In this document: positions 1 to 64,000 of the stretch, in pieces | Layout: every line of letters starts with the position of its first letter | How positions within the stretch are numbered: the stretch's first letter is position 1 | IMG/VR virus record: IMGVR_UViG_3300009177_000028 | Location: 140,388 to 204,387 of that record | Length of the DNA: 64,000 nucleotides | Reading direction: 5' to 3' (one strand) | The notes under the pieces: generated by a model | Databases searched by the model: none | What the model was told of the DNA's origin: nothing | Seen by the model: the letters and a program-made list of their open reading frames with translations, nothing else | Program-made: the position numbers and the translations under genes

Positions 1-119
1 TCGGTTCCTCGTGTAGGTAAAAAAGACTCTGCTAGGGTCCGTAGGTGGGCAACTGGTGCAAACTTAAAAGTAGGTAATTCAGACATTTTTCCTCGAATAT
101 AATGGGCTAAAGTAATTGT

Positions 120-716
120 TTGTCTTTATCTGTCAAGGGTATAAAATCTCATATAATTATGTTCTTCCCGCCAGCAATTATTTTCATTAACTCTGATCCG
201 CTAGACATTACACCTGATGGCTATTTCGTTGACGGCTATTCTGTTAATCCTGATGGGTATATTAATGATCTAACTAGAAATACCTTAGAAACTCAGTTAT
301 TCATTACTGAGACAATCACATTAAAAGAGTTTAATGGAAGAGTTTCTGTTGATCCTAATTATCCTTTTGCGGTTCATGCTCAGGGCTTGAGGGTAATGGT
401 AATTTTGCCAGATTTTCGCGATTACACCAACCGACAGTTGGCGGACCTAGTGCTCTTCTATAGCCACGGTATGGTGACTGTTGAAAAAAATAGATATGGA
501 CCACCCGGTCTTACGCTCCCAATTATAAGACTTAATATTTTCGATCTGTTGCGAGATGTTGGATCTAAATATGTTGTTATCCTACCCATTACTGCTACCA
601 AACCACCACGTAGTTTAGGGGGTATTGTAGTTGATGAATTAGCAGATAGTAGTGGAGTCCATGACCCAAATCCGGATAATGAATATAATAACCCAGATTT
701 TATTAATCGAAAGTAA
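120..716 (+). CDS. hypothetical protein; possible degenerate RecA/DnaB-like C-terminal segment
   Basis: 198-aa ORF; LADLVLFY...VTVEKNRYGPPG resembles the DnaB/RadA C-terminal KNRxG motif, but no Walker A is visible. Confidence 0.45.
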   Translation: MSLSVKGIKSHIIMFFPPAIIFINSDPLDITPDGYFVDGYSVNPDGYINDLTRNTLETQLFITETITLKEFNGRVSVDPNYPFAVHAQGLRVMVILPDFRDYTNRQLADLVLFYSHGMVTVEKNRYGPPGLTLPIIRLNIFDLLRDVGSKYVVILPITATKPPRSLGGIVVDELADSSGVHDPNPDNEYNNPDFINRK

Positions 717-763
717 AAACCGGGCATAATGGTGTATAATTTGTAGTCTTTTTAATAGGTGCC

Positions 764-1321
764 ATGATGAGTAAATACGATAAGTTAATTAAGAAGGTCG
801 AAGTTTTCGAAAAACTAGCAGTTTACGGCGATCGTTCTAACTTTTTAAAGGCTCTTGCCCAAGAAGTTACCCCTACTGTAGGTGGAACGCCAGAAGCCGA
901 TGCATATTTAGCACAATTTCCTCAGAATTCATCTGCACCACCTGCACCAGCTAAACCACAATTGCCATCAATCCCACTAGATGTCCAAGAAATGTTAAGC
1001 AAAATTGTCACCGTTGAAGGTGTCGGATTACCTTTGCAAAATGACGGACAAATTGGTTCAAAAACTAAGCAAGCATTAGATGCTTTTAGAAAAAAGTTTA
1101 ATGTTCCGGGAAACTTTAGCGATCAAGATACCTTTGGTGTAATTAAAAACACCTATAACAGAGATCCAGATAGATACGGTAAACTTTCTACCCCAGGTAA
1201 AGCGCAACCAAAAGCAGCACCAGCTCCAGCTCAACCTCAAGTGCGCGATTTAGATGATGCCTACAAGGCTCAACAAGAGTATTATAAAAAGCAGAGTATT
1301 CCACCAGGTGTTAAAGGATAA
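764..1321 (+). CDS. peptidoglycan-binding-domain (PG_binding_1-like) protein
   Basis: DVQEML...LQNDGQIGSKTKQALDAFRKKFNV fits the DGxxGxxTxxAL pattern; Pro/Ala/Gln-rich linkers. Confidence 0.6.
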   Translation: MMSKYDKLIKKVEVFEKLAVYGDRSNFLKALAQEVTPTVGGTPEADAYLAQFPQNSSAPPAPAKPQLPSIPLDVQEMLSKIVTVEGVGLPLQNDGQIGSKTKQALDAFRKKFNVPGNFSDQDTFGVIKNTYNRDPDRYGKLSTPGKAQPKAAPAPAQPQVRDLDDAYKAQQEYYKKQSIPPGVKG

Positions 1322-1400
1322 CTAAGATAGGATCCCTATCTGAGTTTGAAAGTTCGGATAGAACGCAGGAACTCGACCGATTCTTAACTTAAAATTTCTT

Positions 1401-1436
1401 GGCGGTGAATTTCATGGATTCACCGCCTTTATTTTT
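1401..1436 (+). terminator. intrinsic terminator
   Basis: GGCGGTGAAT-7 nt loop-ATTCACCGCC followed by TTTATTTTT. Confidence 0.85.
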
Positions 1437-1499
1437 GGCCTTAGCGAACTCCTTCTCGACAAAAGAATGGGGGATCATATAGGGGGATCAGTTATATTG

Positions 1500-2183
1500 A
1501 TGATCATGCGCCCCCAAACATTTGATCAGCTATTCCGATTCAGATCCCATTGTCTATGTGGATCTGAACTATCTACATTCTTTCCATATGGATCAAAGCT
1601 AAGAGACGATTATACATTCGTTAATTCTGTCGGTAGTCATCACATTGATGAGACTAGTAGTAAAGTAGTCTTCCTGTGCAACCTAACCGCCAATACCTCT
1701 CCCTATGGGCGAGTAGATTTCATGATGGAATGTTATGTTTCATCTCCTACTTTTAAATTGACGGCGACTAAAGAGTCCAAGAATATAATGTCCGCAGAAG
1801 ATTTCGTGAAGATTCATTTCACGGAGGATATTCAACAGGCGCAATGTATTACTTTAAAACGTATATGCTCTAAGGGAAACCTATGTGATTATCATTATGG
1901 TCTTTCCACCCAGCCCATTCTTTTTGATTTCAAGAGGAAAGAAATTAAACCAATTGATCTGGCTGAAGAATCATTTAGGATCAAGAATGATAAAGGTCTT
2001 GGATTCTACTTTAGAACCAATTTCACTGACGGGACAACTACCATTACCTACACTTCCCCGCATTCAGCCTTCGTAATTGGGACGCAGGAATCTATACAAA
2101 TGAAATCCGAAAAATTCCTCAAGTACCCGCTGAACCGAGAATTTTTATTAAATAAGGTTAAAACATTGCTCCTGTTTTCTTGA
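1500..2183 (+). CDS. Zn-ribbon/FS-tail family member 1 (long form)
   Basis: HCLCGSEL near N-terminus; ends LNKVKTLLLFS-TGA; track start 1467, ATG 1500 preferred. Confidence 0.85.
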   Translation: MIMRPQTFDQLFRFRSHCLCGSELSTFFPYGSKLRDDYTFVNSVGSHHIDETSSKVVFLCNLTANTSPYGRVDFMMECYVSSPTFKLTATKESKNIMSAEDFVKIHFTEDIQQAQCITLKRICSKGNLCDYHYGLSTQPILFDFKRKEIKPIDLAEESFRIKNDKGLGFYFRTNFTDGTTTITYTSPHSAFVIGTQESIQMKSEKFLKYPLNREFLLNKVKTLLLFS

Positions 2184-2224
2184 CCGCCCGTGGTTATACT
2201 ATTTGGGCAGAGGTAAAAGTAACC

Positions 2225-3064
2225 ATGAAACGTCTCGGACCTATTTTATTCATTTCTGCGGTAGTATGTGTATCGTGTACACACGAAGATAATAAGAAGC
2301 TTTCTCCCACGGAAGATGTGCTCCGGCCATCCCTACCGCCAACAAGCTCGGTTGGACTTCCCCAAACCGCCCCTACAGTAGACGCCGCCCCAGCAGGTAA
2401 ATGCCCGGCAGATATGGTGGAAGTGGAGGGTGATTTCTGTCCTAACGTAGATCAAACCTGTATTAAGGTTGATAAGAGTATTCACAACGTTAACGGCTAT
2501 GCTAAGTGTGATGAATTTGCCCCCACCAAATGCTTATCGAAGCAACGAGTCCATATGCATTTTTGTATGGATCGTTATGAATGGCCAAATAAAAAAGAGG
2601 CCCGCCCATTGGTTATGCTAACCTGGAATGATATGAAACGTGAATGTGGGCAGATTGGTAAGAGAATCTGTGTAGATCATGAGTGGTCTCTGGCGTGTGA
2701 AGGGCCTGAAATTCTTCCCTATCCGTATGGGTTGGTGCGAGACGCCACCGCCTGTAATATCGACCATCCGCAAAAGCCTGATGCCAATATCAATAACATG
2801 AGCAAAGAGAATGTGGAATATCTATGGCAGGGCGTTTCTTCTGGTTCCATGGAAAGATGCGTTTCACCTTATGGCGTCCATGATATGACCGGGAACGTAG
2901 ACGAAAGCGTAGTCAATTCTGAGGGCAATCCATATCACAGCGCTGAGATGGGCGGTCATTGGGTAAAAGGTGCCCGCAATAGGTGCCGCCCCAAAACAAC
3001 CATTCATAATGAAGACTTTGCCTTTTATGAAATCGGCGGCCGTTGCTGCAAAGATATCAAATGA
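2225..3064 (+). CDS. formylglycine-generating-enzyme (FGE-sulfatase/SUMF1-EgtB-PvdO fold) lipoprotein
   Basis: lipobox VVCVSC; CPADMVEV, FCMDRYEWPN, EWSLACEG, PYPYG, SPYGVHDMTGNVDE, GGRCC motifs; Cys-rich style typical of myxobacterial members. Confidence 0.85.
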   Translation: MKRLGPILFISAVVCVSCTHEDNKKLSPTEDVLRPSLPPTSSVGLPQTAPTVDAAPAGKCPADMVEVEGDFCPNVDQTCIKVDKSIHNVNGYAKCDEFAPTKCLSKQRVHMHFCMDRYEWPNKKEARPLVMLTWNDMKRECGQIGKRICVDHEWSLACEGPEILPYPYGLVRDATACNIDHPQKPDANINNMSKENVEYLWQGVSSGSMERCVSPYGVHDMTGNVDESVVNSEGNPYHSAEMGGHWVKGARNRCRPKTTIHNEDFAFYEIGGRCCKDIK

Positions 3065-3708
3065 ACCTAACAGAGTTTGTGGAGTATAGGGAACAATGCC
3101 CTATTTGTGATTCCAAACTCCACTTCATTTTTCATTCTAAAAAGTGGCAAAGCATGCGATATGAAGATGATCGCTTACTTGTAATTTTTCGCATGGACTC
3201 CATTAAAAAGCACCAGCAAGACTATAAGGTAGGCTACTCATTTGGAATGAAAGATAATTCTTGGTATGTAGAGTTCTTTTCTAAAGATCAAAAGAGGTTT
3301 GAAGAAGAATCTCCAGAGCACCTGCGTAATAGGTTTAAAGAATTAGATAAGAACTTAAAATACTACCGATTTTACAAGTACTGTACATCTTGTTGTCGTT
3401 ATAATTACTCTTCTAATACCTTTATGTTAAATCAGAAAACTGGCCATATAGACAATTTATGCTTGGGTAACGAGTATTTTGGATTGTCACTTCCATTGGA
3501 GGATGGTAGGTACCGCATCTGTAAATTAAATAATGACTACATATTAAATATGAGTTCAATCTCTTTCTCTAAGGAAAAGAGTAACGTGTGGGCTAGGGCA
3601 GACTCATCAACGAATGAGATGAGTTTTATTCAGATTCCAAGTCTGATTAAGTTTACTACTCATGATGAAACCATTGCCCGAATTAATAAGCTAATGGTCT
3701 TCTCTTAA
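3061..3708 (+). CDS. Zn-ribbon/FS-tail family member 2 (long form)
   Basis: CPIC and CTSCC; ends IARINKLMVFS-TAA; ATGA overlap at 3061-3064. Confidence 0.85.
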   Translation: MNLTEFVEYREQCPICDSKLHFIFHSKKWQSMRYEDDRLLVIFRMDSIKKHQQDYKVGYSFGMKDNSWYVEFFSKDQKRFEEESPEHLRNRFKELDKNLKYYRFYKYCTSCCRYNYSSNTFMLNQKTGHIDNLCLGNEYFGLSLPLEDGRYRICKLNNDYILNMSSISFSKEKSNVWARADSSTNEMSFIQIPSLIKFTTHDETIARINKLMVFS

Positions 3709-4235
3709 AGGAAAGCGCCCATCTTTTTAATGGCTTGCATCCATCTAATAATGTCTACCACAGTATCTACTGGAACATTTTGGGCAGAGCTAGAAATGCC
3801 GTTATCAAACCATTGAAGCCACTTTCTACCAAAGAATCTATTATCTTTAGACCAATCCATTCGGAAATCCATGTTGCAAGGATTACCTGATGGAGTTTTG
3901 TATTTCTTCTCCCAGACCTCAATGTCCATGGTAAGGTCTACGCCTTTCCCAAATTTATCTGGATAGCCATGGTATCTTTCAATCTTAATTAGGAAGTCAC
4001 CCACCTTTATATTCATGCACTTATATAATGCCTCTTGGATGCTGTCTTTCCTGCATTTGGTTACATCCACTACCCCATGATGGTTATGTATTCTAATCTT
4101 TTCTTTGGCAGGTGGGTCAGCCCAGATCCAGGCTTCATCCGGTGGGTTTAAAGGCTCATCCTCATCCGAGTCGTATTGCTGATCGGTTAACTCCTCTAAA
4201 AGTTTGAGGTATTCTTCTTTAGAAATGGAAGTCAT
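3705..4235 (-). CDS. hypothetical protein, paralogue of 8298-8732
   Basis: shares I.EAL.K, D.RF...W and DII...(K)..FL with 8298-8732; tail-to-tail TTAA overlap. Confidence 0.8.
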   Translation of the reverse strand: MTSISKEEYLKLLEELTDQQYDSDEDEPLNPPDEAWIWADPPAKEKIRIHNHHGVVDVTKCRKDSIQEALYKCMNIKVGDFLIKIERYHGYPDKFGKGVDLTMDIEVWEKKYKTPSGNPCNMDFRMDWSKDNRFFGRKWLQWFDNGISSSAQNVPVDTVVDIIRWMQAIKKMGAFL

Positions 4236-4283
4236 GGCTTATTATTAAATATAACCGGTTATTAATAAATTTGTATTTAATAC

Positions 4284-4940
4284 ATGGACGCTAACAAGTT
4301 ACTTAAAAGGGCCATTTACTTTCATTCATTGGCCACTTCTAGCGAAGAGATGCCAGACAATTCTAAGGACTTGAAAACTATTCTCAAGAATATAGAAGGT
4401 CTGGAAAACTACAACTCTCGCAAGGAATATGCAGAAAAGAACCTAAAGCATTTGTCTTCAAGCTCTTCTCGTATCGTCTATTCTACCAGTAAAGATACTA
4501 TTATTAAGTTAGCTAAGAATGATAAAGGTATTGCTCAGAATAAAGCTGAGTGCAACCCTAAGATGAAGTCTAAGTTTTTGAACGAAGTAATCGGTCATGC
4601 CACCAATTATTCTTGGATGGAGACCCATTATTTGGATAAGATCACGGCCAAGGAATTTAATGAGATGACTGGGCTTGATTTTGATGATTTTGGAGAAAGT
4701 ATCCGTTATGGTTTAAAAAATGTTTCCGGCAACACTGACAAAGAAAAGCCAGCTAACTTCGACAAAGTGTCGGAATCGGAAATATATAAGGAGATGTTTA
4801 GGATCGGTAAAGAGTTCAAGCTAATGCCAGGTGACTTAGCAAGAATCTCTTCTTGGGGGACTAAAGATGGCCGCCCAGTTCTTATCGATGCTGGTCTTAC
4901 CAAAGACGTATTCTCCGAGTATTATGAATCTTCCTCATGA
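4284..4940 (+). CDS. protein-kinase-like fold protein
   Basis: SSSSRIVY (degenerate Gly loop), IIKLAKN..GIAQNKAE (Lys/Glu), GDLARISSWG, RPVLIDAG. Confidence 0.6.
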   Translation: MDANKLLKRAIYFHSLATSSEEMPDNSKDLKTILKNIEGLENYNSRKEYAEKNLKHLSSSSSRIVYSTSKDTIIKLAKNDKGIAQNKAECNPKMKSKFLNEVIGHATNYSWMETHYLDKITAKEFNEMTGLDFDDFGESIRYGLKNVSGNTDKEKPANFDKVSESEIYKEMFRIGKEFKLMPGDLARISSWGTKDGRPVLIDAGLTKDVFSEYYESSS

Positions 4941-5536
4941 TTAAATTTTCTTCTTTCAAAGAAGCCATTAACTACCAGCCCGTATGTCCGTTATGTCGTA
5001 GCCAACTACACATTAACGATAGAGATTTGGCCGCTGACTATGGCTTCGAATACCGTGGCGATAAACGTGAGAGAATCTCTTTCTTCGTTAACCGACGAGA
5101 AGATGATACTCTAACTATTGATCCGGAAACTGATGAAGTTGAACTACTTTATGCTAACAGAATGCCACCCAGTATTCCTAATTACAACAGTCCAACACAT
5201 TACACTAACCCTCCAAAAGCATACAATGGAAGATTTCTTCACGCTCTAACTATTGATTGTAAGAGCTGCTGTCAATATGGTTTTACTCTACAACTTCATT
5301 TTGATTTGACAGAACAAAAGTTAGCTTCTGCCTTTCTAAATTCTGAAACCGTAAATATTACGGAATGTGAAATGGTACATGAAATCAAGAATATTTATGC
5401 TACCGAAAAGACTCACTATACTTATTTCCCAAGGGACGGTAGCTGCAAGCAAACCACTCTCCCTTTGATTGCTTTAGACTTATCTAATCCATTAGAGACG
5501 GTGGCGCGCATTCGTAAGCTATTAATTTTTTCATGA
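4937..5536 (+). CDS. Zn-ribbon/FS-tail family member 3 (long form)
   Basis: CPLC, CKSCC; ends VARIRKLLIFS-TGA. Confidence 0.85.
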   Translation: MIKFSSFKEAINYQPVCPLCRSQLHINDRDLAADYGFEYRGDKRERISFFVNRREDDTLTIDPETDEVELLYANRMPPSIPNYNSPTHYTNPPKAYNGRFLHALTIDCKSCCQYGFTLQLHFDLTEQKLASAFLNSETVNITECEMVHEIKNIYATEKTHYTYFPRDGSCKQTTLPLIALDLSNPLETVARIRKLLIFS

Positions 5537-6240
5537 GCCTTTCTGAGTTTTTAACATTTAGTCAGCAGTGTCCCATTTGCGGCGAGTCCCTAAACTTGTA
5601 CATGCAATGGATTAATTTTACTTGTTTTAAGGCTACTTTACTGGAACCAAATCTTTATCAATTTGATCCCTTCCTCCGAAATAATATGGTTTTACAACAG
5701 GTGGAGGACGATGATTATATGCTTTTGAAGAACAATGGGGACACCATAGAAACCCAAATGTCCTCCAGCAAGATTCTCCAAGAGGCCAAGAAATACCACA
5801 TATACTTCTTTTATCTTTGCAATCCATTAGGGTTCCAAAAGAAGAAATATGGAGACTATCAAATTAACCTATATAAAGGATGTTACTATCGAGATAGCGC
5901 CATTATGGAATTTCAAAGGAATGAAGACCAAGATAATAAATCTTGGAAATTAACATACCTAGATAAAGATCATAAACATTTATCTAATAAATGTGAATCA
6001 TTCAGTTTTAAACGTACTCTTAATAATATAGAAAGGGTTTATATGCTAGACCTAAACTATGATCAAAAGGTTACTACCATATGGCACTATTCTGTTACGG
6101 AAGAAGAAAAGAAGATTGAGTCATTCGAGCCCAAGATATTTGAAAAGAAGATGCCTCTACTTAAAAATAGACCTAGATTAGGATTAGAAGATAGGGACAA
6201 ACTAATAGATAGATTTGATTCCTGGATTATTATGTCATGA
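5533..6240 (+). CDS. Zn-ribbon/FS-tail family member 4 (long form)
   Basis: CPIC; ends [14 protein letters not shown]. Confidence 0.8.
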   Translation: MSLSEFLTFSQQCPICGESLNLYMQWINFTCFKATLLEPNLYQFDPFLRNNMVLQQVEDDDYMLLKNNGDTIETQMSSSKILQEAKKYHIYFFYLCNPLGFQKKKYGDYQINLYKGCYYRDSAIMEFQRNEDQDNKSWKLTYLDKDHKHLSNKCESFSFKRTLNNIERVYMLDLNYDQKVTTIWHYSVTEEEKKIESFEPKIFEKKMPLLKNRPRLGLEDRDKLIDRFDSWIIMS

Positions 6241-6632
6241 GTAAAATTGTACTTTGTCCCGATCACTATTATAATTGTCCCATTTGTGGGAAGCCCTGCG
6301 ATGTGGTAGAGCAGGAAGGGTTTAATTTACAAATTAGGTTGCAAGGCTCATGCCAGGTATTTTATTGCTACAACCCACTTGTCACAGACCCTTTGCATTA
6401 TTATAGTCACATAGTGGAGAAAACCAATCCTAACAAGCTAGCCTTCCATGAGTTCTCCTTAAACCTAGGGAATAAAAGCGTATTATTCTCCAACAACTTT
6501 CTGATTCAGAAGAGCTTAATTAAGAATAACAAAGACTCTAAGCCTCTCGAATTGGGTTTTGTTATCATGCCAGATTTTCCAAACCTTGATTCTCTGAAGA
6601 AAAAAGTTAGAACTGCCATTACATTTTCATGA
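6237..6632 (+). CDS. Zn-ribbon/FS-tail family member 5
   Basis: CPIC; ends [19 protein letters not shown]. Confidence 0.85.
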
Positions 6633-7726
6633 AAACGATACTTCAACTGGTTGAATCCTGTCAGGATAAAGTAAAAATCCTGGAAGAGATGATTCCTGTC
6701 AAAAAACATCAGAATAGACTGGCCGAGCTTGACGAACGAGTCTCGATGGACGGAGATCTATGGAATGATCCAAGAGCCGCTGCCGCCCTTATGAAAGAAA
6801 GGCAAAAGCTATCAGACCTTCTAGAGACTATGAAGTACTTCCATGATCAGTCTGAATTCTACTCTGAATGCTGGAAGGTCATGCCTAATGAAATGGATGA
6901 AATGGTCCCGGCCATGTCCCTGTTAGAAGCGACCATGGATAGCTTTGAGTTTAAACAGATGCTCAAAGACCCAGTAGATGACAGTGCCGCCATTGTATCT
7001 ATCAACGCAGGCGCAGGCGGCCTTGAGGCAGCCAATTGGGTAACCATGCTACTCCGCATGTACTCCCGTTATGCAGATTCTTATAAATTCAAGGTGGAGC
7101 TTCTAGATATGAAGCCTTCCGAAGAACATAGCGCCATCTGTACAGACTCAGTTTCCATTAGGGTAGAAGGCCCATATGCCTACGGGTTTCTAAAGGGTGA
7201 GGCTGGCGTTCATAGGTTGATTCGTAACTCTCCATTCAATGCTGGGGATGCCCGCCATACTTCCTTTGCGGCAGTAGCCGTCACGCCCGACATTGAAGAC
7301 ACTATTGATATCGTCATTAATGAAAAAGATATAGAAATCACCACCATGAGAGCCTCTGGAGCTGGTGGACAGAATGTCAACAAGGTTGAAAGCGCAGTCC
7401 GTTTGAAGCACTTACCAACCGGCATAGTTATCAACTCTCGTTCTGAGCGAGACCAGCATACCAATCGTCGTTTAGCCATGAAGATGTTAAAGGCTAAGCT
7501 ATATGATTTAGAGATGCGCAAGAAGATGTCCGAGAAGGAAAAATATCTGATGAGCATGTCGGATAACGCTTTCGGAAACCAAATGCGTACCTATACTTTG
7601 ACCCCCTATCAGCTTGTCAAGGACGAAAGAACCGACCATCAAGTAAGGGACGCCGACAGCGTCCTAGATGGTGATATCCAAGGGTTCCTTATCTCTTATT
7701 TGCGTTTTAGAGATAAACTATTATAA
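6629..7726 (+). CDS. prfB: peptide chain release factor 2 (no programmed frameshift)
   Basis: 365 aa; [24 protein letters not shown] (SPF = RF2 specificity motif), [22 protein letters not shown] (GGQ). Confidence 0.96.
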
Positions 7727-7727
7727 T

Positions 7728-8303
7728 ATGAAGAAGTTTACTGTCAAGGATTTTATCGCTTACAACAACCCTTGCTTTAGCTGCGGCGAAAGAATATCTT
7801 TTAAAATTGGAATCATTGAAAACACAATAGATGGCATGGCCCATTTAAGGCCCACAGTCGCTCCCGAACATACTGTGGTTGATTTAAAGATTACCTATAA
7901 TAGTAGTTTACAGTTATGGATATTCCATAAGTCTAATAAGATTATCTCATCCAATAATAAAGAATTAACCACCTTCTTATCTAAGAACAATATATTTCTA
8001 CATAGCAGATGTGATAAATGCTATACCAACGTTCAGAGTCAATTCTTAGAGTTTAACCTAGATAAGGGGTTCATTAAACCCGTAGGTATTAGCGAAGAAA
8101 TGATTATCATTACGGATGACAATAATATGTACCACGTGAACTCTTCATTCATAGAAGAGCGAACTAGTGTGGTGGTCGACCGCTTGGATAAAGCAACGCC
8201 AGTCTCCCCGATTAAATTTGAATTACCTCTCTTGCCCATGTATAAGTTCAAGGACAAAGAGCATTTTCTTAATAAGATGAAGACTTATGTTCTGTTCTCA
8301 TAA
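7728..8303 (+). CDS. Zn-ribbon/FS-tail family member 6 (long form)
   Basis: CFSC, CDKC; ends FLNKMKTYVLFS-TAA; ATG 7728 just after the RF2 stop. Confidence 0.85.
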   Translation: MKKFTVKDFIAYNNPCFSCGERISFKIGIIENTIDGMAHLRPTVAPEHTVVDLKITYNSSLQLWIFHKSNKIISSNNKELTTFLSKNNIFLHSRCDKCYTNVQSQFLEFNLDKGFIKPVGISEEMIIITDDNNMYHVNSSFIEERTSVVVDRLDKATPVSPIKFELPLLPMYKFKDKEHFLNKMKTYVLFS

Positions 8304-8732
8304 GAACATTTTCAAGTTATTCAATCTCTTAACATACATAATAATATCAATTAGATTCTTAATTCTTAGATTATAGTCTTTGTTTAGTTCAGTCCAGTAT
8401 TGATTCTTAAACCTCTTGTCATTACAGAGGTTGATATTGTAAATGGAACTGCCTGAACGGGAGCGCTCATAAATAGCTACACGGAAGCGGCCGTATTCTT
8501 TAAGACGCTCTCTGTCTTTAGATGAATCAAGCGAGGAAAACAGCAAGCGAATTTGATACATACCAACCATGATGTCGTTCTCGACTAAGGTGTATGTAGT
8601 GGAATCTGGTAATTGAACTAACTCTCGGACTTCGGCCTTGCGGAGGGCTTCCTTGATTTTGTTCTTGGAAATCTTCTCTTTACTAAAGTCTAGAATGGTT
8701 CTGAATTCTTGCTTGCCTTTAATTAAACTCAT
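8298..8732 (-). CDS. hypothetical protein, paralogue of 3705-4235
   Basis: ends LIDIIMYVKRLNNLKMFL; convergent stop overlap with member 6. Confidence 0.8.
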   Translation of the reverse strand: MSLIKGKQEFRTILDFSKEKISKNKIKEALRKAEVRELVQLPDSTTYTLVENDIMVGMYQIRLLFSSLDSSKDRERLKEYGRFRVAIYERSRSGSSIYNINLCNDKRFKNQYWTELNKDYNLRIKNLIDIIMYVKRLNNLKMFL

Positions 8733-9025
8733 CTCTTTAATTCGTATCCTCCGAGGAGATGCTCGTTGTCATCTATGACCTTAATGACATCCTCGGTTAG
8801 CTCATCATCACGATAGTAGCCATAGATGGCCCCACCTAAACCTAATGCAGCTTTATGTACTTTTTCACCATACAAAAAGTACATCCCGATACCAAGTTTA
8901 TCACAATCAAGTATCTCAAAATGGTACCCGATGTCTGACTTAAAAACACGAAGAGTGAAGCGCGTATCGATAGATTTATTTAGAACAATTTCAGTTTTCA
9001 TGTAGAGGTATATATCATGGATCAC
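8729..9025 (-). CDS. hypothetical protein
   Basis: 98-aa ORF with ATGA overlap into 8298-8732. Confidence 0.7.
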   Translation of the reverse strand: MIHDIYLYMKTEIVLNKSIDTRFTLRVFKSDIGYHFEILDCDKLGIGMYFLYGEKVHKAALGLGGAIYGYYRDDELTEDVIKVIDDNEHLLGGYELKR

Positions 9026-9346
9026 TTGTGCCCCATTTGCCAGCGAAAGCTAACTGCGGAAGATGAAAGGAATGAAATTACCGATTATCATTGCTTTCCT
9101 CCGCCCAACGATCATCACTTTAGTAAGCGTATAAAGAACGATCAAGTTCAGAAGATTAAAATTCGTCTTAGCCCAGACGGCAATAAGCTATACCTCAAGA
9201 TTAACTTCGATGAGGGTTACTCTCAAGTCTGGACTAGGCCCGATGATGAGTCATCTAGGATTAAGATCAATCATGTCTTTGAGCCCGACCTTAGTGACCT
9301 AAACGCCCTTCAACAGAAGCTCCGTACCTACCTAATCTTCTCATGA
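9017..9346 (+). CDS. Zn-ribbon/FS-tail family member 7
   Basis: CPIC; ends LQQKLRTYLIFS-TGA. Confidence 0.88.
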   Translation: MDHLCPICQRKLTAEDERNEITDYHCFPPPNDHHFSKRIKNDQVQKIKIRLSPDGNKLYLKINFDEGYSQVWTRPDDESSRIKINHVFEPDLSDLNALQQKLRTYLIFS

Positions 9347-9699
9347 AAGCACCGACCCATTGTCCCAAATGTGGGGACGCTTTAGTTAATGATTTCTATG
9401 AACGGAAATCGCGCAATATCATAATCAAACGTTGTAAAACTCGCCCTGATCATCAATTCCAATGCGTAGTAGGTGAGAATGATACTGACATGCACAGTGC
9501 CACCGTTGCCGTTTCTGTCAATCCTTTGATTAGAGTGGCTTGGCGATTTGACGAGAAGACCTTAGCAGTAGCTAAGGGAACTATAGAAGAAATGATAAAG
9601 AGAGGGGATGATGAAGAATTTTTACCCTTCTTTATGCCAAACTTTAAAGATTATAATAAGCTAATTAAGAAACTCAGAACATATATTACTTTCTCATGA
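9343..9699 (+). CDS. Zn-ribbon/FS-tail family member 8
   Basis: CPKC; ends LIKKLRTYITFS-TGA. Confidence 0.88.
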   Translation: MKAPTHCPKCGDALVNDFYERKSRNIIIKRCKTRPDHQFQCVVGENDTDMHSATVAVSVNPLIRVAWRFDEKTLAVAKGTIEEMIKRGDDEEFLPFFMPNFKDYNKLIKKLRTYITFS

Positions 9700-10112
9700 C
9701 CCCTATGTTTATCTCCATGGCTTGCGGCTTCTGTCGTAAGCCTCTCGAATTTCAAGAGAGGCACTCTGGAGATACTCATTTTGATCTCTATATCTGTCGA
9801 GACTGTCAGGCCCCGAAACATCAAACCCTTTACCGACAACTATATAATAAACAAGGGTTTGTTTTATTATGTGATTATGTTAGAATTGATGAATGGTTTA
9901 TTACAAGATACTATCGCCCTACCTCTAAAGGATCCAAAAGTAACTATTCCATTATTTTTAAAGAAGCGATAGGCATCATAGATGGGTCCGTAGACATGGA
10001 GCCCATCTCTCTTAATAAGCCGGTTTGTGAGGTGGACTGTATTTTAGATTTGCCGCTTAATGATATCGAATTACTGAAGCATAAACTAAGCATTTGGACT
10101 ACTTTTTCCTAA
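9696..10112 (+). CDS. Zn-ribbon/FS-tail family member 9
   Basis: CGFC, CRDC; ends LKHKLSIWTTFS-TAA. Confidence 0.88.
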   Translation: MTPMFISMACGFCRKPLEFQERHSGDTHFDLYICRDCQAPKHQTLYRQLYNKQGFVLLCDYVRIDEWFITRYYRPTSKGSKSNYSIIFKEAIGIIDGSVDMEPISLNKPVCEVDCILDLPLNDIELLKHKLSIWTTFS

Positions 10113-10128
10113 ATTAATTAGTGAGCGT

Positions 10129-10500
10129 TTGCGCAGGGTTATATACGAGTATATGGACGATACTCTGCACTGCCCTATTTGCGGCAATAAAATGCGCACG
10201 GTGAACATAAAGCAACTATATGAAAGAACAGGGAATTGGGCGGAACGCACCTGCAATGGAATGAATCATTCTCTGCAAGTGGTTGCCACTCCAAAAGGGA
10301 AGGTTGATTTACTTAAACTGTCACTCAATCCTAAATACTCAAAATTTTTAGAAATTGATTTTGTCAATCAAAAATGTCGCATTATCTGTATGAAAGATAG
10401 TAAGCCAGATTATATTGACATAGCTAAGATGATTGAGCCAGACTTTCCGGATCTGGTTAAGCTAAAGGAAAGAGTGCTGCTATATGTTACCTTCTCATGA
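10129..10500 (+). CDS. Zn-ribbon/FS-tail family member 10
   Basis: CPIC; ends PDFPDLVKLKERVLLYVTFS-TGA; alternative start ATG 10153. Confidence 0.85.
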   Translation: MRRVIYEYMDDTLHCPICGNKMRTVNIKQLYERTGNWAERTCNGMNHSLQVVATPKGKVDLLKLSLNPKYSKFLEIDFVNQKCRIICMKDSKPDYIDIAKMIEPDFPDLVKLKERVLLYVTFS

Positions 10501-10832
10501 AAACACCATGTCCATTTTGTCGTTCTGAACTTGAAGAGTTTAAAGATAAATTCATTACCACCCATGCCTGTTATGATTCTGCCTGCATCAACGATGATAT
10601 GCCAAGGTATAAGGAAATCTACGAAAACACTTCCGAGTCGTTAATAGAACGATACTTCATGATGGGCGGATACTATATCCAAGTAAGCTATAAGAACAAT
10701 TGGACAGTTATTTCTAGATTAGAAGCATGTCTCCTTTTTGATTCAGTCCAAATACCTACCGCCCTTAAAGTAGATTTAACCAATCCATTAGATATTCTCA
10801 ATAAAGTTAAACTTTTTATGATATTTTCATGA
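10497..10832 (+). CDS. Zn-ribbon/FS-tail family member 11
   Basis: CPFC; ends ILNKVKLFMIFS-TGA. Confidence 0.88.
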   Translation: MKTPCPFCRSELEEFKDKFITTHACYDSACINDDMPRYKEIYENTSESLIERYFMMGGYYIQVSYKNNWTVISRLEACLLFDSVQIPTALKVDLTNPLDILNKVKLFMIFS

Positions 10833-11194
10833 ATGATTATATATTTTGTCCATTTTGCGGAGGCGTTGAATGGATAACCGATAAATCGGGTTATGCGGGA
10901 AATGGACGATTAGAGTCTCATAAGTGTAAAGACTGTAAGAAATTTACTTATGTTAATCATTTTGAAAAAACTACTTCGCCAGGTGGACTAGAGCATTTTA
11001 GAAAAAGTAGATTCTCGATTGATGCTAGAATTGATCCTTATCAAGTAACAGTCTTTTATCATAAAGACTCAACCCAATTTAGGGACATTCACTCTGGATA
11101 CGTTATTTTAGTATTAAAGCAAGCAGTTACATTTAATTGGTATAAAAACGAAGAGCTAGTAGATAAAATTAAGAAGTATGTGGTGTTCTCGTGA
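10829..11194 (+). CDS. Zn-ribbon/FS-tail family member 12
   Basis: CPFC, CKDC; ends LVDKIKKYVVFS-TGA. Confidence 0.88.
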   Translation: MNDYIFCPFCGGVEWITDKSGYAGNGRLESHKCKDCKKFTYVNHFEKTTSPGGLEHFRKSRFSIDARIDPYQVTVFYHKDSTQFRDIHSGYVILVLKQAVTFNWYKNEELVDKIKKYVVFS

Positions 11195-11577
11195 TTTGGC
11201 AATATAAAGACTGTCCACTTTGTGGCTGCGAAATGAAGGTAGTACAAGGGGATCCCAACGAGCCTTTGTATCTAATGAGGTGTCCCACCCAACTAGAGCT
11301 GCCCCAAAAGACCTACTTCACCCTATCAGAAGGTGGACTTATCTTAAACGAAATCATGACTCATTTCGAACTAGAGTTTCAGAATCATAAACCAATCTAT
11401 CAAGTAGTTAGAATCTATCCATTTGCTATTAAATCTTATGATGATGTCTCTAATATTTACAGATATGATGCTAGGATGAATTCTAGATTCATTGCCGAGA
11501 CTCCATATATAAATCTCCCTTGGAACGATAAAGAAAAGATAATCAAGAAACTCTCAACCTATACAGTATTCTCATGA
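11191..11577 (+). CDS. Zn-ribbon/FS-tail family member 13
   Basis: CPLC; ends IIKKLSTYTVFS-TGA; GTGA overlap. Confidence 0.88.
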   Translation: MIWQYKDCPLCGCEMKVVQGDPNEPLYLMRCPTQLELPQKTYFTLSEGGLILNEIMTHFELEFQNHKPIYQVVRIYPFAIKSYDDVSNIYRYDARMNSRFIAETPYINLPWNDKEKIIKKLSTYTVFS

Positions 11578-11975
11578 CGCTACCCTGCCCCGTTTGCCAC
11601 GAAATTATGCAAACAACCGAAACCACTAATCTTATCATGTGCCCAAGGCGCAAGATCCATGTCCCATCTCTTAAACAAGACATAGAGACGGTTCATGCCA
11701 TCTACCATTTGAATTCAGAGAATAAGCCCATCCTAAAGGTCATCGAAGTTCTTCCATATACTTTTGAGATTCATGATAATCCTAAGGGCCTTAAACAAAC
11801 CAGAATAATTAAAACCATTAAATGGAATGACCGTAAATCATCTAGAACTACTAGGCTCAGGACAACCTCTCTGGAACGAGAGAACCTAATTACCGTTCCA
11901 GGAACAGTTAATTGCCAATGGGATGACCCCAAGCAAGTCCAAGAACGTGTCAACATGTATATGTTATTCTCATGA
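11574..11975 (+). CDS. Zn-ribbon/FS-tail family member 14
   Basis: CPVC; ends VQERVNMYMLFS-TGA. Confidence 0.88.
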   Translation: MTLPCPVCHEIMQTTETTNLIMCPRRKIHVPSLKQDIETVHAIYHLNSENKPILKVIEVLPYTFEIHDNPKGLKQTRIIKTIKWNDRKSSRTTRLRTTSLERENLITVPGTVNCQWDDPKQVQERVNMYMLFS

Positions 11976-12343
11976 TATTCTCTACCGATCGTTGTCCATT
12001 ATGCAACCAGAAACTCAAATTAGAAATAATTGACGGTTCCTCGGGTAAGGTCGCCTTTCTCTACTACTGCGAGAAAAGAGAAATAACTCGTAATGAAAGC
12101 AATACAAGTTCCGTTGCAGTCCGACACTACGAGAATAGATCTTATCAAGGCGGAGAATTATCCTTTATGATTATTCCGCCTTTTGAATTGATGCATTCTC
12201 AAGCTAAGAAGTTAACTTCTGTTCGTGCGGCAAGTCCGTATCAACCCAAGAAAATTATTTTTGAAGTGCCCCTGCTTGACTTAGACTATTCCAAGACACA
12301 CCTTGTAATCGATAAAATCAAATTACTTACCCTATTCTCATGA
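11972..12343 (+). CDS. Zn-ribbon/FS-tail family member 15
   Basis: CPLC; ends VIDKIKLLTLFS-TGA. Confidence 0.88.
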   Translation: MIFSTDRCPLCNQKLKLEIIDGSSGKVAFLYYCEKREITRNESNTSSVAVRHYENRSYQGGELSFMIIPPFELMHSQAKKLTSVRAASPYQPKKIIFEVPLLDLDYSKTHLVIDKIKLLTLFS

Positions 12344-12687
12344 ATAATTTTGCCATCGATTTCTGCCCCCTGTGTGACAAACCCCTACGGTTACGCCGTG
12401 TCTCCAAGGTCAATATCTATGATTGCCCCACCACTTACGAAGCCGTAACTGCCAATGGCATTAAGCAAAGAAGCCATTATGAGGTAGAGTGTGATGATGG
12501 CCAATGCATTCAACACGTCTATGTCTTACCCTGGAGTATTGATACTTTCGACAAGTATAATAAGTCCCGAGTTCATAAACTACACAATGGGCACCGCTGG
12601 AAGTTTGTAGTAGAATTACCGCCCATTCATCCAGACAAAGAAGATAAGCTTAAAGAGAGAATTAATCTACTGGTGGCGTATCTATGA
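12340..12687 (+). CDS. Zn-ribbon/FS-tail family member 16
   Basis: CPLC; ends LKERINLLVAYL-TGA. Confidence 0.85.
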   Translation: MNNFAIDFCPLCDKPLRLRRVSKVNIYDCPTTYEAVTANGIKQRSHYEVECDDGQCIQHVYVLPWSIDTFDKYNKSRVHKLHNGHRWKFVVELPPIHPDKEDKLKERINLLVAYL

Positions 12688-13088
12688 CTGAAGAACAAGA
12701 GTTTCAAAACTACCACCTACCAAAACCATGTAAGTTTTGTTCTCAGCCGGCCGGCTATGCACCCATTGATGCGCAGTCCGAAACTAATCGTCTCTGCGTT
12801 TATTTCTGCCATACTTGTAATGCTGAGTATGTCTATTTTAGAGATAATAAGATTATCAGTGAATCACTCTATACCGGCATTAATAATAGAGTTTATCGAT
12901 ATACCATTGCTTATGGCGATATTGGGCAAATTTGGTATGTGGAAAAGCCTGGTATCCCTGGTGCAGTCGTCAACAAGGGGATGAAGTTGCTGAAGAGTTT
13001 CAACCCCGGCAAAAACTGTGATACGACTCCTATCCTAACTCCCCAAAATGTAAATGAGAAGCTAAGAACATGGCTGGTCTTTCTTTGA
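12684..13088 (+). CDS. Zn-ribbon/FS-tail family member 17
   Basis: CKFC, CHTC; ends TPQNVNEKLRTWLVFL-TGA. Confidence 0.85.
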   Translation: MTEEQEFQNYHLPKPCKFCSQPAGYAPIDAQSETNRLCVYFCHTCNAEYVYFRDNKIISESLYTGINNRVYRYTIAYGDIGQIWYVEKPGIPGAVVNKGMKLLKSFNPGKNCDTTPILTPQNVNEKLRTWLVFL

Positions 13089-13480
13089 GATGTCATCTTT
13101 GTAACGCCGAGCTTCGCCCCAACAATTATGCTGATTGGGAAATTAGGAATAGAAAGCAAATTACCTACGCCTGTCCTCCAAGCCATCCTCCCCATGCCGC
13201 GATTGAAATGATCCATCCAGATCTTGAGATCAATTACTATAGCTTCCTCTTCCAAATTAAAGACCAACACTATAAACTGTGTTCCCGTGGCTACTCTATT
13301 ATTAGAGAAGCAGATTTCCCCATTACAGTACTTTATAAAGTAACCGTTGCAAAACAGGGACATACAGAGCACCAGATTCTTAGGATTCCTAGATTTTATC
13401 CTCTTGAATTGGCGCAGAGTTTCAATATTCACTGCCAAACAGTTTATCAAAAAATCAAACCACTAATAGTATTCTCATGA
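13085..13480 (+). CDS. Zn-ribbon/FS-tail family member 18
   Basis: TTG start in TTGA overlap; CHLC; ends VYQKIKPLIVFS-TGA. Confidence 0.85.
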   Translation: MRCHLCNAELRPNNYADWEIRNRKQITYACPPSHPPHAAIEMIHPDLEINYYSFLFQIKDQHYKLCSRGYSIIREADFPITVLYKVTVAKQGHTEHQILRIPRFYPLELAQSFNIHCQTVYQKIKPLIVFS

Positions 13481-13896
13481 AGCACTTCCAAACCAGAACC
13501 TGCCCGCTATGCAGCAAGAAGCTCAAACTGGGAGACGAAGACTCCCTCCATGACTTCTACTGCGAGGACTTCTACCTTAGAGGATACGGGATGAATGAGT
13601 TTTTCCTGCTGCTAGACGATGCCACTTCCGTCAGCAGTAGGCGCCGTACCCACATAAAGGAGCCCCATTACTCTATTGATGTAACGGAAGGAAAATACCG
13701 ACAGAGCACTATTATTCCTCCGTACTGGATTATCAGTACCGAGGAAGATAACAAGTCTCGCATCTATAAATTTGGACAAGAGATTAGCCTTCCATCAGAA
13801 CAAACTCTTCTGATGGAAGTCCCCCTAATTGTCCCCAGCGACTATCTTCCTGAACAATTCGCTAAGAAGATTAAGAACCTAGTCATCTTTACATGA
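13477..13896 (+). CDS. Zn-ribbon/FS-tail family member 19
   Basis: CPLC; ends FAKKIKNLVIFT-TGA. Confidence 0.85.
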   Translation: MKHFQTRTCPLCSKKLKLGDEDSLHDFYCEDFYLRGYGMNEFFLLLDDATSVSSRRRTHIKEPHYSIDVTEGKYRQSTIIPPYWIISTEEDNKSRIYKFGQEISLPSEQTLLMEVPLIVPSDYLPEQFAKKIKNLVIFT

Positions 13897-14236
13897 AGTG
13901 TCTCAGAAGCTCTTGGAGCCCTGCTATATCGAATGGCTTCTTGAGGTAGGTACCTGGTTTGAATTCCTTGTCGAGATCGGCAGAGGCACTCATAACCACG
14001 ATGGGGGTAGAGTTCAGTCCCGCCTTCTTGGCGGCCACTAGAAACTCTCGTCCGCTCATGATGGACATCATCAGGTCAAGCAGGACCAAGCGGGGATGGT
14101 GGTCTTGGAGCCAGTTCAGGGCGTCTTGGCCGTTGTTGCAGGAGGCCATTTCCCACCCACTGTCCTCTAGGACAAAGCCCAGCACTTCTCGGAGGTCGAG
14201 GTCGTCATCCACAACCAGCACTTGAGGTTTATCCAC
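13889..14236 (-). CDS. stand-alone response regulator receiver (CheY-like)
   Basis: VLVVDDD, LVLLDLMM (phospho-Asp), IVVMSA, LKKPF; GTG start 14236 after SD-like AAGG. Confidence 0.92.
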   Translation of the reverse strand: MDKPQVLVVDDDLDLREVLGFVLEDSGWEMASCNNGQDALNWLQDHHPRLVLLDLMMSIMSGREFLVAAKKAGLNSTPIVVMSASADLDKEFKPGTYLKKPFDIAGLQELLRHFM

Positions 14237-14241
14237 AACTT

Positions 14242-15396
14242 CTACCTTTCTTCCAAAACGCCGCTCATGGGCAGGCACAACCTGAAAACAGACCCAGGCC
14301 CATTAGGTGGGTCGTGAATCTCGATCCGCCCGCCAAGGCTCTTGGCGGCCTCTCCGGCGAGCCAAAGGCCAATCCCCATCCCGGCGTACTGGTCACCCGA
14401 GACGGCTCGCTCGAACCTCTGGAAAATGCGCTTGCGGTCTTTCTCAGGCACACCAATGCCATAGTCCCTCACATCGACCACAACCCAGCCGTCTACATGA
14501 GCTACATTGATATCAACAGGTTTTCCACAACCATATTTCATCGCGTTGTTGACCAGATTGGTCATAATCTGCTCAACCTTACTGACATCCCAAGTGCCGC
14601 GAATGCGCACTTTTGGCAAGTCAAGGCGAATCTCAATTCCCTGCCGTTTTGCCAAATCGTCATTCCTGAGCACAGTCTCTCGGATGACCTCACACACATC
14701 CGCATCTTGGAACGTCACTTGCGTGGGACTGGAGCGCCGTGAGACCTCTAGCAGGTCGCGTACAAGAGCGTTGAGCTTTTGTCCAGACCTCTCCACCGCT
14801 CCCAACCTCCTCAGAATCTCTGCCCTTGACAGCTCTTCCTTTGTCAATTTCTGCACCAAGTTCTGCGATGTCAAAAGAATACTAGAGATTGGCGTTTTCA
14901 ACTCATGAGCTGCCACTGAGATAAAGTCCTCTCTGATACTAATTGCCTGCTTGAGCTGCTCTCGATATTGAGATAGCTCAGTTATATCAACAAAGGAGAC
15001 GATTCCTTTGCCATCCTTCCCATGAGCTGGAGGGAGAAGCGCACCCTGACAGAGAAAGGTTCGCTTGTTGCCGGTCTCGGCGCAGGTCCAGTTAATCTCA
15101 TAGGCGGTAAAGGTCTCACCTCGGGCCACCCGTCTGGAGGGGTAGTCCCTTTCGGCAATTTGACTCCCATCGTTCTCGAAAAGCCCGCCCCGCCATCTTG
15201 CCTCATAGAGGCGAAAGGCTTCCGCATTCTCTTCGATACCGGCCGGCTCCACCTCTGGAACGACGTATTTGAGCGCGGTAGCGTTCGCATACAAGATCCG
15301 TGCCGTGTCCAGCTCGACTACAATAACTGCACTGGGAAGCGTATTCAGTAGCGCTTCCATCCACTTACGATGAGCCTGCTCTTCGAGTGTTATCAT
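14242..15396 (-). CDS. PAS-domain sensor histidine kinase
   Basis: PAS-like LNTLPSAVIVVE..ILYAN; H-box AHELKTP; N-box NLVNNAMKY; G1 DYGIG; F-box IFQRF; G2 GMGIGL; GC higher than flanks. Confidence 0.93.
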   Translation of the reverse strand: MITLEEQAHRKWMEALLNTLPSAVIVVELDTARILYANATALKYVVPEVEPAGIEENAEAFRLYEARWRGGLFENDGSQIAERDYPSRRVARGETFTAYEINWTCAETGNKRTFLCQGALLPPAHGKDGKGIVSFVDITELSQYREQLKQAISIREDFISVAAHELKTPISSILLTSQNLVQKLTKEELSRAEILRRLGAVERSGQKLNALVRDLLEVSRRSSPTQVTFQDADVCEVIRETVLRNDDLAKRQGIEIRLDLPKVRIRGTWDVSKVEQIMTNLVNNAMKYGCGKPVDINVAHVDGWVVVDVRDYGIGVPEKDRKRIFQRFERAVSGDQYAGMGIGLWLAGEAAKSLGGRIEIHDPPNGPGSVFRLCLPMSGVLEER

Positions 15397-15528
15397 GCGG
15401 TACCCCTCAGAGACTGTATGACCATGTCTCAGCAAGACGCAAGCACAATCGCCCAGCAAAAATCATGCCATGTTGCCTTTTGCCCCACCTGTGGTTAATT
15501 TTCCATCAGGAACTGGAATCTGAATTTT

Positions 15529-15942
15529 ATGAACTGCCCACTCTGCCAAACACCGCTTTCTATTGATGCTAGCGATGTGTATAAAGATCATCCAACTTAT
15601 AAATGTCCCATTCAAGTTAGTGGAGACGAATATACTCATTCCACTCATTACATCAAATACTTTTCGGCAGATTGGACCTACTCCCATTACAGAGAAGAGG
15701 CTGTCCTCCCACCCTACCGATTGATTAATTATTATAATTTTCGACAGGGCAAGAGTGATTACTCTGCTATCCAGGAGTATAAGTTTGTCAAGCATGCCCT
15801 CCAAAAGAATGGTCAGGTCAAGCGCTTCCCTTGCTTCGACCGATATAAGTTTCAAACGTTGATGCGCTTCGATCAATGCCTCTCCATCCCAGATAGTGAA
15901 CACTTCGTCAATCGAATCAAAACCCTCTTGGTCTTCTCATGA
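15529..15942 (+). CDS. Zn-ribbon/FS-tail family member 20
   Basis: CPLC; ends FVNRIKTLLVFS-TGA. Confidence 0.88.
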   Translation: MNCPLCQTPLSIDASDVYKDHPTYKCPIQVSGDEYTHSTHYIKYFSADWTYSHYREEAVLPPYRLINYYNFRQGKSDYSAIQEYKFVKHALQKNGQVKRFPCFDRYKFQTLMRFDQCLSIPDSEHFVNRIKTLLVFS

Positions 15943-16298
15943 GAACTTGTCCATTATGTAATAAAACTCTAATTAAGCAATCGGCCCAAGATGCTTGTGG
16001 GTACCAAGAGGATTGGTATTGTCCCGATGAGCTTCGTTTGGCCTCGGGACGTAAAGTCAATCACTATCGAGAATATCCTGAATTAGGATACACCGATATA
16101 TACTTACCGCCCTACCGCATCCGCAATCAAGATGGTCAATCCAAAATTGGTTATCTCTCCCAGTACAAAACTAAACGAAGAGTTCGTACTACTAGAGGGA
16201 AATACTATTTCAAAACCATCATCACCTGCCCACAACTCCACCCAGATACCGAAGAGAAACTTCTTAATAGAGTTAAACTCCTCCTATTAATATCATGA
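15939..16298 (+). CDS. Zn-ribbon/FS-tail family member 21
   Basis: CPLC; ends LLNRVKLLLLIS-TGA. Confidence 0.85.
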   Translation: MRTCPLCNKTLIKQSAQDACGYQEDWYCPDELRLASGRKVNHYREYPELGYTDIYLPPYRIRNQDGQSKIGYLSQYKTKRRVRTTRGKYYFKTIITCPQLHPDTEEKLLNRVKLLLLIS

Positions 16299-16675
16299 TG
16301 AATGGATTCAATCAATATCTTTGCGACTTTTGCCAGCAACCTTGCAGACGATCCACTGGAGCTAAAGAGTATGGGAAACATGCCCGATGGCAACGCTGCC
16401 TCTCATGCAAAGTCTCCTACGCCATTAGCCTAACAGGGCAAGTCAAATGCCGAATCTTTCGAGGCCCTGGAGAGGATGAATTCTATCAACTTAGAATCAA
16501 TTACAAAGAGAATATTTCTACCATCTGCTTCCTTAAAAAGGATAGTTGGATGTATAACAACCGCAAACAAACTACTTATAACTCAACCCAAATAGTTACC
16601 TTGGATCATTGCATTAAAGATATCTCGCCCCAAAATGTCCAAGATAAAATCAAATTGTATATTCTATTCTCATGA
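16295..16675 (+). CDS. Zn-ribbon/FS-tail family member 22
   Basis: CDFC, CLSC; ends SPQNVQDKIKLYILFS-TGA. Confidence 0.88.
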   Translation: MMNGFNQYLCDFCQQPCRRSTGAKEYGKHARWQRCLSCKVSYAISLTGQVKCRIFRGPGEDEFYQLRINYKENISTICFLKKDSWMYNNRKQTTYNSTQIVTLDHCIKDISPQNVQDKIKLYILFS

Positions 16676-17034
16676 TTAAATGTCATTTCTGCCAACGAAC
16701 TTGCCGTAAGGTGGTTCCCAATCAAAAAGAATTTGATCGCACTCCCTACTGGCGCTGCGATTATCATGGCTCAACCGTTGTTAGACAATATTACATCTCC
16801 GTTCAAGCGGAACCACTTTGCCTATCTCATATTGGTTTGATTACCTATTATAAAGATCTTCAATATGGAGCCTATCTTTTCTTTGATGAAGCTCACTTCC
16901 CCCATAAATTTAGAATCGATAAGATTAATCCATATCCACGGACCACTCAAACCGTTATGACCCTGGACTTCCATCCAGATATCACACCGGAAAATGTCCA
17001 GCAGAAACTCCCGACCTATATTATGTTCTCATGA
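16672..17034 (+). CDS. Zn-ribbon/FS-tail family member 23
   Basis: CHFC, CDYH; ends TPENVQQKLPTYIMFS-TGA. Confidence 0.88.
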   Translation: MIKCHFCQRTCRKVVPNQKEFDRTPYWRCDYHGSTVVRQYYISVQAEPLCLSHIGLITYYKDLQYGAYLFFDEAHFPHKFRIDKINPYPRTTQTVMTLDFHPDITPENVQQKLPTYIMFS

Positions 17035-17369
17035 ATTACTATTGCCTCTTCTGCGATCAACGATGCAAGAAAACTCACCCGGAAGCCTCCTGGTGGAAAT
17101 GCAGGCCATGCAAGGTCTCCTTCCATGATGATGACAATGGCCTTTGGAAAATTTCTTTCTCCGTCAACAAACCAGATGCCCTTTATACCTTGGACTTGCT
17201 CCTCAATGAAAATAAAACCGAGCTGTATGTCCTGGGCAGAGATCCCGTTCCCTCCATTATCGATTCCATTATGAATGGAAAGCTAACCATCTCCCTCCCC
17301 TCCATTATGCAAAATGTTAATCCCAATAACGTGGCGGATAAAGTAAAAACATTATTGGTCTTCTCCTGA
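17031..17369 (+). CDS. Zn-ribbon/FS-tail family member 24
   Basis: CLFC, CRPC; ends NPNNVADKVKTLLVFS-TGA. Confidence 0.88.
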   Translation: MNYYCLFCDQRCKKTHPEASWWKCRPCKVSFHDDDNGLWKISFSVNKPDALYTLDLLLNENKTELYVLGRDPVPSIIDSIMNGKLTISLPSIMQNVNPNNVADKVKTLLVFS

Positions 17370-17415
17370 AATTTGCCACGACACAAAGTTTCATTCGATC
17401 CGCCCCATTTCGCGC

Positions 17416-17778
17416 ATGCACCTCAAAACCATTAGCTGCCAACAACGCTGGAGATACTACTGCCCCTTCTGCGACCAAGATATCACCCCGCCCGATGGCT
17501 ACACCATCAGCAGCTTCATCCAATGCCAATTCTGCCCCGTCACCACCAACTTGATCGTCAATGGCTCCATTTCCAATCCCAATATCGCCTATATCCAATT
17601 CCAGCAAGACCAGTTCATGATCGAACTCAATCAGGATGACCAAACCACGGCCCTCTTTGCCGGTCCCGTCAATGCTAGGCTTTCCCAAATGCTCAAGCTA
17701 AGCTACCTGGTCCCCGTCAATCCAAACAATTTCCACAATTGGCTAAGCAAGCTGCTCAACCTAAAAGCTTTCTCTTAA
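17416..17778 (+). CDS. Zn-ribbon/FS-tail family member 25
   Basis: CPFC, CQFC; ends NPNNFHNWLSKLLNLKAFS-TAA. Confidence 0.85.
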   Translation: MHLKTISCQQRWRYYCPFCDQDITPPDGYTISSFIQCQFCPVTTNLIVNGSISNPNIAYIQFQQDQFMIELNQDDQTTALFAGPVNARLSQMLKLSYLVPVNPNNFHNWLSKLLNLKAFS

Positions 17779-18419
17779 GGCTCTCGATTATAAACCGAAT
17801 CCCCATAAATGCAATAATTCAAATTGCCCATCGGTAAATGCTGATAAACCGCCACTCGCCTCAATGCCTCATAATCCACGCACCTGGCCTCCGCCCAATT
17901 AAACATCGGCTGCATCAAATAGACATCATCATGCTGCGCTCCCAGCAAATGTCCCATCTCATGCAAAGCAATCCCCGTCACCCACTGATTGTACATGCGG
18001 TCGCGAATCATCCACATGCGGTTGCCGCCAATCTCATTGGCCCAAGCTAATGTATACGACTTGCCATGCTTGGTCTTGTCTAACTCCGTTACCATGGAAT
18101 TGCTGCTGTCCGTCTTCATGACCAACCAGCAATTGCCCAATAAACATTGCTTGATAATCTCCGGCTCCATATCAAATCGATAATTAACAACCCGCAACTT
18201 AACATACCCGTTCAAGGCGTAATTCCATTGAGTAATCGCATCGTCAATGGCAAGCTTATCCGCCTCTCCAAAGTTCTTATCCATGTAAATGGAAATAACC
18301 TTCAACGGAACGGGTGAATATCCACCCGCGTTAATATAATGAAACGGCTCCAGCCCTCGATGAGCAAAACATCCAACCGCTAAATACACTGCTAGTAAGA
18401 TTACTAAAAGTCGTTTCAT
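17775..18419 (-). CDS. secreted/lipoprotein metzincin Zn-metalloprotease (matrixin-like)
   Basis: signal/lipobox LAVYLAVGC; HEMGHLLGAQH (HExxHxxGxxH) plus Met-turn YLMQP. Confidence 0.88.
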   Translation of the reverse strand: MKRLLVILLAVYLAVGCFAHRGLEPFHYINAGGYSPVPLKVISIYMDKNFGEADKLAIDDAITQWNYALNGYVKLRVVNYRFDMEPEIIKQCLLGNCWLVMKTDSSNSMVTELDKTKHGKSYTLAWANEIGGNRMWMIRDRMYNQWVTGIALHEMGHLLGAQHDDVYLMQPMFNWAEARCVDYEALRRVAVYQHLPMGNLNYCIYGDSVYNREP

Positions 18420-18431
18420 AAACCATCTCCC

Positions 18432-19196
18432 TTACTTCTTAGATAAATCAGGAGCTGGCTCGTGATACTCTTTCACCATCTTCTTAACTGAATCCAAATG
18501 AACATAATAGTTCATAAATGGAACTCTAGTTAACCTGGAACAAATTCCAACTAGGTTTCCAGAGCTATCAAAAACTCCACCACCAGAATTGCCAAACCAA
18601 ATAGTTGCATTAACCTGAACTACCTTGCCAATTCCTGAACTCTCGTCTCCACGATAAGCAGAAACAGTTCCCTCAGCATGCGTGTAATACATTCCCTTAG
18701 GATGTCCGACAGAATAAACATGCTCTCCCAATGCTGGCATCTCGCTGGCAAATCCAACTGCCTCGTGCTCTGGTAATCCACCAACGTCTGCTTTAATCAA
18801 TGCCAAATCATGATCCGCATCAAAGGCAACTACCTTGGCCTTGTGAATAGCAGCAGGATCATCCATCACTTCCTTGACTTCCTTGCTAGTTACATAGTAA
18901 GTCTTCTCTCCAACTGGATCCGCTCCCTCTTCACGAGCTACACAGTGTCCTGCCGTAACAATCTCGTCTTGGCTAATCCAAACTCCTGTGCAGTGCGGAC
19001 GAATATCCACGCTGGCATTATCAATCTCCCCATTCTCATCCTTGTGAAGAGTGACCTTAAAATGAACTAAAGCTACCGTGCTCTCTCCAATATGCGCATG
19101 TAACGCATCTGGACTCTTCACCGGTGTCTTAAGTGATGAACCACAACCTACTAAGCCTAACACCATCGCTAGTGTAATTACCAATAAACGTTTCAT
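18432..19196 (-). CDS. trypsin-like (S1) serine protease lipoprotein
   Basis: lipobox LGLVGC; triad motifs VTAGHC, HDLALI, GNSGGG. Confidence 0.92.
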   Translation of the reverse strand: MKRLLVITLAMVLGLVGCGSSLKTPVKSPDALHAHIGESTVALVHFKVTLHKDENGEIDNASVDIRPHCTGVWISQDEIVTAGHCVAREEGADPVGEKTYYVTSKEVKEVMDDPAAIHKAKVVAFDADHDLALIKADVGGLPEHEAVGFASEMPALGEHVYSVGHPKGMYYTHAEGTVSAYRGDESSGIGKVVQVNATIWFGNSGGGVFDSSGNLVGICSRLTRVPFMNYYVHLDSVKKMVKEYHEPAPDLSKK

Positions 19197-19309
19197 GCAG
19201 TACGTCCTAAATTTTCAAAAGACTCCCCAATCGAAGCCCAATTAAGAAAAATACCAGATTATCCCCAATTGTTTCCAATATTTCACAAAACTAAGACAGA
19301 TGTAATTTA

Positions 19310-19852
19310 TTAGATTATAGATTGAATCACTTGGTGTAAACAACCCACTGCCTTGGTTCCCCTAATAATAATCCCGGCATGGTAATCATAATCCCCTTGG
19401 TCATTGTAATCATGCCAGCATTCCAATAACTCCCCTGCCCCCATTACCCTGTACATCCCAGCCACGGATGGATCCATTAAATAAACTAATCCATTCTTAA
19501 TTCCTACCAAAACTACATAGTGCCCATCATCCCAAACCTCAGACATCTTAGTCTCTGCCGTATAACTACCCCACGCCTGAATACTCAAGATAACCGTATA
19601 TCCCTCAGCCGTTAATCCCTGTAACTCCTCCAGAGTCATATTAGATTTACTGTAGGCAGTTAATCCATAGTTCCTAGCCCCTGCTATCAATCCTTCCCCT
19701 GAGGTTCCTTCATCGGTGGTCCCCAGTAAATCGTATAGCTCTGGCTCTCGGCCATCCCAAACGCCCCAATAGTATAAACAACTGGCTAAACTAGCTGCCC
19801 CACAACTGTAGTCATAGGCTTGGCGGACTATAGGTAAATAGATTAAGCTCAT
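19310..19852 (-). CDS. C39-like cysteine peptidase (stand-alone)
   Basis: RQAYDYSCGAA (Q-x5-C), GHYVVL, LMDP. Confidence 0.88.
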   Translation of the reverse strand: MSLIYLPIVRQAYDYSCGAASLASCLYYWGVWDGREPELYDLLGTTDEGTSGEGLIAGARNYGLTAYSKSNMTLEELQGLTAEGYTVILSIQAWGSYTAETKMSEVWDDGHYVVLVGIKNGLVYLMDPSVAGMYRVMGAGELLECWHDYNDQGDYDYHAGIIIRGTKAVGCLHQVIQSII

Positions 19853-20230
19853 TTAGATTACTTCCTTTGAGTGGTTGGGGCGCGGTTAGCGCCCTCTCTT
19901 ATGCCAGTCTATCCCGTTAGGTATGGGGTGATTATATCTGTATTGCTACATAGGGTCACATATGGCAACGTATGGTCATATATGGTCATTAATTAGATCT
20001 TTTATAATGGTATAAGATGCTTATTACTTTTAATAAGTGGGAAATGGTGGGATGGGGTGGCATTTTATGGGAAAGTAATATATATTTTATCGTATTGGTC
20101 GTTTTGGTAATGTATATGTTAGTTGGAGATGGCCCACAGGCTGTGTGATTTGGTGTTTGACCCCTGTTTGGGAGGCGCCATCCCACCCCGCACGACAGTC
20201 TCCCACCTTTTTCGGGCGGCTCCAATGTAG

Positions 20231-20265
20231 GTGGTATGAGTTATGCAATATGCAATCATGCCAAC
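20231..20265 (+). promoter_or_regulatory. repeated sigma54-type element, copy 1
   Basis: TGG-TATGAGTTAT-GC (GG-N10-GC) then AATATGCAATCATGCCAAC. Confidence 0.65.
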
Positions 20266-20380
20266 TACATCGTAATCAATGTAGGATAATCTCTTTTATT
20301 TATCTATACTGTGTGATGAATACTTTTTATTATTATCATTCATCACATGTAGTATATTTTTATTTATTAGAGGAATGTGG

Positions 20381-20415
20381 TTGGTATGCCGTTTGCAATA
20401 TGCAATCATGCCAAC
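20381..20415 (+). promoter_or_regulatory. repeated sigma54-type element, copy 2
   Basis: TTGG-TATGCCGTTT-GC; 26-bp perfect direct repeat with copy 1 (20244-20269 / 20394-20419). Confidence 0.65.
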
Positions 20416-20458
20416 TACAGGTAGGATAAGCAGCAGAAAGCCCCTGAAACCTGGGCGG

Positions 20459-20493
20459 TTGGCATGAAACCTGCAATTAGCAAGCGTGCCAAC
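20459..20493 (+). promoter_or_regulatory. repeated sigma54-type element, copy 3
   Basis: TTGG-CATGAAACCT-GC then AATTAGCAAGCGTGCCAAC. Confidence 0.7.
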
Positions 20494-20560
20494 TACCTGG
20501 GCGGGGCGAGTAGGAGGTCCACCTACCCCAAGCGGGCGCCTCTCTCGTGTGTCGAGCATG

Positions 20561-20644
20561 CCGCGCAACGGCCGATCGTGGCGCGCTAGTGGCGCGGTAG
20601 CGCAAGGATCGGCCGCTAGTGGCGCGGTACCGCGCAACGGCCGA
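20561..20644. repeat. GC-rich A-B-B-A direct repeat block
   Basis: CCGCGCAACGGCCGA at 20561 and 20630; CGCTAGTGGCGCGGTA at 20584 and 20614. Confidence 0.75.
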
Positions 20645-20915
20645 AAGCGCACTAGAAGAGCGCCTAGCGCGACCCTAGCCTATGACACCAAGATCATACC
20701 CCGGATGTAGTCAAAGGTCATGAGCTGTCGTTCAATGTTGCTCGAAAAAGGCTAATGGTTTCGTAGGGTAGACCTACATTATCCGCCAAAACTTTCGGAA
20801 TTCGTCATGGTAGTTTCTTTTCCTACATCGCAATTAGTTGCTGAATTCCGACCAACCAGGACACAAAGATCATTGTGGGATAAGATGCTACACCAATGAT
20901 ATCATATAGTTACAG

Positions 20916-20933
20916 TTGGCACCGACCCTGCAA
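20916..20933 (+). promoter_or_regulatory. sigma54-type promoter
   Basis: TTGGCACCGACCCTGCAA, GG-N10-GC, upstream of boxA and the long plus-strand gene run. Confidence 0.6.
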
Positions 20934-21032
20934 TGACCCCTAGACGCAACGGGAACGGATGAGAGCAGGGGTCACGCGGGCGGATCGCCCGCGCAGCCTG
21001 ACAGCGCACATGGTGCGCGCTGTCGCTCGATG

Positions 21033-21044
21033 TGGTCTTTGACA
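21033..21044 (+). promoter_or_regulatory. rrn-type boxA antitermination element
   Basis: TGGTCTTTGACA, 10/12 to E. coli boxA TGCTCTTTAACA. Confidence 0.5.
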
Positions 21045-21577
21045 ATCTAAACGTCTCACACGGGCGCCTCATGTGCGCCTACAGCGCGCGCCTAGCGCGT
21101 GTGCCTCCTACCTACGGTAAGGGACAGTGTGCGATAGCGGCGACCATATAGGTCCGCTCCTACCGCGTCCCACAATCACCGAGTAGCGCACACAACCGAA
21201 GCCACTGTGGGTTACATGCGGAAGATGTGTGGGCCAGGTGACCCGTCCTACATTCACTCCACACGGGAGACGATGTAGGCTACCCTCACCTAGTGTACGA
21301 ATCCCGAGGAGGGATAAACCGTAGGTAGGGCAATGTCCTGCTAGAGCCGACAATGTAGGCCGCGGTGAGGCGGTATGAGTCCGCAGCGTACGAATCAAGA
21401 GACTAAACGACTATGTGGGAGGGACGCCTAGAGTGTCCTTCCCCCGTAGCGTAAAGCCTACAAGGTAAGTAACTCTCTCCAAGTCTACGGTATTGGAGTA
21501 GGAGAGAACACCTTGTGAGCTTTACGCTGCGATCATCGCAGAGTGTCCCACAACAGCAGACAACAGGAGCCAACATC

Positions 21578-22150
21578 ATGAGCCAGACCACCAGCAACGA
21601 CAGCGCCGTCAAGTCGACCACCATCTCCTCCGATGTGGAGGAGCGTCTCACCGCCACCTTCAAGACCCTTCACCATCTCGTCTCCACCCACATGGTGAGT
21701 GCGGGTGCGAAGCTCACCTTCATGTCGGAGTTCGAGAAGTGTGGGATGGAGGACTACAAGGAGGTCGCGCATGCGGCACGGAAGCTGCTCGGCGCCAAGC
21801 GTCAGGAAAAGTGGGAGAACCGCATCAAGGGGATCCGTGCGGGGATCCAGGGTGTGGTCGACACCTACATGAACCGCAAACGTGCGGCCAAGGCGCAGTT
21901 CGACGCACTCCCGGAGGAGTTGCGCGCAGAAGGTGTGACCTTCAACCCCAACGTCTCCATCCCGGTGAAGGAGCTTGTGGGATGCTTCCCGCAGGGTGCG
22001 ACCCAGGAGCAGATCCTCCGAGACCTGAAGGATCTCTCCTACAACGTCATCCAGAATGCGGAAAAGGCGTACCTCATCCGCGTTGCCTTCGTTGCCGACA
22101 AGGTGGCAGACGAGGCGCCCAAGTCGGAGAAGACCGCCAAGGCGGCCTGA
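21578..22150 (+). CDS. hypothetical protein (first gene of the GC-rich run)
   Basis: AGGAG SD; strongly GC3-biased codons; ends KTAKAA. Confidence 0.85.
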   Translation: MSQTTSNDSAVKSTTISSDVEERLTATFKTLHHLVSTHMVSAGAKLTFMSEFEKCGMEDYKEVAHAARKLLGAKRQEKWENRIKGIRAGIQGVVDTYMNRKRAAKAQFDALPEELRAEGVTFNPNVSIPVKELVGCFPQGATQEQILRDLKDLSYNVIQNAEKAYLIRVAFVADKVADEAPKSEKTAKAA

Positions 22151-22173
22151 GCGCGCAGCGTTCCGCTGAGTCT

Positions 22174-22227
22174 CCTACATCCTGCTCCCAACTGCTCCCA
22201 TGTGGGGTGGTTGGGGGCAGTCGTAGG
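22174..22227 (+). ncRNA. intergenic hairpin family copy H1
   Basis: CCTAC-ATC-CTGCTCCCAAC...GTTGGGGGCAG-TC-GTAGG. Confidence 0.7.
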
Positions 22228-22252
22228 CGAGTCAACCACCAAGGAGGTTCAT

Positions 22253-22474
22253 GTGTTCCATACTCAGCCCAAGACCTACAAGAAGGTCTCTCTCCTCCAC
22301 AAGAACTACTTCGACCTACTCTGCGGCTCCAATGGCTACAGTAGGGAAGAGTACGACATCTGCGAGAAGGAAGACAATCTGGGGTTTCCTGTCTACACCG
22401 TGGACGTGTGGTCGCAAAGGTGCGACGACATGATGCAACGTGTGTTCAGCGAAGCCAACGGCTACAAGCGCTGA
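22253..22474 (+). CDS. hypothetical protein
   Basis: AAGGAGG SD then GTG 22253. Confidence 0.75.
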   Translation: MFHTQPKTYKKVSLLHKNYFDLLCGSNGYSREEYDICEKEDNLGFPVYTVDVWSQRCDDMMQRVFSEANGYKR

Positions 22475-22478
22475 TCTA

Positions 22479-22521
22479 CCTACACCATGCTCCCGAGGGT
22501 TACTTCGGGGGCATGAGTAGG
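22479..22521 (+). ncRNA. intergenic hairpin family copy H2
   Basis: CCTAC-ACC-ATGCTCCCGA...TCGGGGGCAT-GA-GTAGG (compensatory ATGC/GCAT). Confidence 0.72.
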
Positions 22522-22533
22522 AGGACCAGACAC

Positions 22534-22932
22534 ATGTACAAGTACGACGGACACTCCTTCAACATGTGCGAGGAGTGGTCGCAATGCCCACAACATCGAA
22601 CGGAGACCCACATGAAGGACAAGCTCGCTCAAGCGCCCGACCAGGTGCGACAGTTCGTACACGCTCTCATCTCCAACGCCAAAGAGGTGGAAGGGTGGGA
22701 AGTGTGCGACATGGAGGATGGCAAGTGCTTCGCTGACACCATAGCCCACATCGAGCACAAGGAAGACGGAAGGTGGGTGGTGTGCGACAACTACGAACGG
22801 TTCTTCTCTCTCATCTACACCTACACGGTGGCAGGCGAGTGGACCGTGCGCCGCATGTATGGCGAAGGTGGGGAGATGCCCTACAGCTTCGCCAAGTGTA
22901 TGGCGGATGCCTCCATCATGTTCACTGGCTGA
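22534..22932 (+). CDS. hypothetical protein
   Basis: AGGAGG SD; fills the space between H2 and H3. Confidence 0.75.
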   Translation: MYKYDGHSFNMCEEWSQCPQHRTETHMKDKLAQAPDQVRQFVHALISNAKEVEGWEVCDMEDGKCFADTIAHIEHKEDGRWVVCDNYERFFSLIYTYTVAGEWTVRRMYGEGGEMPYSFAKCMADASIMFTG

Positions 22933-22936
22933 TCCA

Positions 22937-22978
22937 CCTACGTCATGCCCTCATGTGTGTACATGGGGGCATTGGTAG
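22937..22978 (+). ncRNA. intergenic hairpin family copy H3
   Basis: CCTAC-GTC-ATGCCCTCATG...CATGGGGGCAT-TG-GTAG. Confidence 0.7.
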
Positions 22979-23019
22979 TGGGATTAGGCTCACTAACACC
23001 AAACAAGGGAGAATGTAAG

Positions 23020-23199
23020 ATGATCAAGTTCATTGTGGTTGTTCTGGCGTGCATCGGGGCATTCTTCGGTCTGGCGATTCTGTCGGGTCATGTCCCCCAG
23101 ATCTCCCACACCGCCTTCAACATCAGCACCTTTCAGGTCACGTGGTTGATGCTGGGCGTGTGTGCGACCGGGTTCGTCTCCTACAAGGTGTGCAAGTAA
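23020..23199 (+). CDS. small two-TM membrane protein, paralogue of 38068-38253
   Basis: MIKF...H.P...AF....WL..G.C...F..YK..K shared. Confidence 0.75.
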   Translation: MIKFIVVVLACIGAFFGLAILSGHVPQISHTAFNISTFQVTWLMLGVCATGFVSYKVCK

Positions 23200-23253
23200 A
23201 GGGTGCTGTAAGCGCCTAACGTACACATAACGTTACTCCAATCGAGGAAAACA

Positions 23254-23300
23254 GCGGCATATAGGCGCCTAGGTGGGTTCGACTCCCACATGCCGCCCTA
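23254..23300 (+). ncRNA. tRNA-like minihelix (acceptor stem plus T-arm)
   Basis: GCGGCAT/ATGCCGC 7-bp stem, TAGG-CG-CCTA mini-hairpin, GTGGG-TTCGACT-CCCAC T-arm. Confidence 0.5.
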
Positions 23301-23324
23301 AGTCATACATCAGCGGAGGATGTC

Positions 23325-23531
23325 ATGGTCAAGGTTACCAAGTGCCCCAATGTGGGTGATGCGGTCAAGATCGTCAAAGGCAAGAGGTCGGGTGATGTAG
23401 GCATCATCAAGCGATGTGCCTCGGTGTGGGGAGAGGACCGACTCAAGTGGTCGTCCTTCCTACTCGACATCAATGGTGAGGAAGTGTGGGTGCGTACGCA
23501 CCATGTGGAGAAACTGGAGAACGCGGCCTGA
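23325..23531 (+). CDS. KOW/SH3-like small protein
   Basis: VGDAVKIVKGKRSGDVGII KOW-like motif; ends ENAA. Confidence 0.6.
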   Translation: MVKVTKCPNVGDAVKIVKGKRSGDVGIIKRCASVWGEDRLKWSSFLLDINGEEVWVRTHHVEKLENAA

Positions 23532-23533
23532 CA

Positions 23534-23574
23534 CCCACACCCTGCTCCTAAGTAATCCTTGGGGGCAGAAGTGG
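23534..23574 (+). ncRNA. intergenic hairpin family copy H4
   Basis: CCCAC-ACC-CTGCTCC...GGGGGCAG-AA-GTGG (compensatory CCAC/GTGG). Confidence 0.7.
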
Positions 23575-23608
23575 TTGGCACGCTTGCATATAGCACAACG
23601 TATGCCAA
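23574..23608 (-). promoter_or_regulatory. repeated sigma54-type element, copy 4 (antisense)
   Basis: minus strand TTGG-CATACGTTGT-GC then TATATGCAAGCGTGCCAAC. Confidence 0.65.
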
Positions 23609-23620
23609 AGGAGGATTCCC

Positions 23621-24145
23621 ATGAAGATCAAGAGCCAGCGCACCACGACCTACACCGAGACCTACTCCCTCACCTTCGAGTACATCGGCTCCAATGGGAG
23701 CGGGTGTGCGTTCGACTGCGACAAGGAGGGAAAGGTCGACCTGACCAAGCTGCACCCGTGTGCGATTCTGACCTACACCGAAGCCAAGTTCGGACAGGTC
23801 ACCCGACGTGAGAACGTGCAGTACCGTGTGGGTGCAGATGGGGAATACGAGCCCATCCCCGGCACGGGTGAGATGGTCACCCGAGAGGTGAGCAAGGGTG
23901 AGGTCATCACCTACATCAACCGCCAGATCGTTCCTGCGGTGGGAGAGTGTGATTGTTGTGGGAGGGATGTCCACCTCTACGGTTTCACCAACACATGTGA
24001 GTGTGGGGCCGACTACAACATGTCGGGTCAGATGCTCGCTCCTCGTGAACAGTGGGGAGAGGAGACAGGTGAGACAGCCGCCGACATCCTCTCCTTCGAC
24101 TCCTACGATCGGGAGCCCATGGGCACCGATGAAGGATGGTTCTGA
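23621..24145 (+). CDS. hypothetical Cys-rich protein
   Basis: GGAGG SD; CDCC..C.C cluster. Confidence 0.8.
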   Translation: MKIKSQRTTTYTETYSLTFEYIGSNGSGCAFDCDKEGKVDLTKLHPCAILTYTEAKFGQVTRRENVQYRVGADGEYEPIPGTGEMVTREVSKGEVITYINRQIVPAVGECDCCGRDVHLYGFTNTCECGADYNMSGQMLAPREQWGEETGETAADILSFDSYDREPMGTDEGWF

Positions 24146-24161
24146 CAAAGTAGGAGTGCCG

Positions 24162-24203
24162 CCTACACCCTGCCTTCATGTGCAAGCATGAGGGTAGAAG
24201 TAG
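24162..24203 (+). ncRNA. intergenic hairpin family copy H5
   Basis: CCTAC-ACC-CTGCCTTCATG...CATGAGGGTAG-AA-GTAG (two G-U pairs on plus strand). Confidence 0.72.
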
Positions 24204-24237
24204 TTGGCATGCTTGCATGTAGCAGATTGTATGCCAA
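24203..24237 (-). promoter_or_regulatory. repeated sigma54-type element, copy 5 (antisense)
   Basis: minus strand TTGG-CATACAATCT-GC then TACATGCAAGCATGCCAAC. Confidence 0.65.
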
Positions 24238-24269
24238 TCGACCCCAAACACCCAAGGTAGGAGAGTGTC

Positions 24270-24830
24270 ATGAACTTCACGACCAAACCGGATACGTTCG
24301 TTCTCGTGGTGGCGGCCCTGTCGGATAAGCTGGTCCAGAAGGAGAACGAGTGTGTGGAGCTGCGAGACCACATCGCCTCCGACCATGCCAGCATGGACGA
24401 CATGCAGCGCACCATCACCGACCTGCGGGTCCAGTGTGAGCGACTGCAAGACAAGGCGGATGATGTGGACTACTTCCGCACTCGCTATCAGGACATGTCC
24501 CACAAGCTGGAGAACTACGAACACCTCCGCTCACAGAATGCCGAACTGTGGGAGCAGGTGCGAGTCCTGAAGATGGAGAACCACAAGCTCCGCTACGGTG
24601 GGCAGACTCCCGAGGAGACGGCCAACAACTACATGCTCTCCCAGGGGAGGCAGGTGTGGGAGCGTGGCAACAAGATTCAGTGCATCAAGGAGGTGCGAGA
24701 GGTGAGTGGATGGGGGCTGAAGGAAACCAAGGATTGGTGCGAAGCCTACATCGCCCGCCTGGATAACGAAAAGGAGGAGAGCGGCCCCGGTACCAAGCGC
24801 TCCTCCGGCAACGTAGCCAAAACTGGCTGA
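24270..24830 (+). CDS. coiled-coil protein with ribosomal bL12 (L7/L12) C-terminal-domain-like motif
   Basis: heptad-rich region then NKIQCIKEVREVSGWGLKETKDWCE. Confidence 0.65.
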   Translation: MNFTTKPDTFVLVVAALSDKLVQKENECVELRDHIASDHASMDDMQRTITDLRVQCERLQDKADDVDYFRTRYQDMSHKLENYEHLRSQNAELWEQVRVLKMENHKLRYGGQTPEETANNYMLSQGRQVWERGNKIQCIKEVREVSGWGLKETKDWCEAYIARLDNEKEESGPGTKRSSGNVAKTG

Positions 24831-24834
24831 CGCA

Positions 24835-24876
24835 CCTACACCCTGCCTCTATGTGTGAACATGGGGGCAGGAGTAG
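24835..24876 (+). ncRNA. intergenic hairpin family copy H6
   Basis: CCTAC-ACC-CTGCCTCTATG...CATGGGGGCAG-GA-GTAG. Confidence 0.72.
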
Positions 24877-24911
24877 CTGATTCAGACACAACACATGAAA
24901 GGAGAGAGGTC

Positions 24912-25037
24912 ATGAAGGTTCACAAGTCGCAGCGTGTGTTCCAAGAGGAGAAGAAGTATCCGGGTGTGGGTGCCCTCATCTGCGTCGGCTCTGGTCTCCT
25001 CTTTTGGGGGAGCTTGGCCTACCTCTTCGTTCACTGA
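24912..25037 (+). CDS. small membrane protein
   Basis: GAGG SD; C-terminal hydrophobic helix. Confidence 0.55.
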   Translation: MKVHKSQRVFQEEKKYPGVGALICVGSGLLFWGSLAYLFVH

Positions 25038-25057
25038 GGGAGTAGTGGGTCCAAGGG

Positions 25058-25092
25058 GTTGGCATGCTTGCATAGTGCAACATCCATGCCAC
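25058..25092 (-). promoter_or_regulatory. repeated sigma54-type element, copy 6 (antisense)
   Basis: minus strand GTGG-CATGGATGTT-GCA, canonical TTGCA -12 box. Confidence 0.7.
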
Positions 25093-25237
25093 AGCAGGCA
25101 TGTCGCCCCTACACCTACCTCAGAATACCTTCACCTATAATTCTTGTTGCACCTAACTTGAAACGTGCTAACTTATAATCTCGCCATTCTCGCAAGCCAA
25201 GGCCAAAACCTACATCGGCCCCATTAGGAGATAAGTC

Positions 25238-26131
25238 ATGAACGTGTATGAGATTGTCACCGAACGGATCATTGCAGCCCTGGAAAAGGGTGTCGTACCT
25301 TGGCGCATGCCCTGGCGTACCCAAGGTGGGAGCGGTCTCCCCAAGAACCTACAGAGTGGGAAGGAGTACCGAGGTGTCAACATCTTCCTACTGGGTGCGC
25401 AGGGGTACGCCTCTCCCTGGTGGGTTACCTACAAGCAGTGTACGGCCCGAGGTGGGCAGGTGCGCAAAGGTGAGAAGGGCACCCCGGTCATCTTCTGGAA
25501 GGTAGGAGATCATAAGACCAAGGTGGGCAAGAGTGGGAAACCGGAGAAGATGTTTATCCTCCGGTACTACACTGTCTTCAATGTCGCCCAGTGTGATGGG
25601 CTGGACTACCCCAAGGAGGCGGTGGTGGAAGCTCCCACCTTCGACCCCATCGAGCAATGCGAGAAGATCGTTCTCGCCTACAAGACCCTACCCAAGATTG
25701 AGCACGGAGGTGGGCGAGCCTGCTACTCCCCCTCCTTCGACAAGGTGATGATGCCGGAAAAGGAGAGCTTTGGTAAGAGGGAGGAATACTACTCCACACT
25801 CTTCCACGAGCTTACCCACAGCACCGGACATGAGAGCAGGTTGAACCGGGATGGGATCATGAATCCCATTCGGTTTGCCTCACATGACTACAGCTTTGAG
25901 GAGCTGGTAGCAGAATGTGGGGCGGCCTTTCTCTGCGCACATGCGGGTATCTTGGATACCACGCTGGACAACTCGGCCGCCTACATCTCCCACTGGGTGA
26001 GCAAGCTGAAGAGTGAGCCAAGGTGGATTGTGGAAGCCTCAAGTAAGGCAGCTAAGGCGGCTGACTACATCATGGGAGACCTGGTCAAAAAGGAGTCAGA
26101 GTCGGAGGAGTCAAGCGAGGAAGCCGCTTGA
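25238..26131 (+). CDS. ardC: ArdC-family ssDNA-binding antirestriction protein with zincin-like domain
   Basis: GVVPWRMPW, YRGVN, TYKQ..GGQVRKGEKG, YTVFNVAQ, TLFHELTHSTGH..RLNR, YSFEELVAE. Confidence 0.93.
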   Translation: MNVYEIVTERIIAALEKGVVPWRMPWRTQGGSGLPKNLQSGKEYRGVNIFLLGAQGYASPWWVTYKQCTARGGQVRKGEKGTPVIFWKVGDHKTKVGKSGKPEKMFILRYYTVFNVAQCDGLDYPKEAVVEAPTFDPIEQCEKIVLAYKTLPKIEHGGGRACYSPSFDKVMMPEKESFGKREEYYSTLFHELTHSTGHESRLNRDGIMNPIRFASHDYSFEELVAECGAAFLCAHAGILDTTLDNSAAYISHWVSKLKSEPRWIVEASSKAAKAADYIMGDLVKKESESEESSEEAA

Positions 26132-26218
26132 ACCGACATGTCAGGGACTGGGCTGGCCTACTCGGCTGGCTCAGTCTATTATCCTACATCCTCACACACA
26201 AGCCCTGAAAGGACGACC

Positions 26219-26638
26219 ATGAACGACAAGAGACCCTGGAATGAGGGAGGGGAGGAGAAGCCATATAGTGTCTCACTGTGGATACAGGATCCCTCCGACA
26301 TGAGTGACAATGACACATGTATGGCCGGGGAAGACTTCGCCACCGAAAAGGAAGCGCGAATGTGTCTGGCCGACATGAACGCACACTTCAATGACAGGTT
26401 CTACAAGGACGTACCTTATGTCCTGTTGGACGGCCCGAACGACCTACACGAGGTGACAGTGCGCACCCAAGCCCTCAAGCGGATGCAACGTGAGAGGGAG
26501 TGCGAGGACAGGGCGGCAAGGTCGGAGATGGCCATGCAAGCTGGGATGGGTATGGGCATTCATGCCTACAACGACATGATGGGATACGACTCTGAAGAGT
26601 ACGACCCTGACCTACACGGATACCTGCACGAAGACTGA
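26219..26638 (+). CDS. hypothetical protein
   Basis: AAAGGA SD; acidic. Confidence 0.75.
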   Translation: MNDKRPWNEGGEEKPYSVSLWIQDPSDMSDNDTCMAGEDFATEKEARMCLADMNAHFNDRFYKDVPYVLLDGPNDLHEVTVRTQALKRMQRERECEDRAARSEMAMQAGMGMGIHAYNDMMGYDSEEYDPDLHGYLHED

Positions 26639-26667
26639 GCAACCACAACAACCCGAAAGGTACGACC

Positions 26668-26886
26668 ATGAGCGACAACAACGGCAACAAGAGCGAAGGT
26701 AGCATCAAGACCGACAAGCGGAAGCAGTCTCTCTACTTTCCGGAGAGCATGCTCCAAGAGATCAAGGAGGAGGCGGCTCGGCTGGATCGTAGTCTGTCGT
26801 GGGTGGTTCAGCGTGCATGGAAGCTGGCACGCACCGAAGTCAAGAATCTGCCCAGCGTCTCCGACATCGAGACGGAGGACGAGTAA
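26668..26886 (+). CDS. MXAN_4361/MXAN_4362-family (TIGR04563-like) ribbon-helix-helix small protein
   Basis: DKRKQSLYFPESMLQEIKEEAARLDRSLSWVVQRAWKLAR matches the myxobacterial family as recalled. Confidence 0.88.
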   Translation: MSDNNGNKSEGSIKTDKRKQSLYFPESMLQEIKEEAARLDRSLSWVVQRAWKLARTEVKNLPSVSDIETEDE

Positions 26887-26894
26887 TCGTACCA

Positions 26895-26936
26895 CCTACA
26901 CCCTGCCCATTAGTGAGAGCTAGTGGGCAGGAGTAG
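26895..26936 (+). ncRNA. intergenic hairpin family copy H7
   Basis: CCTAC-ACC-CTGCCCATTAG...CTAGTGGGCAG-GA-GTAG. Confidence 0.72.
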
Positions 26937-26970
26937 TTGGCATGCTTGCATGTTGCACATCTCATGCCAC
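26936..26970 (-). promoter_or_regulatory. repeated sigma54-type element, copy 7 (antisense)
   Basis: minus strand GTGG-CATGAGATGT-GC then AACATGCAAGCATGCCAAC. Confidence 0.65.
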
Positions 26971-27004
26971 GGGGCGCCAGGCCCACACTCACCCACAATT
27001 CAGC

Positions 27005-27022
27005 GTGGCACATGACTTGCAT
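27005..27022 (+). promoter_or_regulatory. sigma54-type promoter (sense)
   Basis: GTGGCACATGACTTGCAT, canonical TGGCAC-N5-TTGC. Confidence 0.65.
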
Positions 27023-27079
27023 GTAATTGCATGGTCAATCAAAAGTGCTACAATTGATCAAAAGGAAAAGGAGGTTATC

Positions 27080-27313
27080 ATGTTTGGTATGAACAAGGCG
27101 CACATTGACACCGTCTATCAGCGAGAGGACGACATGTCCGACCTGATGCGCCGATGTCGGATGGCCCTCGACATGGGAGCCTCCAAGGAAGAAGTTCACG
27201 ACATCTGCATCCAAGCGGGTCAAAGTGAGGAACAAGCCTACTTGACCTACATCGCAGCCAAGCTGCTCACACGTGACGAAGCGTGCGAGACTGGCGCCCG
27301 AAAGGTGGCCTGA
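27080..27313 (+). CDS. hypothetical protein
   Basis: AAGGAGG SD, ATG 27080. Confidence 0.75.
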   Translation: MFGMNKAHIDTVYQREDDMSDLMRRCRMALDMGASKEEVHDICIQAGQSEEQAYLTYIAAKLLTRDEACETGARKVA

Positions 27314-27314
27314 C

Positions 27315-27791
27315 ATGTACTCCAAAGAGATCAAAGGTAGTTGGTTCGGCGTGACCATTCCCGAATGGTTGCGAGCCTTCGACTGTCGGTCCAGCGAGGA
27401 CGATATCGCACCTCGTACTCCCTGGGGCTCCTATCTCTGGTCAAGTGAGAGAGCTGCCGTGGACCTGGGCCTGCGTGCGGAAGGTGTCTACAACGACACT
27501 ACGCCCGTGGGCTGCTCCACCTACATCGATGCTCGTACGGCTCCTGAGTCGGAGTTGAAACGACAGGTGGAGAATATGGTGGCAGAGGCGACCAGACTTC
27601 GGGAGGAGTACCTAGAAGGGAAGAAGTTTCCCGATACTGAGGGACAAGGTGGGAGTTGTCTCTACATGCCGGTGGCTGTCTGCCTGAGTAACTTCGGGTG
27701 GTCGGTCCTGGCAGATCGGACCCAAGGAATCGTTCGCCGGTTTGGCTACAATGCCACACCCAAACGTACCAAGAAAGGAAGTGTGCGATGA
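27315..27791 (+). CDS. hypothetical protein
   Basis: abuts previous stop; ATGA overlap to next. Confidence 0.75.
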   Translation: MYSKEIKGSWFGVTIPEWLRAFDCRSSEDDIAPRTPWGSYLWSSERAAVDLGLRAEGVYNDTTPVGCSTYIDARTAPESELKRQVENMVAEATRLREEYLEGKKFPDTEGQGGSCLYMPVAVCLSNFGWSVLADRTQGIVRRFGYNATPKRTKKGSVR

Positions 27792-28390
27792 GCAAGTACA
27801 AGGGTGACGGGGCGTTGGAGCAGATCAACCCCGAGCGACTTACCTTGGGGTGTGTGGTGCGCATGCCCTACGGAAGTGGGGAAGTGCCTGCCTTTGGTGA
27901 CAGTGTCATCATCGGTATCCACGTCTCCTACTCTTCCAAGCGAACGAGTAAGGAGCGGTGCGATAAGCGCCACTACGAGACTCTCGCACAAGCTCTTACC
28001 CAAGCGCAGGATGGCGACTTCGTGGTGGTGAGTCTGGCTCGCCCCTACGTGTACGCCAACAACCCCTTCGTCTCTACACCGGGCTGGCTGGTCGGGTGCG
28101 AGAAGTACGAGGTGATGGGAGACCGCATCATCGACACCCACAAGGTGGTGGTTCAGAGCACGGGTGAGTATGCCACCTACAACATCAAACCTGCGCTCCA
28201 TTCGTGGGAGGTGGTGGTTGGCAACATCGGGAGCGTCTATCGCGACTTGTCGGAGAGCGCGGCCCGAGCCACCTACAAGGTGTACGTAGAGAACAGCAAG
28301 TGGCAGGGTGGACGTGCCAGTGGGGAAAGCGTCACTCTCTTCTGCGATGGTGAGATTGTGGAGGAGCATGTGGGGACGGTGGAAGGATGA
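27788..28390 (+). CDS. hypothetical protein
   Basis: coupled ORF, coding-like GC3. Confidence 0.75.
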   Translation: MSKYKGDGALEQINPERLTLGCVVRMPYGSGEVPAFGDSVIIGIHVSYSSKRTSKERCDKRHYETLAQALTQAQDGDFVVVSLARPYVYANNPFVSTPGWLVGCEKYEVMGDRIIDTHKVVVQSTGEYATYNIKPALHSWEVVVGNIGSVYRDLSESAARATYKVYVENSKWQGGRASGESVTLFCDGEIVEEHVGTVEG

Positions 28391-28629
28391 TTACATACCT
28401 CGACCCCAAACAAGTCATTGCCAAGCGCCAGACCACTCCTCCCCACAACCGGAGTCGCAGTGGGTATGGCAACAAGCTGCCTACATCCTGGGAGCTTCAA
28501 CTACAGGACAAGCGGTGGAGGCGGGTGTACGTGATTCAGTGGAGCAACGCTGGATCCGCCTACATCCTGGTCAAAGGTGAGAAGTTGTTCCTGGGTTCCT
28601 ACGAACCCTCCTATGAAGGGAAGGTGTGA
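28387..28629 (+). CDS. conserved phage-type hypothetical protein
   Basis: GYGNKLPT...RRVY..WSNAGSAY motif recalled from phage hypotheticals. Confidence 0.7.
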   Translation: MITYLDPKQVIAKRQTTPPHNRSRSGYGNKLPTSWELQLQDKRWRRVYVIQWSNAGSAYILVKGEKLFLGSYEPSYEGKV

Positions 28630-28630
28630 G

Positions 28631-29011
28631 ATGGGCTGGGATAAAGCATGCGGAGATGAGCAGTGTGAGGGATGTGACGCCACCCTGGAGGAAGGGGAGG
28701 ACATGTATGTCCAAGGGGACAGCGTGTACTGCGAAGGGTGCAACGAGGACCGCTTGGATGACGAAGCGGGTGAATGGGATGAATTGGACTACATGGACCG
28801 TGAAGGTGACTATCCCATCGATGGGGTAGGATTCGCGGACCCTGGTGGTCACTCGGCCCTACGTGCAGCTACACCCAACAACCCAAGGGACTGCGATTGT
28901 CCTACCTGTGGGGCGGAGGACGTTCTGACCCGCATCGACCGTCAACGTGGGTATCAGTGCGACAGGTGCGCTGATCGGGCGGAAGGTCGGAGCGGGTACG
29001 GAGACTACTGA
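28631..29011 (+). CDS. Zn-finger acidic protein
   Basis: several CxxC pairs (CEGC, CPTC, CDRC). Confidence 0.75.
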   Translation: MGWDKACGDEQCEGCDATLEEGEDMYVQGDSVYCEGCNEDRLDDEAGEWDELDYMDREGDYPIDGVGFADPGGHSALRAATPNNPRDCDCPTCGAEDVLTRIDRQRGYQCDRCADRAEGRSGYGDY

Positions 29012-29012
29012 C

Positions 29013-29330
29013 ATGAAGACACTGGTGCTGGTGGAGGATGATCTGATGCTTGCTAGCACCTTCATTCGGGTGTTGGGCAAAACTCACAACATCCTCCACT
29101 TCCTGACAGTCAAGGATGCCAGAGCACATCTGGCCTTGAATCCCACACCTGATGTCCTCCTCCTGGATCGTCAGGTGGGGTATGACAATGGGTGGGCGTT
29201 GCGGGAGGAGGTGGGTACGGGTGTCAGGGTGGTCCTGATGACGGGCGCTCCTCCCCAAGGCAATTCACTTACCTTCTTCCACAAGGGAGTAGATAACATA
29301 CAAAAACTTATCAGTATGGTAGAAGGCTAA
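29013..29330 (+). CDS. stand-alone receiver domain protein
   Basis: LVLVEDD, VLLLD, VLMTG, FHKG. Confidence 0.8.
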   Translation: MKTLVLVEDDLMLASTFIRVLGKTHNILHFLTVKDARAHLALNPTPDVLLLDRQVGYDNGWALREEVGTGVRVVLMTGAPPQGNSLTFFHKGVDNIQKLISMVEG

Positions 29331-29334
29331 ACTT

Positions 29335-29377
29335 CCTACACCCTGCCTATTAGAATTATCTAGTGGGCAGAAGTAGG
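29335..29377 (+). ncRNA. intergenic hairpin family copy H8
   Basis: CCTAC-ACC-CTGCCTATTAG...CTAGTGGGCAG-AA-GTAGG. Confidence 0.72.
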
Positions 29378-29421
29378 GGGATTCATCCTGAATCTTCTGA
29401 GACAAGGAAAGAGGAGAGCGC

Positions 29422-29976
29422 ATGAATAAGTTGGTGTATGCGGTAGTGGTTGCCTTGGCAGCGGTGGTGGGATGTGCAGCTCCGGTGGGAGACAAGTCGG
29501 AGCAGGTGGGACAGGTCAGTCAGGCGCTGGTTACCTTCGACCCTGCGACAGGGACGGGGTTTGTGGGGAAAGGTGATATCCAGCTTCCCTTCGGGTGGAA
29601 CAATGCCACCTTGCAGGCCAATGCAAGTTCGCTCACCTTCACCTACCAGAGCAGCGCCACCTACGAGGCGGTGTGCGAGTGGACCACCGGTGAAGGGACT
29701 CGTGGTCAACGGACCCACGATGTCACACACACCAAGACCAGTGTGGTCAACGACACCATCTCCTACGATGCTCGCACCCACAAGCAGGTGGACGGATTCT
29801 TCCTGACAGGGTACGGCAGTGTGACCGAAGGTGGGGAACCTGTTCCCGAGGTAGGAGGACCCTGCCCTGGCAACCCTGGAACGGATGGGGTGTGGGTCAG
29901 TGTGGTCCTGCTCAACTCCACGGGTGGGGGCTTGTGGGTGACCAACGCAGCGGGTGGGACGGCTCAGCTTCTGTAG
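29422..29976 (+). CDS. lipoprotein of unknown function
   Basis: lipobox LAAVVGC; FDPATGTGFVGKGDIQLPFGWNN motif recalled from bacterial secreted hypotheticals. Confidence 0.8.
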   Translation: MNKLVYAVVVALAAVVGCAAPVGDKSEQVGQVSQALVTFDPATGTGFVGKGDIQLPFGWNNATLQANASSLTFTYQSSATYEAVCEWTTGEGTRGQRTHDVTHTKTSVVNDTISYDARTHKQVDGFFLTGYGSVTEGGEPVPEVGGPCPGNPGTDGVWVSVVLLNSTGGGLWVTNAAGGTAQLL

Positions 29977-29984
29977 AGATACTT

Positions 29985-30058
29985 TCTACATCCTGCCGAT
30001 TATTCGTCTGGCTGATAAACTCGGTTTATTCGTCTGGCAGATAGTCGGCAGTAGTAGG
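29985..30058 (+). ncRNA. intergenic hairpin family copy H9 (extended)
   Basis: TCTAC-ATC-CTGCCGATTAT...ATAGTCGGCAG-TA-GTAGG; loop holds TATTCGTCTGGC twice (30001, 30027). Confidence 0.68.
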
Positions 30059-30304
30059 AGGTGTGTCATGTAATCGGCTAACTAACTTGTTTACCCGATA
30101 GTGTGGGAAACCCTGAGAGTGTGTCGCGACATTCAAGACATGGTGTATTGAATGGGCGCATGTGAGAATCCACGATACCCCAAGAGCTTTTGACGACAAT
30201 GTAGTTCTAAGTCTTCTATTACTCGCCTATAACCGAAACCTGCCGAAAGGGTGGGGAGTAGGTTATGGGCGCACATAGAGGGATTAGAAAGGAAAGGCAA
30301 GACC

Positions 30305-30769
30305 ATGCACGACATCAACGGCAAACCACTTCACATCGGCTCGGACATCTACTCTTCCCTACATGGACTCTGCAAGATCGTCGGTGTGCGAGAGGAGCAC
30401 AATCCCGACCAGGGAGGAGCTTGCATCGAGGTAAACTCCTACACTCGGGGTGGAGGTATCATCCTTCGCACTCACGAGCACAAGGTGACCAAGGTGCGTA
30501 CTTGGAAGGAGATGGCGGATGAATCCCTACGGGTGCAGGATGCCTGCAACCTGTCGGGAGTGGTCCACGCTTTCTCTACCATCATCACCGAGGTGCGCAC
30601 ACGGTTGGACAGTGAGGGCCAGGGTGGGACGGACAACGTCAACAACCATCCTGTCTGTCGTCTCTTCTCCGACAAGATTGCTTCCCTGACGGGTACGCAA
30701 TTCTGCAACGATGACGCACACCAAAACTTCTCCGATGCCTACAAGTGGGCACACGAGCAGAGCAAGTGA
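30305..30769 (+). CDS. hypothetical protein
   Basis: SD-like GGAAAGG; GTGA overlap to next. Confidence 0.75.
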   Translation: MHDINGKPLHIGSDIYSSLHGLCKIVGVREEHNPDQGGACIEVNSYTRGGGIILRTHEHKVTKVRTWKEMADESLRVQDACNLSGVVHAFSTIITEVRTRLDSEGQGGTDNVNNHPVCRLFSDKIASLTGTQFCNDDAHQNFSDAYKWAHEQSK

Positions 30770-30981
30770 GCAAGAAGCCTACTTACTCCCTGGTGAAGGG
30801 AGATGTCTTCATCGGGTCTGACTTGCAAGCCTGGACGGTGGACGAAGTGGTCAAACCGGAGGGCTGGAACACACTTCCGCAGATTGGGGAAAAGCCCAAG
30901 GTGTGGGAGGTGAGAGCACATCGGGGCCAAGCCAATCGGCGCTTCTACTACCACGGCACACGTTTGGTGGAAGTCAAGTAG
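30766..30981 (+). CDS. hypothetical protein
   Basis: GTGA overlap. Confidence 0.65.
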   Translation: MSKKPTYSLVKGDVFIGSDLQAWTVDEVVKPEGWNTLPQIGEKPKVWEVRAHRGQANRRFYYHGTRLVEVK

Positions 30982-31127
30982 TTACGCGCACTTAGGTGAG
31001 ACATTATCGGTATGGCGATAAGAATATCGCTATAGCGATAAAAAGTCTGTAACCACTTGGAACTACAGGGGAATGCGCGAACTAGGGCGCGAGAGTCGGA
31101 GGTGTAGGGCGGGCTGGGCCTGGGGTG

Positions 31128-31162
31128 GTTGGCATGTTTGCATGTAGCAAAAAGGGTGCCAC
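31128..31162 (-). promoter_or_regulatory. repeated sigma54-type element, copy 8 (antisense)
   Basis: minus strand GTGGCACCCTTTTTGCT, canonical TGGCAC-N5-TTGC. Confidence 0.7.
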
Positions 31163-31375
31163 CTGCCGCTGGAGCTTCTGGGAGGCGCACCCGCACCTAC
31201 CTTCTGCTTCAATTCTTTTGCAATTGAGCGTTTCTTAGTGGCGCATGTGAAAGCGCGCTCCCATAATGAATGGCCAGCGCAAACAAACGAATGAGAGGGG
31301 TGGGACAATGAAGCTGGGAATCTGACAACGGCAATTCAACCTGCAACCTCAACCTACAGAGAAGGATAATCAACC

Positions 31376-31705
31376 ATGGCAATGCGAGCAATCAACGAAG
31401 TTCACGACAGCGCAATCATCCGACAGTTGGTCACGATGGACGAGATGGACCTCTTCATGTCCACCTTCGACCAGACTGTCACGGTAGGTGAGCATCCACT
31501 AACCTTCTCGGGATGGGCAATCAAGAATGAAGTGCAGGTGATGCAGTGTGCGTCCGAGTGCGACATCGCCTTGGGGCTGCTGGCGCTGTCTCCCATCTTT
31601 CAGCACAAGGACTACGCGGATGACGCCTTGTACGAGGTGGGATGTCTGATGCACGGTAGCGAAGAAGAATACATCAACTTCTTGATGTTGATCAGCAATC
31701 GCTGA
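31376..31705 (+). CDS. hypothetical protein
   Basis: GAAGGA SD. Confidence 0.75.
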   Translation: MAMRAINEVHDSAIIRQLVTMDEMDLFMSTFDQTVTVGEHPLTFSGWAIKNEVQVMQCASECDIALGLLALSPIFQHKDYADDALYEVGCLMHGSEEEYINFLMLISNR

Positions 31706-31709
31706 TTGT

Positions 31710-31754
31710 CCTACACCCTGCCCATAACTGGAAACGGTTGTGGGCATGAGTAGG
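31710..31754 (+). ncRNA. intergenic hairpin family copy H10
   Basis: CCTAC-ACC-CTGCCCATAAC...GTTGTGGGCAT-GA-GTAGG. Confidence 0.7.
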
Positions 31755-31782
31755 CGAATCAACGCCAACAACGGAGGATGTC

Positions 31783-32376
31783 ATGTTGAATCAAAAGAAC
31801 CAAACATGCCACATGAAGCACTTCTGTGAGCGTGAGTCGTTCAATCGGAAGCGCCGGTTGTACACCGATGGGAGCTACCGTGAGTCAAGGTACGAGGTGT
31901 GGGATCCTTACTACCGGGGTGGTCCTGACGAGGTACCCGATGAGGTGCTGGTGTACGAGGCCGAATCCAAAGAGGAGTGTGAGGCTTACATGGCCACGCA
32001 GGGTAAGGCATTGGAGCTTCGGGAGAACGGTGTGTGTCAGGTGTGCGACCTGTACGAGAAGCGTCAGGCGCACCTTCGGGATGGACGTGTGGATCCCTTC
32101 TACCTGGTGGTTTCAGGTACGAGTCGCCACTACGGTGGACCCGAAGAGGGTGGATGGTGGTACAACTGGACGGAGATTCTGGAGGTGCGCCGAGCGTTCA
32201 CCTTTCAGGAGGGACTCCGACAAGCTCGTGAGTTGAGAGATAAGTACCCACAACCTAAGTACGACATCTACTCGTGCGCCAACGATGGTGAGCCCAATAC
32301 GGAGATTACCCTCTGTTACGGGGAAGCGGATCCACGTTGGCCACATGAGAGTACAGAAAGGCCAAGGTACGAGTGA
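31783..32376 (+). CDS. conserved phage-type hypothetical protein
   Basis: YGGPEEGGWWY motif recalled from phage hypotheticals. Confidence 0.75.
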   Translation: MLNQKNQTCHMKHFCERESFNRKRRLYTDGSYRESRYEVWDPYYRGGPDEVPDEVLVYEAESKEECEAYMATQGKALELRENGVCQVCDLYEKRQAHLRDGRVDPFYLVVSGTSRHYGGPEEGGWWYNWTEILEVRRAFTFQEGLRQARELRDKYPQPKYDIYSCANDGEPNTEITLCYGEADPRWPHESTERPRYE

Positions 32377-32600
32377 TGGAAGTCCAGGTGGAGAAAGAGC
32401 ACATGGTGGCGGAGCTGGTGGGTAACTTCGATGATGTCACCTGCGTGGTGGTACATTGTCAGGACTACGACCACTTTCGCCGACTTCCGCAGGTGGTCTC
32501 CTACCAGGGAATCCTGTGTGGGAAAACGGGGTGGAACTCGGATACCAACCGAGCCCACTATCAAAGCAACGCATCGCTGGTCAAAGTGGAGAGGAGGTAG
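32373..32600 (+). CDS. hypothetical protein
   Basis: GTGA overlap. Confidence 0.65.
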   Translation: MMEVQVEKEHMVAELVGNFDDVTCVVVHCQDYDHFRRLPQVVSYQGILCGKTGWNSDTNRAHYQSNASLVKVERR

Positions 32601-32604
32601 GACA

Positions 32605-32805
32605 ATGGCGGTCAAGGTATCGGACTTGAAGGATCAGATAGGTGTGGGTGGCCCTCACCCTATCCTCTACTGTCGGTGTTGTGGGGGAGAGTATTCGGCC
32701 AACAAAGGCGATTACTTTCTCCTACCTCCTGACGAAGTGATGACTTGTTGTGAGCAAGAGTTGGTGCTTGTCACCAAACGTGTGGTGTATCAAGAGACAA
32801 GCTGA
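32605..32805 (+). CDS. small Cys-containing protein
   Basis: GGAGG SD; CRCC and CC. Confidence 0.65.
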   Translation: MAVKVSDLKDQIGVGGPHPILYCRCCGGEYSANKGDYFLLPPDEVMTCCEQELVLVTKRVVYQETS

Positions 32806-33221
32806 TGGGAGTTGCTGCACACACCATCCTCATTGTTGAGGATAACAACGACATTCGGCTTCTTTTCACCGCAGTGTTCACCTTATGTGGGATGAATGTT
32901 CTTGCCACCCGCACACTTAGGGATGCATGTCGGGCATTCGAGGCAGGTGTTCAGATTGACGCCATTATGGTAGATTACACATTACCGGATGGTGTAGGTC
33001 CCAACATCTTGACCCTTCTGGGCGACAAGTTGCCTAAGGTGCGAGTGTTGGTAACTGGACACGATATCACACATCCTGGTTTCAGTGAATGCTTCACCAA
33101 ACCAGTAGACATGGGCCTACTTTGTAGGTCGGTTCGTTCAGGATTGGAGAAGGTATACCATGCAACTAGCGAAGCAAGTGGAACATGCGGGCAAGTCGGT
33201 CAAGGTGTTCTACGACCCTGA
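32805..33221 (+). CDS. stand-alone receiver domain protein
   Basis: ILIVEDN, IMVDYTLPDG, VLVTG, FTKPV. Confidence 0.88.
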   Translation: MGVAAHTILIVEDNNDIRLLFTAVFTLCGMNVLATRTLRDACRAFEAGVQIDAIMVDYTLPDGVGPNILTLLGDKLPKVRVLVTGHDITHPGFSECFTKPVDMGLLCRSVRSGLEKVYHATSEASGTCGQVGQGVLRP

Positions 33222-33777
33222 TCCGCTCAACCCGCGCAAGGAGTGGGACAACGGCACCATCATGCTTCATTGGCATCCGAGGTACGACCTTGGAGACAAG
33301 AAGGTGGAGCGGTGCACGGCGGATGAGGTGCGAGAGGAGTACCAGGACAGGGGTGACCCGGTCCTCTGTATTCTCCCTCTTTACCTGTACGACCATTCGG
33401 GTCTGAGTGTCAGCACGGGTGGCTTCTCCTGTCGGTTCGACTCGGGCCAGGTGGGATGGGTCATCATCACTCAGTCCAAGAAGGAGGAGATGGGATTCCC
33501 CGATAACTACACTACGGAGATGTACGAGGAAGTCATCAAACAGGATGTCAAGACCTACGATGACTACCTGACCGGACAGGTGTTCGGATACGAGGTGGAG
33601 GGGCGAGATGGTGACACCCTGGACTCCTGTTGGGGTTTCGTGGGTGACATGGAGGATTGCCTCTCCGAAGGTAAGAGTGCAGCCGAAGGGTGCGAGGATC
33701 CTGCGGTTGCTCGGGAGGTGGAGGAGCTACAGGCACGGGCCACCTACGCTGGTGTGGGTGGAAAGGAGGAGTCATGA
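33160..33777 (+). CDS. conserved hypothetical protein of mobile elements
   Basis: NPRKEWDN, LPLYLYDHSG, FDSGQVGW, DSCWGF motifs recalled from phage/ICE proteins. Confidence 0.75.
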   Translation: MQLAKQVEHAGKSVKVFYDPDPLNPRKEWDNGTIMLHWHPRYDLGDKKVERCTADEVREEYQDRGDPVLCILPLYLYDHSGLSVSTGGFSCRFDSGQVGWVIITQSKKEEMGFPDNYTTEMYEEVIKQDVKTYDDYLTGQVFGYEVEGRDGDTLDSCWGFVGDMEDCLSEGKSAAEGCEDPAVAREVEELQARATYAGVGGKEES

Positions 33778-34028
33778 GAGAGTTTCGTTGCACACGTATC
33801 ACCCCATTCGGCCACCCCTACAACACCAACGCCCCGGCCTACATGGACACCTCGGCTCGCCAAGGCCACTACGTCCACGCACGGGATGAGGTGGAGGCTT
33901 ACAACAAGATGGCAAAGGAGTTTCCGGAAGACATTGAAGGCAAACCTCTGACGGAAACCTTCACGGTCGAATTCGTCAAGGATGTTACGGCCTGGTATGC
34001 TCCAAAGGAAAAGAAGGTGGGACCATGA
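33774..34028 (+). CDS. hypothetical protein
   Basis: ATGA overlaps on both sides. Confidence 0.7.
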   Translation: MREFRCTRITPFGHPYNTNAPAYMDTSARQGHYVHARDEVEAYNKMAKEFPEDIEGKPLTETFTVEFVKDVTAWYAPKEKKVGP

Positions 34029-34312
34029 ACGACAACAAGCGTTTTCGTAATTCCGAATCGCGCAACCTGATGGCGTTCGTGCTCGCACTCGACCCCACCA
34101 TGCGAGATACTCTCCGACAGTTGCTTCGCATGGGGGCGTACAACATCCGGCACGACCACATGTACGTGCTCAACAAGGAGACTGGGAAGTATGACTACCT
34201 CCCGGATCCTACTGCGTGGAATGCCGACCTGGACGCCTTTGGTGGGAAGAACAACATGGGTGTCACCATGTTGCGCACACGTCAGGGCGAGTGGTTTCTC
34301 AACGGCTGCTGA
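34025..34312 (+). CDS. hypothetical protein
   Basis: ATGA overlap. Confidence 0.7.
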   Translation: MNDNKRFRNSESRNLMAFVLALDPTMRDTLRQLLRMGAYNIRHDHMYVLNKETGKYDYLPDPTAWNADLDAFGGKNNMGVTMLRTRQGEWFLNGC

Positions 34313-34323
34313 AAGGAGCACAC

Positions 34324-34506
34324 ATGCTGGTCATTCAGGTTCTTTGGTCGGATGGTTTCATTCATAACGAGTGGAACACCGACAAGGAAGATGAAAAGGC
34401 AATTCAGGAGGCGCGCGATCACCTTCAGGATCCTACCTTCGAGGGTGACTACATGCGCATCATCACGAGCGATGGTGAGCTGGTGTGGGATAGTCGGAAC
34501 CAGTAA
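34324..34506 (+). CDS. hypothetical protein
   Basis: AAAGGAG SD. Confidence 0.65.
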   Translation: MLVIQVLWSDGFIHNEWNTDKEDEKAIQEARDHLQDPTFEGDYMRIITSDGELVWDSRNQ

Positions 34507-34663
34507 ACGTTACTCTCTGCGGAGAAGAAAGGCACGGTGGGACAACGTATACATATCAGATATAATCCAAAACGCACAGCCAAAACTAAAACTTCGTAGT
34601 ATATTGGGAGACAATGTCAGATAGGATAATATCCTGTCGTAGTGTGTAAAAGGGGTAAGACTA

Positions 34664-35062
34664 ATGTATACTGTTATGATCGTGGAAGATGACGATGATC
34701 AAATAGTCCTACTGTCGGGTCTCATATCCTCCTTTGGATACCGTGTTCTGACCGCTCGTTCCAAAAAAGAAGCTATGTCTATCATTGACTCACATGTCAA
34801 GATAGATGTTCTCTTTACCGACTTCATGCTCGGAGATGGGACGGGAGGTGAGATTCTGGCCGAGATGCGGGAACGTCTCCCACGTATCATGACCATCCTT
34901 TACACTGGTGTAACCAAGTTTCCTCCCAGTCTCAGTGGTGGGTTTGATGACTACCTAACCAAACCTGTCAATACAAGTGACCTTCGCTGCACCATTGCAT
35001 CCTGCTTAGAGGTGCGCACGCAGCGACAGAGTGATGTGAAGAAGAGTGAACGAGCAGCCTGA
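34664..35062 (+). CDS. stand-alone receiver domain protein
   Basis: VMIVEDDDD, LFTDFMLGDG, ILYTG, LTKPV; ends ERAA. Confidence 0.9.
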   Translation: MYTVMIVEDDDDQIVLLSGLISSFGYRVLTARSKKEAMSIIDSHVKIDVLFTDFMLGDGTGGEILAEMRERLPRIMTILYTGVTKFPPSLSGGFDDYLTKPVNTSDLRCTIASCLEVRTQRQSDVKKSERAA

Positions 35063-35078
35063 AAGGAAGGATACGACC

Positions 35079-35261
35079 ATGAATTCAGTTACCATCAAAC
35101 CGAGCAACAAGCGTTCCTTTCGTCTTACCATGCTGAATCCGCGCACCAAGGATCGTTTCACCTGCACGGTGGAAGGATTCACCAAGGTGGATGCGGAGAG
35201 GCGAGCACGTAAGCAGGCTCCCAACTTTTCGGTATGTGTGGAAGTTCAGGAGGCAGCTTGA
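35079..35261 (+). CDS. hypothetical protein
   Basis: GGAAGGA SD; ends QEAA. Confidence 0.65.
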   Translation: MNSVTIKPSNKRSFRLTMLNPRTKDRFTCTVEGFTKVDAERRARKQAPNFSVCVEVQEAA

Positions 35262-35578
35262 ACAAGAAACTAATTGTGTTGATTGGTAGGCGCTGGTTCC
35301 AAAAGGGACCGGGTAATACCTACCACGACACGGAGATCATTGCTCAGGGTTTCAAAGGCGGAATCCTCCACCATCGAACCACCATGGATTACGGGTATGG
35401 AGATACCTACATCCAAACAGGTGCTCGCTGGTTGGAGGATCAAGGTGTGCTCAAGTTGGAGCGTTACTCCAATGGAGCAGTGGAGCCGCTCTGGCGCTAC
35501 TGTCAGGACCACGGCATCAAACTGATTACTTCAGTGGTGGATGTGGGTTCCAGAAAGGAATTGAAGGAAGATGCCTAG
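35258..35578 (+). CDS. hypothetical protein
   Basis: TTGA overlap; GRRWFQK..GNTYH. Confidence 0.7.
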   Translation: MNKKLIVLIGRRWFQKGPGNTYHDTEIIAQGFKGGILHHRTTMDYGYGDTYIQTGARWLEDQGVLKLERYSNGAVEPLWRYCQDHGIKLITSVVDVGSRKELKEDA

Positions 35579-35747
35579 CTTCATATATCGGCCCGGACCT
35601 TACAGAGGTCCCTGGCCAGTGGAACCGTGCGCCTTCTGCGATGAGCCAACCACCTGTAAGAGCAGGTGTGGGAAGTTCTTTCATTGCAGTGTCTGTCAGT
35701 TCAACAAGGTCGACAAGCGAACAAGGAAAGTGAAGGTAGCAGCATGA
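35571..35747 (+). CDS. small Zn-finger protein (not in ORF track)
   Basis: 58 aa read by hand: CAFC..C..C..HCSVC; ends KVAA; ATGA overlap to 35744. Confidence 0.6.
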   Translation: MPSFIYRPGPYRGPWPVEPCAFCDEPTTCKSRCGKFFHCSVCQFNKVDKRTRKVKVAA

Positions 35748-35965
35748 CTCCCAAGCGCGCACAAGAGATTATCCAGGCTGCTTACGACCGCTGCACCTGT
35801 GGTCCCTGGTGTGACCAGTTGGACAAGGTGATGACGGATCAGGAAAGGAAGGAAGTCAACCAGGTGTGGGATACCATGCCAGGTGATACCAACTTCGTGG
35901 ATGCCATCTACCGCATTGCTCGTACAGACGCGCCCAACTGGGCCATCAAGACAGGACGTGAATGA
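35744..35965 (+). CDS. hypothetical protein
   Basis: ATGA overlap. Confidence 0.65.
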   Translation: MTPKRAQEIIQAAYDRCTCGPWCDQLDKVMTDQERKEVNQVWDTMPGDTNFVDAIYRIARTDAPNWAIKTGRE

Positions 35966-36032
35966 AAGTACACACAATCAAGGGAAACATCACACACTGG
36001 GAAGAAGATCCTTATCGGGAAAGGAGGCATAA

Positions 36033-36416
36033 TTGACTACTCCAAACACAAACATCACTAAAGGTACGCTCATGGTGGTTGATGATGATGCAGATAACCT
36101 GGAGCTAATGGAGTTTTCCTTGCTCCATCAGGGTTACGAAGTCATCAAAGCAGCTTCCATGTGCGAGGCCGTGGAAACGTTCCGCAGCAGTCCGTACCCT
36201 ATCCGTGCTCTGATTACCGACTATTGGTTGGGAGACGGGACTGGAGCAGAGCTGGTCACACACCTAGGGGAGAGTGCTCCTAGTGTGAGGATTCTGGTCA
36301 GCGGAAGTTCAGAGATTCGTACCAATAGGACGTTTGATGCTTTTCTGGTCAAACCTGTCCTACCTAATAGGCTTCAGGAGATTCTAGCGGATCTCCTTCA
36401 TGAGAGGGCGGTGTAG
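36033..36416 (+). CDS. stand-alone receiver domain protein
   Basis: LMVVDDD, LITDYWLGDG, ILVSG, LVKPV. Confidence 0.9.
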   Translation: MTTPNTNITKGTLMVVDDDADNLELMEFSLLHQGYEVIKAASMCEAVETFRSSPYPIRALITDYWLGDGTGAELVTHLGESAPSVRILVSGSSEIRTNRTFDAFLVKPVLPNRLQEILADLLHERAV

Positions 36417-36417
36417 T

Positions 36418-36612
36418 ATGTCGGCTTCTCAATTCGCAATTCAGTGTGTTCAACTCGCACAAGAAAGGATCAAGAAGATACTGTCAGACCAAACCATCAA
36501 AGTTCCAACGGATGTGCGCAAGTCTTTGATGGATTCTTTCGATGACCTACATCGGGCCGATGTGTGCCTAAACATGAGAAAGGAGGATCACAATGAGGCA
36601 AAAGGGACCTAA
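36418..36612 (+). CDS. hypothetical protein
   Basis: abuts previous stop. Confidence 0.55.
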   Translation: MSASQFAIQCVQLAQERIKKILSDQTIKVPTDVRKSLMDSFDDLHRADVCLNMRKEDHNEAKGT

Positions 36613-37099
36613 GTTCTTCGTTTCCCGACAGAATTACTGGGGGATGTGTGAGGGAGATGGAACTATCGTAGAGGTCGCCCAAGGTGGTAGTGACTACGCC
36701 AACCCCGACATGCTCGGGGTTAGGTGGGCTCACCTGGGAGAGGGTAAGGAATTCTCGGATCCTCGGGAAGCGGTCGATGCTGCTATCGCTATCTGCGAAG
36801 AGTGGAAAAAGACCGACCCCAACGCTCATGTGGCGATGGGTAGCACCATGGGTTTCACCATGTACTTCGAGTGGGAGGAGTACGATAGCCTACGCCAGAA
36901 GGCGGAGGAGTTGTACCAGAAGCTCCCGAAGTGCGATGAGTGTGGCGGCCTGATGGGTGATGAGACATTCACCCACGACTACGCACTTGGTACTGACGAG
37001 AAGTTCTGCCGGGAATACTGTGCGGAAGAGAACTACCGCAAGATCGTCATCCAAGACCAGGAAGACGCACAAGAGGAGGAAGGTGATGAAGAATCCTAA
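36593..37099 (+). CDS. hypothetical protein with C-terminal Zn finger
   Basis: CDEC...FCREYC; acidic tail. Confidence 0.75.
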   Translation: MRQKGPKFFVSRQNYWGMCEGDGTIVEVAQGGSDYANPDMLGVRWAHLGEGKEFSDPREAVDAAIAICEEWKKTDPNAHVAMGSTMGFTMYFEWEEYDSLRQKAEELYQKLPKCDECGGLMGDETFTHDYALGTDEKFCREYCAEENYRKIVIQDQEDAQEEEGDEES

Positions 37100-37505
37100 A
37101 TTGCAGGAGGAGCTAACCAAACTCCTCAACTTGTCGGAGAGGGACCGCAACGATAAGCTCCGGCTTATCGAAGGTGAGCATCTTCTCGACTTGTTGGATG
37201 AGGAACGACATAAGTTCATGGACTCCAACAAGGGTTTCATGAATGCCATGTGCGATGAGCTGGTCGTACGTGGCATCTATCCCTCCAATGAAGGCAAGAT
37301 CAACACCATCTACCAGATGGTGAGTGGTTGGGGTGCACGGTGGCATGTGTGGTCGGGACCGTTCAACTGTCAGTTTTGCGGGACTGACCTGCGAGACCAG
37401 AAGGCGGGACCTCCCTTCAAACGTGAGATTGGCATCTACGATAGGGGACGTGACCGCACGGTTGCCTACCAATGCCCCGACTGTAAAAAGGAGTGGCCAA
37501 GATGA
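37086..37505 (+). CDS. hypothetical protein with Zn ribbon
   Basis: CQFC...CPDC. Confidence 0.7.
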   Translation: MKNPKLQEELTKLLNLSERDRNDKLRLIEGEHLLDLLDEERHKFMDSNKGFMNAMCDELVVRGIYPSNEGKINTIYQMVSGWGARWHVWSGPFNCQFCGTDLRDQKAGPPFKREIGIYDRGRDRTVAYQCPDCKKEWPR

Positions 37506-37662
37506 ATCATCTCACCTCTATTCGTCGAGCCTTCACCCAACTTCAGAAAGCCTACGATGTGGTCCAAAAGGAAGGGCGTAAGGCGGAGGCTATCCAACTG
37601 GTCCAATCTGCGGAACAGTATGTAGCTATGGCCAAGCATGTTCTTACCTCCGAAGAGGGTAA

Positions 37663-37989
37663 GTGAACATGCGTAAGGTGGAGCGTCTCAAGAGTGAAGC
37701 TCGGGAAGCTGCCCACAAAAGGGGACATCAACTCAAACCGTTTCTGAGAGACCCACTCAAGGATACCTCTCGGAAAGTCTACTCCACTGTCTGTCTCAAT
37801 TGCGAGATGGGAGTGGTGGTAAACGATAGGCCGGCACCCAACGACATTGACATCAGTGGTGAGGCGGTGGCGCTCAACTGCAAGCGGGATGTTTCCAAGC
37901 TGCGCACTTCCTGTGTGCTGTGTGGAAACGAGATGGAAGGAAAGCGCCGGTGTCCCCTCTGTGGGGCACCGGAGGGAATCAAAGGATAA
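37663..37989 (+). CDS. Zn-finger hypothetical protein
   Basis: CLNC, CVLC, CPLC. Confidence 0.7.
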   Translation: MNMRKVERLKSEAREAAHKRGHQLKPFLRDPLKDTSRKVYSTVCLNCEMGVVVNDRPAPNDIDISGEAVALNCKRDVSKLRTSCVLCGNEMEGKRRCPLCGAPEGIKG

Positions 37990-38067
37990 GTCTTCCACGA
38001 ATTGCTCATAAGCATATTCGCTTATGGGCAAGGGTGGTGGAATTACCCACTAGAAAGGAAGTTGAAT

Positions 38068-38253
38068 ATGATCAAGTTCGCATTCGCCTTGTTTGTTCTT
38101 GGGTGTGTTTTCATGTGCGGGAGTCGTCTTCTGGATCACTGGTTTCCCAGCTTGGCTCAGAAGGTAGCATTCGAGACACCACTCGGCCCCATCAACTGGC
38201 TACTCATCGGGACATGTACGCTCTGTTTCGGAGCTTACAAGATGATGAAGTAG
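38068..38253 (+). CDS. small two-TM membrane protein, paralogue of 23020-23199
   Basis: MIKF start, WLLIGTC..F..YKMMK end. Confidence 0.75.
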   Translation: MIKFAFALFVLGCVFMCGSRLLDHWFPSLAQKVAFETPLGPINWLLIGTCTLCFGAYKMMK

Positions 38254-38382
38254 GATGTTTCAGACATCTACTACATCCTTACAGTTGTGCATTCATTCCG
38301 ATGTGGGAATCGCGCGTCAGCGCAGGGGTAACCACACCGTGAGGCGCTGGGTTCAATCTCAAGCCATGTAAGAGGTTCTACT

Positions 38383-38733
38383 ATGGGCGTCCAAGTTGAA
38401 TTGAATTGGTGTAACGTAGCGGTTGACATGCCCAACATGGGGCCTGGAGCCGACCGTGCGGGATGGTGGGTGGAATACTTAGAAGAGCTTACATTCCTAG
38501 GTAAGTACGAAGCAATCTTACAATACCTGGCATATGCCAAACGTAGTCGTGCACTTGAAATCATCAATAAAGCGCATGAGCAAGTCAAACGTGCGCGAGT
38601 TGAGGACAATAGATCCAAGTCTGGTGTACAGAAAGCGGTTACTAGGGCAACTCTACCGGGCCCTAAGAAGACTTCACTTCCTACCAAGTCGGAGCCTTAC
38701 TTCTATACCAAGACGAACACCGGTACCAAGTAG
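38383..38733 (+). CDS. hypothetical protein
   Basis: GAGG SD. Confidence 0.65.
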   Translation: MGVQVELNWCNVAVDMPNMGPGADRAGWWVEYLEELTFLGKYEAILQYLAYAKRSRALEIINKAHEQVKRARVEDNRSKSGVQKAVTRATLPGPKKTSLPTKSEPYFYTKTNTGTK

Positions 38734-38746
38734 AAAGGAACGAGTC

Positions 38747-39004
38747 ATGAGGTGGAACGCATACATCAATAGACGACTGAAGAATGGGGATATCGAGACC
38801 TCCAAAGAGGTATTCGAGCTTCCGAATACGACCAGGGCCGATGGGCGCTTTGCCACCCTTCATGCTTCCAAGACCTACAACATGAACGAAGATGCGATTC
38901 TGTGCATTCCCGGTTGCACCATCGCATGCTCAGGTGAGAATCATACTCCTGAGTGTGATGAGAAGTATCATCCTTCTGCCCCCATCATTACCAAAGCTCG
39001 CTGA
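38747..39004 (+). CDS. hypothetical protein
   Basis: AAAGGA SD. Confidence 0.65.
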   Translation: MRWNAYINRRLKNGDIETSKEVFELPNTTRADGRFATLHASKTYNMNEDAILCIPGCTIACSGENHTPECDEKYHPSAPIITKAR

Positions 39005-39017
39005 AAGGAAATACATC

Positions 39018-39473
39018 ATGTCCAATCGACACGGAATCGACTTGATTCGTTACGCGGTTCACATGCTGGACCACTGTAATGAAAGTTTCAATCAGCGCTT
39101 TCATCGGGCGGAGGACTTGCTCAAGATTGCAAACGCATGTCAGCAGTCCAAGTGGGACTTCTACCCCGATCAGTGGGACGAGCAGCAGATTCAGGAGTGC
39201 CTGCTTTTCGGGCGTACACCTGATTGGGCAGAACGACAGGATGGGAAAATCTATCCTGTCTACCTGCATGATGGTCCAAAGGAGTTTCAGGTGGGAATTA
39301 CCTGGACCATGACGGCAACTGTCCCCATCCGCGCACACAACCTGGACGAAGCTCTCGATTGGGCGGAAGGTGATATGCCACTTCCGAACAATGGTGAGTA
39401 TCTGGATGACTCTTTCGAGATTGACCAGGATACCACCAATGAGATGAATGCTGGCGAAAAGGAAGAAGGATGA
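39018..39473 (+). CDS. hypothetical protein
   Basis: AAAGGA SD; acidic. Confidence 0.7.
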   Translation: MSNRHGIDLIRYAVHMLDHCNESFNQRFHRAEDLLKIANACQQSKWDFYPDQWDEQQIQECLLFGRTPDWAERQDGKIYPVYLHDGPKEFQVGITWTMTATVPIRAHNLDEALDWAEGDMPLPNNGEYLDDSFEIDQDTTNEMNAGEKEEG

Positions 39474-39870
39474 GTTGGTAGACTACATTGTCGACCGAGA
39501 TGAGCTAGCCAGGCGCTTTCAGGAAAGCACACGCCTATCAGAGGATAGGGTAAAGACGATTCGAGAAAGGGAAGCCCTACTGCGCGAATTGGGTAGGGTA
39601 TGTGACCGCACAAGGTCTCTCATTGGTTCCCTGGATAAGGTATCTGCAAAGGAGGTGATTGAAAGTAATCGCACAATCAACCACGCCTTTCAGATTGCAA
39701 CCAAAAGGCCCGAAAACTGCGTAATGAAAACGTGCAGTTGTGGGCGAGTCATCGCACCATCTGAGTGGTTTCAACTCAACCTGGTTGGTTATCAGTCGAC
39801 CCAATCTATTGGAGGAGAACTGCGCAACTGTAGTTGTCAATCTACCCTCCTTGTCATTACTAAAAGGTAA
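39448..39870 (+). CDS. hypothetical protein with C-terminal Cys motif
   Basis: KTCSCG...ELRNCSCQSTL; start uncertain. Confidence 0.6.
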   Translation: MLAKRKKDELVDYIVDRDELARRFQESTRLSEDRVKTIREREALLRELGRVCDRTRSLIGSLDKVSAKEVIESNRTINHAFQIATKRPENCVMKTCSCGRVIAPSEWFQLNLVGYQSTQSIGGELRNCSCQSTLLVITKR

Positions 39871-39876
39871 AAAGGT

Positions 39877-39906
39877 AATTGACTTTGCACCAAGTCAATT
39901 CATAAT
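39877..39906 (+). promoter_or_regulatory. sigma70-type promoter overlapped by a palindromic operator
   Basis: TTGACT-16 nt-CATAAT; AATTGACTT-6 nt-AAGTCAATT perfect inverted repeat. Confidence 0.65.
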
Positions 39907-39925
39907 TAGGTGAAGGGAGCCGAAC

Positions 39926-41308
39926 ATGGACAACGAAACTCGCGTTTTCAAGATTCCTTCCGATAACTTGGGAGTCCTGGAAGAGAAGTTCAAAAAGCTT
40001 GCTCGGCGAGCCAAGAAGCTCAACCTTCCTGCACCTACCTTCACCGAGATCAAGGTGGAGCGTATTCAAAAGAAGAACCCCCATACCGACATGGTGGAGC
40101 GTACGTACCTCCTTCACCACATTACGGTCGACTCTGGTTGTGCAGTTGTGAAGGTTCAGGGTTGGACCTTCATTGCTACCATTCAGCACACCGAAGAAGG
40201 GAACATCATCCGCAAGGTGGGGAGGGCGGAGATCCCGGTGCAGTATCGTACTGTCACCAACTTGTGTGAGCACTGTAATACCAACCGCTATCGCAAGGAT
40301 ACCTACATCCTTTCCCATGAGGATGGTTCCTACAAGCAGGTTGGTCGTAACTGCTTGGCTGACTTTTTCGGACATGATGCTCTCATGTACGCCGAGCGCG
40401 CCCAGTACCTGACGGACCTGGACGCACTTGGTGAGAGCATGGAAGACGAGATGGGATTCGGGGGTGGAGGTGGTCCGTCCTACGAGCCTCTGGAGACATA
40501 CCTGGGATATGTCGCCGAGTGTATCAAGCTGGACGGCTGGATGAGCCGAGGTAAGGCGCGCGAGCTGAACATGGAGGGATGTGCGACCTGCGAGATTGCG
40601 CAGAAGCACCTACATCCTCGGCTTGCTGGGCCTCACTTCAAGCCGATGTTTTCCTCACCTTCTCCCGAGTCTTTCCAGGTGGGAGAGGCTGCCATCGAGT
40701 GGGCGGCTGACATCGAAGGTGAGGAAATTCCCGACTACCTCCACAACATTCGCACCATTGCCCGCAGGTGTGTTTACGAGGGACGCGACATGGGCCTTGC
40801 GGCCAGCATTGTTGCCGCGTATCAACGACACCTCAGTACCCTTCGGTGGAAGGAGCTTCAGGCCAAGCGTGCGGAAATTGCCCAGCATGTGGGCAATGTG
40901 GGAGATCGTGTGCGCATGAAGGTAATGGTGGAGAAGGTGGTTCAATGTGATAGCCAGTGGGGCACTTCACACCTTCATATCATGTCGGATGACAACGGCA
41001 ACGTTTTCATCTGGTTTGCTTCTTCGGGCGCGCATGAGACGGGGAGCGAGATCATCCTGAAGGGGACCATCAAAAAGCACGATGTGCGAGATGGTGTCAA
41101 GCAGAATGTTTTGACCCGCTGTGAGGAAGTGGAATTGAAAACCTACTTCGTTATGGTGGATGATACCAAGTACACCTTCCAAGCTGAAAAGGAGTTGGAG
41201 GTGCGCAAGCTCCTGCGTGAGAAGTTGGGCGTAGCGAAGCTGCCCAAGGGTACGCGCATCATCGAAGATGTCCCGCAGGTGGTGTCGGAAGAAAGGGTGG
41301 CGGTGTAA
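39926..41308 (+). CDS. conserved phage-type protein, Zn motif plus C-terminal OB-fold-like region
   Basis: CEHC..R.R...QVGRNCLADF; HVGNVGDRV...GTIKKH...KQNVLTRC. Confidence 0.7.
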   Translation: MDNETRVFKIPSDNLGVLEEKFKKLARRAKKLNLPAPTFTEIKVERIQKKNPHTDMVERTYLLHHITVDSGCAVVKVQGWTFIATIQHTEEGNIIRKVGRAEIPVQYRTVTNLCEHCNTNRYRKDTYILSHEDGSYKQVGRNCLADFFGHDALMYAERAQYLTDLDALGESMEDEMGFGGGGGPSYEPLETYLGYVAECIKLDGWMSRGKARELNMEGCATCEIAQKHLHPRLAGPHFKPMFSSPSPESFQVGEAAIEWAADIEGEEIPDYLHNIRTIARRCVYEGRDMGLAASIVAAYQRHLSTLRWKELQAKRAEIAQHVGNVGDRVRMKVMVEKVVQCDSQWGTSHLHIMSDDNGNVFIWFASSGAHETGSEIILKGTIKKHDVRDGVKQNVLTRCEEVELKTYFVMVDDTKYTFQAEKELEVRKLLREKLGVAKLPKGTRIIEDVPQVVSEERVAV

Positions 41309-41502
41309 TGAAATTGGAGTTGCGAGACCCGGGTATGCATCCACTCACATTGGATGTAATTACTTTTGACGATGTGGTAATGAATCTTCGTAAATATAAC
41401 ACGGACTTCACTACCGCTTTTCTTTCAAGAGACGGAGTTGTATTCATGAATGCTCGGCGTCAGGTGGGCGACCGCACCTGGAACATTAGGCTCACAACAT
41501 AG
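41308..41502 (+). CDS. hypothetical protein
   Basis: TAATG overlap. Confidence 0.6.
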   Translation: MKLELRDPGMHPLTLDVITFDDVVMNLRKYNTDFTTAFLSRDGVVFMNARRQVGDRTWNIRLTT

Positions 41503-41511
41503 CGGGGTGTA

Positions 41512-41724
41512 ATGAATCACAATCAGATTCAGGAGATTGCGACCAAGTATGATCTTGGTCGCGTTCACTTTCAATACAACATCGCTCAGAATACGGGGCG
41601 AGAGTTTGAAGTAGGATATGTGACGGTGGATGGTAGGAGGGAGTTGTTCTGTAAACGACAACCCAATACCAATCCCGACCAATTCTATCTCTGTAATGAA
41701 TTCCGCAAACTGGAGGAGGCGTGA
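41512..41724 (+). CDS. hypothetical protein
   Basis: tiles the operon. Confidence 0.6.
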   Translation: MNHNQIQEIATKYDLGRVHFQYNIAQNTGREFEVGYVTVDGRRELFCKRQPNTNPDQFYLCNEFRKLEEA

Positions 41725-42116
41725 CTATGGATAAGCTGGAGTGGGGAATCAACCCCGAGGGTGAGAAGGCCATTGCTTACGGCGCACGAGCTATCTACAA
41801 TGGGCCGGGCACGTTGGATCTCCTCTGGGATCGTCAGTGCATGGTGGGTGGGGAGCCGGGGCAACGTGAGGAATTCTGTAAGTTCCTCAATGAGTACGGC
41901 ATACCTGCAATCAAGGATCTCACCAAGAAGGAGTTTCTGCGCGGAAGTGAGGACCGACAGTTGCATACCCAGCTTCACGGCTGGCATATCACGGTGAGCC
42001 CGAAAGGTTCCTGTGGATATCTCTACATCGGTGTCTTTCCTGTGGATAACGGAGACCCGAACTACATTCCCGCACCTGTCCCTTCTCCCAAGGTGAAGTC
42101 CAGCAAACGAAGGTAG
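41721..42116 (+). CDS. hypothetical protein
   Basis: GTGA overlap; SPKGSCGYLY. Confidence 0.7.
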   Translation: MTMDKLEWGINPEGEKAIAYGARAIYNGPGTLDLLWDRQCMVGGEPGQREEFCKFLNEYGIPAIKDLTKKEFLRGSEDRQLHTQLHGWHITVSPKGSCGYLYIGVFPVDNGDPNYIPAPVPSPKVKSSKRR

Positions 42117-42122
42117 GTAGAT

Positions 42123-42503
42123 ATGGAAGTAGGAACCAGCCGTACCGATGGTGTGGTTGTAATCACAAGGTTCACCGAGTATTACCTTGTGGAATGTTCC
42201 ATGTGCCACTGGAGACAATCTTACGAGTCGGCACATACGGCTGGTTGGTTGGCATTCTGCCATAACCGCAACTTCCGTAAAGAGGGCTGTGGAAGCAGGA
42301 GAACGATCATGATTGGTGTCTACGATGTGAGTGAGGCTGACGAAGCGGCGTCCGACAAGGAAACCGCCCTGCGCAATCTTCGGTCGCAGGTGGAGAGAGG
42401 TGAGACTCCCGCCATCATCGACATGTACGAGCGCGCAGCGTGGCAGTGTGGGGCCACGGTGGCAGAGACGGAGGCCACTATCAAGAAGGGTAGGGTCAAG
42501 TAA
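42123..42503 (+). CDS. hypothetical protein
   Basis: CSMC..H motif. Confidence 0.65.
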   Translation: MEVGTSRTDGVVVITRFTEYYLVECSMCHWRQSYESAHTAGWLAFCHNRNFRKEGCGSRRTIMIGVYDVSEADEAASDKETALRNLRSQVERGETPAIIDMYERAAWQCGATVAETEATIKKGRVK

Positions 42504-42694
42504 CTCACTATCAGGCCCTTAGACTCCGAATGGGAGATAAGGTGCGCCTAAGACTGCGAGGCCAGGTTTCTGTAGTAGAGGTGACACATATCGCACATGA
42601 TGTATTGATCAAAGTGGTCTACATTAGTGTGGTTGCGAATGATGGGATGTCGTACCATAGCATCCCACATCACAAGTTTGAAAAGGAGTGAGTA

Positions 42695-42880
42695 ATGAAA
42701 TTCACACTGACAATCGAATTGGGCAACGAGGCCATGCGCACTCGGGGCCACCTGGCCGCCAAACTGAAAGAGGTGGCCAAAGATGTTCTCAGCTCGCCGG
42801 CCACTGTCAAGAACGAAGGTCGGAAACTTCGTGACATCAACGGCAACACTGTCGGTGAATGGAAGTTCGAGGAGGATTGA
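42695..42880 (+). CDS. conserved small phage-type protein
   Basis: AAGGAG SD; LRDINGNTVGEW motif. Confidence 0.7.
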   Translation: MKFTLTIELGNEAMRTRGHLAAKLKEVAKDVLSSPATVKNEGRKLRDINGNTVGEWKFEED

Positions 42881-42883
42881 CCC

Positions 42884-43111
42884 ATGAGTGAAAACCACTT
42901 TGGATTCCAAGTTCCCAACTTGGATGACACTACGTGTAATCCGAAAGAGTACCTGGATACGGCAAGTGTGCTGGAGAATCTCTCCAAGTACCTTCGTCAC
43001 AAGGCAGCGGCTCAGATTGCGCGCAAGCGTGGGAACATGACCACTGCCATCATGAACGACCAGAAGTGCGATGCTCTCTTCAAGAAGTTGCCCGATTGGG
43101 CTAGGTGGTGA
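42884..43111 (+). CDS. hypothetical protein
   Basis: ends LPDWARW. Confidence 0.65.
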   Translation: MSENHFGFQVPNLDDTTCNPKEYLDTASVLENLSKYLRHKAAAQIARKRGNMTTAIMNDQKCDALFKKLPDWARW

Positions 43112-43114
43112 ATC

Positions 43115-43612
43115 ATGCTACAAATGAGTATTCGTAATGTTGCACATCAGATTGTGCAGCATGAGCTACTCGGGAAGGGTCGAGAGAAGGAAGGTCTCTA
43201 CCTCAACTTCGACCTGCGCATGAGTCACCACACCGACCGTGGGTCCTACGACCAGAGCAGAGGTCTGCACCTTCTGTACTACGTTCACCCACACGGCACC
43301 TACGTCACTGTCTTTGCCAGCGTGACCAAATCACCTTTCGCTACCCTTCGTGATGTCAAGGAATGGAAGCACGAATGCACGCATGATTCGTGCTGGCGAG
43401 ACATCAACACCTTTTCGCAGGTGTACTTCGATATGGCGGAATGCATCAACTCTGCTCTTCAGAAAAACAAGTTGGATGCTATCGCACCAAAGGATATGCA
43501 CGAGTACAACAGCTTTGGTCGGAGCGGTTTGTACGAGTGGGTACCTGTCGAGGTGACCAAGGATCCGGAAGACGACCGCAACTATCGCAGGTTGGTCAAG
43601 GTACTCCGATGA
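43115..43612 (+). CDS. hypothetical protein
   Basis: tiles the operon. Confidence 0.7.
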   Translation: MLQMSIRNVAHQIVQHELLGKGREKEGLYLNFDLRMSHHTDRGSYDQSRGLHLLYYVHPHGTYVTVFASVTKSPFATLRDVKEWKHECTHDSCWRDINTFSQVYFDMAECINSALQKNKLDAIAPKDMHEYNSFGRSGLYEWVPVEVTKDPEDDRNYRRLVKVLR

Positions 43613-43908
43613 CCCCACAAGAAATGCGCACACTGTCGTACAAGTGTGGTCAGATGGGATACCGCAACTTGGCGATGTACTGGTCAGAAAAAGCGTCAGA
43701 GAAGGAGATTGCAATGAATCAGATGCGATTGTGCGATGCGGGCATTCGGGAGCAAGAGTGGGCGCAAAAGCTCATCAACGAAAAGCAGCTTCCTTCCGAC
43801 ATCTCCTACAAAGACTTCCTGGATCACGGTGTGTATGATGCTCGGACCGATGAGGTCATGCTCACTATCAAGGGTGTGTGCCTCAAGTTCAAAGTAGAAC
43901 GAGGATGA
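43609..43908 (+). CDS. hypothetical protein
   Basis: ATGA overlap. Confidence 0.65.
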   Translation: MTPQEMRTLSYKCGQMGYRNLAMYWSEKASEKEIAMNQMRLCDAGIREQEWAQKLINEKQLPSDISYKDFLDHGVYDARTDEVMLTIKGVCLKFKVERG

Positions 43909-43978
43909 ACTAAAAAACTCTGTATAGCAAATCGCCTTGGTAACGTCTCGGTAACCAAAGGGATATAAGGTGATTCAT

Positions 43979-44287
43979 ATGAAGACAGGTCTGGTTTGTG
44001 TTGCCTTGTTGGTTTCGGGGGTTGCGTGTTCGACATCCACCGAGGAGTCGGATAGTGCAATTGGAAGTGAGTCAAGCGCATACACAACTTTCGGATATTG
44101 TGAGGTCAATTCAACCACGAACACTCTCACTGGGCGATGTCGAGGCGGACTTTCTTACTGTTGTGCCAATCCAGTCTCTACCTGCACAGCAGGAGCGGTG
44201 GCTGGGGGAGTATCGTACTTCTACTCCTCTATGTGTGGGGTGGTGGCGTACGACAATACCGTGCACTGTACCGAATGGTGTAGATAA
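43979..44287 (+). CDS. Cys-rich lipoprotein
   Basis: lipobox LVSGVAC; eight Cys in the mature region. Confidence 0.75.
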   Translation: MKTGLVCVALLVSGVACSTSTEESDSAIGSESSAYTTFGYCEVNSTTNTLTGRCRGGLSYCCANPVSTCTAGAVAGGVSYFYSSMCGVVAYDNTVHCTEWCR

Positions 44288-44301
44288 GAAGTTGTAGGTA
44301 G

Positions 44302-44340
44302 GAAGGGGCCGCTAGGGATCATTCTAGCGGCCCCTTCTCT
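44302..44340 (+). terminator. strong hairpin, probable terminator
   Basis: GAAGGGGCCGCTAG-8 nt-CTAGCGGCCCCTTC; weak pyrimidine tail. Confidence 0.6.
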
Positions 44341-44367
44341 CTGCCAACCAAAAGAGAGGAGTAAGAC

Positions 44368-44820
44368 ATGCTGGTCAACTTGAACGGTTCGTACGATAAG
44401 CTCCTTCAACACCTTCAGACGGGTCTCTATCTGGTCAAAGATATGATGGCCCAGCACATCATCTTCATGGAGGAAAAAGGCTGGTACGAATTCGATCATG
44501 AGTGGCCGGAATTCCAGGGAGATGTTGACTCACGTTTGAAGTCACTTCGGGAGAGGTTCGATAAAGGAATCTACTTCAACGACTTTGGTTCCTGCGACTC
44601 ACCCGAGCAGTTTCTTTCCCACCATTACGGGAAAGTTTTGCAGGAATCGGAACACCGATACTGCGTTTTCTTTACACCGATGTCCAAGGAAGATCATCCT
44701 GGTTATCGGTGGCACAAGAATGGTCCTTACATTGGTGCAAAAGAGCAGCAGTGTGAGCACTTCGGTGATGAGCCGGAGATTGACCACATCTACCAATTCC
44801 ACATCTACCGAAAGAGATAA
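44368..44820 (+). CDS. hypothetical protein
   Basis: GAGGAG SD; GYRWHKNGPYIG. Confidence 0.75.
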   Translation: MLVNLNGSYDKLLQHLQTGLYLVKDMMAQHIIFMEEKGWYEFDHEWPEFQGDVDSRLKSLRERFDKGIYFNDFGSCDSPEQFLSHHYGKVLQESEHRYCVFFTPMSKEDHPGYRWHKNGPYIGAKEQQCEHFGDEPEIDHIYQFHIYRKR

Positions 44821-44821
44821 C

Positions 44822-45010
44822 ATGTCTATTCACATTATCATCAATGGGGCGCGCAAGGTGGAGCGTGAGCGCGACTCCGGCAAAAAGGAATGGTGGGTCA
44901 TGCACCCATCCAACGATTCCATTCTCGCCTACTGTGATTCCGAAGAAGAGGCCGATAAGGTTATCTCCTCTTTCAATGAAGTATCTTCAGCTCTATCAGG
45001 GCAGAGGTGA
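44822..45010 (+). CDS. hypothetical protein
   Basis: abuts previous stop. Confidence 0.6.
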   Translation: MSIHIIINGARKVERERDSGKKEWWVMHPSNDSILAYCDSEEEADKVISSFNEVSSALSGQR

Positions 45011-45139
45011 GTACAGTTCTCTTCATGTGATTCTGGGTGTCCACATCCAGGACAGCAGGTACAATCCTCTTCATATTGATCACATGAGTTACAGATTGGG
45101 ATTCTCGGAATATCCACCATCACACCTGTAGGTTTTGAG

Positions 45140-45424
45140 ATGAACTTCAAAAACGTTCAAGATTTTTTCAAGAGCTGGGGCATGTATCCAAGTGGGGAGG
45201 ATACAGACGACTACAGCCCCGATGTCATCGAACAGGGCATCAATCGCGGTTGCTACTTCAAACTGATTGAGGAGGCCAAGCGAGCAAACGGTGATTCGTT
45301 TGCGCAGTTCTGCTCACGTCAGATTGACGCCACGGATGATGCCTTCTACCTGACCGCCGATTCTTGGGGCGAGCTGGAGGACGCTTGGGCGGAATGGACG
45401 ATGCACAACGCGGTAGGCGTCTGA
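45140..45424 (+). CDS. acidic hypothetical protein
   Basis: 94-aa ORF. Confidence 0.65.
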   Translation: MNFKNVQDFFKSWGMYPSGEDTDDYSPDVIEQGINRGCYFKLIEEAKRANGDSFAQFCSRQIDATDDAFYLTADSWGELEDAWAEWTMHNAVGV

Positions 45425-45455
45425 TCGACCAAGACTGATTCATCCAACTTTTAGC

Positions 45456-45483
45456 TTGACTCATTCAATCCAAGAATTATAAT
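45456..45483 (+). promoter_or_regulatory. sigma70-type promoter
   Basis: TTGACT-16 nt-TATAAT. Confidence 0.7.
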
Positions 45484-45632
45484 TGAGGTCATCCCCGTAG
45501 CGGAGGATCCACTCTACTACCAGAACCCTATAAATTCCTCAGTAATTCCGGATAATTACCGGAAGTGTTTCTCGACAAACGAATGAGGGATCTATGGGAG
45601 AAGTAAGTATATAGAGGATCAGGAGGAGCATC

Positions 45633-45815
45633 ATGAGTGTCAAGGTGGGTGATAAGTACCCCTGGAACAACAAGGGTGCTATTCTTCAGGTGGTGGAAGT
45701 AAAAGGTCGGAAGGTAAAGTTCGAGGTGTTTGGAGCTGTTCCCTTGTATGGGAGCATGAGACTTCAGGACTTTACCGAGAAGTACCTCAGCAGAAAAGTA
45801 CGAAAAGCAGCATGA
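45633..45815 (+). CDS. small SH3-like hypothetical protein
   Basis: GGAGGAG SD; ends RKAA. Confidence 0.65.
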   Translation: MSVKVGDKYPWNNKGAILQVVEVKGRKVKFEVFGAVPLYGSMRLQDFTEKYLSRKVRKAA

Positions 45816-46018
45816 AGTGGCCAGCTCAATTCATTCTGGAATTACGTTGGCCCCGAGATATCCCAGTGTGGTGGGATTGGCGGCAGAGGTGGGGAGTGGA
45901 CACACATCAGGTCGAGCAAGGGAATTGGCCTGATGGTTCCCCTATGAGCCCCGCCACCACACGTATTCACTGGTGGGTTTGGACCCTAATCATCATCTGG
46001 AAAACGAGAAAGTCATGA
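45812..46018 (+). CDS. Trp-rich small protein
   Basis: ATGA overlaps. Confidence 0.55.
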   Translation: MKWPAQFILELRWPRDIPVWWDWRQRWGVDTHQVEQGNWPDGSPMSPATTRIHWWVWTLIIIWKTRKS

Positions 46019-46356
46019 ACCGAAAAGAAGTTGAGAATCTCCGTCTCCGAAAGTCGGATGATCTGGTCAAGCTGGCGGCTGACTTGGGATACGACTCCGC
46101 CCCTCAGCAGCTCCAATGTAACAATGGGGCACACGTCTCCGGACTTCTCAACTTCTTTGACGACAATCCTGGTGCCATGGAAGTTCTTCAGGAGTGGATT
46201 CTGGAGAACTACGGCCTAGGTGAGGATGTCGAGGACGAAGAGGAAGAGAGTGAAGAGGGTTACATTCACGACAGCATGGAAGAATGTGCGGTCGCAGGTG
46301 ACCATCTCAAATCATGTGATGATGACGGTTACTGCAACAACTGTGGTTTCCAGTGA
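46015..46356 (+). CDS. acidic hypothetical protein
   Basis: ATGA overlap; C..H..C..C..C tail. Confidence 0.7.
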   Translation: MNRKEVENLRLRKSDDLVKLAADLGYDSAPQQLQCNNGAHVSGLLNFFDDNPGAMEVLQEWILENYGLGEDVEDEEEESEEGYIHDSMEECAVAGDHLKSCDDDGYCNNCGFQ

Positions 46357-46367
46357 AGGAGGATGTC

Positions 46368-46643
46368 ATGGACTTCAACAAGTTTCCGTTCAAGAAGACG
46401 TTTCCGCACACGGGTAGTGACTTCTCCGCCACCCACGCAGCAGAGAGTTGGCTGAAGGAAAATGGATTCAGCCTGGGGACCATGTGTTCTCCCGAGCCGC
46501 GAGCCATCATGAAGGGAGAAGTGTTCCTGCCGAAGTGGCATCACTTCTCGACCAAGGATCATGCATCCTTCGATGGGGTTGCGACGGCTACCAACTGGCG
46601 CACGGGTGACGTAACGGTCTACCTCAAGGCCGAGCCAGTGTGA
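46368..46643 (+). CDS. conserved hypothetical protein
   Basis: GGAGG SD; AAESWLKENGFSLG.M..PRAI. Confidence 0.7.
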   Translation: MDFNKFPFKKTFPHTGSDFSATHAAESWLKENGFSLGTMCSPEPRAIMKGEVFLPKWHHFSTKDHASFDGVATATNWRTGDVTVYLKAEPV

Positions 46644-46737
46644 TATGCTTACCGTCCGCCAGCACTACGTCCTACGTACGGTATCGCTAGCGGTAATCCT
46701 CCTACTTTGGATTACCTGCAAGTAAAGGAGAACTCAA

Positions 46738-47007
46738 ATGTGCAATGGTGAGAGCTGTCGTATCGAGAAGGGGAATGAAGGTCCCACTCTCAATCACGTC
46801 TACAACAACCTACTCCAACGCTGGGGTGCTAATGGCACCGATGCTTCCCCCGAGTGTGAGGATTGCGGATGCGACCTCACAGGTAAGGAAGTGTACGAGA
46901 CCAGCACCAACTGGTTGTGCGCCGAGTGCAAGGAAAAGGATGACGAGACCTACCACGAGCCAATCTGGCAGGAAGACTTCTACGCAGGTCGGTACGTGGC
47001 CAGGTGA
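46738..47007 (+). CDS. Zn-finger small protein
   Basis: CEDC, CAEC. Confidence 0.65.
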   Translation: MCNGESCRIEKGNEGPTLNHVYNNLLQRWGANGTDASPECEDCGCDLTGKEVYETSTNWLCAECKEKDDETYHEPIWQEDFYAGRYVAR

Positions 47008-47008
47008 A

Positions 47009-47377
47009 TCACTCCTGGTCTTTCTCGATGGTATGACAGACGGTTACACGTCGCATTGAGACATCGCTCAGGCGCAGGTTACTTCCCTGGTGGATGGCGA
47101 AGTTCTTCAGGATGTGTGCCTTGACCGTCTTCTGCATTTCTTCGTAGGTACTTGGAGTTACATTGAATCCATGTAGGACGAAGTGAATCAAAGCCTCCAT
47201 ATCCATTGAGTCGCAATCGAATCGCCGGAAGATACCGAGGATCGTTTCCTGAATTCGGTGGTTCTCAAACGTACTGATGGATACAGTAGGGCGCCTGGTG
47301 GGACGCAGCATGTTGCTGTAGGATGAGGCAAACGGAAGAGTCTTGGGCTTGGTCATCGCAGAGACATAATAGCGCAT
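47009..47377 (-). CDS. antisense gene, paralogue of 52534-52845
   Basis: IQ...G.F....DM.A.IHF....F.V...Y......K.H...NF...GS..R....MRR shared. Confidence 0.8.
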   Translation of the reverse strand: MRYYVSAMTKPKTLPFASSYSNMLRPTRRPTVSISTFENHRIQETILGIFRRFDCDSMDMEALIHFVLHGFNVTPSTYEEMQKTVKAHILKNFAIHQGSNLRLSDVSMRRVTVCHTIEKDQE

Positions 47378-47650
47378 GAGCCGCCTGTTTGGGAAGTAAA
47401 ATCGGCAGCGACCTCAGCTATTGAACGTGGGATAAGTTATCCACATTGGGGAAAGGAAGGTTGCAATAATGAAACGGTCGGAGATTCCCGGATTCATAAG
47501 TGAAATGAACGCAATGTTTGCGCAGCAGATGTCGGCTCTTCCGGTCAAGAAGAAGGCACTGGAGGACATGAAGGCAGGATTCAGCGATGGTGTGCGAATA
47601 TGCATCCATATGCTCCAAGAAAAGGGACACCTGAAAGTGGAGGAATGACC

Positions 47651-48067
47651 ATGAAACACATCTCTCTCGTGAGCGTCTTCTTACTTGCCTGTAGCAGCGC
47701 TACCTACGTCTACCCCAACCCCAACTCTACCGAGAATGGGGTAGACGGTGGTTCCAAGTCGGATGACAGTGGAGATCCAACCATCTCCGGGAAGGATGTG
47801 AGTCAAACGGATTCTTCTACCACCAACACCGACACTGGTTCACCTGTCAACACGCCCGACTCGTCAACCACACCTGATACCACACCGGATACTGGTGTCG
47901 GAAACGCACCCGATGCTGGGAGTAGTTGTGTGCGTCAATCCAACCTGGACTACCAGTGTGGCGGAGCTGGGCCCAAGAACTACCTATGCAGTACCAGCAT
48001 GCCACCTGGTCAAGGGTGCAACTTGTACGAGCACTCGGTCAACGGGTATGTTTACTGCTGTCCGTGA
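47651..48067 (+). CDS. lipoprotein with Ser/Thr linker and Cys-rich C-terminal domain
   Basis: lipobox VFLLAC; CVRQ..C..C..C..YCCP. Confidence 0.8.
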   Translation: MKHISLVSVFLLACSSATYVYPNPNSTENGVDGGSKSDDSGDPTISGKDVSQTDSSTTNTDTGSPVNTPDSSTTPDTTPDTGVGNAPDAGSSCVRQSNLDYQCGGAGPKNYLCSTSMPPGQGCNLYEHSVNGYVYCCP

Positions 48068-48073
48068 GGCACC

Positions 48074-48313
48074 ATGAACAACTTTCTGGCACGCTGGTCT
48101 GAAGCATACGACAAGCTGAAGAAGTGCACATCACCCATCTCTGCCTTCACCAAGGCATTCGAGATGACAGCCAAGAATCCTACGGATGCTTCTGCACATC
48201 GGGAAGCTCTGTTGGATGTGTGCGTGGAAAAGGGCTGGATGGCCTCCAAGCACGCAGGTCCAACCACAACTCAAGTTCTGACAATGGAGGAGAAAGATGT
48301 TCGACAAGGGTGA
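48074..48313 (+). CDS. hypothetical protein
   Basis: GAGG SD. Confidence 0.6.
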   Translation: MNNFLARWSEAYDKLKKCTSPISAFTKAFEMTAKNPTDASAHREALLDVCVEKGWMASKHAGPTTTQVLTMEEKDVRQG

Positions 48314-48497
48314 TCGTGTGATGACTCCGGGTGGGGCGGGTACTGTCGTCTACAAGCGCATGGCCCCGCCCGACTTTTTCGAGGTGGATGTCTACAGTGT
48401 GTGCTTGGACACCCGCAAGGCGGAGACGGAGAAGCCTCCTTTCCCGAGCTACAGTGGAACCATCTACAAGGCCGAGATGGTCAAGCCGGAGAAGTGA
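48297..48497 (+). CDS. SH3-like small protein, paralogue of 49284-49475
   Basis: KGDRV.TPGG.G....RM.PP...V..L...YSGTIY.A..VK shared. Confidence 0.75.
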   Translation: MFDKGDRVMTPGGAGTVVYKRMAPPDFFEVDVYSVCLDTRKAETEKPPFPSYSGTIYKAEMVKPEK

Positions 48498-48792
48498 ATG
48501 TGGTTTCACTTCCGCAAGCGTGACCTACTTTGGATGATGGTGAAATCCATATTCACCAATCCAACTACAACCAAGGAAATCCAATGTCCGAGTTGCAAAA
48601 AGAAGTTCAACATCTCGAATTAGTGGATGGGGATGGAAAGGTGGCAGCGGTCATGACCAAAGCATCACCTCTCCCTATCTGCTGTGACCCAGGCAGACAT
48701 TGCGCACATCATGGAGGAGACCCCTTCTTTTGCTGCAAGTGCGCCGCTGAATTCAGCTACGCAGATGTCGTGGAAAAGAAAGGAAAGTTCAC

Positions 48793-49287
48793 ATGAGTAG
48801 GAAACTCCCGTTGGAGATTCAACGAAACTACACCATCATCGACCGGAAGCAAGCGTGGGAGTTGAAGTGTATTGTTTGCAATGAACGATATCAGCTCAAC
48901 AAGCCCACCAAGGGAGAGGATGTTCACGGTGGAAACATCCTTCACCTTCTGGATCATGCGGCCTCACATCCGCTCCCGCAGGAGGACGGTGAGCCTACGT
49001 TGGATGAGGTGGAGGTCATCCCATCTCCTCCCATCTCGCAGGTTTCACTATCTCCCACCAATCACAATTCCAGCGCTCCTACACTGAAGTATCCCAATAC
49101 TTACATGGTGGAGATGACTGCCAATATCACCAAAGTTTCTGCATTCCGAGATCCCACCTTCGAGGACTATCGGAAGGTTCAGAAGGTGAATGACACTCAA
49201 TACAGAGTGGTCGTTCGTGCAGCTAACGGCAAACATGCCCAGTTGATGGGAACGAGGCTCATCCAAAAAGCTTTGGATGCAAAATGA
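48793..49287 (+). CDS. hypothetical protein with Zn finger
   Basis: CIVC...HLLDHAASH. Confidence 0.65.
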   Translation: MSRKLPLEIQRNYTIIDRKQAWELKCIVCNERYQLNKPTKGEDVHGGNILHLLDHAASHPLPQEDGEPTLDEVEVIPSPPISQVSLSPTNHNSSAPTLKYPNTYMVEMTANITKVSAFRDPTFEDYRKVQKVNDTQYRVVVRAANGKHAQLMGTRLIQKALDAK

Positions 49288-49475
49288 TCTTTGGAAAAGG
49301 AGACCGTGTATTGACACCTGGAGGTGAAGGTGATATCATCTTCAGACGGATGAAACCGCCACGCAAAGTGGAGGTTCAATCTTACTGTGTCAAACTGTAT
49401 TCCAAAGCAAAGAATCCAGTTTATTCAGGAACCATCTACCCGGCAAAGGACGTAAAGTCCACCAACGAGGAGTAA
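49284..49475 (+). CDS. SH3-like small protein, paralogue of 48297-48497
   Basis: see paralogue; ATGA overlap. Confidence 0.75.
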   Translation: MIFGKGDRVLTPGGEGDIIFRRMKPPRKVEVQSYCVKLYSKAKNPVYSGTIYPAKDVKSTNEE

Positions 49476-49479
49476 GACA

Positions 49480-49839
49480 ATGTATTGTTCCAATGCAGCA
49501 CTGACCACCCACAACTACAGTGTGATTCGTGAGCTGACCCAGGAGGTTCCCGTGTTCAAGAGCATGTCGCAGCTTCGGGCTCGCAATAAGAAGATTGGCC
49601 ACATCTTCTTCTCTCGTGCTACCATGAAGCAGTGGAACAGCAAAATCGAGACGACTCTCTACAAAGGACGATTCTTCATCATGTCGGAGCAGGGACGTGA
49701 GCAGAACGCCAAGCGGAAGTTCAAGATTTGGGAGGCTCTTCAATCGGGGGAGGTTGTCAGTCTCGGTCAGGGCATCGCTTACCCCGACCTGGATACAGCC
49801 AAGGAAGCTCTCCGTGCCATCCTGAAGATGTACAAGTGA
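49480..49839 (+). CDS. conserved phage-type hypothetical protein
   Basis: HIFFSRATMKQWNSKIE..GRFFIMSEQ motif. Confidence 0.7.
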   Translation: MYCSNAALTTHNYSVIRELTQEVPVFKSMSQLRARNKKIGHIFFSRATMKQWNSKIETTLYKGRFFIMSEQGREQNAKRKFKIWEALQSGEVVSLGQGIAYPDLDTAKEALRAILKMYK

Positions 49840-50577
49840 GTGCCAGCAATCGCAAGGTAATGGCAAAGCCGAAAAAGGATGACCTACCTACACGGTTATA
49901 CTTCTTTGCCATCCGACACCAAGGTGATTCGTACGCAGCCGAAGTGTTGATGTCGTTTTGCCGAGGAGATTGTTTACATCTTGCCGATGAAACGGATAGG
50001 TGTGAGTTGTGCGGCACCAAGAGGGTGAGGAATTGAGCGAGCTAATCACTATTGTCTGTTCGTTAGTGGCGGTGGGAGGTATCGTCCTGTTTGCGAAACT
50101 CACCCTCACTCGCCCCAAACGAAAAGAAGATAGGTGGTTCGAGGTTGATTCCGCACAAGTTACACATGCGCACCGGAAAGCGAAAGAGAAAAAGCGATGA
50201 ACCAAAAACCGGAATTGGTTCCACACTGGGTCATCTTCTACTACGATGATGGTACGTGGTGGACCAGTGGCCCATATGCCGATAAGTTGGTAGCAGATGA
50301 CTTCTACGATTCCTGTACCGGCGTTCGGCTTCACGTTTACAAGCGGAAGGTAATGCTTCCCCTAATCAAGGAAAACAAGAGATGAAGACATACACTGAAG
50401 CAGAGGTGGATGCCATGACCGACTGCACCTGTGATGGTGCGTTGGAGCATGACAACCAAGGACAGCTCGTCATCTACACCGGCATCTTTCGGTGGAATGA
50501 TGGGACCTTTCATGACGAGCCGGATCCCAGCATGAATGACGAGGACGAAGATTCGTAAAAGAAAACGTCAATTGTAA

Positions 50578-50606
50578 TTGACAAGAAACCAATTGAGTGA
50601 TAGAGT
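50578..50606 (+). promoter_or_regulatory. sigma70-type promoter
   Basis: TTGACA-17 nt-TAGAGT with upstream TG. Confidence 0.65.
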
Positions 50607-50626
50607 TTGAATTGAAAGGGAGAATC

Positions 50627-50971
50627 ATGAAACACATCAATGCATTGTTTTCGTTCTCGGTAATGGCGGCTTCTCTGGTGGCAGCGGGCGGTAGCTATCT
50701 GATGCTGACCACTCCAATCAAGGCGGAGACTGCCAGGGTGGAGGCGCCCCATGCGCCTCCGGCCCCCATTCCTTCCGTGGAGGTTCCGCCTCCGGATCCG
50801 ATGATCCTGTCCGAGGTGGTCATTGCGGCCCCAAAGAATACGGTCAAGCCTGCACCGATTCGTGCTAAGGTGGCCCTCCCCAAACCGCCCACCCCCAAGC
50901 AGTTCCTCTGTGAGGAAAACTGGCAGGACAGTGCCATTGGAGGACGTTACAAGCGGTGTGATTGGAAGTAA
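50627..50971 (+). CDS. membrane-anchored Pro-rich protein
   Basis: N-terminal TM helix, Pro-rich stalk, C-terminal Cys pair. Confidence 0.7.
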   Translation: MKHINALFSFSVMAASLVAAGGSYLMLTTPIKAETARVEAPHAPPAPIPSVEVPPPDPMILSEVVIAAPKNTVKPAPIRAKVALPKPPTPKQFLCEENWQDSAIGGRYKRCDWK

Positions 50972-50982
50972 GGAGCAAGCCA

Positions 50983-51204
50983 ATGGCTGGCGCTACAAGA
51001 CATACCTACAAGCAAGAGTTGATCAAACAGATTACGCAGAGTTTCCGACGTTCCAGCTTGGTAGCTGTGCCGGAGTCATGCCTGCGAGATATGTCTACAT
51101 CTTCCCTTGCTGCATTCCAGGAGTGGTTGGAGCCTCTCCTCCGGGATAATCCATCTCTCACTCCAGCTTCACATAGGTTACCAAGTAAGAAAGGTAGGGA
51201 TTGA
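50983..51204 (+). CDS. hypothetical protein
   Basis: AAGGAG SD. Confidence 0.6.
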   Translation: MAGATRHTYKQELIKQITQSFRRSSLVAVPESCLRDMSTSSLAAFQEWLEPLLRDNPSLTPASHRLPSKKGRD

Positions 51205-51208
51205 ACGA

Positions 51209-51544
51209 ATGGACCGCGTAAATTTGGGAGAGCGTCTGCAACAGTGGCATTCATCGATGCACGATCCGGTTTATGCGGTCGGTTCGTTCTACTTTGCCGA
51301 CCAGGTGTATCCGAAGAAAGAGATTGTGGAGCATTGTATTCGCAATCTCAAAGAGGATATCCGGGACAAGAAAAAGATGCTGAAGGGCATCAAGGTTCGT
51401 CGCTACAACAGCTTCTACGGTAAGTGGATTGACGACCAGAAAAAGTTCGCTGGCTACACCAACGCACAATTGCGAACTGACATCAAAGACCTGGAAGACA
51501 TCGTGAAGGAAGTGGAGTGGTTCCTCCGGGAAGACTACAAGTAA
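51209..51544 (+). CDS. hypothetical protein
   Basis: WHSSMHDPVYAVGS motif. Confidence 0.65.
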   Translation: MDRVNLGERLQQWHSSMHDPVYAVGSFYFADQVYPKKEIVEHCIRNLKEDIRDKKKMLKGIKVRRYNSFYGKWIDDQKKFAGYTNAQLRTDIKDLEDIVKEVEWFLREDYK

Positions 51545-51714
51545 ATGTTGCTCGTCAAGATGACATTGAAGCAGGCCGAGATGTTGGGAATCGTCAAGTG
51601 TAAGCACTGCGGCTACCCACCCAACAACCACTTCACACACGGTAAAAAAGTGTGTGCTCATGCTCCATGTCCTGGTTATGAGCACTCTATCGTCTTACCA
51701 AAGGAGAACCACAA

Positions 51715-52026
51715 GTGAATCAGAAAGAACGTGAGAAGCGCTTGGCTTATGCTCGGAATCAATTCGAGATATCCAAGCTCCATGCAATGATGGCTTTTGC
51801 CGAGGCTACCACGGGAGTTGCCACCATGCGCGACACTGCGCAGGGAAGGGAGCCTACCGAAGAGGAAAGGGCCAAGGGAGTGACCATTGGTTGGAGACCT
51901 CATACCGACCAAGAGAAGATCAAGAACTCTCTGATGGTCATGCAGCGCCACATTCAATTCATGTCAGAACTGAACGACACCATCCACAAACTGATGAGTG
52001 ATGAGAATGAAAACGACGGCACATGA
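51715..52026 (+). CDS. hypothetical protein
   Basis: AAGGAG SD, GTG start. Confidence 0.7.
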   Translation: MNQKEREKRLAYARNQFEISKLHAMMAFAEATTGVATMRDTAQGREPTEEERAKGVTIGWRPHTDQEKIKNSLMVMQRHIQFMSELNDTIHKLMSDENENDGT

Positions 52027-52231
52027 GATCATCTCCAAGCTCAACTGCATGACAGAGCAGGAGCGAGAGCGAGTCCTTTGCGAATTGCTCAATCACTTCT
52101 GCGTGGCCTGTGGGCGAGCTGGAGACTGGCGAGAAGAGACCTGCGACTGTGATCCTTCCGAGGTTCGAGAGCAGGAGCCCGAAGCTATCCAATTGTGGCT
52201 GGTTTATCGGGGAGAGGAGAAGGCTGCCTAA
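51998..52231 (+). CDS. hypothetical protein
   Basis: FCVACG..CDC; ends EKAA. Confidence 0.6.
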   Translation: MMRMKTTAHEIISKLNCMTEQERERVLCELLNHFCVACGRAGDWREETCDCDPSEVREQEPEAIQLWLVYRGEEKAA

Positions 52232-52411
52232 TGGGATTCTTCGATTGGATTGCGAGTCTGTTCGAGCCTCCCCCGAGGTACAAACCACCTGGACGAGTCT
52301 GCCGGCAATGCGGCCGATCCTACCCACATTCGGATCAAGCTCGAATCTGTGAGGATTGGGACAAGGTGTTGGGGAAGGGGAGGCACGAGGCGGGGTGACC
52401 CGCCCGGTGTA

Positions 52412-52446
52412 GGTGGCATGCTTGCAATTAGCAATTTATAGACCGT
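52412..52446 (-). promoter_or_regulatory. repeated sigma54-type element, copy 9 (antisense)
   Basis: minus strand CGG-TCTATAAATT-GC then TAATTGCAAGCATGCCAC; -24 box degenerate, spacing kept. Confidence 0.55.
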
Positions 52447-52456
52447 GGGCCCAAAG

Positions 52457-52486
52457 TTCGGGGCGGCCGAAAACAACCGCCCCGAA
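52457..52486. terminator. GC-rich hairpin, probable terminator of 52534-52845
   Basis: TTCGGGGCGG-10 nt-CCGCCCCGAA. Confidence 0.55.
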
Positions 52487-52533
52487 ACTCTGCTTGCATC
52501 TTTCTTGGTGTGTGTTACACTAGCAATTGAACA

Positions 52534-52845
52534 TCACTTCTTTGGAGATCGTTTCTGAGGGTCTGTATAAAAAACCACCGACCTTCTCATTACCAATTCA
52601 CCTACCCTACACATACTTCCATGCCGAGTATCGAAGTTGCGGATGAGGTGCTGTTTGAGCGCTTGATATACCACCAGGTAGTTGTAAGCGTTCACCTCGA
52701 ATGAGGCCATGGCGAAGTGGATGATGGCATCCATATCGTGTGGGCCAAACCCATACTTCTTGAAGACGCCTACAAGGGCTCTCTGAATGTGTTCGTCATC
52801 CATGTTCGGAAACGAAGCGCCCGGAATAGTCGGCATTGTTGCCAC
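52534..52845 (-). CDS. antisense gene, paralogue of 47009-47377
   Basis: see paralogue. Confidence 0.8.
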   Translation of the reverse strand: MATMPTIPGASFPNMDDEHIQRALVGVFKKYGFGPHDMDAIIHFAMASFEVNAYNYLVVYQALKQHLIRNFDTRHGSMCRVGELVMRRSVVFYTDPQKRSPKK

Positions 52846-52878
52846 ACTTATTGACCTTTCACTACAGAAGGAGGGAGC

Positions 52879-53274
52879 GTGAATATTGCTGAGTTAGCTG
52901 CGCACATTGATGAGCTGTGCGACAAGCATGAGATTGAGGTATACGGTCACACTCGTGGCGGTCGCGCCTACAAGGCAAGCCGCCAGATCCACATTCGTCC
53001 CGTCAAAACCCACATCACCTACTTCATCGCCTTGCATGAGATAGGCCACGTGGTTCATCCCCCTGCGGGGAACGGGCTACCTAGGCTGGAGAAAGAGTAC
53101 CACGCTTGGGACTGGGCGATAGCTAATGCGCTCATTGATCCCAGTGATGTGGTTATGCAGCGCATCCGTAAATACCTTTCCTCCTATCTCGCCAAGGCAC
53201 GGCGTTCGCCTCGTATGAAGTTGCCTGACACGACCCACCCCTTTTGGGATATGGTGGGAGAGAGACCGAGATAA
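52879..53274 (+). CDS. small zincin-like (HExxH) protein
   Basis: IALHEIGH and downstream EYHAW. Confidence 0.65.
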   Translation: MNIAELAAHIDELCDKHEIEVYGHTRGGRAYKASRQIHIRPVKTHITYFIALHEIGHVVHPPAGNGLPRLEKEYHAWDWAIANALIDPSDVVMQRIRKYLSSYLAKARRSPRMKLPDTTHPFWDMVGERPR

Positions 53275-53278
53275 CCAC

Positions 53279-53830
53279 ATGGGCTACTACACTGCCGTCC
53301 TGTTCTCCCACAACTGGTTCGCCAACGAGGGAACCTACACCATCACACGTGAGGTGCAGACCTGCGATTTGAAGGTCATTTTTGAGTATCTCACTTCCGA
53401 AGGGAAAGTCAAGAAGCGGCAGGTCGATACGATTCTCTTGCTGAAGAACGGAAAACACTCACCTGAGGTGGTTGATGTATGGTCATCCAAGGCAGGGAGT
53501 TTCAACGAATTGTGGAGAACAGCAGTGTCTGATATTTCACTACACATTCAGAAAAACATGACGCCTGATGAGAGGAAGCTCTTCATCATCAACTTCTGCG
53601 GACACAACCCACATTATCGTGGCGCACATGTCGCTGACATTTTGGAGATTCTGTATGACACCGACTCTCATGTGGAGAAAACGGATGCCATGTACGAAGC
53701 TCACAAGGCCGACATTGACCAGTATCAGCGGGGGCTGTATTCGATGTGTGTTTTTGTCGCCCTCTATCTCGGGAAGGGCACCGAATGGGAGACCATCAGC
53801 GGTCTCATGCAACGTTTCAATACAAAATAG
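53279..53830 (+). CDS. hypothetical protein
   Basis: 183-aa ORF; may hold two domains. Confidence 0.65.
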   Translation: MGYYTAVLFSHNWFANEGTYTITREVQTCDLKVIFEYLTSEGKVKKRQVDTILLLKNGKHSPEVVDVWSSKAGSFNELWRTAVSDISLHIQKNMTPDERKLFIINFCGHNPHYRGAHVADILEILYDTDSHVEKTDAMYEAHKADIDQYQRGLYSMCVFVALYLGKGTEWETISGLMQRFNTK

Positions 53831-53880
53831 GGCAGTACCACACCAGTGTGATACCGCCCCACCTTGTGCCGGAGAAAGAG

Positions 53881-54396
53881 CTAGCGGCGCCCGAAACGAG
53901 CGTTGAGCTGCTCAACCCATTTTGCCATCAATTCGCCGTCTGTCAACCCACGGTTCTCCTTGAACCTTCTGTCGGGCTTGCCTTCGATGGTGACGTGCAT
54001 GTCACCGATGACCCCACCTGTCCGAGCCCTGCTTTCATCGCTGACCTCTTGCACCGGGGGCGGAAGATCACGCTGCCCCTTGAAACGGCGGTCTGGATAG
54101 CCGCTCTTGGTGAGAGGCCCCGCTCCCTGGACGTTTTGAGAGGGACGACCAGAGGGGCGGCCGGAGGGCCGTCCAGAGCCAGGGCGAGGCTGCTGCGTGT
54201 CGGTGTTGTCGATGATCTCTACCTCTCGGTCATCATCGTACATCCGACCAGTAGGTGGGACGCTGACTCCAACGCGCTGAGCAGGTGCGAACCCACCCCG
54301 CTGTTGAACGTTCTGGTAGGGGTTAGTGCGATGATCAGGGGGTGCGTTCGACTGACCAATCTGCGACACCGGAATAGATTGTGCTGACCTTGCCAT
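53881..54396 (-). CDS. low-complexity protein with two GxPDRRFK repeats
   Basis: LTKSGYPDRRFKGQR and VTIEGKPDRRFKENR; GRPS x3; AAAGGAG SD. Confidence 0.75.
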   Translation of the reverse strand: MARSAQSIPVSQIGQSNAPPDHRTNPYQNVQQRGGFAPAQRVGVSVPPTGRMYDDDREVEIIDNTDTQQPRPGSGRPSGRPSGRPSQNVQGAGPLTKSGYPDRRFKGQRDLPPPVQEVSDESRARTGGVIGDMHVTIEGKPDRRFKENRGLTDGELMAKWVEQLNARFGRR

Positions 54397-54750
54397 GGTG
54401 TGGTTGTCTCCTTTCAACCATCATAAGTCTGCAATCTTAGATTCCAAGATGCAAGGTACTTTTTACTATGACGGATGAGGTCGCCTTCTACCTACGTGTA
54501 ATGAAGGGTTTTTCCGCCCCATGGCGATGATGATTCTTTTTCTGTAGTGTTCATTACAACAAAACTCTACCATACAAATGATGTAGGTTCCTGTGGGACG
54601 CTTCTCCATAATGAGGCACTCTCTCCACACATTGTCGCAGAGAAAAAACCCTTTCAGATTCAGGCCCCAATCAACCCCCATGTGCATTGTTGGAAGATTA
54701 CATTTTCATACTTGAGCTGTCAACTGCGTTTTTTCTCCACACATTATCCA

Positions 54751-54795
54751 CTGGCATACATCTTGCTAGTGGGTAAGATTGGCATAAACTTTGCA
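54751..54795 (+). promoter_or_regulatory. two tandem sigma54-type promoters
   Basis: CTGGCATACATCTTGCT (54751) and TTGGCATAAACTTTGCA (54779), both GG-N10-GC with TTGC. Confidence 0.7.
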
Positions 54796-54854
54796 TCGCT
54801 GAATTTAGTTGCAGGTGATTGCTTAGTGTGATATTACCAAAGATTGGGAGATCA

Positions 54855-56435
54855 ATGCAGCCGATTGATGGTTATTCTAAACCGCTGCTGGACGTGGCTA
54901 ATCCGTTGGACCAATTGGTTGATGTGGCTGAGAAGCATCTCGCCCAAGAACCTACATTGTTCCAGAAGGCGGGTGAGCTAGTATGTATCCTGAAAGACCA
55001 CAATGGTCGTTTAGCTCTCAAACCTACCAAGTCATCCATCATCCGATATCTATTGAGTCGGGTGATTACTTGGTGCAATGAAGGCGAGAGGATCCATCCT
55101 CCTACTTCAGTTGCCAAGTGTTTGGTGGACAAAAGTGGTTGGCAGAATGTCCGCAAGCTGCGGTCTCTCACCACCTTTCCGCCCATTGGAGCTAATGGAT
55201 CCATCAATACTACAGAGGGATATCATCCTGATACTTACGTCTACTTTACAGGCGAAGTAGACTGTAAGATTCCGGATCATCCTACTCAGCAGGATGCTAA
55301 GCGAGCTGTCAGTATTCTTACTGACATTGTATGTGATTTCCCTTTTGCAGAAGAGGGGCATCGTTCGGCTTGGTTGGCCGGTCTCCTTTCTCCACTCTCC
55401 CGTTTTGCTCACGATGGGAATACTCCCATGGTGGTAGTTCAGGCTAATGGTCCGAGGGTAGGTAAAACCAGTCTCGTCAAGATCATCTCCTATATCCTGA
55501 CAGGTGATGAGTGTCCAGTTGTTACTCATACCAAGAATGAGGATGAAACCAGAAAGAGGATTTTGTCCTACCTGAGGATTGGTAGGAGCATGGTTCTGGT
55601 GGATAACGTAGTCGGTGAATATGGTGGAGCTGCCATCAACGCCATGGCTACCAGTCGTCAGTGGGAGGATCGTGTCCTAGGTCATTCTAAGGTTCTACAA
55701 GTACAGAATGATACTACATGGTTCATCACTGGTAACAATATCCTACTGGCCCCCGATACAGCGGAACGGTGTTTGAATATCCGACTTCGTTGTTTGGATG
55801 AGAAACCACATCTTCGTACAGGATTCAAGTATCCTGATTTGTGGAATGTGGTAAGAGAGCGTCGAGCCGAATTGCTCAGTTCCGCACTCATCATTCTCAA
55901 AGCCTACATTATGGCAGGGATGCCGGATCAGAAGTTGCCCAAGTGGGGAAGCTTTGAGCAGTGGTCCAAACTGGTTCGTGGAGCCCTAGTGTGGGCTGGA
56001 GCAGTTGATCCTGCTACCACTAGGCAAGAGTTGGAGATGGAGTCTGATGTAGGCAGATACACTGCCAATGGAATCATCGAAGGATGGTTGCAATTGCAGC
56101 AGATGGTGGGAGCTAAAGATGGGCTTACCACTCGTGAAGCCTATGATTTTATCTCACAAGGTTTGATGGTACCTTCATTGCGAGATGCGTTGGAGGAGAT
56201 TGCGGGCGGTGTAGGGAAACTCCCTAATGCTCATACCATTGGAAGACATCTGCGGGAGATCAAAGACCGTAACTTCAATGGTAAGTGTCTTCGGTGTGTG
56301 CCGAATGATAAGACGGGACATCGTTGGTATGTTGCTGATCTTGGTGGTTCGGGGACAGGGGGACAGGGGGGACAGGATTCGGCCCGAAAAACTAACGGGC
56401 TCAATGGCCATACCAATGGCACGAATCATGCTTGA
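54855..56435 (+). CDS. P-loop ATPase, primase-associated/SF3-like helicase type
   Basis: Walker A GPRVGKT; VLVDNV; RVLGHS; ITGNN; D..RC..IRL; no recognisable primase domain. Confidence 0.65.
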   Translation: MQPIDGYSKPLLDVANPLDQLVDVAEKHLAQEPTLFQKAGELVCILKDHNGRLALKPTKSSIIRYLLSRVITWCNEGERIHPPTSVAKCLVDKSGWQNVRKLRSLTTFPPIGANGSINTTEGYHPDTYVYFTGEVDCKIPDHPTQQDAKRAVSILTDIVCDFPFAEEGHRSAWLAGLLSPLSRFAHDGNTPMVVVQANGPRVGKTSLVKIISYILTGDECPVVTHTKNEDETRKRILSYLRIGRSMVLVDNVVGEYGGAAINAMATSRQWEDRVLGHSKVLQVQNDTTWFITGNNILLAPDTAERCLNIRLRCLDEKPHLRTGFKYPDLWNVVRERRAELLSSALIILKAYIMAGMPDQKLPKWGSFEQWSKLVRGALVWAGAVDPATTRQELEMESDVGRYTANGIIEGWLQLQQMVGAKDGLTTREAYDFISQGLMVPSLRDALEEIAGGVGKLPNAHTIGRHLREIKDRNFNGKCLRCVPNDKTGHRWYVADLGGSGTGGQGGQDSARKTNGLNGHTNGTNHA

Positions 56436-56529
56436 TCTGTTTGGTCCATTTGACTCCATTCCAGTTGAGTGTTATTCTCGTTGGTCCTGGGCGACGTTCA
56501 TGACGCGCCATGTCATAAAGGGGGTATCA

Positions 56530-56766
56530 ATGGGTAAGGGGTTGCTGGTGGTCGGGGCTTTCCTGGTCTCTCTTGTTGCGGTGGTGTCGCCTCAGGGGCC
56601 CTACGTGGCTGCTGGGAGCGATGCGAAGGCCGATTACAGCTCGTGCCGTCGAGCCTGCGAGAAGACCTTCAGCGAGTGCATGCTGCGCTGCTCTGAATGG
56701 CCAACGGATTCTGATAGGTGCAAAGCGGACTGCCAACGTGAGTACCAGCGCTGCAATTGCAGCTAA
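56530..56766 (+). CDS. small secreted Cys-rich peptide
   Basis: signal-like N-terminus; C-x3-C-x6-C-x3-C-x9-C-x3-C-x6-C-x-C. Confidence 0.7.
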   Translation: MGKGLLVVGAFLVSLVAVVSPQGPYVAAGSDAKADYSSCRRACEKTFSECMLRCSEWPTDSDRCKADCQREYQRCNCS

Positions 56767-56776
56767 CGAATTATAC

Positions 56777-56804
56777 TTGACACTTACTGGTTCGGTGCTA
56801 CAAC
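56777..56804 (+). promoter_or_regulatory. sigma70-type promoter
   Basis: TTGACA-16 nt-TACAAC with upstream TG. Confidence 0.5.
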
Positions 56805-56849
56805 TAATAATGCCGGGGCAATTGAGCCCTAAAAGAGAGAGAGAAAGCC

Positions 56850-57212
56850 ATGATCCCGAATGCGTTTTTCCAGAAGTATGTCGTCTACGGTGCGAACGGC
56901 TCGGTCGATGTGAAGAAGTCGGTCAAGTCCTTCGAGGAAGACTTCAACGCCTGGTGTCGTGAACAGGGCGACCTGAAGCCGGCTATCCTCCAGGAGCTGA
57001 CCAACTACAAGCGGCTCGGAGAGGGGAAGCTCACCCACTTCGTCCTCCATCAGCTCAAGCTGGAGCCGACCAAGGAGAACGTGGACCGCATCCAGAATGC
57101 GCTTCAGGAGTTGCAGCGCGCTGGGAAGATCCTCTACAAGACCACGGAAAGCGGCAAGCGCCGTGGACGTGGTGCAGGTTGGGTGATCCGGGAGGATGCG
57201 CGCGCTGCCTGA
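56850..57212 (+). CDS. putative DNA-binding protein, distant paralogue of 61592-61981
   Basis: GSVDV..S....E; THFVLHQL; RGRGAGWV; ends ARAA. Confidence 0.75.
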   Translation: MIPNAFFQKYVVYGANGSVDVKKSVKSFEEDFNAWCREQGDLKPAILQELTNYKRLGEGKLTHFVLHQLKLEPTKENVDRIQNALQELQRAGKILYKTTESGKRRGRGAGWVIREDARAA

Positions 57213-57244
57213 TCCTTCCGGAGCGACCAGAGTGTAATGTGGGG

Positions 57245-57281
57245 AAAGCCCGGTCTCAGCGAAAGCTGAGCCGGGCTTTTC
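57245..57281 (+). terminator. intrinsic terminator
   Basis: AAAGCCCGG(T)CTCAGC-GAAA-GCTGAGCCGGGCTTTT. Confidence 0.85.
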
Positions 57282-57315
57282 GCTTTGGATCCAATCTCTC
57301 AGCATGTAGGGCATC

Positions 57316-58071
57316 ATGATGAAATCGGTTCTGTCATTCGGCTTGGTCTCGATTCCAGTAGAGATTCAGAATACAGTGGCCCCTAATGGAGGCATGTGCT
57401 GGCTATCTCCACAAGGTAATCGAGTATCAGTAGAGTACGTTGACAGTGTGACCGGAGAACGTCTGGTGCGCAATCAGCTCCTTCATGGAGTAGAGGTAAT
57501 CAAGGAAAAGTATGTTACCTTCACCAATGCAGAGCTAAAGGCATTGTTGGATGATAGGGGTAATACCATCCTGATTCAACAGGTAATACCAATTCGAGCA
57601 CTTTCCCTTCATGGTGTGGAAAAGTCATACTACCTGACCCCACATAAGATCCATAAACCATACCGTCTACTACATAGTTGCCTAAAGTCTTCCAACAGGG
57701 CTGCTGTAGGTAAATGGCATACGAGGGGCAAAGACCACCTTGTCTTACTTTACCCTACACCTAGCTCATTGGTCATGCTTCAGCTACACTATCAGACCGA
57801 GTTACGGGAGGTGTGCTTCAGCTTTGCCAAGGGATCCGAGCCCAATCGGCAAGAGGTCGCATTAGCGAACGAATTGCTTGACAGGCTTGCCTCAGACGGG
57901 TTAGATGTGGCGTCCTATCAGGACGAGTATGCCCAGCGCTTGCGTGCCGCAGTTGAGGCAAAACAAGCAGGGAACCCGGATCTCGCGACATTACTACGTA
58001 AGTCGCTGAAAGGCAAACATGAAGGTAGAGCTAAGGGACGCCAAAGTCGAGCTGGAGGTAGGAGAAGGTAA
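57316..58071 (+). CDS. ku: Ku (NHEJ/Gam-like) DNA end-binding protein
   Basis: LSFGLVSIPV, VDSVTGE, YVTFT..EL, EKSYYL.P, YRLL..L....AVG, LH(Y)..ELR, E..LA..L, YQDEY..RL...V.AK. Confidence 0.88.
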   Translation: MMKSVLSFGLVSIPVEIQNTVAPNGGMCWLSPQGNRVSVEYVDSVTGERLVRNQLLHGVEVIKEKYVTFTNAELKALLDDRGNTILIQQVIPIRALSLHGVEKSYYLTPHKIHKPYRLLHSCLKSSNRAAVGKWHTRGKDHLVLLYPTPSSLVMLQLHYQTELREVCFSFAKGSEPNRQEVALANELLDRLASDGLDVASYQDEYAQRLRAAVEAKQAGNPDLATLLRKSLKGKHEGRAKGRQSRAGGRRR

Positions 58072-58378
58072 ACACTTTCTCCACATCAACGGACAGAATG
58101 TCCCAATTCCGAGAGATGTAGGTGTAGCCCTCATCTTTGGAGAAGAAAAACCTCGACCTGCCCCTACCGCCCCGACCAAACCATGTCCACCTTCCAAGGC
58201 GGAGAGGAAGTACGGGTGTCAGACACCATCCGCCAGGAAGAAGCTCTCAGCATCTCTCCTCAAGTTTCACGCCAAACGTAGGCGAAAGGAAGCCGCTGAA
58301 CTGAAAAAGGGCACTCCGGCCAAGAAACATCTCAATGGGAAGTCCCACCTCAACGGTGCCGGGCTCCACATCAACTAA
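58019..58378 (+). CDS. basic hypothetical protein
   Basis: SARKKLSASLLKFHAKRRR basic helix. Confidence 0.65.
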   Translation: MKVELRDAKVELEVGEGKHFLHINGQNVPIPRDVGVALIFGEEKPRPAPTAPTKPCPPSKAERKYGCQTPSARKKLSASLLKFHAKRRRKEAAELKKGTPAKKHLNGKSHLNGAGLHIN

Positions 58379-58388
58379 GAGCAAAAAC

Positions 58389-58465
58389 CAAACGGCCCCT
58401 ACTTCGTAGGCCGATCTCACTCAGTGTGGTGAGGTTGGACCTTCGACTAGGGGCCGTTTTTATTT
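58389..58465 (+). terminator. long hairpin/terminator
   Basis: AAACGGCCCCTA...TAGGGGCCGTTTTTATTT. Confidence 0.75.
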
Positions 58466-58789
58466 GTCCTACGTATCCTACATTTCCCTACATAGTTACC
58501 CACTGTAGTCGTCAAGCAAATACCATGCCATGACGCGGTAACGCAGCCAGCTACGCAAAGAGTGCAAAGTTGCCACAATCTTGCGTACCGAGCAAAAGTG
58601 CCACAACCGTAGGCTTTACGGCTTAGCTACGATGTAGGTGTCGCAACTTTTTGCAGACTGCCACAACGGCCGAGGTCGGGCGGTAGATCGCAGTGCCCTG
58701 GTAGCTCGTGGTCTAATTGACTTGGTTTTCCGGGCAATTACGAGCTTCAATTGTACCCTGCTGGTCTCAGTGTGAATGACCTGCGAAAG

Positions 58790-58806
58790 CTGGCATGGCA
58801 TTAGCA
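58790..58806 (+). promoter_or_regulatory. sigma54-type promoter
   Basis: CTGGCATGGCATTAGCA, GG-N10-GC, about 60 nt upstream of boxA. Confidence 0.55.
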
Positions 58807-58864
58807 ATAGCTCTCATCACGTGGCAACCAGCCACAAAGCAAAAGCAGAATAGCAATTCTGCCA

Positions 58865-58883
58865 TGCTCTTTGAAAACTGAAT
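58865..58883 (+). promoter_or_regulatory. rrn-type boxA antitermination element
   Basis: TGCTCTTTGAAAACTGAAT; 10/12 to E. coli boxA and like the TCTTTGAAAACTGAA form of many rrn leaders. Confidence 0.7.
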
Positions 58884-59199
58884 CCTGACAGTCGGTTAGT
58901 TTCATACTTACCGAGTAGGTTCGAATCGTGGATCCAAAGTGCCACGGTTCGCGGGCTACGTAGCTCGGGCGCGACCTAAGTACCCTTCTGAAACAAGCAG
59001 AGTAGGAGGGCGAAAACACTAGAGAGTCGGCTGACTTGGCTTGCCAAGCGGCCCTCCCTACCGGCGCACTATCTCGAAAGATGAGCATGCACTAATACTT
59101 CTAGTCAGAGTAAAAAGCAAGTTTAGTACCGTATTAGATTACTTATCAACTACGGTACACTAAGTAGTAATTCAGTTTTCACAATGAGAGGAGTCAATC

Positions 59200-59706
59200 A
59201 TGAACGAGACCAAGCAGCAAGCGGTTGCAGTCAAGGTGGAGGATCGATTCAAGGCGCCTCGGCCGGCTTATACGGCGCCCGACAACGGGGGCGTCACAAT
59301 GCCTCAGCCGAAGGACAATCGCCCGGCCCTGAGCCTCAGGGAGCAAGCAAAGCAGAGTGGTGACGACAAGTTGGCGGCGCTCTTCGCTAAGGCAGAAGAG
59401 AATGCTCGCAAGTCGCTGGACCGAGCACAAGGTAAGGTGGTGGAGTCGAAACCCCGAGTTACCAAAAGCCGAAAGCAAAAGGAGCAAACGACCCCCATTA
59501 TTCCTGCTCAATTCAAGCCGGAAGATGTGTGTGATGATGTCACCTTCCTGAAGCGAACCATCAGCGGTGACTACCATTCCCCCGAGATGAAAGCGCTCTT
59601 CTGGGCCAACGGTGGGGAAAAGTTTCTGAAGGCCGGTCTCAGCTACGCTTCGGCTTTCTCCAATCTCCGTAGGGAAAAGCAGAACGCTATCTCCGCAAAG
59701 AAGTAA
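59200..59706 (+). CDS. hypothetical protein
   Basis: GAGGAG SD; charged. Confidence 0.75.
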   Translation: MNETKQQAVAVKVEDRFKAPRPAYTAPDNGGVTMPQPKDNRPALSLREQAKQSGDDKLAALFAKAEENARKSLDRAQGKVVESKPRVTKSRKQKEQTTPIIPAQFKPEDVCDDVTFLKRTISGDYHSPEMKALFWANGGEKFLKAGLSYASAFSNLRREKQNAISAKK

Positions 59707-59727
59707 AGAGAAGGAAAGGAATTCACA

Positions 59728-60453
59728 ATGACCACCAGCAAGATGTCCCCCAAGCGTTTCGTGTCTGCCAAGTTCTCCGGCAAGGTGAGTGCGGAGGGGT
59801 TTCTGTCGGCTCATTGGGAATTCTTGAAAGGTCAGGATTATCTGACCCACATCTTGGAGGCGTACGAAAAGAAAGAGTTGCTCCCTACTCCTACTCTCAT
59901 TGCATGTCAGCAAGCGGTCATTGACCACCTTGGGCAAGTGAGTGAGAACAAGGGGAAAGAGGAAGCTAAAAGGACTACCAGCGGAACCAAGGTGGTTCGA
60001 CGTAAGAAGAATACGCAAGAAGTGGATGCTTCAGAAGTTCCGGATTCCAATTACCTTATCACACTGATGTGCAAGGTGTATGATCGTGCAGGTGCTTGTA
60101 CGATTCAGGTTGGAACGGTGGAACACTTGAATACGGTGGAGGAAGAGAAGAACGGTTTGGTAGTTACCAAAACTGTAAAGACAAGTGAACCTGCTATTTT
60201 TGAAGCAGATACCTTCAATGTAGCTGCGCGGATTGCAGATAGACACTTGTTCAATCGTGGTGATTCGGTGTATGCAATCATCGAAAACACACAAGGGAAA
60301 CCGATTCAAACAATCGTCAATCGGGATGATGCAATCGCCCGAACCTTGGTAAAGCCGAAGGGTCCTAGTGTGAGGAACACTTCATCCGGGGGAAGTAATC
60401 TCGGATTCGGAATCAAGGCAAAGAATGATCGGTCTCACTTTTCGAGAGGATGA
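59728..60453 (+). CDS. hypothetical protein
   Basis: AAGGA SD; 241 aa. Confidence 0.75.
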   Translation: MTTSKMSPKRFVSAKFSGKVSAEGFLSAHWEFLKGQDYLTHILEAYEKKELLPTPTLIACQQAVIDHLGQVSENKGKEEAKRTTSGTKVVRRKKNTQEVDASEVPDSNYLITLMCKVYDRAGACTIQVGTVEHLNTVEEEKNGLVVTKTVKTSEPAIFEADTFNVAARIADRHLFNRGDSVYAIIENTQGKPIQTIVNRDDAIARTLVKPKGPSVRNTSSGGSNLGFGIKAKNDRSHFSRG

Positions 60454-60461
60454 ATTCAATC

Positions 60462-60623
60462 ATGAGCCAGAAGATCAAGCCTCGTCAGCAAAAGAAGCCT
60501 CGTAACTACATCGCTATGGATGCAATCCTTCACTACAAGGGTGGACCCATGCGTGACCGTAGGGAAAAGAGGACTCGAAACCCCCGCAAGAGCTGGGAGA
60601 CGGAGCAGGACAATGTCTTTTGA
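60462..60623 (+). CDS. small basic protein (not in ORF track)
   Basis: 53 aa read by hand: KKPRNYIAMDA..KGGPMRDRREKR. Confidence 0.6.
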   Translation: MSQKIKPRQQKKPRNYIAMDAILHYKGGPMRDRREKRTRNPRKSWETEQDNVF

Positions 60624-60944
60624 TATTACTGAAGTAGAGGAAGAGGTTACTGAAGTAGAAGTAGCTTCGCTTTTGTTCGGTGGTTCTTTTCACCTACTCT
60701 GGGAAGAGCAGCGTGAACGTAAGGAAAAAGAGGAGTTTTGGGCCGACCCTTGTTGGTCGGAGGAATAACCTGACATAGATGTGAGGTCAGCCATGTATCG
60801 GGTAATCAATCAAGGAAAAGTAGTAGGTAACTTTCAATTCTTTTTTGATGCATGGCTACACGCCTTTCTTGAATTACCTGTCTACTCCCGGATCAAAGGT
60901 CCGGATGGTGTGTGGACGGTCAACCCTCTAACCAACTGAGAAGT

Positions 60945-61094
60945 ATGATTACTAATCTGAATGTGCGCAAAGTCGAGAACGGATACTTTGCCGACTACTG
61001 GAAAGCGGATGAAAAAGGAAGTTCCAAGTCATATCAGCGAGTCTTCTACACATGGGAAGAGCTGTGTGACTGGCTAAAGGAGCAAGTCAAGTGA
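60945..61094 (+). CDS. small hypothetical protein
   Basis: VRKVENGY motif; GTGA overlap to next. Confidence 0.6.
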
Positions 61095-61414
61095 AGATCG
61101 AATTGTCGAGTGCGGAATTGCAGGTGCTTATGGCACCGGGTGAGCGTGCCCAGACCGAGGTAGTTCGTCTGAATGCGGAAGTTGCAAAGTTGAATACCCA
61201 ACTTGCAATGATGTCGGCGGGTCCTACAGGGACAGCAGAAGATAACAGGTATCCAGTTATCAATGCCCTGACTCATGTGTGTACGGCACTGGTCAATGGA
61301 AACAAGATCACTGCAATCAAGATTACCCGAGAGTTGACGGGTCTTGGTTTGAAGGAAGCAAAGGATGTCGTGGAAGGAAACTACACGGGTCCAGGTGTGC
61401 GGAAGACGTACTGA
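61091..61414 (+). CDS. coiled-coil plus ribosomal bL12 (L7/L12) C-terminal-domain-like protein
   Basis: [26 protein letters not shown] vs E. coli bL12 [25 protein letters not shown]. Confidence 0.8.
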
Positions 61415-61591
61415 TTCAATCAACTACATGTGAGATTACTTATCAATCATGTAGTTCTAATTATCGATTATCTTACTTGTAACTATTACAATGACAGCTT
61501 GGGTAGCATGTTGTTATCCCGGTGATCGCCAGAGTAATTCTCGGAAACAGAAACCGTCACAATTGTGACAGAAAAAACAGGAGTATACATC

Positions 61592-61981
61592 ATGAGCAAG
61601 TCCCTTTCTTTCGCCCTCGTTCTCTCGGCCGGTACCATCGACCGTGAGGCTTCTCTCAGCGCTGCCGAGGTTGCCCTCGACAAGTACATCTCGGAGCACG
61701 AGACGGAGCAGTCGACCATCTCGGATGCGGTTCACGCGGTGTTCGACCAGTACAAGGGTGCGTCTCTCACGATGCCCACGATCGGCGGCATGACGCTTCG
61801 TCAGCTCAATGCGCAGCCGGGCAACTACAAGTCGCTGGAGAAGCGCGTGCTCGACTTCGTTCGCGCCAATGCGGGTACCCGTGAGTCGGGTGCGTCGTTC
61901 AGCATCAACAAGGGTGTTGGTGGTGGCGTGCGCCGCTGGGCGGATGTTCCCGCCGAGACCCCGGCCACCGACAGCAAGTGA
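61592..61981 (+). CDS. putative DNA-binding protein, family of 56850/47009/52534
   Basis: ISDAVHAVFDQY..MP.I...L..QPGNY..L...V..FV..N; KGVGGGV. Confidence 0.75.
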   Translation: MSKSLSFALVLSAGTIDREASLSAAEVALDKYISEHETEQSTISDAVHAVFDQYKGASLTMPTIGGMTLRQLNAQPGNYKSLEKRVLDFVRANAGTRESGASFSINKGVGGGVRRWADVPAETPATDSK

Positions 61982-62324
61982 TACATAGGGGATAAGGGGA
62001 TAATTATCATAACCGGAGTTATCCCCTCCTCTATGAGCACGGTTGTTAGCTACATGTGAGATTACTAAAAGCTTCTAACTTACTTAGTAAGCCATCAATC
62101 ATGTAGCCCCGGTGTGTGTACGATAGGCAACAAGTCCTCCTCTCTCGGCATAGCTCCTCGTACACACGCCACTAATTCCATTATTGTTTTCAATAATGAA
62201 AAAGCTTGGGTAACCGCCCGGCCGACAGAAGCAAACAAGCAAACAGCTTCTTAGATAAGCAACATAAAGAGCTTCTCTCACTCGGGCGGTACCCAAGAGC
62301 CTTCTACCTTACAGGTACATAATC

Positions 62325-62858
62325 ATGTCCAATAGTGATTTCGGAAATGGTTACGACGTAAGTGAGTCCTATGAATCCTTTGTTGAGGATCTCAAAAAAG
62401 CAGGATTCAAGTATCTTAGTGAAGGTTCTTTTCGTACTGCTTACCAGCGTGGAGAAGTAGTTATCAAAGTACCAGTTACCAGTGACGGTATCCTTGATAA
62501 CATGGTTGAAGCGAAAGCTTGGAAAACTTACGGCAAACAACCCACATCGATGGGTGTACACCTGGCTCCCTGTCGTCTACTTCCGAATGGATGTTTGATG
62601 ATGGTGTTTGTCAGGAAGTGGAATCTCCTCAATAAGCCTGGGTGGGCACATCTGGTAGATGGTCAACAGGTTGGAACCTACAAGGGGCGTGCAGTTGCAT
62701 ATGACTATGCGCTGGACCTAACCGAGAGGTTTATGTGGGAGAAGGAATGGAAGAAGTTTTCTACCTTCTTCAATTCGGAAGAGTGGGCCAAGCGGCGCCC
62801 ACACATTCAAAGCTACCTTCGTACTACCAAAAAGAAGTCTTCTAGAAAAGTTGCTTAG
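62325..62858 (+). CDS. minimal protein-kinase-like protein
   Basis: YLSEGSFRTAY, VVIKVP, NMVE, LAPC, DGQQVG, AYDYA. Confidence 0.6.
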   Translation: MSNSDFGNGYDVSESYESFVEDLKKAGFKYLSEGSFRTAYQRGEVVIKVPVTSDGILDNMVEAKAWKTYGKQPTSMGVHLAPCRLLPNGCLMMVFVRKWNLLNKPGWAHLVDGQQVGTYKGRAVAYDYALDLTERFMWEKEWKKFSTFFNSEEWAKRRPHIQSYLRTTKKKSSRKVA

Positions 62859-62864
62859 GAGCAT

Positions 62865-63293
62865 ATGAGTTTACGCCATGTAAGCCAAGTACATAGTAGC
62901 GGATGTTTTACTGCATGCGTTGCTATGTTACTTGGCAAGTCGTACGAAGAGGTACATTCACTTCTCCATCCCACCTCCGATCCTCAGGACTACGATTGTC
63001 CTGGCATTCGAAGTGAGAAGGTAGATGAGGCAGCTAGCGAAAAGCTTCAGCAGCTTGGAATCAAGGTCAAGCGAGCCAAGCTTCGGCAGTTGCGTTCACT
63101 GTTGCGACACTCACGTAAGCACGCACTACTCATTATTCGGTGGGAATGGGCGCCTACTTTGTGTCATGCAATTGTCTTCGATGTAGATAGGAAAAGGTTT
63201 CTGGACCCTACAGGTCGTACATTGAAGCGTAAGATTTATGAGCGGCAGTTGGACAGTGTGTTCTACGTGGACCCTCCCAAGAAAGCCGCCTAA
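62865..63293 (+). CDS. C39-like cysteine peptidase
   Basis: SQVHSSGCFTACVAM (Q-x5-C), CHAIVF, FLDP; ends KKAA. Confidence 0.7.
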   Translation: MSLRHVSQVHSSGCFTACVAMLLGKSYEEVHSLLHPTSDPQDYDCPGIRSEKVDEAASEKLQQLGIKVKRAKLRQLRSLLRHSRKHALLIIRWEWAPTLCHAIVFDVDRKRFLDPTGRTLKRKIYERQLDSVFYVDPPKKAA

Positions 63294-63599
63294 GTGTTTC
63301 CAAACAATCAACCATCAGAAGGAATGCAGACAATGGAAAAGGATGATTTGAACAAGGTAACCAAGGAGGATCTGAGCAAAGAGATTCAGTCCAATCTCTC
63401 GGATCTGAGGGAGCATGCGCAGGGGCTTTTGGCCCTGTGTACCCAGCTTCAAACCATTGCCAACAACGGTGATGCGGCTCTCACGGCTATCAAGGAAGCC
63501 AAGGTCGTGGCGGACAACATGAAGGACGCCAAGGATGCGCTCGACAAGGTGCGCAAGGCCCTGAAGACGCGCGCGCAAGCCATTCTGAAGGACTGCTGA
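63294..63599 (+). CDS. coiled-coil hypothetical protein
   Basis: helical, Ala/Lys/Asp-rich; start may be ATG 63324 or 63333. Confidence 0.7.
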   Translation: MFPNNQPSEGMQTMEKDDLNKVTKEDLSKEIQSNLSDLREHAQGLLALCTQLQTIANNGDAALTAIKEAKVVADNMKDAKDALDKVRKALKTRAQAILKDC

Positions 63600-63730
63600 T
63601 TTCGCCCTTCTCGATCCCCTGTTGTGGTGTCAGGGGATATTGAGAACGTCTGCTGGAACGAGACCAAAAAACTGACACTTGCGGCTGTCAGCCAGTCCAA
63701 GTGTCAACCTAATTCAACGAGACTATCCCA

Positions 63731-64000
63731 ATGAAAGTACTATTGTCACTTACATTGGTGGCAATGATGGGATGCCTCAAGCCATTGCCACCTGAACCTC
63801 CTAGACCAATTGTGGTGGAGATTCGCAGACTACCTCCTACGGTAGTCAAAGGAGAGATGATTGAGGTTCTTCCGGAACCGGAGCCACCTGTACATACGTG
63901 GTTGACTGGGGAGGAACTTCAAAAGGTGTTGGAAGAACGGGCCAAGAAGCAAAGTGATTGCTGGTGCTCAGAGGGAGATCCTCTGTGCGGTTGTCTTCCG
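63731..64000 (+). CDS. Pro-rich lipoprotein (runs off the window)
   Basis: read by hand: MKVLLSLTLVAMMGC lipobox; ends CWCSEGDPLCGCLP at the window edge. Confidence 0.65.
   Translation, partial: MKVLLSLTLVAMMGCLKPLPPEPPRPIVVEIRRLPPTVVKGEMIEVLPEPEPPVHTWLTGEELQKVLEERAKKQSDCWCSEGDPLCGCLP

What the first reader, a model, noticed from the sequence alone, without database searches (positions are those of the whole stretch)
1500..17778. Array of 25 hyper-divergent Zn-ribbon proteins sharing an invariant C-terminal ...F-S-COOH tail (candidate adaptor library)
Seen: 25 plus-strand genes (starts 1500, 3061, 4937, 5533, 6237, 7728, 9017, 9343, 9696, 10129, 10497, 10829, 11191, 11574, 11972, 12340, 12684, 13085, 13477, 15529, 15939, 16295, 16672, 17031, 17416) have a Cys pair within about 20 residues of the N-terminus, a barely alignable middle, and a tail such as NKVKTLLLFS, QKLRTYLIFS, DKIKKYVVFS. 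20 of 25 end FS (others MS, YL, FL, FT, IS); 23 of 25 have a penultimate aromatic. The last Ser uses TCA, TCT, TCC or TCG and is kept in genes with no ATGA overlap (ends 3708, 10112, 17369, 17778), so selection acts on the peptide, not just on the overlap. Knowledge: hydrophobic-aromatic-X C-termini (HbYX) dock activators on 20S proteasome alpha-rings, and poxvirus ANK-PRANC proteins pair variable substrate domains with a constant C-terminal docking module. Inference: a diversified set of substrate-recognition modules that all plug into one hub (a protease or chaperone, phage or host) through a free C-terminus. I know no described bacteriophage system like this.
Basis: partly seen in the sequence, partly recalled or inferred. 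Interest (0 to 1): 0.93.

Follow-up and report, generated by a model that had tools for sequence, protein, structure and literature searches.

The report
Expanded zinc-ribbon protein family in megaphage
A giant soil phage carries 25 old, very different copies of a previously undescribed small zinc-binding protein that all end in the same Phe-Ser; the shared end is predicted to be the last turn of a rigid helix, not a loose docking tail, and the function is unknown.

Summary
Window 1500-17778 has 25 plus-strand genes. Twenty-four have an N-terminal CxxC and one has CxC. All share a fixed-length C-terminal motif, and 20 of 25 end in FS.

- **Family size:** it is one homologous family, with 1356 clusters (50% identity) in metagenomes. 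Among the 148 best hits, 119 end in FS and none has a C-terminal extension.
- **Where it occurs:** syntenic arrays lie on 35-480 kb contigs of related low-GC phages, around a phage RF2 gene.
- **Selection is on the peptide:** 21 of 22 members whose stop is not in an ATGA-type overlap still end in FS, using five Ser codons including AGT.
- **Paralogs are old, not fast-evolving:** they are at most 29% identical within the genome, but orthologs between genomes are 45-74% identical with saturated synonymous sites.
- **Predicted structure:** AlphaFold2 (pLDDT 95 and 92) gives a zinc ribbon, a beta meander and a C-terminal helix that runs to the penultimate residue. The long members are a tandem duplication of this module.
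- **No known relatives:** there is no Pfam or PHROG family and no PDB fold match.

The hub-docking adaptor idea stays untested. The rigid helix with no linker argues against a free HbYX-like tail, but a conserved Lys(-9)/Phe(-2) stripe off the core face leaves a constant interface possible. The closest precedent is the roughly 35-copy zinc-ribbon expansion in Bacillus phage G.

The parts
1500..2183 (+). Family member, long form (227 aa), CxC instead of CxxC, ends FS
   Evidence: ortholog in L001
3061..3708 (+). Family member, two-module long form (215 aa), ends FS with a TAA stop and no overlap
   Evidence: AF2 pLDDT 91.8; both halves match the short-family profile
4937..5536 (+). Family member, long form (199 aa), ends FS
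5533..6240 (+). Family member, long form (235 aa), ends MS; weak tail score
6237..6632 (+). Best-conserved member (131 aa), ATGA-coupled to the RF2 gene, ends FS
   Evidence: orthologs 54-66% identical
6629..7726 (+). RF2-type peptide chain release factor embedded in the array (not a family member)
   Evidence: PCRF and RF-1 domains; syntenic in L001, L002 and L004
7728..8303 (+). Family member, long form (191 aa), ends FS with a TAA stop
9017..9346 (+). Family member (109 aa), the one modelled; ends FS
   Evidence: AF2 pLDDT 95, pTM 0.86; helix 95-108
9343..9699 (+). Family member (118 aa), ends FS
9696..10112 (+). Family member (138 aa), ends FS with TCC TAA and no overlap
10129..10500 (+). 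Family member (the start is more likely ATG 10153, giving 115 aa), ends FS
   Evidence: 74% identical to the L001 ortholog
10497..10832 (+). Family member (111 aa), ends FS
10829..11194 (+). Family member (121 aa), ends FS (TCG TGA, GTGA overlap)
11191..11577 (+). Family member (128 aa, GTG start), ends FS
11574..11975 (+). Family member (133 aa), ends FS
   Evidence: P0001, P0011 and P0012 are orthologs
11972..12343 (+). Family member (123 aa), ends FS
12340..12687 (+). Family member (115 aa), ends YL
12684..13088 (+). Family member (134 aa), ends FL; the orthologs also end FL
13085..13480 (+). Family member (131 aa from TTG, or 136 aa from ATG 13070), ends FS
13477..13896 (+). Family member (139 aa), ends FT; the L001 ortholog also ends FT
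13889..15459 (-). Receiver-domain and histidine-kinase genes, about 50% GC, interrupting the array in this phage only (not family members)
   Evidence: absent from the L001, L002 and L004 arrays
15529..15942 (+). Family member (137 aa), ends FS
15939..16298 (+). Family member (119 aa), ends IS
16295..16675 (+). Family member (126 aa), ends FS
16672..17034 (+). Family member (120 aa), ends FS
17031..17369 (+). Family member (112 aa), ends FS with TCC TGA and no overlap
17416..17778 (+). Family member (120 aa), last of the array, ends FS with a TAA stop
   Evidence: P0021

Best explanation
This is a lineage-specific expansion of one previously undescribed small protein domain in a clade of low-GC soil megaphages. 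Relatives sit on 467-480 kb contigs.

The domain:
- An N-terminal zinc ribbon with three invariant Cys and a fourth Cys or His.
- A four- to five-stranded beta meander.
- A 14-residue C-terminal amphipathic helix.

How I think it works (the steps below are inferred unless marked otherwise):
- The roughly 25 copies are ancient, non-redundant paralogs. They appear to be expressed from long polycistronic units coupled by 4-nt ATGA overlaps, with no Shine-Dalgarno sites.
- Each copy uses its variable ribbon and sheet surface to bind a different target, either a host or phage protein or a nucleic acid.
- The invariant helix is the keel of the fold and probably also the surface where two modules pair. 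The long members are covalent two-module versions, which suggests the short ones act as homo- or heterodimers.
- On this view the h-h-F-S-COOH ending is the packed, capping end of that helix. Structure keeps it, and translational coupling helps hold the stop in place. It is not a flexible docking peptide.

Shown here: family membership, conservation, peptide-level selection, the predicted fold, and the internal duplication.
Inferred: target binding, dimerisation, and time of expression.
For: - **One large family.** The profile finds 1356 clusters. All of the 148 best have an N-terminal CxxC, and the match runs to the last residue.
- **Old, retained paralogs.** Identity is at most 29% within the genome but 45-74% between genomes, with pS about 0.8 and pN/pS about 0.3. 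Gene order is conserved in L001, L002 and L004.
- **Confident models.** pLDDT is 95 and 91.8, and the tail is helical to the penultimate residue. Independent BFVD models of relatives superpose at TM 0.8-0.9.
- **A rigid tail.** The conserved [DN]-aromatic-x-[DN] turn sits at -19 to -16 in ungapped register, and positions -15, -12, -8, -5, -4 and -1 fall on one helical face.
- **Long forms are two modules.** By hhalign against the short-family profile, the N-half gives E 4.6e-6 and the C-half gives E 1.2e-8.
- **The tail is not portable.** No other protein family carries it.
- **Coupled operon.** Twenty of 29 gene junctions are 4-nt overlaps, there are no SD motifs, and there is no internal terminator after the one at 1401-1427.
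- **No uniform charge.** pI ranges from 4.6 to 9.8, which fits varied targets better than a uniform DNA-binding role.
Against: - No function is demonstrated. There is no fold match in the PDB, no domain fusion and no annotated relative.
- F(-2) and the hydrophobic -3 position do not lie on the main hydrophobic face of an ideal helix.
- The internal helix of the two-module proteins keeps L..R-F-K-x-L but replaces h-h-F-S with polar residues. The FS ending is therefore not needed for the module fold itself and may have a role specific to the chain end.
- Dimerisation is inferred only from the duplication.
Confidence: 0.4

Rival explanations
1. One reading: an adaptor library. Variable bodies recognise different substrates, and the constant C-terminal end (h-F-S-COOH together with the K(-9)/K(-7) helix surface) plugs every paralog into one hub, such as a protease, chaperone, clamp or ring complex of phage or host.
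For: - The chain end is extremely conserved: F at -2 in 133 of 148, S at -1 in 132 of 148, K/R at -9 in 146 of 148, and no C-terminal extension in any of the 148.
- FS is kept most strictly where there is no overlap constraint, in 21 of 22 cases.
- K(-9) and F(-2) share a helical stripe off the core face.
- The internal helix copy lacks h-h-F-S.
- The pattern loosely fits hydrophobic-aromatic-X.
Against: - The tail is predicted as a rigid helix with no flexible linker.
- The motif is not found on unrelated proteins.
- No hub candidate was identified. The neighbouring peptidases carry lipoprotein signals, so they are likely exported, while the zinc-binding family has no signal peptide.
- The absence of SD sites and the low GC hint at a Bacteroidota-type host. 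From general knowledge that phylum lacks 20S alpha-rings; this is an inference only.
- In HbYX motifs the last residue is free to vary, whereas here Ser is 89% conserved.
Confidence: 0.2
2. A set of sequence-specific nucleic-acid-binding regulators (transcription or translation factors), as Iyer et al. proposed for the zinc-ribbon expansion of Bacillus phage G.
For: - Zinc ribbons commonly bind nucleic acids.
- There is a precedent in PMC7824862.
- The array is interleaved with translation genes: RF2 in all four genomes, an AlaRS-like gene in L002, and IF1 nearby.
- The beta-beta-beta-beta-alpha topology recalls PUR/Whirly and RNA-phage coat proteins, which appear among weak Foldseek hits.
- K/R at -9 and -7 are conserved.
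Against: - Members are not uniformly basic: median pI of the representatives is 7.6, and 21% are below 6.
- The Foldseek matches are not significant (TM at most 0.37).
- No DNA-binding domain is detected.
Confidence: 0.15
3. The proteins are packaged in the virion or injected, or otherwise sorted. The constant C-terminus would be the sorting signal that loads a varied set of anti-defence proteins.
For: - A constant terminal signal on otherwise diverse small proteins.
- From general knowledge, large phages package many ejection proteins.
Against: - There is no evidence of virion association, and no capsid or protease genes lie nearby.
- The known T4 capsid-targeting signal is N-terminal and cleaved.
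- The tail is an integral helix.
Confidence: 0.08
4. The FS ending is a nucleotide-level by-product of the TCATGA stop-start overlap or of a reinitiation signal, with no selection on the peptide.
For: - 41 of 53 overlapping members use TCA TGA.
- Synonymous change is lower in the last two codons (pS 0.44 against about 0.8 elsewhere).
Against: - 21 of 22 non-overlapping members still end in FS, using five Ser codons including AGT.
- Any NNA codon would give the ATGA overlap, so Ser is not required for it.
- Phe at -2 is not constrained by the overlap.
- Non-family genes in the same operon overlap without ending in FS.
Confidence: 0.02

Closest known systems
Zinc-ribbon lineage-specific expansion of Bacillus phage G (about 35 copies; Iyer et al. 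2021, PMC7824862)
   Same: Dozens of small zinc-ribbon proteins expanded within one very large phage genome, with function unknown.
   Different: - There is no detectable homology: gp166 scores Foldseek E 0.047 and TM 0.32, and tblastn against cultured phages finds nothing.
- This family adds a beta meander and an invariant C-terminal helix ending in FS.
- Its orthologs are conserved across a whole phage clade.
HbYX-motif proteasome activators (PAN, Rpt, Mpa, Blm10)
   Same: A hydrophobic-aromatic-X pattern at the extreme C-terminus.
   Different: - HbYX sits on a flexible tail of an AAA+ or HEAT-repeat activator, and its last residue is free to vary.
- Here the residues end a rigid helix of a 110-aa zinc protein.
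- The aromatic is Phe rather than Tyr, and Ser is 89% conserved.
Adaptors with a constant C-terminal docking element (SspB XB peptide; poxvirus ANK-PRANC)
   Same: The concept is the same: a variable recognition part joined to a constant C-terminal part.
   Different: - No linker plus peptide as in SspB.
- No F-box or PRANC domain.
- The constant part is an integral helix of a single domain.
Two-repeat beta-beta-beta-beta-alpha folds (PUR/Whirly-like) and single-repeat relatives that dimerise
   Same: The secondary-structure order is the same, and the family has both one-module and tandem two-module versions.
   Different: Foldseek TM is only 0.16-0.23 to PUR-alpha. Those folds have no zinc ribbon, and no homology is shown.

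Membership tests
Zinc-ribbon superfamily | Two zinc knuckles (CxxC plus a second C..C/H pair) on beta hairpins | tested here: met
   - C5, C8 and C26 are invariant in 149 sequences, and a fourth C or H follows.
- AF2 places beta hairpins at residues 13-25.
- There are scattered sub-threshold hits to about ten Zn_ribbon Pfam models and to PDB zinc-ribbon chains.
- Metal binding itself was not tested.
HbYX proteasome activators | Hb-Y-X at the end of a flexible C-terminal tail | tested here: not met
   The pattern is h-F-S, but it is the end of a confident helix (pLDDT of the last block is 96) with a fixed-length, ungapped lead-in.
HbYX proteasome activators | An activator body (AAA+ ring, PA26/PA28 or Blm10) and a 20S alpha-ring partner | tested here: not met
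   No such domain was found in 149 members. Whether the unknown host has a 20S particle cannot be tested here.
Poxvirus-type ANK/PRANC (F-box-like) adaptors | Repeat domain plus a C-terminal PRANC/F-box domain | tested here: not met
   No ANK, F-box or PRANC hit in Pfam.
Bacillus phage G ZnR expansion | Homology to gp166-type zinc-ribbon proteins | tested here: not met
   Foldseek E 0.047 and TMq 0.32; no tblastn hit in 50,697 phage records. It is an analogy only.
Lar restriction-alleviation family (PF14354) | Score above the Pfam gathering threshold over the domain | tested here: not met
   Two of 149 members hit, best E 1.5e-4. The one hit examined in detail (gene 10829, 17 bits against a cutoff of 28.6) covers only the ribbon.
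PUR/Whirly-like fold | Structural superposition of the beta4-alpha repeats | tested here: not met
   TM 0.16-0.23 and rmsd about 20 A.
RiPP precursor arrays (conserved recognition part plus hypervariable core) | Short, unstructured precursors next to modifying enzymes | tested here: not met
   - Members are 109-235 aa and fold confidently.
- No modifying enzyme is adjacent.
- The FGE-like and C39 genes are stand-alone, and the FGE-like protein carries a lipoprotein signal.

The most novel reading that the evidence does not exclude
The invariant C-terminal helix ending in h-h-F-S-COOH is a common handle. Either it plugs about 25 different recognition modules into one phage or host hub, or it lets the paralogs heterodimerise freely. 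Either way the megaphage would have a combinatorial adaptor or targeting system of a kind not described in phages.
Probability: 0.2. Interest if true: 0.85.

Novelty: new variant of a known kind. Interest (0 to 1): 0.55.

Why it matters
Megaphages of 0.2-0.5 Mb are full of genes of unknown function. This family makes up about 25-30 genes per genome and at least 1356 sequence clusters, yet it has no Pfam or PHROG family and no PDB fold match.

Because it is ancient, non-redundant and syntenic around a phage RF2 gene, it looks like a core toolkit of this clade rather than junk or a transient arms-race product.

If the constant C-terminal element proves to be a shared interface, the family would be a natural library of small zinc-stabilised binders on one scaffold. 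That would be of interest both for how phages take over their hosts and for protein engineering. If not, it is still a well-defined new domain family worth registering and solving.

Tried and rejected
- **Overlap artefact:** rejected by the codon and overlap statistics.
- **Portable tail module:** a tail HMM over all ORFs of five loci finds the tail only on family members. Two conserved minus-strand families that end in AFL and MFL are not significantly related (hhalign P 0.13 and 0.58).
- **Known families:** Pfam on 10 and then 149 members, PHROGs, a profile search of PDB sequences, and Foldseek against the PDB for both models gave nothing beyond generic zinc ribbons.
- **Cultured relatives:** megablast and tblastn against 50,697 phage records found none. 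GTDB genomes also gave none.
- **Domain fusions in longer members:** none.
- **Direct N-half versus C-half comparison of the long form:** not significant (P 0.23). The duplication shows only through the short-family profile.
- **Host from the histidine kinase:** the best genome hit is 24% identical, which is uninformative.
- **Bacteroidota -7 promoter motif TAnnTTTG:** 37 matches against 29.7 expected, not significant.
- **Sigma-70 promoter and terminator scan:** not above shuffled sequence; there is one strong terminator, at 1401-1427.
- **RiPP-precursor reading:** rejected on size and fold.
- **Chimeric-assembly explanation of the GC jump at about 20 kb:** rejected, because the same junction occurs in four assemblies.
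- **Burial of F and S:** could not be measured because model coordinates are not exposed by the tools.

Full report
**Origin of the window.** The window is the last 64 kb of IMG/VR contig IMGVR_UViG_3300009177_000028, which is 204,387 nt long. Window position 1 is contig position 140388. The part holding the finding has 37-42% GC, and so does the contig upstream of the window.

**Check of the observation.**
- All 25 listed starts give plus-strand ORFs with the stated ends.
- Twenty end in FS. The others end in MS, YL, FL, FT and IS. Twenty-three have an aromatic at -2.
- Twenty-four have a CxxC within the first 20 residues. Gene 1500 has CxC.
- Paralogs are 19% identical at the median and 29% at most.
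- Twenty of 29 plus-strand gene junctions are 4-nt ATGA, GTGA or TTGA overlaps. No gene has a Shine-Dalgarno motif.

**One large family.**
- A profile of 20 members finds 1356 clusters (50% identity representatives) at E<=1e-3 among 1.84 billion proteins.
- In the 148 best hits a CxxC is always present in the first 35 residues.
- Of these, 119 end in FS. F is at -2 in 133, S is at -1 in 132, and K/R is at -9 in 146.
- The match always reaches the chain end, so none has an extension.
- The last 20 residues align without gaps as [DN]-aromatic-x-[DN]-x3-[LVI]-x2-[KR]-[ILV]-[KR]-x-[YL]-h-h-F-S.

**Related genomes.**
- Syntenic arrays occur on a 480 kb forest-soil contig (L001), a 35 kb NCBI contig (L002) and a 467 kb NCBI contig (L004). 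Another member sits on a 477 kb contig.
- The shared gene order is: dUTPase, SET and RNase T-like genes on the minus strand; then an FGE-like lipoprotein; long-form members; the best-conserved member coupled to an RF2 gene; and then the run of short members. In the window and in L002 the run is followed by exported peptidases; the L001 and L004 loci end before that point.
- No homolog is present in 50,697 cultured or deposited phage records, and a search with the best-conserved member's orthologs found none in GTDB species genomes.
- BFVD holds family members only from one 'uncultured Caudovirales phage'.

**Selection.**
- For 33 ortholog pairs, synonymous sites are saturated (pS about 0.8).
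- pN/pS is 0.36 in the middle of the protein, 0.30 in the first 30 residues and 0.27 in the last 20.
- The last two residues are 97% identical.
- Pooled over four genomes, 21 of 22 members whose stop is not in an overlap end in FS, using TCA, TCC, TCT, TCG and AGT. Of overlapping members, 42 of 53 end in FS.
- At least 14 of the 25 genes have clear orthologs (42-74% identity) in L001 or L002, in the same order. The distal part of the array shows gain and loss.
- Within the genome there are no recent duplicates. The family is an old toolkit, not a fast-diversifying one.

**Predicted structure.**
- AlphaFold2 on member 9017-9346 with 149 sequences gives pLDDT 95 and pTM 0.86. The model has a zinc-ribbon hairpin, strands 33-40, 43-51, 58-63 and 68-72, a short strand, and helix 95-108 of 109 residues. 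The last block has pLDDT 96.
- The long member 3061-3708 gives pLDDT 91.8 and two beta-plus-helix units, with helices at 86-99 and 201-214.
- Against the short-family profile, hhalign scores the N-half at probability 86.5% (E 4.6e-6) and the C-half at 95.6% (E 1.2e-8). The long forms are therefore tandem duplications of the module. The two halves compared directly are not significantly similar.
- Foldseek finds no PDB match at E<0.001 for either model.
- Pfam and PHROGs have no family for it.

**What the tail is.**
- It is not a free peptide. It is a fixed-length helix after a conserved turn.
- Positions -15, -12, -8, -5, -4 and -1 fall on one helical face.
- It is not a portable module either.
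- Two facts keep a chain-end function open. K/R(-9) and F(-2), the two best-conserved residues, lie on a stripe about 100-115 degrees from the hydrophobic face, and -3 is hydrophobic on the opposite side. Also, the internal helix of the two-module proteins keeps L..R-F-K-x-L but has polar residues in place of h-h-F-S.
- I could not read model coordinates, so burial was not measured.

**Function.**
- Nothing identifies it directly.
- Member pI spans 4.6-9.8, so the proteins are not uniformly basic.
- No domain fusions were found.
- My best reading, at confidence 0.4, is a panel of non-redundant zinc-stabilised binding proteins made from coupled operons. The helix is the keel of the fold and the surface where modules pair, and the FS ending is its packed cap.
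- Rivals are: a common-hub adaptor library (0.2), nucleic-acid-binding regulators as proposed for Bacillus phage G (0.15; PMC7824862), a sorting or packaging signal (0.08), and an overlap artefact (refuted).

**Comparison and novelty.**
- The closest known phenomenon is the roughly 35-copy zinc-ribbon expansion of Bacillus phage G, but there is no homology.
- HbYX, SspB-type and PRANC-type memberships fail on the defining features that could be tested.
- Paper searches found no description of such a phage system.
- I rate it a new variant of a known kind: a new domain family, with a strikingly invariant chain end, within the known theme of zinc-ribbon expansions in very large phages.

Noticed in passing
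window 13889-15459 (minus strand): A histidine kinase (HisKA and HATPase_c) and a stand-alone receiver gene at about 50% GC sit inside the array. They are absent from the arrays of L001, L002 and L004, so this looks like a recent acquisition by this phage. The closest genome hit is only 24% identical.
   Followed up: partly
window 6629-7726 (plus strand): A phage-encoded RF2-type release factor (PCRF and RF-1 domains; SPF and GGQ motifs visible). It overlaps the most conserved family member by ATGA and is syntenic in all relatives. L002 also has an AlaRS-like gene in the array, and an IF1-like gene lies upstream (L004, L010). Eighteen of the 25 family genes stop at TGA.
   Followed up: partly
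window 2180-3064 (+), 17775-18419 (-), 18432-19196 (-), 19310-19852 (-): Three proteins flank the array and carry lipoprotein-type signals: an FGE-sulfatase-like protein, an M10/M12-like metallopeptidase and a trypsin-like peptidase. A stand-alone C39 peptidase lies with them. The metallopeptidase and trypsin-like genes are also found downstream of the array in L002.
   Followed up: partly
window about 20300-64000: GC jumps from about 40% to 52-57%. This block carries ArdC (25238-26131), a phrog_2319 protein (39926-41308; one phage homolog is annotated RecT-like), a primase-like gene (54819-56435) and Ku (57316-58071). The same junction is present in four independent assemblies (L006-L009), so it is not a chimera. 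It may be a foreign block inside a low-GC megaphage.
   Followed up: partly
window 1-18000, plus-strand genes: No Shine-Dalgarno motif lies upstream of any gene, and 20 of 29 junctions are 4-nt start-stop overlaps. Together with the low GC this hints at a Bacteroidota-type host. The TAnnTTTG promoter motif is not significantly enriched.
   Followed up: partly
window 3705-4235 (-) and 8298-8732 (-): Two unrelated minus-strand gene families inside the array end in ...AFL and ...MFL after a basic helix-like stretch, and do so in all four genomes. Their similarity to the family is not significant (hhalign P 0.58 and 0.13).
   Followed up: yes
L010 16841-20633 (contig upstream of the window): A gene of 1333 residues (cut by the locus end) has a weak hit to the ubiquitin-E1 FCCH domain. 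It lies near ThyX, IMPDH and IF1-like genes.
   Followed up: no
window 1401-1427 (plus strand): A strong 12-bp stem terminator followed by a T-run lies just upstream of the first family gene. It probably marks the start of the operon that holds the array.
   Followed up: no

Follow-up and report, generated by a model that had tools for sequence, protein, structure and literature searches.

Variable, mostly orphan small genes of T4-type phages are grouped in hyperplastic regions between conserved core blocks, in which promoter-early stem-loop (PeSL) cassettes recur between the ORFs and gene content turns over much faster than in the core (PMC2839356, PMC4122927). In phage SPO1, host-takeover genes sit in the terminal repeats (Stewart et al. 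1998, cited in PMC6873191). The pre-early region of T5 is similar. In SPO1 and T5, this block of small genes, headed and interspersed by clustered promoters for host polymerase with the housekeeping sigma factor, is set apart from the structural and replication genes, is associated with defence evasion and host shut-off, lies in a terminal repeat of about 10-13 kb, and is expressed first. Bacterial sigma54 (RpoN) promoters carry GG and GC dinucleotides 10 nt apart (PMC2831329) and need an ATP-driven activator (PMC3844500); they are rarely reported in phages. Differences in synonymous codon usage between early and late phage genes, and phage tRNA sets, have also been described (PMC5683454, PMC12482277).

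In the present study, we examined a 64,000-nt stretch (the window), which is the last 64 kb of the 204,387-bp IMG/VR contig IMGVR_UViG_3300009177_000028 (G0), from a soil phage lineage of roughly 490 kb. An earlier note, made from the sequence alone, had pointed to a boundary of composition and strand with 1.7 kb lacking credible genes, and had proposed that it is the physical left end or the first-injected region of the genome. The observation itself was confirmed, except for the boxA. The interpretation was only partly supported: the interval heads a co-oriented block of small genes with a composition and codon usage unlike the rest of the phage and carries clustered sigma54-type sites, but a physical end was not shown, and early timing and host-like codon usage remain inferences.

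As in the T4-type regions, variable orphan genes are grouped next to a conserved core, and stem-loop plus promoter-like motifs recur between the ORFs. However, the promoter-like half here is sigma54-type and not a sigma70 early promoter, it points against the genes in the window, and there is one large arm with a single sharp head instead of several interspersed regions. The arm also differs from the core by 15-25 GC points, with a gradient; no such shift was found for T4-type regions in the papers that we examined. The gene sizes and promoter-like sites of the arm fit a host-takeover or pre-early region of the SPO1 or T5 type. Compared with SPO1 and T5, however, the arm is longer (44-60 kb), and its promoter-like sites are of the sigma54 type. 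Compared with bacterial sigma54 promoters, the sites lie in a phage in which we found neither sigma54 nor an activator, they are clustered in tandem and as face-to-face palindromes, and no upstream activator site was identified. As in these codon-usage differences, a gene class presumably expressed by host machinery differs in synonymous codon usage from the structural genes, in a phage lineage with a large tRNA set, but the size of the shift (GC3 0.34 versus 0.7-0.8), its sharp start at a non-coding element, its smooth decay with distance, and the accompanying shift of the non-coding DNA are different. A preprint on terminal inverted repeats of a Burkholderia jumbo phage describes a different architecture.

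Anatomy of the gene-free interval

The first 160 kb of the contig are about 40% GC and the last 44 kb are 50-57%. GC steps from about 40% to 56-63% within about 200 bp near window positions 20,400-20,460. At 100-200 nt resolution, the step lies at about 20,400-20,500, with 27% GC at 20,300-20,399 and 71% at 20,500-20,599. The genes on the left flank are on the minus strand: a metallopeptidase (17775-18419), a trypsin-like protein (18432-19196), and a C39-family peptidase (19310-19852; Pfam PF03412, E 6.6e-13). The C39 gene is the last conserved gene of the low-GC body, is transcribed away from the gap, and has 54-59% identical homologues directly next to the GC step in the relatives G1 and G2 (see below). 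All credible genes on the right are on the plus strand. The first, at 21569-22150, encodes 193 amino acid residues of no known family, with a GC3 of 0.82; a search of viral contigs found no relatives of it.

No ORF in the gap (19853-21568) has the coding signature of the arm, high GC3 with low GC2. No ORF in the gap matched Pfam or PHROGs (best E 0.03), no arm protein of G1 matched the gap, and no Rfam family was found. Thus, neither pseudogene relics in the GC-rich half nor known RNA families were detected.

The AT-rich tracts that the earlier note had described were confirmed. The AT-rich half (19853-20450, 40% GC) contains non-coding blocks conserved in G1 and G2, as shown by blastn and a three-genome alignment: a TATAAT-containing block at about 20001-20025 and a GC-rich block at about 20160-20212. 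A conserved micro-ORF was considered for the second block, but the 33-codon frame at 20129-20230 has no start codon in G2.

Three 46-nt copies of a sigma54-type element lie in tandem on the plus strand, as the note had described. Element 1 (20224-20269, core 20232-20247) is embedded in a 46-nt hairpin-capable palindrome (DNA fold z -4.2) and aligns with an element of G1; strain SNPs at 20237-20239 spare the GG and GC. Element 2 (20374-20419, core 20382-20397) aligns with palindromic elements of G1 and G2. Element 3 (20452-20497, core 20460-20475, TGGCATG-N4-CTGCAAT) lies at the GC step and is comparable to the E. coli astC and norV promoters listed in PMC2831329. A fourth site (20917-20932, plus strand, TGGCACC-N4-CTGCA) does not belong to the 46-nt family.

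The GC-rich block of direct and inverted repeats, also noted before, lies at 20561-20644; its fold is no better than shuffles (z -0.75), and it is a strain-variable patch. GC-rich inverted repeats at 20967-21099 (fold z -3.0) include the boxA-like 12-mer at 21034-21045. This is a 2-mismatch match to the E. coli boxA, one of 27 such matches in the contig, and is absent from the same place in G1 and G2; we judged the boxA of the earlier note to be a chance-level match and rejected Nus-dependent antitermination. A long stem-loop at 21445-21531 (plus strand; 22-nt arms, 86% complementary; -24.3 kcal/mol, z -6.0, 0 of 200 shuffles as good) lies 37 nt upstream of the first start codon, is not followed by a T-run, and is likely a 5' leader structure.

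The pattern TGGYAY-N6-TGCA occurs 10 times in the window against 0.48 expected, about 20 times more frequently than by chance, and 0 of 100 shuffles reached 10. The four sites in the gap and 8 of 8 extended copies have the GG and GC 10 nt apart in the TGGCAC and TTGC context. The extended form, TGGCACG-N4-TTGCAAT, is nearly identical to proven E. coli promoters such as astC, rtcB, norV, and glnK (PMC2831329). The orientation is sense for the four gap sites and for two tandem sites at 54752-54795 (plus strand; second site at 54780), 39-67 nt upstream of the primase-like gene (54819). In contrast, five of the eight extended elements in the window lie between plus-strand genes but on the minus strand, antisense to them: at 23570-23607, in the gap before the gene at 23621; at 24199-24236; at 25054-25091, in the gap before the ArdC gene; at 26932-26969; and at 31124-31161, in the 394-nt gap before the gene at 31376. 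A hairpin and such an inverted element lie side by side at 23535-23607, 24162-24236 (hairpin CCTACACCCTGCC, loop, GGGTAGAAGTAG), and 26895-26969 (fold z -3.1), the last being followed by a plus-strand site at 27006-27021. This arrangement only partly resembles a PeSL cassette: the promoter-like half is sigma54-type and inverted.

Conservation of the junction and turnover of the arm

A chimeric assembly, which had been named beforehand as a condition that would refute the boundary, was rejected, as independent public assemblies cross the junction and four to five syntenic relatives share the layout. The comparison covered strains more than 98% identical and relatives at about 57% identity. The stretch was found in 20 public runs from 14 studies, none of them an RNA run. 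A 3,877-nt Logan contig of a groundwater run spans 19650-23500, and a soil contig spans 19577-19908. Four related huge-phage contigs (G1, G2, G4, and partly G3) show the same layout at the syntenic place: a low-GC body ending in a protease cluster, a cluster of sigma54-type sites, a sharp GC step, and then a slow decay. In G1 (a 480.8-kb record rated complete) and G2, the step comes right after the C39 homologue. In G4, GC rises from 26-31% to 45-55% next to 20 sigma54-type sites, and the G3 record starts inside such a cluster. G1 has 18 and G2 has 14 matches to TGGYAY-N5-TTGCW, against 0 for the reversed-pattern control; most lie at the boundary, and many copies in the relatives are face-to-face palindromes. 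In G1 and G2, the first arm gene starts about 70 nt after such an element, in the sense orientation.

The high-GC arm (21569-64000, plus strand) consists of small, mostly orphan genes and includes ArdC (25238-26131), a RecT-like protein (39926-41308), a primase-like protein (54819-56435), and Ku (57316-58071). Only 2-3 of 85 window-arm ORFs have homologues in G1 or G2, whereas 119-122 of 157 body ORFs (about 76%) are conserved at about 57% identity. The compositional shift is mostly at third codon positions, with a GC3 of 0.68-0.82 in the arm and 0.34 in the body, but intergenic DNA of the arm is also GC-rich (50-56%). GC falls with distance in the window arm (rho -0.73), and the three correlations obtained were -0.73, -0.81, and -0.93. 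Between G1 and G2, body orthologues are 73% identical with GC3 of 0.37/0.29, and arm orthologues are 58-61% identical with GC3 of 0.64/0.67 near the head and 0.56/0.54 further out.

No RNA polymerase beta-prime, T7-type RNA polymerase, RpoN, or bEBP domain was detected in G0 or in the complete G1, and PF00158 and PF04552 were also absent from G2; only one sigma70-family factor was found. As the phage has no detectable RNA polymerase, use of the host polymerase is plausible. G1 carries 57 tRNAs, which fits the idea that the body uses phage tRNAs while the arm uses host-like codons.

Interpretation and alternatives

We consider, with moderate confidence, that the interval is the conserved, non-coding regulatory head of a hyperplastic, GC-rich arm in a soil myovirus lineage. 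The conserved low-GC body ends on its left with the leftward protease genes, and on its right begins a 44-60 kb array of small rightward genes, some with anti-restriction, DNA-end-binding, or recombination functions. In this view, host core polymerase with host sigma54, switched on by a host or unrecognised activator, would start rightward transcription here, and transcripts would pass through a structured leader into an accessory, probably early, host-takeover arm. The GC3-rich codon usage has been maintained over long evolutionary time, and so reflects a standing position-dependent pressure and not a recent import. That pressure is most simply translation on the host's own tRNA pool before or without the large phage tRNA set, and/or a local mutational or repair bias; codon selection alone does not explain the GC-rich intergenic DNA. 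Our analysis directly established the anatomy, its conservation, the enrichment of the motif, the turnover of gene content, and the persistence of GC3, whereas the use of sigma54, the early timing, and the cause of the gradient are inferred. The lack of an encoded activator is awkward for immediate-early genes. Five of the eight extended elements in the window point antisense to the genes and many copies in the relatives are face-to-face palindromes, so the elements may serve another role, such as operators, structural or recombination sites, or antisense control. In addition, G1 and G2 carry a different motif before nearly every arm gene (CTCCCATTCAC, 52 of 63 and 57 of 62 copies in the arm), which is absent from the arm of the window. 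This suggests another promoter class, perhaps for the phage's own sigma factor, and so not necessarily early expression.

The proposal of a physical terminus, in which the boundary is the left end of the packaged DNA or the pac start of headful packaging and the arm is a long terminal redundancy injected first, appears unlikely on present evidence. Word depth steps up 2.2-2.4-fold across the boundary in two independent samples (from 7.6 to 18.2 in X2, and from 3.3-5.1 to 8.3 in X4), as a twice-present terminal repeat would give, and several assemblies of this lineage as well as the G1 parent contig break near the far end of the arm (about 64.4 kb). Every assembly examined runs through the interval, although a collapsed terminal repeat would still assemble in this way. 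However, these are contig depths that track GC in the pieces compared, so that GC bias is an equal explanation, and the two samples place the step at different points (right of 19,650 in X2 and right of 20,049 in X4). No loose ends, joints, or pile-ups were seen in the contigs. The relatives' maps are circular or permuted with different break points, and a 44-60 kb terminal repeat would be unusually long. It is also unlikely, though compatible with promoter function, that the elements are instead protein-binding or recombination sites that mediate shuffling of arm genes as the T4 PeSLs do, or operators for a phage regulator, with an incidental likeness to sigma54 promoters. Their palindromic form, their position in intergenic gaps of a hypervariable array next to a second conserved hairpin family, the five antisense copies, and local rearrangements between the G1 and G2 arms fit this view. 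On the other hand, the GG-N10-GC spacing is exact in every copy while the spacer sequence is free, and non-palindromic copies sit 39-70 nt upstream of genes in the right orientation. In 30 unrelated IMG/VR contigs, the unconstrained base after TGGCAY is G in 23 of 33 cases and a purine in 32 of 33, as in the sigma54 consensus. A 35-bp operator would be unusually long. No tyrosine recombinase was found in G0, G1, or G2, and palindromes follow only some genes within the first 11 kb, which also argues against an integron-like cassette array.

A recently imported, ameliorating island from a GC-rich mobile element or host, with the gap as its insertion scar, is very unlikely. ArdC, Ku, RecT-like, and primase-like genes are typical of plasmids and temperate phages, gene content is largely not shared with G1 or G2, and the GC-rich non-coding DNA at 20,451-21,568 could be decayed genes. 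However, the same step occurs at the same syntenic place in four to five lineages diverged to 25-75% protein identity, and synonymous sites should have equilibrated long before the G1 and G2 arm orthologues became only about 60% identical. No match to any plasmid-like or phage record was found for 19,000-23,000. A prophage-host junction is close to refuted, as is a chimera, despite the sharp change of composition and gene size and the 'provirus' labels of G1, G2, and G3 in IMG/VR. No PF00589 integrase was found in G0, G1, or G2, the arm holds only small orphans and phage or mobile-element genes and no housekeeping genes, and the G1 and G2 arms are syntenic with each other. The G2 parent contig (490,849 bp) runs from the arm straight into the phage genes that open the G1 parent contig.

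A more far-reaching possibility, which we put forward only tentatively, is that a clade of soil megaphages keeps a standing compositional sawtooth: from a fixed non-coding element studded with sigma54 promoters, often face-to-face pairs, GC3 would jump by 30-45 points and then decay smoothly over 10-70 kb, whatever genes occupy the arm. Position along the arm, and not gene ancestry, would then set base composition, either through a codon-usage gradient from the host tRNA pool to dependence on phage tRNAs, or through GC-biased repair at a pac-proximal, terminally redundant, recombination-prone end, which would also explain the doubled depth. The palindromic double sigma54 element, found in 30 unrelated viral contigs, would be a compact bidirectional phage promoter type, of which we found no description in the papers searched.

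Our finding shows that a striking GC step within a viral contig can be genuine biology, not a chimera or a prophage edge. Public pipelines appear to have trimmed three relatives as proviruses at or near this feature; thus, huge-phage genomes of this kind may be systematically cut or discarded. A conserved cluster of sigma54-type promoter sequences in lineages in which no activator was found raises the question of how a virus switches on a promoter class that is silent without an ATP-driven host activator. A gradient that persists while the genes under it are replaced offers a natural system to separate translational selection from mutational or repair bias, and the arm, a concentrated reservoir of small orphan genes next to known anti-restriction and DNA-end-binding genes, is a good place to look for new counter-defence functions.

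Additional observations

A histidine-kinase island at window 14.2-15.5 kb is 53% GC. Three routes did not identify a host: the histidine kinase has only a 24% identical relative, the ArdC atlas clusters are taxonomically mixed, and phage isolates are all less than 31% identical, with the nearest annotated hit in an Acidobacteria jumbo phage. ARAGORN found no tRNA just beyond the window end. A replication origin at the boundary was rejected, as the cumulative GC skew of the complete G1 has no extreme there, and the local skew flip only follows gene direction. The oligomer ATGTAGG occurs 35 times in the arm against 7.2 expected, and never in the left 20 kb. This is not evidence for a Chi site, as G1 and G2 lack the enrichment, and the copies are either arms of the intergenic hairpins or in-frame NCC-TAC-ATC codons.

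The boundary and its conservation in related phages

The contig of 204,387 bp (G0 hereafter), rated by CheckV as about 48% complete, comes from a rhizosphere metagenome (Ga0105248_10000031), and the window is its last 64 kb. The first 160 kb are about 40% GC and densely coding, with large genes that include a tail sheath, baseplate J, a PhuZ-like tubulin, a DnaB helicase, ribonucleotide reductase, PhoH, and tail-fibre-like giants; this is a huge myovirus. In contrast, the last 44 kb are 50-57% GC, with small genes averaging 140 aa. Genes were called from ORFs and codon-position GC, and translation table 11 was used throughout.

The compositional and strand boundary described in the earlier note was confirmed. 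The GC step lies at window ~20,400-20,500. To the left, genes for a C39 peptidase, a trypsin-like protease, and a metallopeptidase are read leftward, and to the right every ORF with a coding signature is read rightward, beginning at 21569. Between them, the region 19,853-21,568 contains no ORF with a coding signature, no family match, no relic of the relatives' genes, and no Rfam match. This gap consists of an AT-rich half (40% GC) and a GC-rich half (56% GC). It contains three copies of a 46-nt element, the core of each of which fits the sigma54 -24/-12 pattern, and a fourth site lies at 20917. The pattern occurs 10 times in the window against 0.48 expected. The repeat block at 20561-20644 and the inverted repeats at 20967-21099 are real, and a long stem-loop at 21445-21531 folds far better than shuffled sequences (z -6.0). 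The boxA claimed in the earlier note, however, is a 2-mismatch match of a kind that occurs 27 times in the contig, and it is not conserved in the relatives.

The junction is not an artefact. Twenty public runs from 14 studies of soil, rhizosphere, and groundwater contain the stretch nearly unchanged. In a groundwater run, a single Logan contig covers 19650-23500, and the assembly graph continues leftward through a two-variant bubble; a soil run has a contig over 19577-19908. The copies are nearly identical (about 0.5-1% divergence; window 18000-23500 in runs X2 and X4), so this is a widespread lineage. A 19-nt deletion at 22147, near the end of the first arm gene, is present in one groundwater strain.

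A search with the C39 peptidase led to two relatives in IMG/VR, G1 (480,838 bp, rated complete) and G2 (209,766 bp). The body of G0 is collinear with both, and 119-122 of 157 ORFs are conserved, at about 57% identity, up to the C39 gene. In both relatives, GC jumps from about 40% to 58-69% within about 200 bp just past that gene, and then falls slowly back over about 60-70 kb. A scan for the palindromic form of the element found two more relatives. In G4 (353,765 bp; body proteins 55-76% identical), 20 sigma54-type sites lie in 4 kb next to the metallopeptidase homologue, and GC steps from 26-31% to 45-55% and decays within about 10 kb. The record of the more distant G3 (332,270 bp) begins inside such a cluster at the GC step.

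Gene content and base composition of the arm

Only 2-3 of the 85 ORFs of the window's arm have homologues in G1 or G2, and the reverse search gave nine weak hits, all at window 32 kb or beyond. G1 and G2, which are closer to each other, have largely syntenic arms with some rearrangements. The recognisable arm genes are those for ArdC, Ku, a RecT-like protein, and a primase-like protein. No housekeeping genes were found in the arm, and ten proximal genes gave nothing, or only coiled-coil noise.

The shift in composition is mainly synonymous. GC1/GC2/GC3 is 0.47/0.39/0.34 in the body and about 0.53-0.58/0.44-0.46/0.65-0.68 in the proximal arm, and individual genes reach GC3 0.82. However, intergenic DNA of the arm is also 50-56% GC. 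G1-G2 orthologues in the body are 73% identical with GC3 0.37/0.29; those in the arm are 58-61% identical, yet keep GC3 0.64/0.67 near the head and 0.56/0.54 further out.

The complete relative G1 carries 57 tRNAs (9-175 kb), including one TAA-reading and two TAG-reading suppressor-like tRNAs, as well as a tmRNA (tag ANDNAFAMAA). As the long ORFs of G0 read normally under table 11, no recoding was assumed.

Sigma54-type elements and comparison with known systems

Across the contig, the extended element (TGGCAT, six free bases, TGCW, then a conserved ATGCAAGCATGCCAACYAC tail) has eight copies, all in the first 11 kb to the right of the step. Three are rightward, in the gap, and five are leftward, each in an intergenic gap of the rightward gene array. 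In three of those gaps, the element follows a second conserved hairpin (stem CCTACACCCTGCC/GGGCAGGAGTAGG) and precedes the next ribosome-binding site. The hairpins form a family of six in window 23535-31754, with loops of 14-18 nt and no T-run, and follow the stop codons of arm genes; their stems account for much of the strong ATGTAGG/CCTACAT excess in the arm.

In G1, G2, and G4, many copies are symmetrical (TGGCAY-N5-TTGCA-N3-TGCAA-N5-RTGCCA), that is, two sigma54-type sites facing each other, and G4 also has four in tandem. Exact matches to that palindrome occur in 30 IMG/VR contigs of very different GC (33-59%), mostly in ORF-free gaps and often between divergent ORFs. The base after TGGCAY, which the pattern left free, is G in 23 of 33 cases and a purine in 32 of 33, a further feature of the published consensus. 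The palindrome may be a compact bidirectional promoter type that is widespread in phages. The sites in the gap read like proven E. coli promoters (PMC2831329), strain differences in element 1 spare the GG and the GC, and in G1 and G2 the first arm gene starts about 70 nt after such an element. We consider the identification of the elements sound at the level of sequence, whereas their function is inferred.

Some findings speak against a simple role as sigma54 early promoters. The sigma54 holoenzyme needs an enhancer-binding ATPase (PMC3844500), and neither that domain nor RpoN was found in G0, in G2, or in complete G1. No RNA polymerase domains were found either, although the control for the T7-type model was silent, and there is one sigma70-family factor. 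The phage therefore appears to depend on host polymerase, and the activator would have to be the host's, or of a new kind. A histidine kinase gene (PAS, HisKA, HATPase) at window 14242-15470 forms a 53% GC island in the 40% GC body; it is absent from G1 and G2, and a sigma54-type site lies just upstream of it. As pure speculation, a phage kinase acting on a host NtrC-type activator would be one way to switch on the sigma54 sites. A plain promoter role does not explain the five antisense copies and the palindromes. In addition, G1 (420-478 kb) and G2 (145-204 kb) carry another motif, CTCCCATTCAC, 20-45 nt before nearly every arm start codon. All copies are on the coding strand, and 52 of 63 and 57 of 62 copies, respectively, lie in the arm. 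This is likely a second, phage-specific promoter or leader signal; the window's arm lacks it.

The closest systems are the hyperplastic regions of T4-type phages, with their stem-loop plus early-promoter cassettes (PMC2839356; PMC4122927); also close are the host-takeover or pre-early modules of SPO1 and T5. Early and late phage genes are known to differ in codon usage (PMC5683454). What differs here is the sigma54-type and palindromic promoter sequences, the single sharp head conserved across a clade, and a GC step of 15-25 points with a smooth, long-maintained decay that does not depend on which genes occupy the arm. Our full-text searches found no description of such a pattern, or of palindromic sigma54 pairs in phages, although they covered a single library and do not prove novelty.

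Alternative readings of the boundary

IMG/VR labels G1-G3 as 'provirus', but the boundary is not a prophage edge. The parent contig of G2 (490,849 bp) runs from the arm, beyond the end of the record, straight on into genes for an RNA ligase, DUF2786, CoaE, and UDG, and those same genes open the parent contig of G1 (498,445 bp), just upstream of the first base of the record. The map is therefore circular or permuted, at about 490-498 kb. No integrase domain occurs in G0, G1, or G2, and the absence of housekeeping genes from the arm also speaks against a host junction. The 'provirus' labels look like trimming artefacts, and huge phages with such arms may be cut short in public catalogues. Simple import of the arm followed by amelioration is opposed mainly by the G1-G2 arm orthologues: at their divergence synonymous sites are saturated, so the high GC3 and its gradient are maintained and not inherited from a recent donor.

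A physical end of the genome at this place, one of the possibilities raised in the earlier note, was not shown. All assemblies pass through the gap, but a collapsed terminal repeat would do so too, so continuity proves nothing either way. Contig word depth rises 2.2-2.4-fold across the boundary in two samples, which fits a repeat present twice, or a pac-proximal redundancy; however, depth also tracks GC in the contig pieces examined. No ends, joints, or loose ends were seen, but contigs cannot show them. GC skew gives no sign of an origin. We consider a terminus or terminal repeat unlikely but not excluded, and it is compatible with our main reading of the gap as the regulatory head of the arm. 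At least five independent assemblies of this lineage end 0.6-1.6 kb beyond the gene at 62865-63293 (compare window 63,300-64,000), near the far end of the arm, which suggests a repeat, a variable spot, or an end there. The G1 parent contig ends 3.7 kb past a tRNA-Glu at the far end of its arm, whereas the G2 parent contig passes that point without a break. At the other end of G0, the first ORF (contig bases 9-992) is 95% identical to a G1 protein at 256,250, while its neighbours are 50-70% identical, and the G2 parent contig also starts near this point; it may be a mobile or repeated gene that breaks assemblies.

What the first reader, a model, noticed from the sequence alone, without database searches (positions are those of the whole stretch)
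20231..52446. Nine copies of a ~35-bp element: a sigma54 promoter fused to an invariant half-site, six of them pointing antisense into the early genes
Seen: consensus TGG(C/T)A-N7-TGC-N5-GCA-N4-TGCCA(A/C) at 20231, 20381, 20459 (plus) and 23574, 24203, 25058, 26936, 31128, 52412 (minus). In all nine GG-N10-GC spacing is exact while the spacer varies freely, the signature of sigma54 -24/-12 selection. The distal arm GCAAGCATGCCAAC is almost invariant and has GG-N7-GC spacing, which sigma54 cannot use. Three minus copies (23574, 24203, 26936) abut an H-family hairpin. Knowledge: sigma54 holoenzyme forms stable closed complexes needing an enhancer-binding ATPase, and rpoN is reported essential in Myxococcus xanthus. 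Inference, alternatives: (a) activator-gated antisense promoters that shut off early genes; (b) sigma54 decoys or roadblocks; (c) promoter plus operator for a phage regulator; (d) less likely, 13-8-13 recombination sites. Sigma54-driven phage programmes are rarely described.
Basis: partly seen in the sequence, partly recalled or inferred. Interest (0 to 1): 0.85.

Follow-up and report, generated by a model that had tools for sequence, protein, structure and literature searches.

The report
Lopsided mirrored sigma-54 phage promoters
Nine intergenic repeats in an uncultivated soil jumbo phage are sigma-54-type promoters, each fused to a mirror copy of itself that is 3 bp too short; they are a lopsided version of a face-to-face double sigma-54 site that is common in uncultivated phages and almost absent from bacterial genomes.

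Summary
In detail: nine copies, against 0.01 expected by chance. One arm of every copy has exact GG-N10-GC spacing and a freely varying spacer. The other arm is nearly invariant with GG-N7-GC spacing.

The window is the last 64 kb of a 204-kb metagenomic jumbo-phage contig. Nothing points to Myxococcus.

Sigma-54-type sites are about 8-fold enriched in the window. Several plain ones sit in sense orientation just upstream of genes.

Eight related phages carry the same intergenic module, but there both arms are N10: two sigma-54 sites facing each other, with their -12 boxes 3 bp apart. The arm on the gene strand lies 45-200 nt upstream of the next gene, often right after a sense-strand RNA hairpin.

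Only this phage has the deletion, and it has it in all nine copies.

Only four of the nine intact arms point at genes (three at the head of the arm, plus copy 52413). Five point antisense or into non-coding DNA.

No activator ATPase or phage sigma-54 gene was found. Whether the antisense arms fire, trap the polymerase or are silent is inferred, not shown.

The parts
20232..20264 (+). Copy 1. N10 arm 20232-20247 points right (sense); N7 mirror arm 20251-20263 is on the - strand. First of the three-copy cluster at the head of the high-GC arm.
   Evidence: colinear with L145:1716 and L266:259
20382..20414 (+). Copy 2. The N10 arm points right. It is separated from copy 1 by an AT-rich stretch, 20265-20381.
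20460..20492 (+). Copy 3. The N10 arm points right.
23575..23607 (-). Copy 4. The N10 arm points left (antisense). The N7 arm faces the next + gene (ATG 23621, with AAGGAGG just after the element). Abuts H hairpin 23534-23574.
24204..24236 (-). Copy 5. Antisense N10 arm. Abuts H hairpin 24162-24203. The next + gene starts at 24270.
25059..25091 (-). Copy 6. Antisense N10 arm, 146 nt upstream of the ArdC-like gene 25238-26131. Orthologous to N10/N10 elements upstream of ArdC in five relatives.
26937..26969 (-). Copy 7. Antisense N10 arm. Abuts H hairpin 26895-26936. A plain sense N10 site follows 37 nt later at 27006-27021.
31129..31161 (-). Copy 8. The N10 arm points left inside the gap 30982-31375, where no gene is called. 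A 16-bp perfect palindrome lies about 90 nt downstream of it.
52413..52445 (-). Copy 9, with a degenerate -24 (CGGTCT). The N10 arm is in sense for the leftward ORFs 52327-51959 and 51957-51676, after a terminator-like hairpin at about 52455-52495.
20917..20932 (+). Plain N10 site without a mirror arm. It is conserved with its upstream flank in relatives (L145:2309, L266:676, L269:2457, L267:5632). It heads a 616-nt highly structured RNA candidate.
27006..27021 (+). Plain N10 site (TGGCAC-N5-TTGCA) in sense, about 60 nt upstream of AAGGAGG plus ATG.
54752..54795 (+). Two tandem plain N10 sites in sense, upstream of the 526-538-aa primase/ATPase-like gene.
56417..56432 (+). Plain N10 site in sense, upstream of a short + ORF.
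58515..58603 (-). Three sites on the - strand in tandem: two N7 (58591, 58563) and one N10 (58515). They lie in an 820-bp gap without called genes.
15455..15470 (-). Plain N10 site in sense, upstream of the histidine-kinase gene in the low-GC part.
22174..31754 (+). H hairpin family: about ten copies on the + strand, just after stop codons (22174, 22479, 22937, 23534, 24162, 24835, 26895, 29335, 29985, 31710). These are sense-RNA hairpins that precede the modules.

Best explanation
Each element is a regulatory module descended from a mirror-image double sigma-54 promoter. That ancestor has two -24/-12 sites on opposite strands, their -12 boxes 3 bp apart and predicted starts about 18 bp apart, pointing away from each other. 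It is the standard intergenic module of the high-GC terminal arm in this jumbo-phage family. It usually sits after a sense-strand RNA hairpin and before the next gene. In the window's phage one arm keeps canonical GG-N10-GC spacing and is the only arm that host sigma-54 RNA polymerase could use. The mirror arm has lost 3 bp in all nine copies. That arm covers about -9 to +8 of the surviving promoter and is held nearly constant. Each module is therefore one-directional: rightward and in sense for the three copies at the head of the arm, in sense for a leftward operon at 52413, and antisense or non-coding for the other five. Shown: the anatomy, the fit to the sigma-54 consensus, the enrichment, the homology with two-armed modules, and the uniqueness and uniformity of the 3-bp loss. 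Inferred: that host sigma-54 holoenzyme binds; that the intact arms fire when an activator acts (a host one or an unrecognised phage one); that the five antisense arms either compete with or interfere with rightward transcription between gene cassettes; and that the constant short arm serves as a shared operator or initial-transcribed sequence tying the nine sites to one control.
For: Nine copies against 0.01 expected. Invariant GG/TGC with a free spacer. N10 core 17 against 2.0 expected in the window and 14 against 0.47 in relative L145; the spacing scan shows N10, the element's own N7 and N14 (an artefact of the element's internal geometry) as outliers. Plain N10 sites lie in sense upstream of ORFs. 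Sigma-70-like promoters are not enriched at 19.8-32.5 kb (4 against 6.6 expected). In relatives B-I nearly all composite modules are N10/N10 with a constant centre, they lie between + genes, and the sense arm is 45-200 nt upstream of starts. The orthologous element upstream of ArdC aligns with a 3-column gap in the window only. In 312 arms of mirrored sites from viral contigs, the positions my pattern left free reproduce the sigma-54 consensus (T before TGG 64%, Y 97%, R 95%, T before TGC 69%), and the centre gap varies from 1 to 4, which argues for two independent sites rather than a dimeric operator. The same 974 kb of viral loci hold 716 N10 cores against 22-61 for other spacings. The hairpins are sense-strand RNA structures. 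Between two strains 99.1% identical, the only difference inside an element falls in a spacer.
Against: No transcript or binding data exist, and the host, and hence its rpoN, is unknown. No enhancer-binding ATPase motif was found in the window or, by an exact-motif scan, in the contigs of this phage and its relative. No conserved upstream activator site is visible within 45 nt. Five of nine intact arms have no gene to transcribe. A dead arm would be expected to drift, yet the short arm is the best-conserved part. An identical 3-bp loss in all nine copies, against sporadic N8/N11/N12/N13 exceptions in relatives, points to selection or concerted evolution that this account does not explain. In E. 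coli, intragenic sigma-54 sites did not measurably affect the overlapping genes (PMC4591121).
Confidence: 0.5

Rival explanations
1. The short, constant arm is the working promoter. It would face the downstream genes in the internal copies and be read by a factor with a 3-bp shorter -24/-12 spacing: a phage-modified holoenzyme or an unrecognised phage protein. The N10 arm would then be the secondary partner.
For: The short arm occupies the place of the sense promoter of all relatives, after the hairpin and 34-180 nt before the next start. It is the most conserved part. The same deletion is present in all nine copies, and further N7 sites with other spacers stand in tandem at 58563 and 58591. 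Relatives also keep the sense arm constant, spacer included, in a lineage-specific way (ACTCT, GCTWT).
Against: No known sigma-54 tolerates altered spacing (established knowledge). No RpoN-box gene was found in the phage contig by an exact-motif scan. In the three-copy cluster and at 52413 the short arm points away from, or against, the nearest genes. N7 sites outside the elements number 4 against about 1.5 expected, which is weak.
Confidence: 0.15
2. The sites are sinks or occluders. They bind sigma-54 holoenzyme as stable closed complexes that never fire, and so draw sigma-54 away from host genes or block neighbouring promoters. Orientation would then be irrelevant.
For: No activator gene was found. 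Orientation is mixed. Mirrored double sites double binding capacity per length. They are strongly phage-specific (at least 120 viral loci against 17 bacterial ones) and often stand in dense tandem arrays at 43-70 bp spacing. Sigma-54 bound over another promoter can repress it (cited in PMC4591121).
Against: In relatives the sense arms are placed like ordinary promoters before genes. A sink does not need one arm disabled and kept constant. Roadblock repression by intragenic sigma-54 sites was not seen in E. coli.
Confidence: 0.15
3. The elements are binding sites of a phage DNA-binding protein unrelated to sigma-54: iterons of a replication origin, partition sites or operators. The three copies flanking the AT-rich stretch at 20265-20381 would be the origin.
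For: Direct repeats flank an AT-rich segment with further repeats at 19.9-20.5 kb. Other copies are dispersed in either orientation. One arm is constant.
Against: The unconstrained positions match the sigma-54 consensus and only GG/TGC are kept in the variable arm. The centre gap varies across the wider class, which a dimeric protein would not tolerate. Plain single N10 sites lie in sense before genes.
Confidence: 0.1
4. The elements are chiefly recombination substrates. Hairpin-plus-promoter cassettes would shuffle small genes, as PeSL motifs do in T4-type phages, and the constant arm would simply be the part homogenised by exchange.
For: The order gene - hairpin - module - gene recurs in this phage and its relatives. 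Gene content between modules differs among relatives while the modules stay. The constant arm differs by lineage. PeSL precedent: PMC2839356, PMC4122927.
Against: Homogenisation alone does not explain why GG and GC of the variable arm are kept at exact spacing. This reading is compatible with, rather than an alternative to, promoter function.
Confidence: 0.05

Closest known systems
Sigma-54 (RpoN) -24/-12 promoters of bacteria
   Same: GG and GC exactly 10 bp apart. Extended match TGGCAY(R)-N4-(T)TGCW. Spacer free to vary. Some copies lie in sense before genes.
   Different: Here the site is fused to a mirror arm. No upstream activator site or activator gene was seen. Five of nine have no gene downstream. 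The host and its rpoN are unknown.
Intragenic and antisense sigma-54 binding sites of E. coli (PMC4591121)
   Same: Sigma-54-type sites that are conserved only at the contact positions, lie away from gene starts or in antisense, and are mostly silent as closed complexes.
   Different: Those are single sites inside genes of a cell. These are intergenic, repeated, paired with a mirror arm, and sit in a phage.
Symmetric bidirectional sigma-70 promoters (10.1101/2020.01.31.928960; PMC12825309)
   Same: Promoter elements on opposite strands overlap. RNA polymerase can bind in either orientation, and one binding excludes the other. The predicted divergent starts of the N10/N10 form are about 18 bp apart, the commonest distance reported for sigma-70.
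   Different: There the overlap comes from the near-symmetry of the -10 hexamer. Here two complete 16-bp sigma-54 sites are juxtaposed, and in the window one has been disabled.
PeSL promoter-terminator cassettes of T4-type phages (PMC2839356, PMC4122927)
   Same: A stem-loop plus a promoter is repeated between small, variable early-type genes.
   Different: PeSLs carry sigma-70 early promoters, all in sense. Here the promoters are of the sigma-54 type and two-armed.
Sigma-54-like promoter of Pseudomonas phage YuA (PMC10914365, citing Ceyssens 2008)
   Same: A phage with a promoter assigned to host sigma-54.
   Different: YuA has one such promoter (P015) reported in that study. No mirrored arms, no arrays and no family-wide use are described.
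Lambda antisense promoters (paQ, pRE; oop RNA), from my own knowledge
   Same: Promoters inside or just after genes that fire against the sense transcript to damp it.
   Different: Those are sigma-70 promoters, CII-activated or constitutive, and each is unique. They are not a repeated module.

Membership tests
Sigma-54-dependent promoter | GG at -24 and GC at -12 with exactly 10 bp between them | tested here: met
   9 of 9 copies on the matched strand. N10 is a clear outlier among spacings.
Sigma-54-dependent promoter | Extended consensus YTGGCACGr-N3-TTGCW | tested here: met
   TGGCAT/TGGTAT/TGGCAC in 8 of 9 copies. TGC followed by A or T in 9 of 9. T before TGC in 4 of 9. Copy 52413 has a weak -24.
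Sigma-54-dependent promoter | Lies upstream of, and in sense with, a gene or RNA it transcribes | tested here: inconclusive
   Met for 20232, 20382, 20460 and 52413. Not met for 23575, 24204, 25059, 26937 and 31129.
Sigma-54-dependent promoter | An enhancer-binding AAA+ activator and its upstream binding site | tested here: not met
   No GAFTGA-type motif in six frames of the window. Neither this contig nor the contig of relative B is among the 49 viral contigs with ELFGH-x2-GAFTGA. No shared sequence within 45 nt upstream. A host activator cannot be excluded.
Sigma-54-dependent promoter | The host encodes rpoN; holoenzyme binds; the start lies about 12 nt past GC | not testable with these tools
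   The host is unknown, there is no cultured relative, and no transcript data are available.
Mirror-image double sigma-54 site (class defined here) | Two N10 sites on opposite strands, -12 boxes 1-4 nt apart | tested here: not met
   The second arm is N7 in all nine copies. Relatives B-I meet it. The window's form is a derived member, shown by the 3-column gap in alignment A2.
Mirror-image double sigma-54 site (class defined here) | Homology of position and flanks with two-armed modules of relatives | tested here: met
   The element upstream of ArdC is syntenic in A, B, C, D, F and G. The head cluster is colinear with L145:1716 and L266:259.
PeSL-like promoter/stem-loop cassette | Stem-loop directly followed by a promoter, repeated between small variable genes | tested here: met
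   3 of 9 copies abut an H hairpin. The same order is seen in relatives.
PeSL-like promoter/stem-loop cassette | Breakpoints of gene gain or loss coincide with the motifs | not tested
   Only partial loci of relatives were held. Gene content differs between them, but breakpoints were not mapped.
Sigma-70 promoter on the gene strand | TTGACA-like box, 16-18 bp spacer, TATAAT-like box with A at position 2 and T at position 6 | tested here: not met
   TTGGCA is present, but the hexamer 16-18 bp downstream lacks the conserved A (read directly from the copies). The scan finds no excess of such promoters.

The most novel reading that the evidence does not exclude
Mirror-image double sigma-54 sites are a phage-specific device, used by many uncultivated phages including jumbo phages, to capture host sigma-54 polymerase without carrying an activator gene. 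In this phage a whole promoter set has shifted to a -24/-12 spacing 3 bp shorter than any known sigma-54 accepts. That would imply a phage factor that re-tunes or replaces sigma-54 recognition.
Probability: 0.15. Interest if true: 0.9.

Novelty: new variant of a known kind. Interest (0 to 1): 0.72.

Why it matters
Phage use of sigma-54 is barely documented. The only case my eight literature searches turned up was a sigma-54-like promoter in Pseudomonas phage YuA. They found no description of paired, face-to-face sigma-54 sites.

Here such sites are the standard intergenic signal of a jumbo-phage family.

If host sigma-54 polymerase binds them, two questions follow. How do phages that carry no recognisable activator fire a polymerase form that is otherwise locked until an ATPase opens it? 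And why do they keep a second site facing the first?

The window's phage is a natural experiment: one arm of every module is disabled by the same 3-bp loss. That makes direction, competition between orientations and the role of the constant arm directly testable with short synthetic DNAs and purified components.

Tried and rejected
- **Stop-codon reassignment** as the cause of the short ORFs. Dropping TAG, TGA or TAA gave no coherent long frames.
- **Prophage or ICE in a low-GC chromosome.** The 140 kb to the left look like jumbo-phage genes (ThyX, dUTPase, IMPDH-like, many unknowns). The GC step is crossed by three independent assemblies and recurs in relatives.
- **A sigma-70 promoter on the gene strand.** No conserved -10 box.
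- **Leaderless mRNAs.** The predicted +1 is the A of a conserved ATG, but the ORFs are about 5 to 74 codons long and unrelated (read).
- **Cruciform or RNA hairpin of the whole element.** The outer 6-7 bp can pair, but the spacers are not complementary.
- **A phage activator or phage sigma-54.** Motif scans found none in the contigs of this phage or relative B. These were exact-motif scans and would miss divergent forms.
- **Known RNA families.** None found.
- **tRNAs or att sites.** No tRNA genes were found; att sites were not searched for specifically.
- **A cultured relative or host.** None closer than about 30-40% protein identity.
- **Gene-orientation statistics around mirrored sites in other phages.** Done with crude ORF calls; no clear preference.
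- **A general rule that one arm is constant in other phages.** Suggestive in a few, not robust.
No significant DNA-binding family.
- Two look-ups of closer relatives returned no DNA, and one protein was not on record.

Full report
**Observation**

Three are on the + strand, at 20232, 20382 and 20460. Six are on the - strand, at 23575, 24204, 25059, 26937, 31129 and 52413.

In the alignment of the nine the invariant columns are the GG, the TGC ten bases further on, and a block GCAA.C.TGCCA.C. The bases between GG and TGC differ in nearly every copy. Read on the opposite strand, the constant block is TGGCA-N4-TGC, i.e. GG-N7-GC, in all nine. Three - copies abut a hairpin family beginning CCTACACCCTGCC. 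The description is therefore accurate.

**Where the window comes from**

The window is positions 140388-204387, the last 64 kb, of a 204,387-bp soil-metagenome contig that is also in IMG/VR.

- The first ~14 kb of the window have 39% GC, and the 10 kb of contig fetched to their left carry jumbo-phage-type genes: ThyX, dUTPase, an IMPDH-like gene, a release-factor gene and many unknowns.
- From about 20 kb to the contig end the GC is 52-57%, and almost all genes are small and on the + strand.
- The junction is not an assembly artefact. Two other metagenome assemblies cross it at 99.1% and 99.99% identity, and two relatives show the same GC step.
- There is no close cultured relative and no evidence on the host.

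**Is the variable-spacer arm a sigma-54 site?**

The bare core TGGYA-N7-TGCW occurs 17 times, against 2.0 expected. A scan of spacings from GG-N5-GC to GG-N14-GC in the high-GC arm shows excess at N10 (14 against 1.6) and N7 (13 against 1.5). N14 also rises (8 against 1.9), a by-product of the element's own geometry.

The nine N10 sites outside the elements include textbook matches in sense orientation shortly before ORFs:

- 27006 (TGGCAC-N5-TTGCA, about 60 nt before AAGGAGG plus ATG);
- a tandem pair at 54752 and 54780, before the 526-538-aa primase/ATPase-like gene;
- 56417;
- 15455, before the histidine-kinase gene.

Sigma-70-like promoters are not enriched at 19.8-32.5 kb (4 against 6.6 expected).

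**Relatives change the picture**

An ArdC-like protein (25238-26131) led to eight related phages at 68-80% identity, or sharing the neighbouring C39 peptidase at 62-64%. They are L145 (B), L267 (C), L269 (D), L268 (E), L266 (F), L342 (G), L263 (H) and L339 (I).

In L145 the N10 core occurs 14 times in 11.5 kb, against 0.47 expected. In all eight the intergenic module has two arms, both with GG-N10-GC, facing each other with a constant centre. The few exceptions have N8, N11, N12 or N13 in single copies, mostly in the head cluster.

Where gene calls were available (C, D, F), the arm on the gene strand lies between + genes, 45-200 nt before the next start. It often follows a hairpin of the same H family. 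In B, C and D that arm is constant, spacer included, in a lineage-specific way (ACTCT in B and C, GCTWT in D). The opposite arm keeps only GG and TTGC while everything else varies.

The module upstream of ArdC is syntenic in A, B, C, D, F and G. Its alignment shows a three-column gap in the window's gene-strand arm and nowhere else. Only this phage has that state, and it has it in all nine copies.

**A wider class**

- In 312 arms from these sites, the positions my pattern left free reproduce the sigma-54 consensus: T before TGG 64%, pyrimidine then purine after TGGCA 97% and 95%, T before TGC 69%. The centre gap varies, giving total lengths of 33-36. That pattern fits two independent sigma-54-type sites better than an operator for a dimeric protein.
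- The same 974 kb hold 716 N10 cores, 380 of them outside the palindromes, against 22-61 for other spacings.
- A stricter pattern, expected about 0.5 times by chance in 596 Gb (my estimate), found 17 loci in the complete scan of bacterial and archaeal genomes. Most are short MAG contigs, and two actinobacterial hits are perfect palindromes of another kind.
- The carriers include contigs of 128-480 kb as well as podovirus-like contigs with T7-type primase-helicase genes or large-terminase and portal genes.
- Eight literature searches found no description of such paired sites. The nearest items are a sigma-54-like promoter in phage YuA, intragenic and antisense sigma-54 sites in E. coli, symmetric bidirectional sigma-70 promoters and PeSL cassettes.

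**Geometry**

In a 35-bp N10/N10 module, taking the start as 12 nt past the C of GC, the two predicted starts lie 18 bp apart and point away from each other. Each promoter's recognition elements lie in the other's first transcribed bases, so binding in one orientation must exclude the other (inference from the sequence). Eighteen bp is also the commonest separation in symmetric sigma-70 promoters.

**Orientation in the window**

The three head copies have the intact arm pointing right. They face a conserved plain N10 site at 20917, a 616-nt stretch that folds far better than shuffles (z = -7.1) and then the + genes.

Copy 52413 follows a terminator-like hairpin and precedes a tightly packed leftward ORF run.

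Copies 23575, 24204, 25059 and 26937 lie between + genes with the intact arm pointing backwards. Copy 31129 sits in a gene-free gap.

The H hairpins fold better as + strand RNA in 21 of 23 cases (summed -536 against -444 kcal/mol). They therefore belong to the sense transcripts.

**What I could not find**

- The window has no GAFTGA-type activator in any frame.
- Exact-motif scans of IMG/VR for the activator signature and for the RpoN box returned 49 and 6 contigs, but not this contig or B's. Divergent forms would be missed.
- The arm does encode two stand-alone receiver-domain proteins, and the body encodes a histidine kinase preceded by an N10 site. A link to host NtrC-type activators is conceivable but untested.

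**Verdict on mechanism**

I commit to the following, at confidence about 0.5. The elements are sigma-54-type promoter modules derived from mirrored double promoters. In this phage they are one-directional because of a fixed 3-bp loss. The short arm is retained as shared downstream or operator sequence.

The uniform loss and the strong conservation of the short arm are not explained by simple decay. They leave room for a working short-spaced promoter read by an altered factor (0.15). A pure sink or occluder role (0.15), a non-sigma-54 DNA-binding protein (0.1) and a mainly recombinational role (0.05) remain possible.

Sense and antisense copies share the same putative control sequence, and the family's primary design is a sense promoter. 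Options (b) and (c) survive as parts of the picture. Option (d) is unlikely as stated.

Noticed in passing
window 1-64000; junction near 20000-20200: The contig has two compositions: about 39% GC in the body (and in the stretch sampled to the left) and 52-57% GC in a 44-kb terminal arm of small + strand genes. Three assemblies cross the step, and relatives L267 and L269 show the same step.
   Followed up: partly
window 63300-64000 and L138-L140: Contigs from three different assemblies all stop within about 0.5 kb of the window end. This suggests a physical genome end or a repeat there.
   Followed up: no
window 20945-21560 (+): A 616-nt non-coding stretch downstream of the conserved plain sigma-54-type site at 20917 folds much better than shuffles (z = -7.1). 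It is full of GC-rich inverted repeats and has no Rfam match. It may be a long structured leader or a non-coding RNA.
   Followed up: partly
window 22174-31754 (+) and relatives: The H hairpin family (CCTACACCCTGCC ... GGGCAGGAGTAGG) has 12-17-bp stems and 4-nt loops and lies directly after stop codons. It is conserved in sequence across relatives and more stable on the + strand. There is no U tract, so these are probably processing or stabilising hairpins rather than classical terminators.
   Followed up: partly
window 14242-15459 (-), 34676-35062 (+), about 36072-36416 (+): The phage carries a histidine kinase (PAS-like, HisKA, HATPase) preceded by a sigma-54-type site, and two stand-alone receiver-domain proteins in the high-GC arm. 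Relatives also carry receiver-only genes.
   Followed up: no
window 6629-7726 (+): A full-length class-I peptide-chain release-factor gene (PCRF plus RF-1 domains) lies in the phage body. A simple test gave no sign of stop-codon reassignment.
   Followed up: partly
window 9017-12687 and 15939-17369 (+): There are runs of head-to-tail ORFs of 110-138 codons with overlapping stop and start codons. They may be paralogue arrays.
   Followed up: no
window 31025-31040 and the next ~25 bp: A perfect 16-bp palindrome (TATCGCTATAGCGATA) is followed by a near-repeat, in the gene-free gap that holds copy 8. It is a candidate operator for a different regulator.
   Followed up: no
window 24270-24830 and about 61091-61414; relatives L267, L269: Small proteins have a weak match to the C-terminal domain of ribosomal protein L7/L12. 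They recur in the arm of this phage and of its relatives.
   Followed up: no
window 58563-58603 (-): Two further GG-N7-GC sites, with spacers unlike the nine elements, stand in tandem just upstream of an N10 site, inside an 820-bp gap without called genes.
   Followed up: partly
window 17775-19852 (-) and relatives: A leftward operon of three peptidase genes (C39, trypsin-like, zinc metallopeptidase-like) borders the head cluster. It is conserved in relatives, including distant ones (L155, L214).
   Followed up: no
L339 (genome contigs): A 3.6-kb contig binned into a Sediminibacterium MAG carries the family's C39 peptidase and mirrored sites. This is a weak host hint. The strong Shine-Dalgarno use in the arm argues against a Bacteroidota host.
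   Followed up: no
window 20001-64000 (+): Words containing CCTAC are much commoner on the + strand than their complements (ACCTACA 30 against 10). The outer flank of many -24 boxes in the family is GTAG.
   Followed up: no
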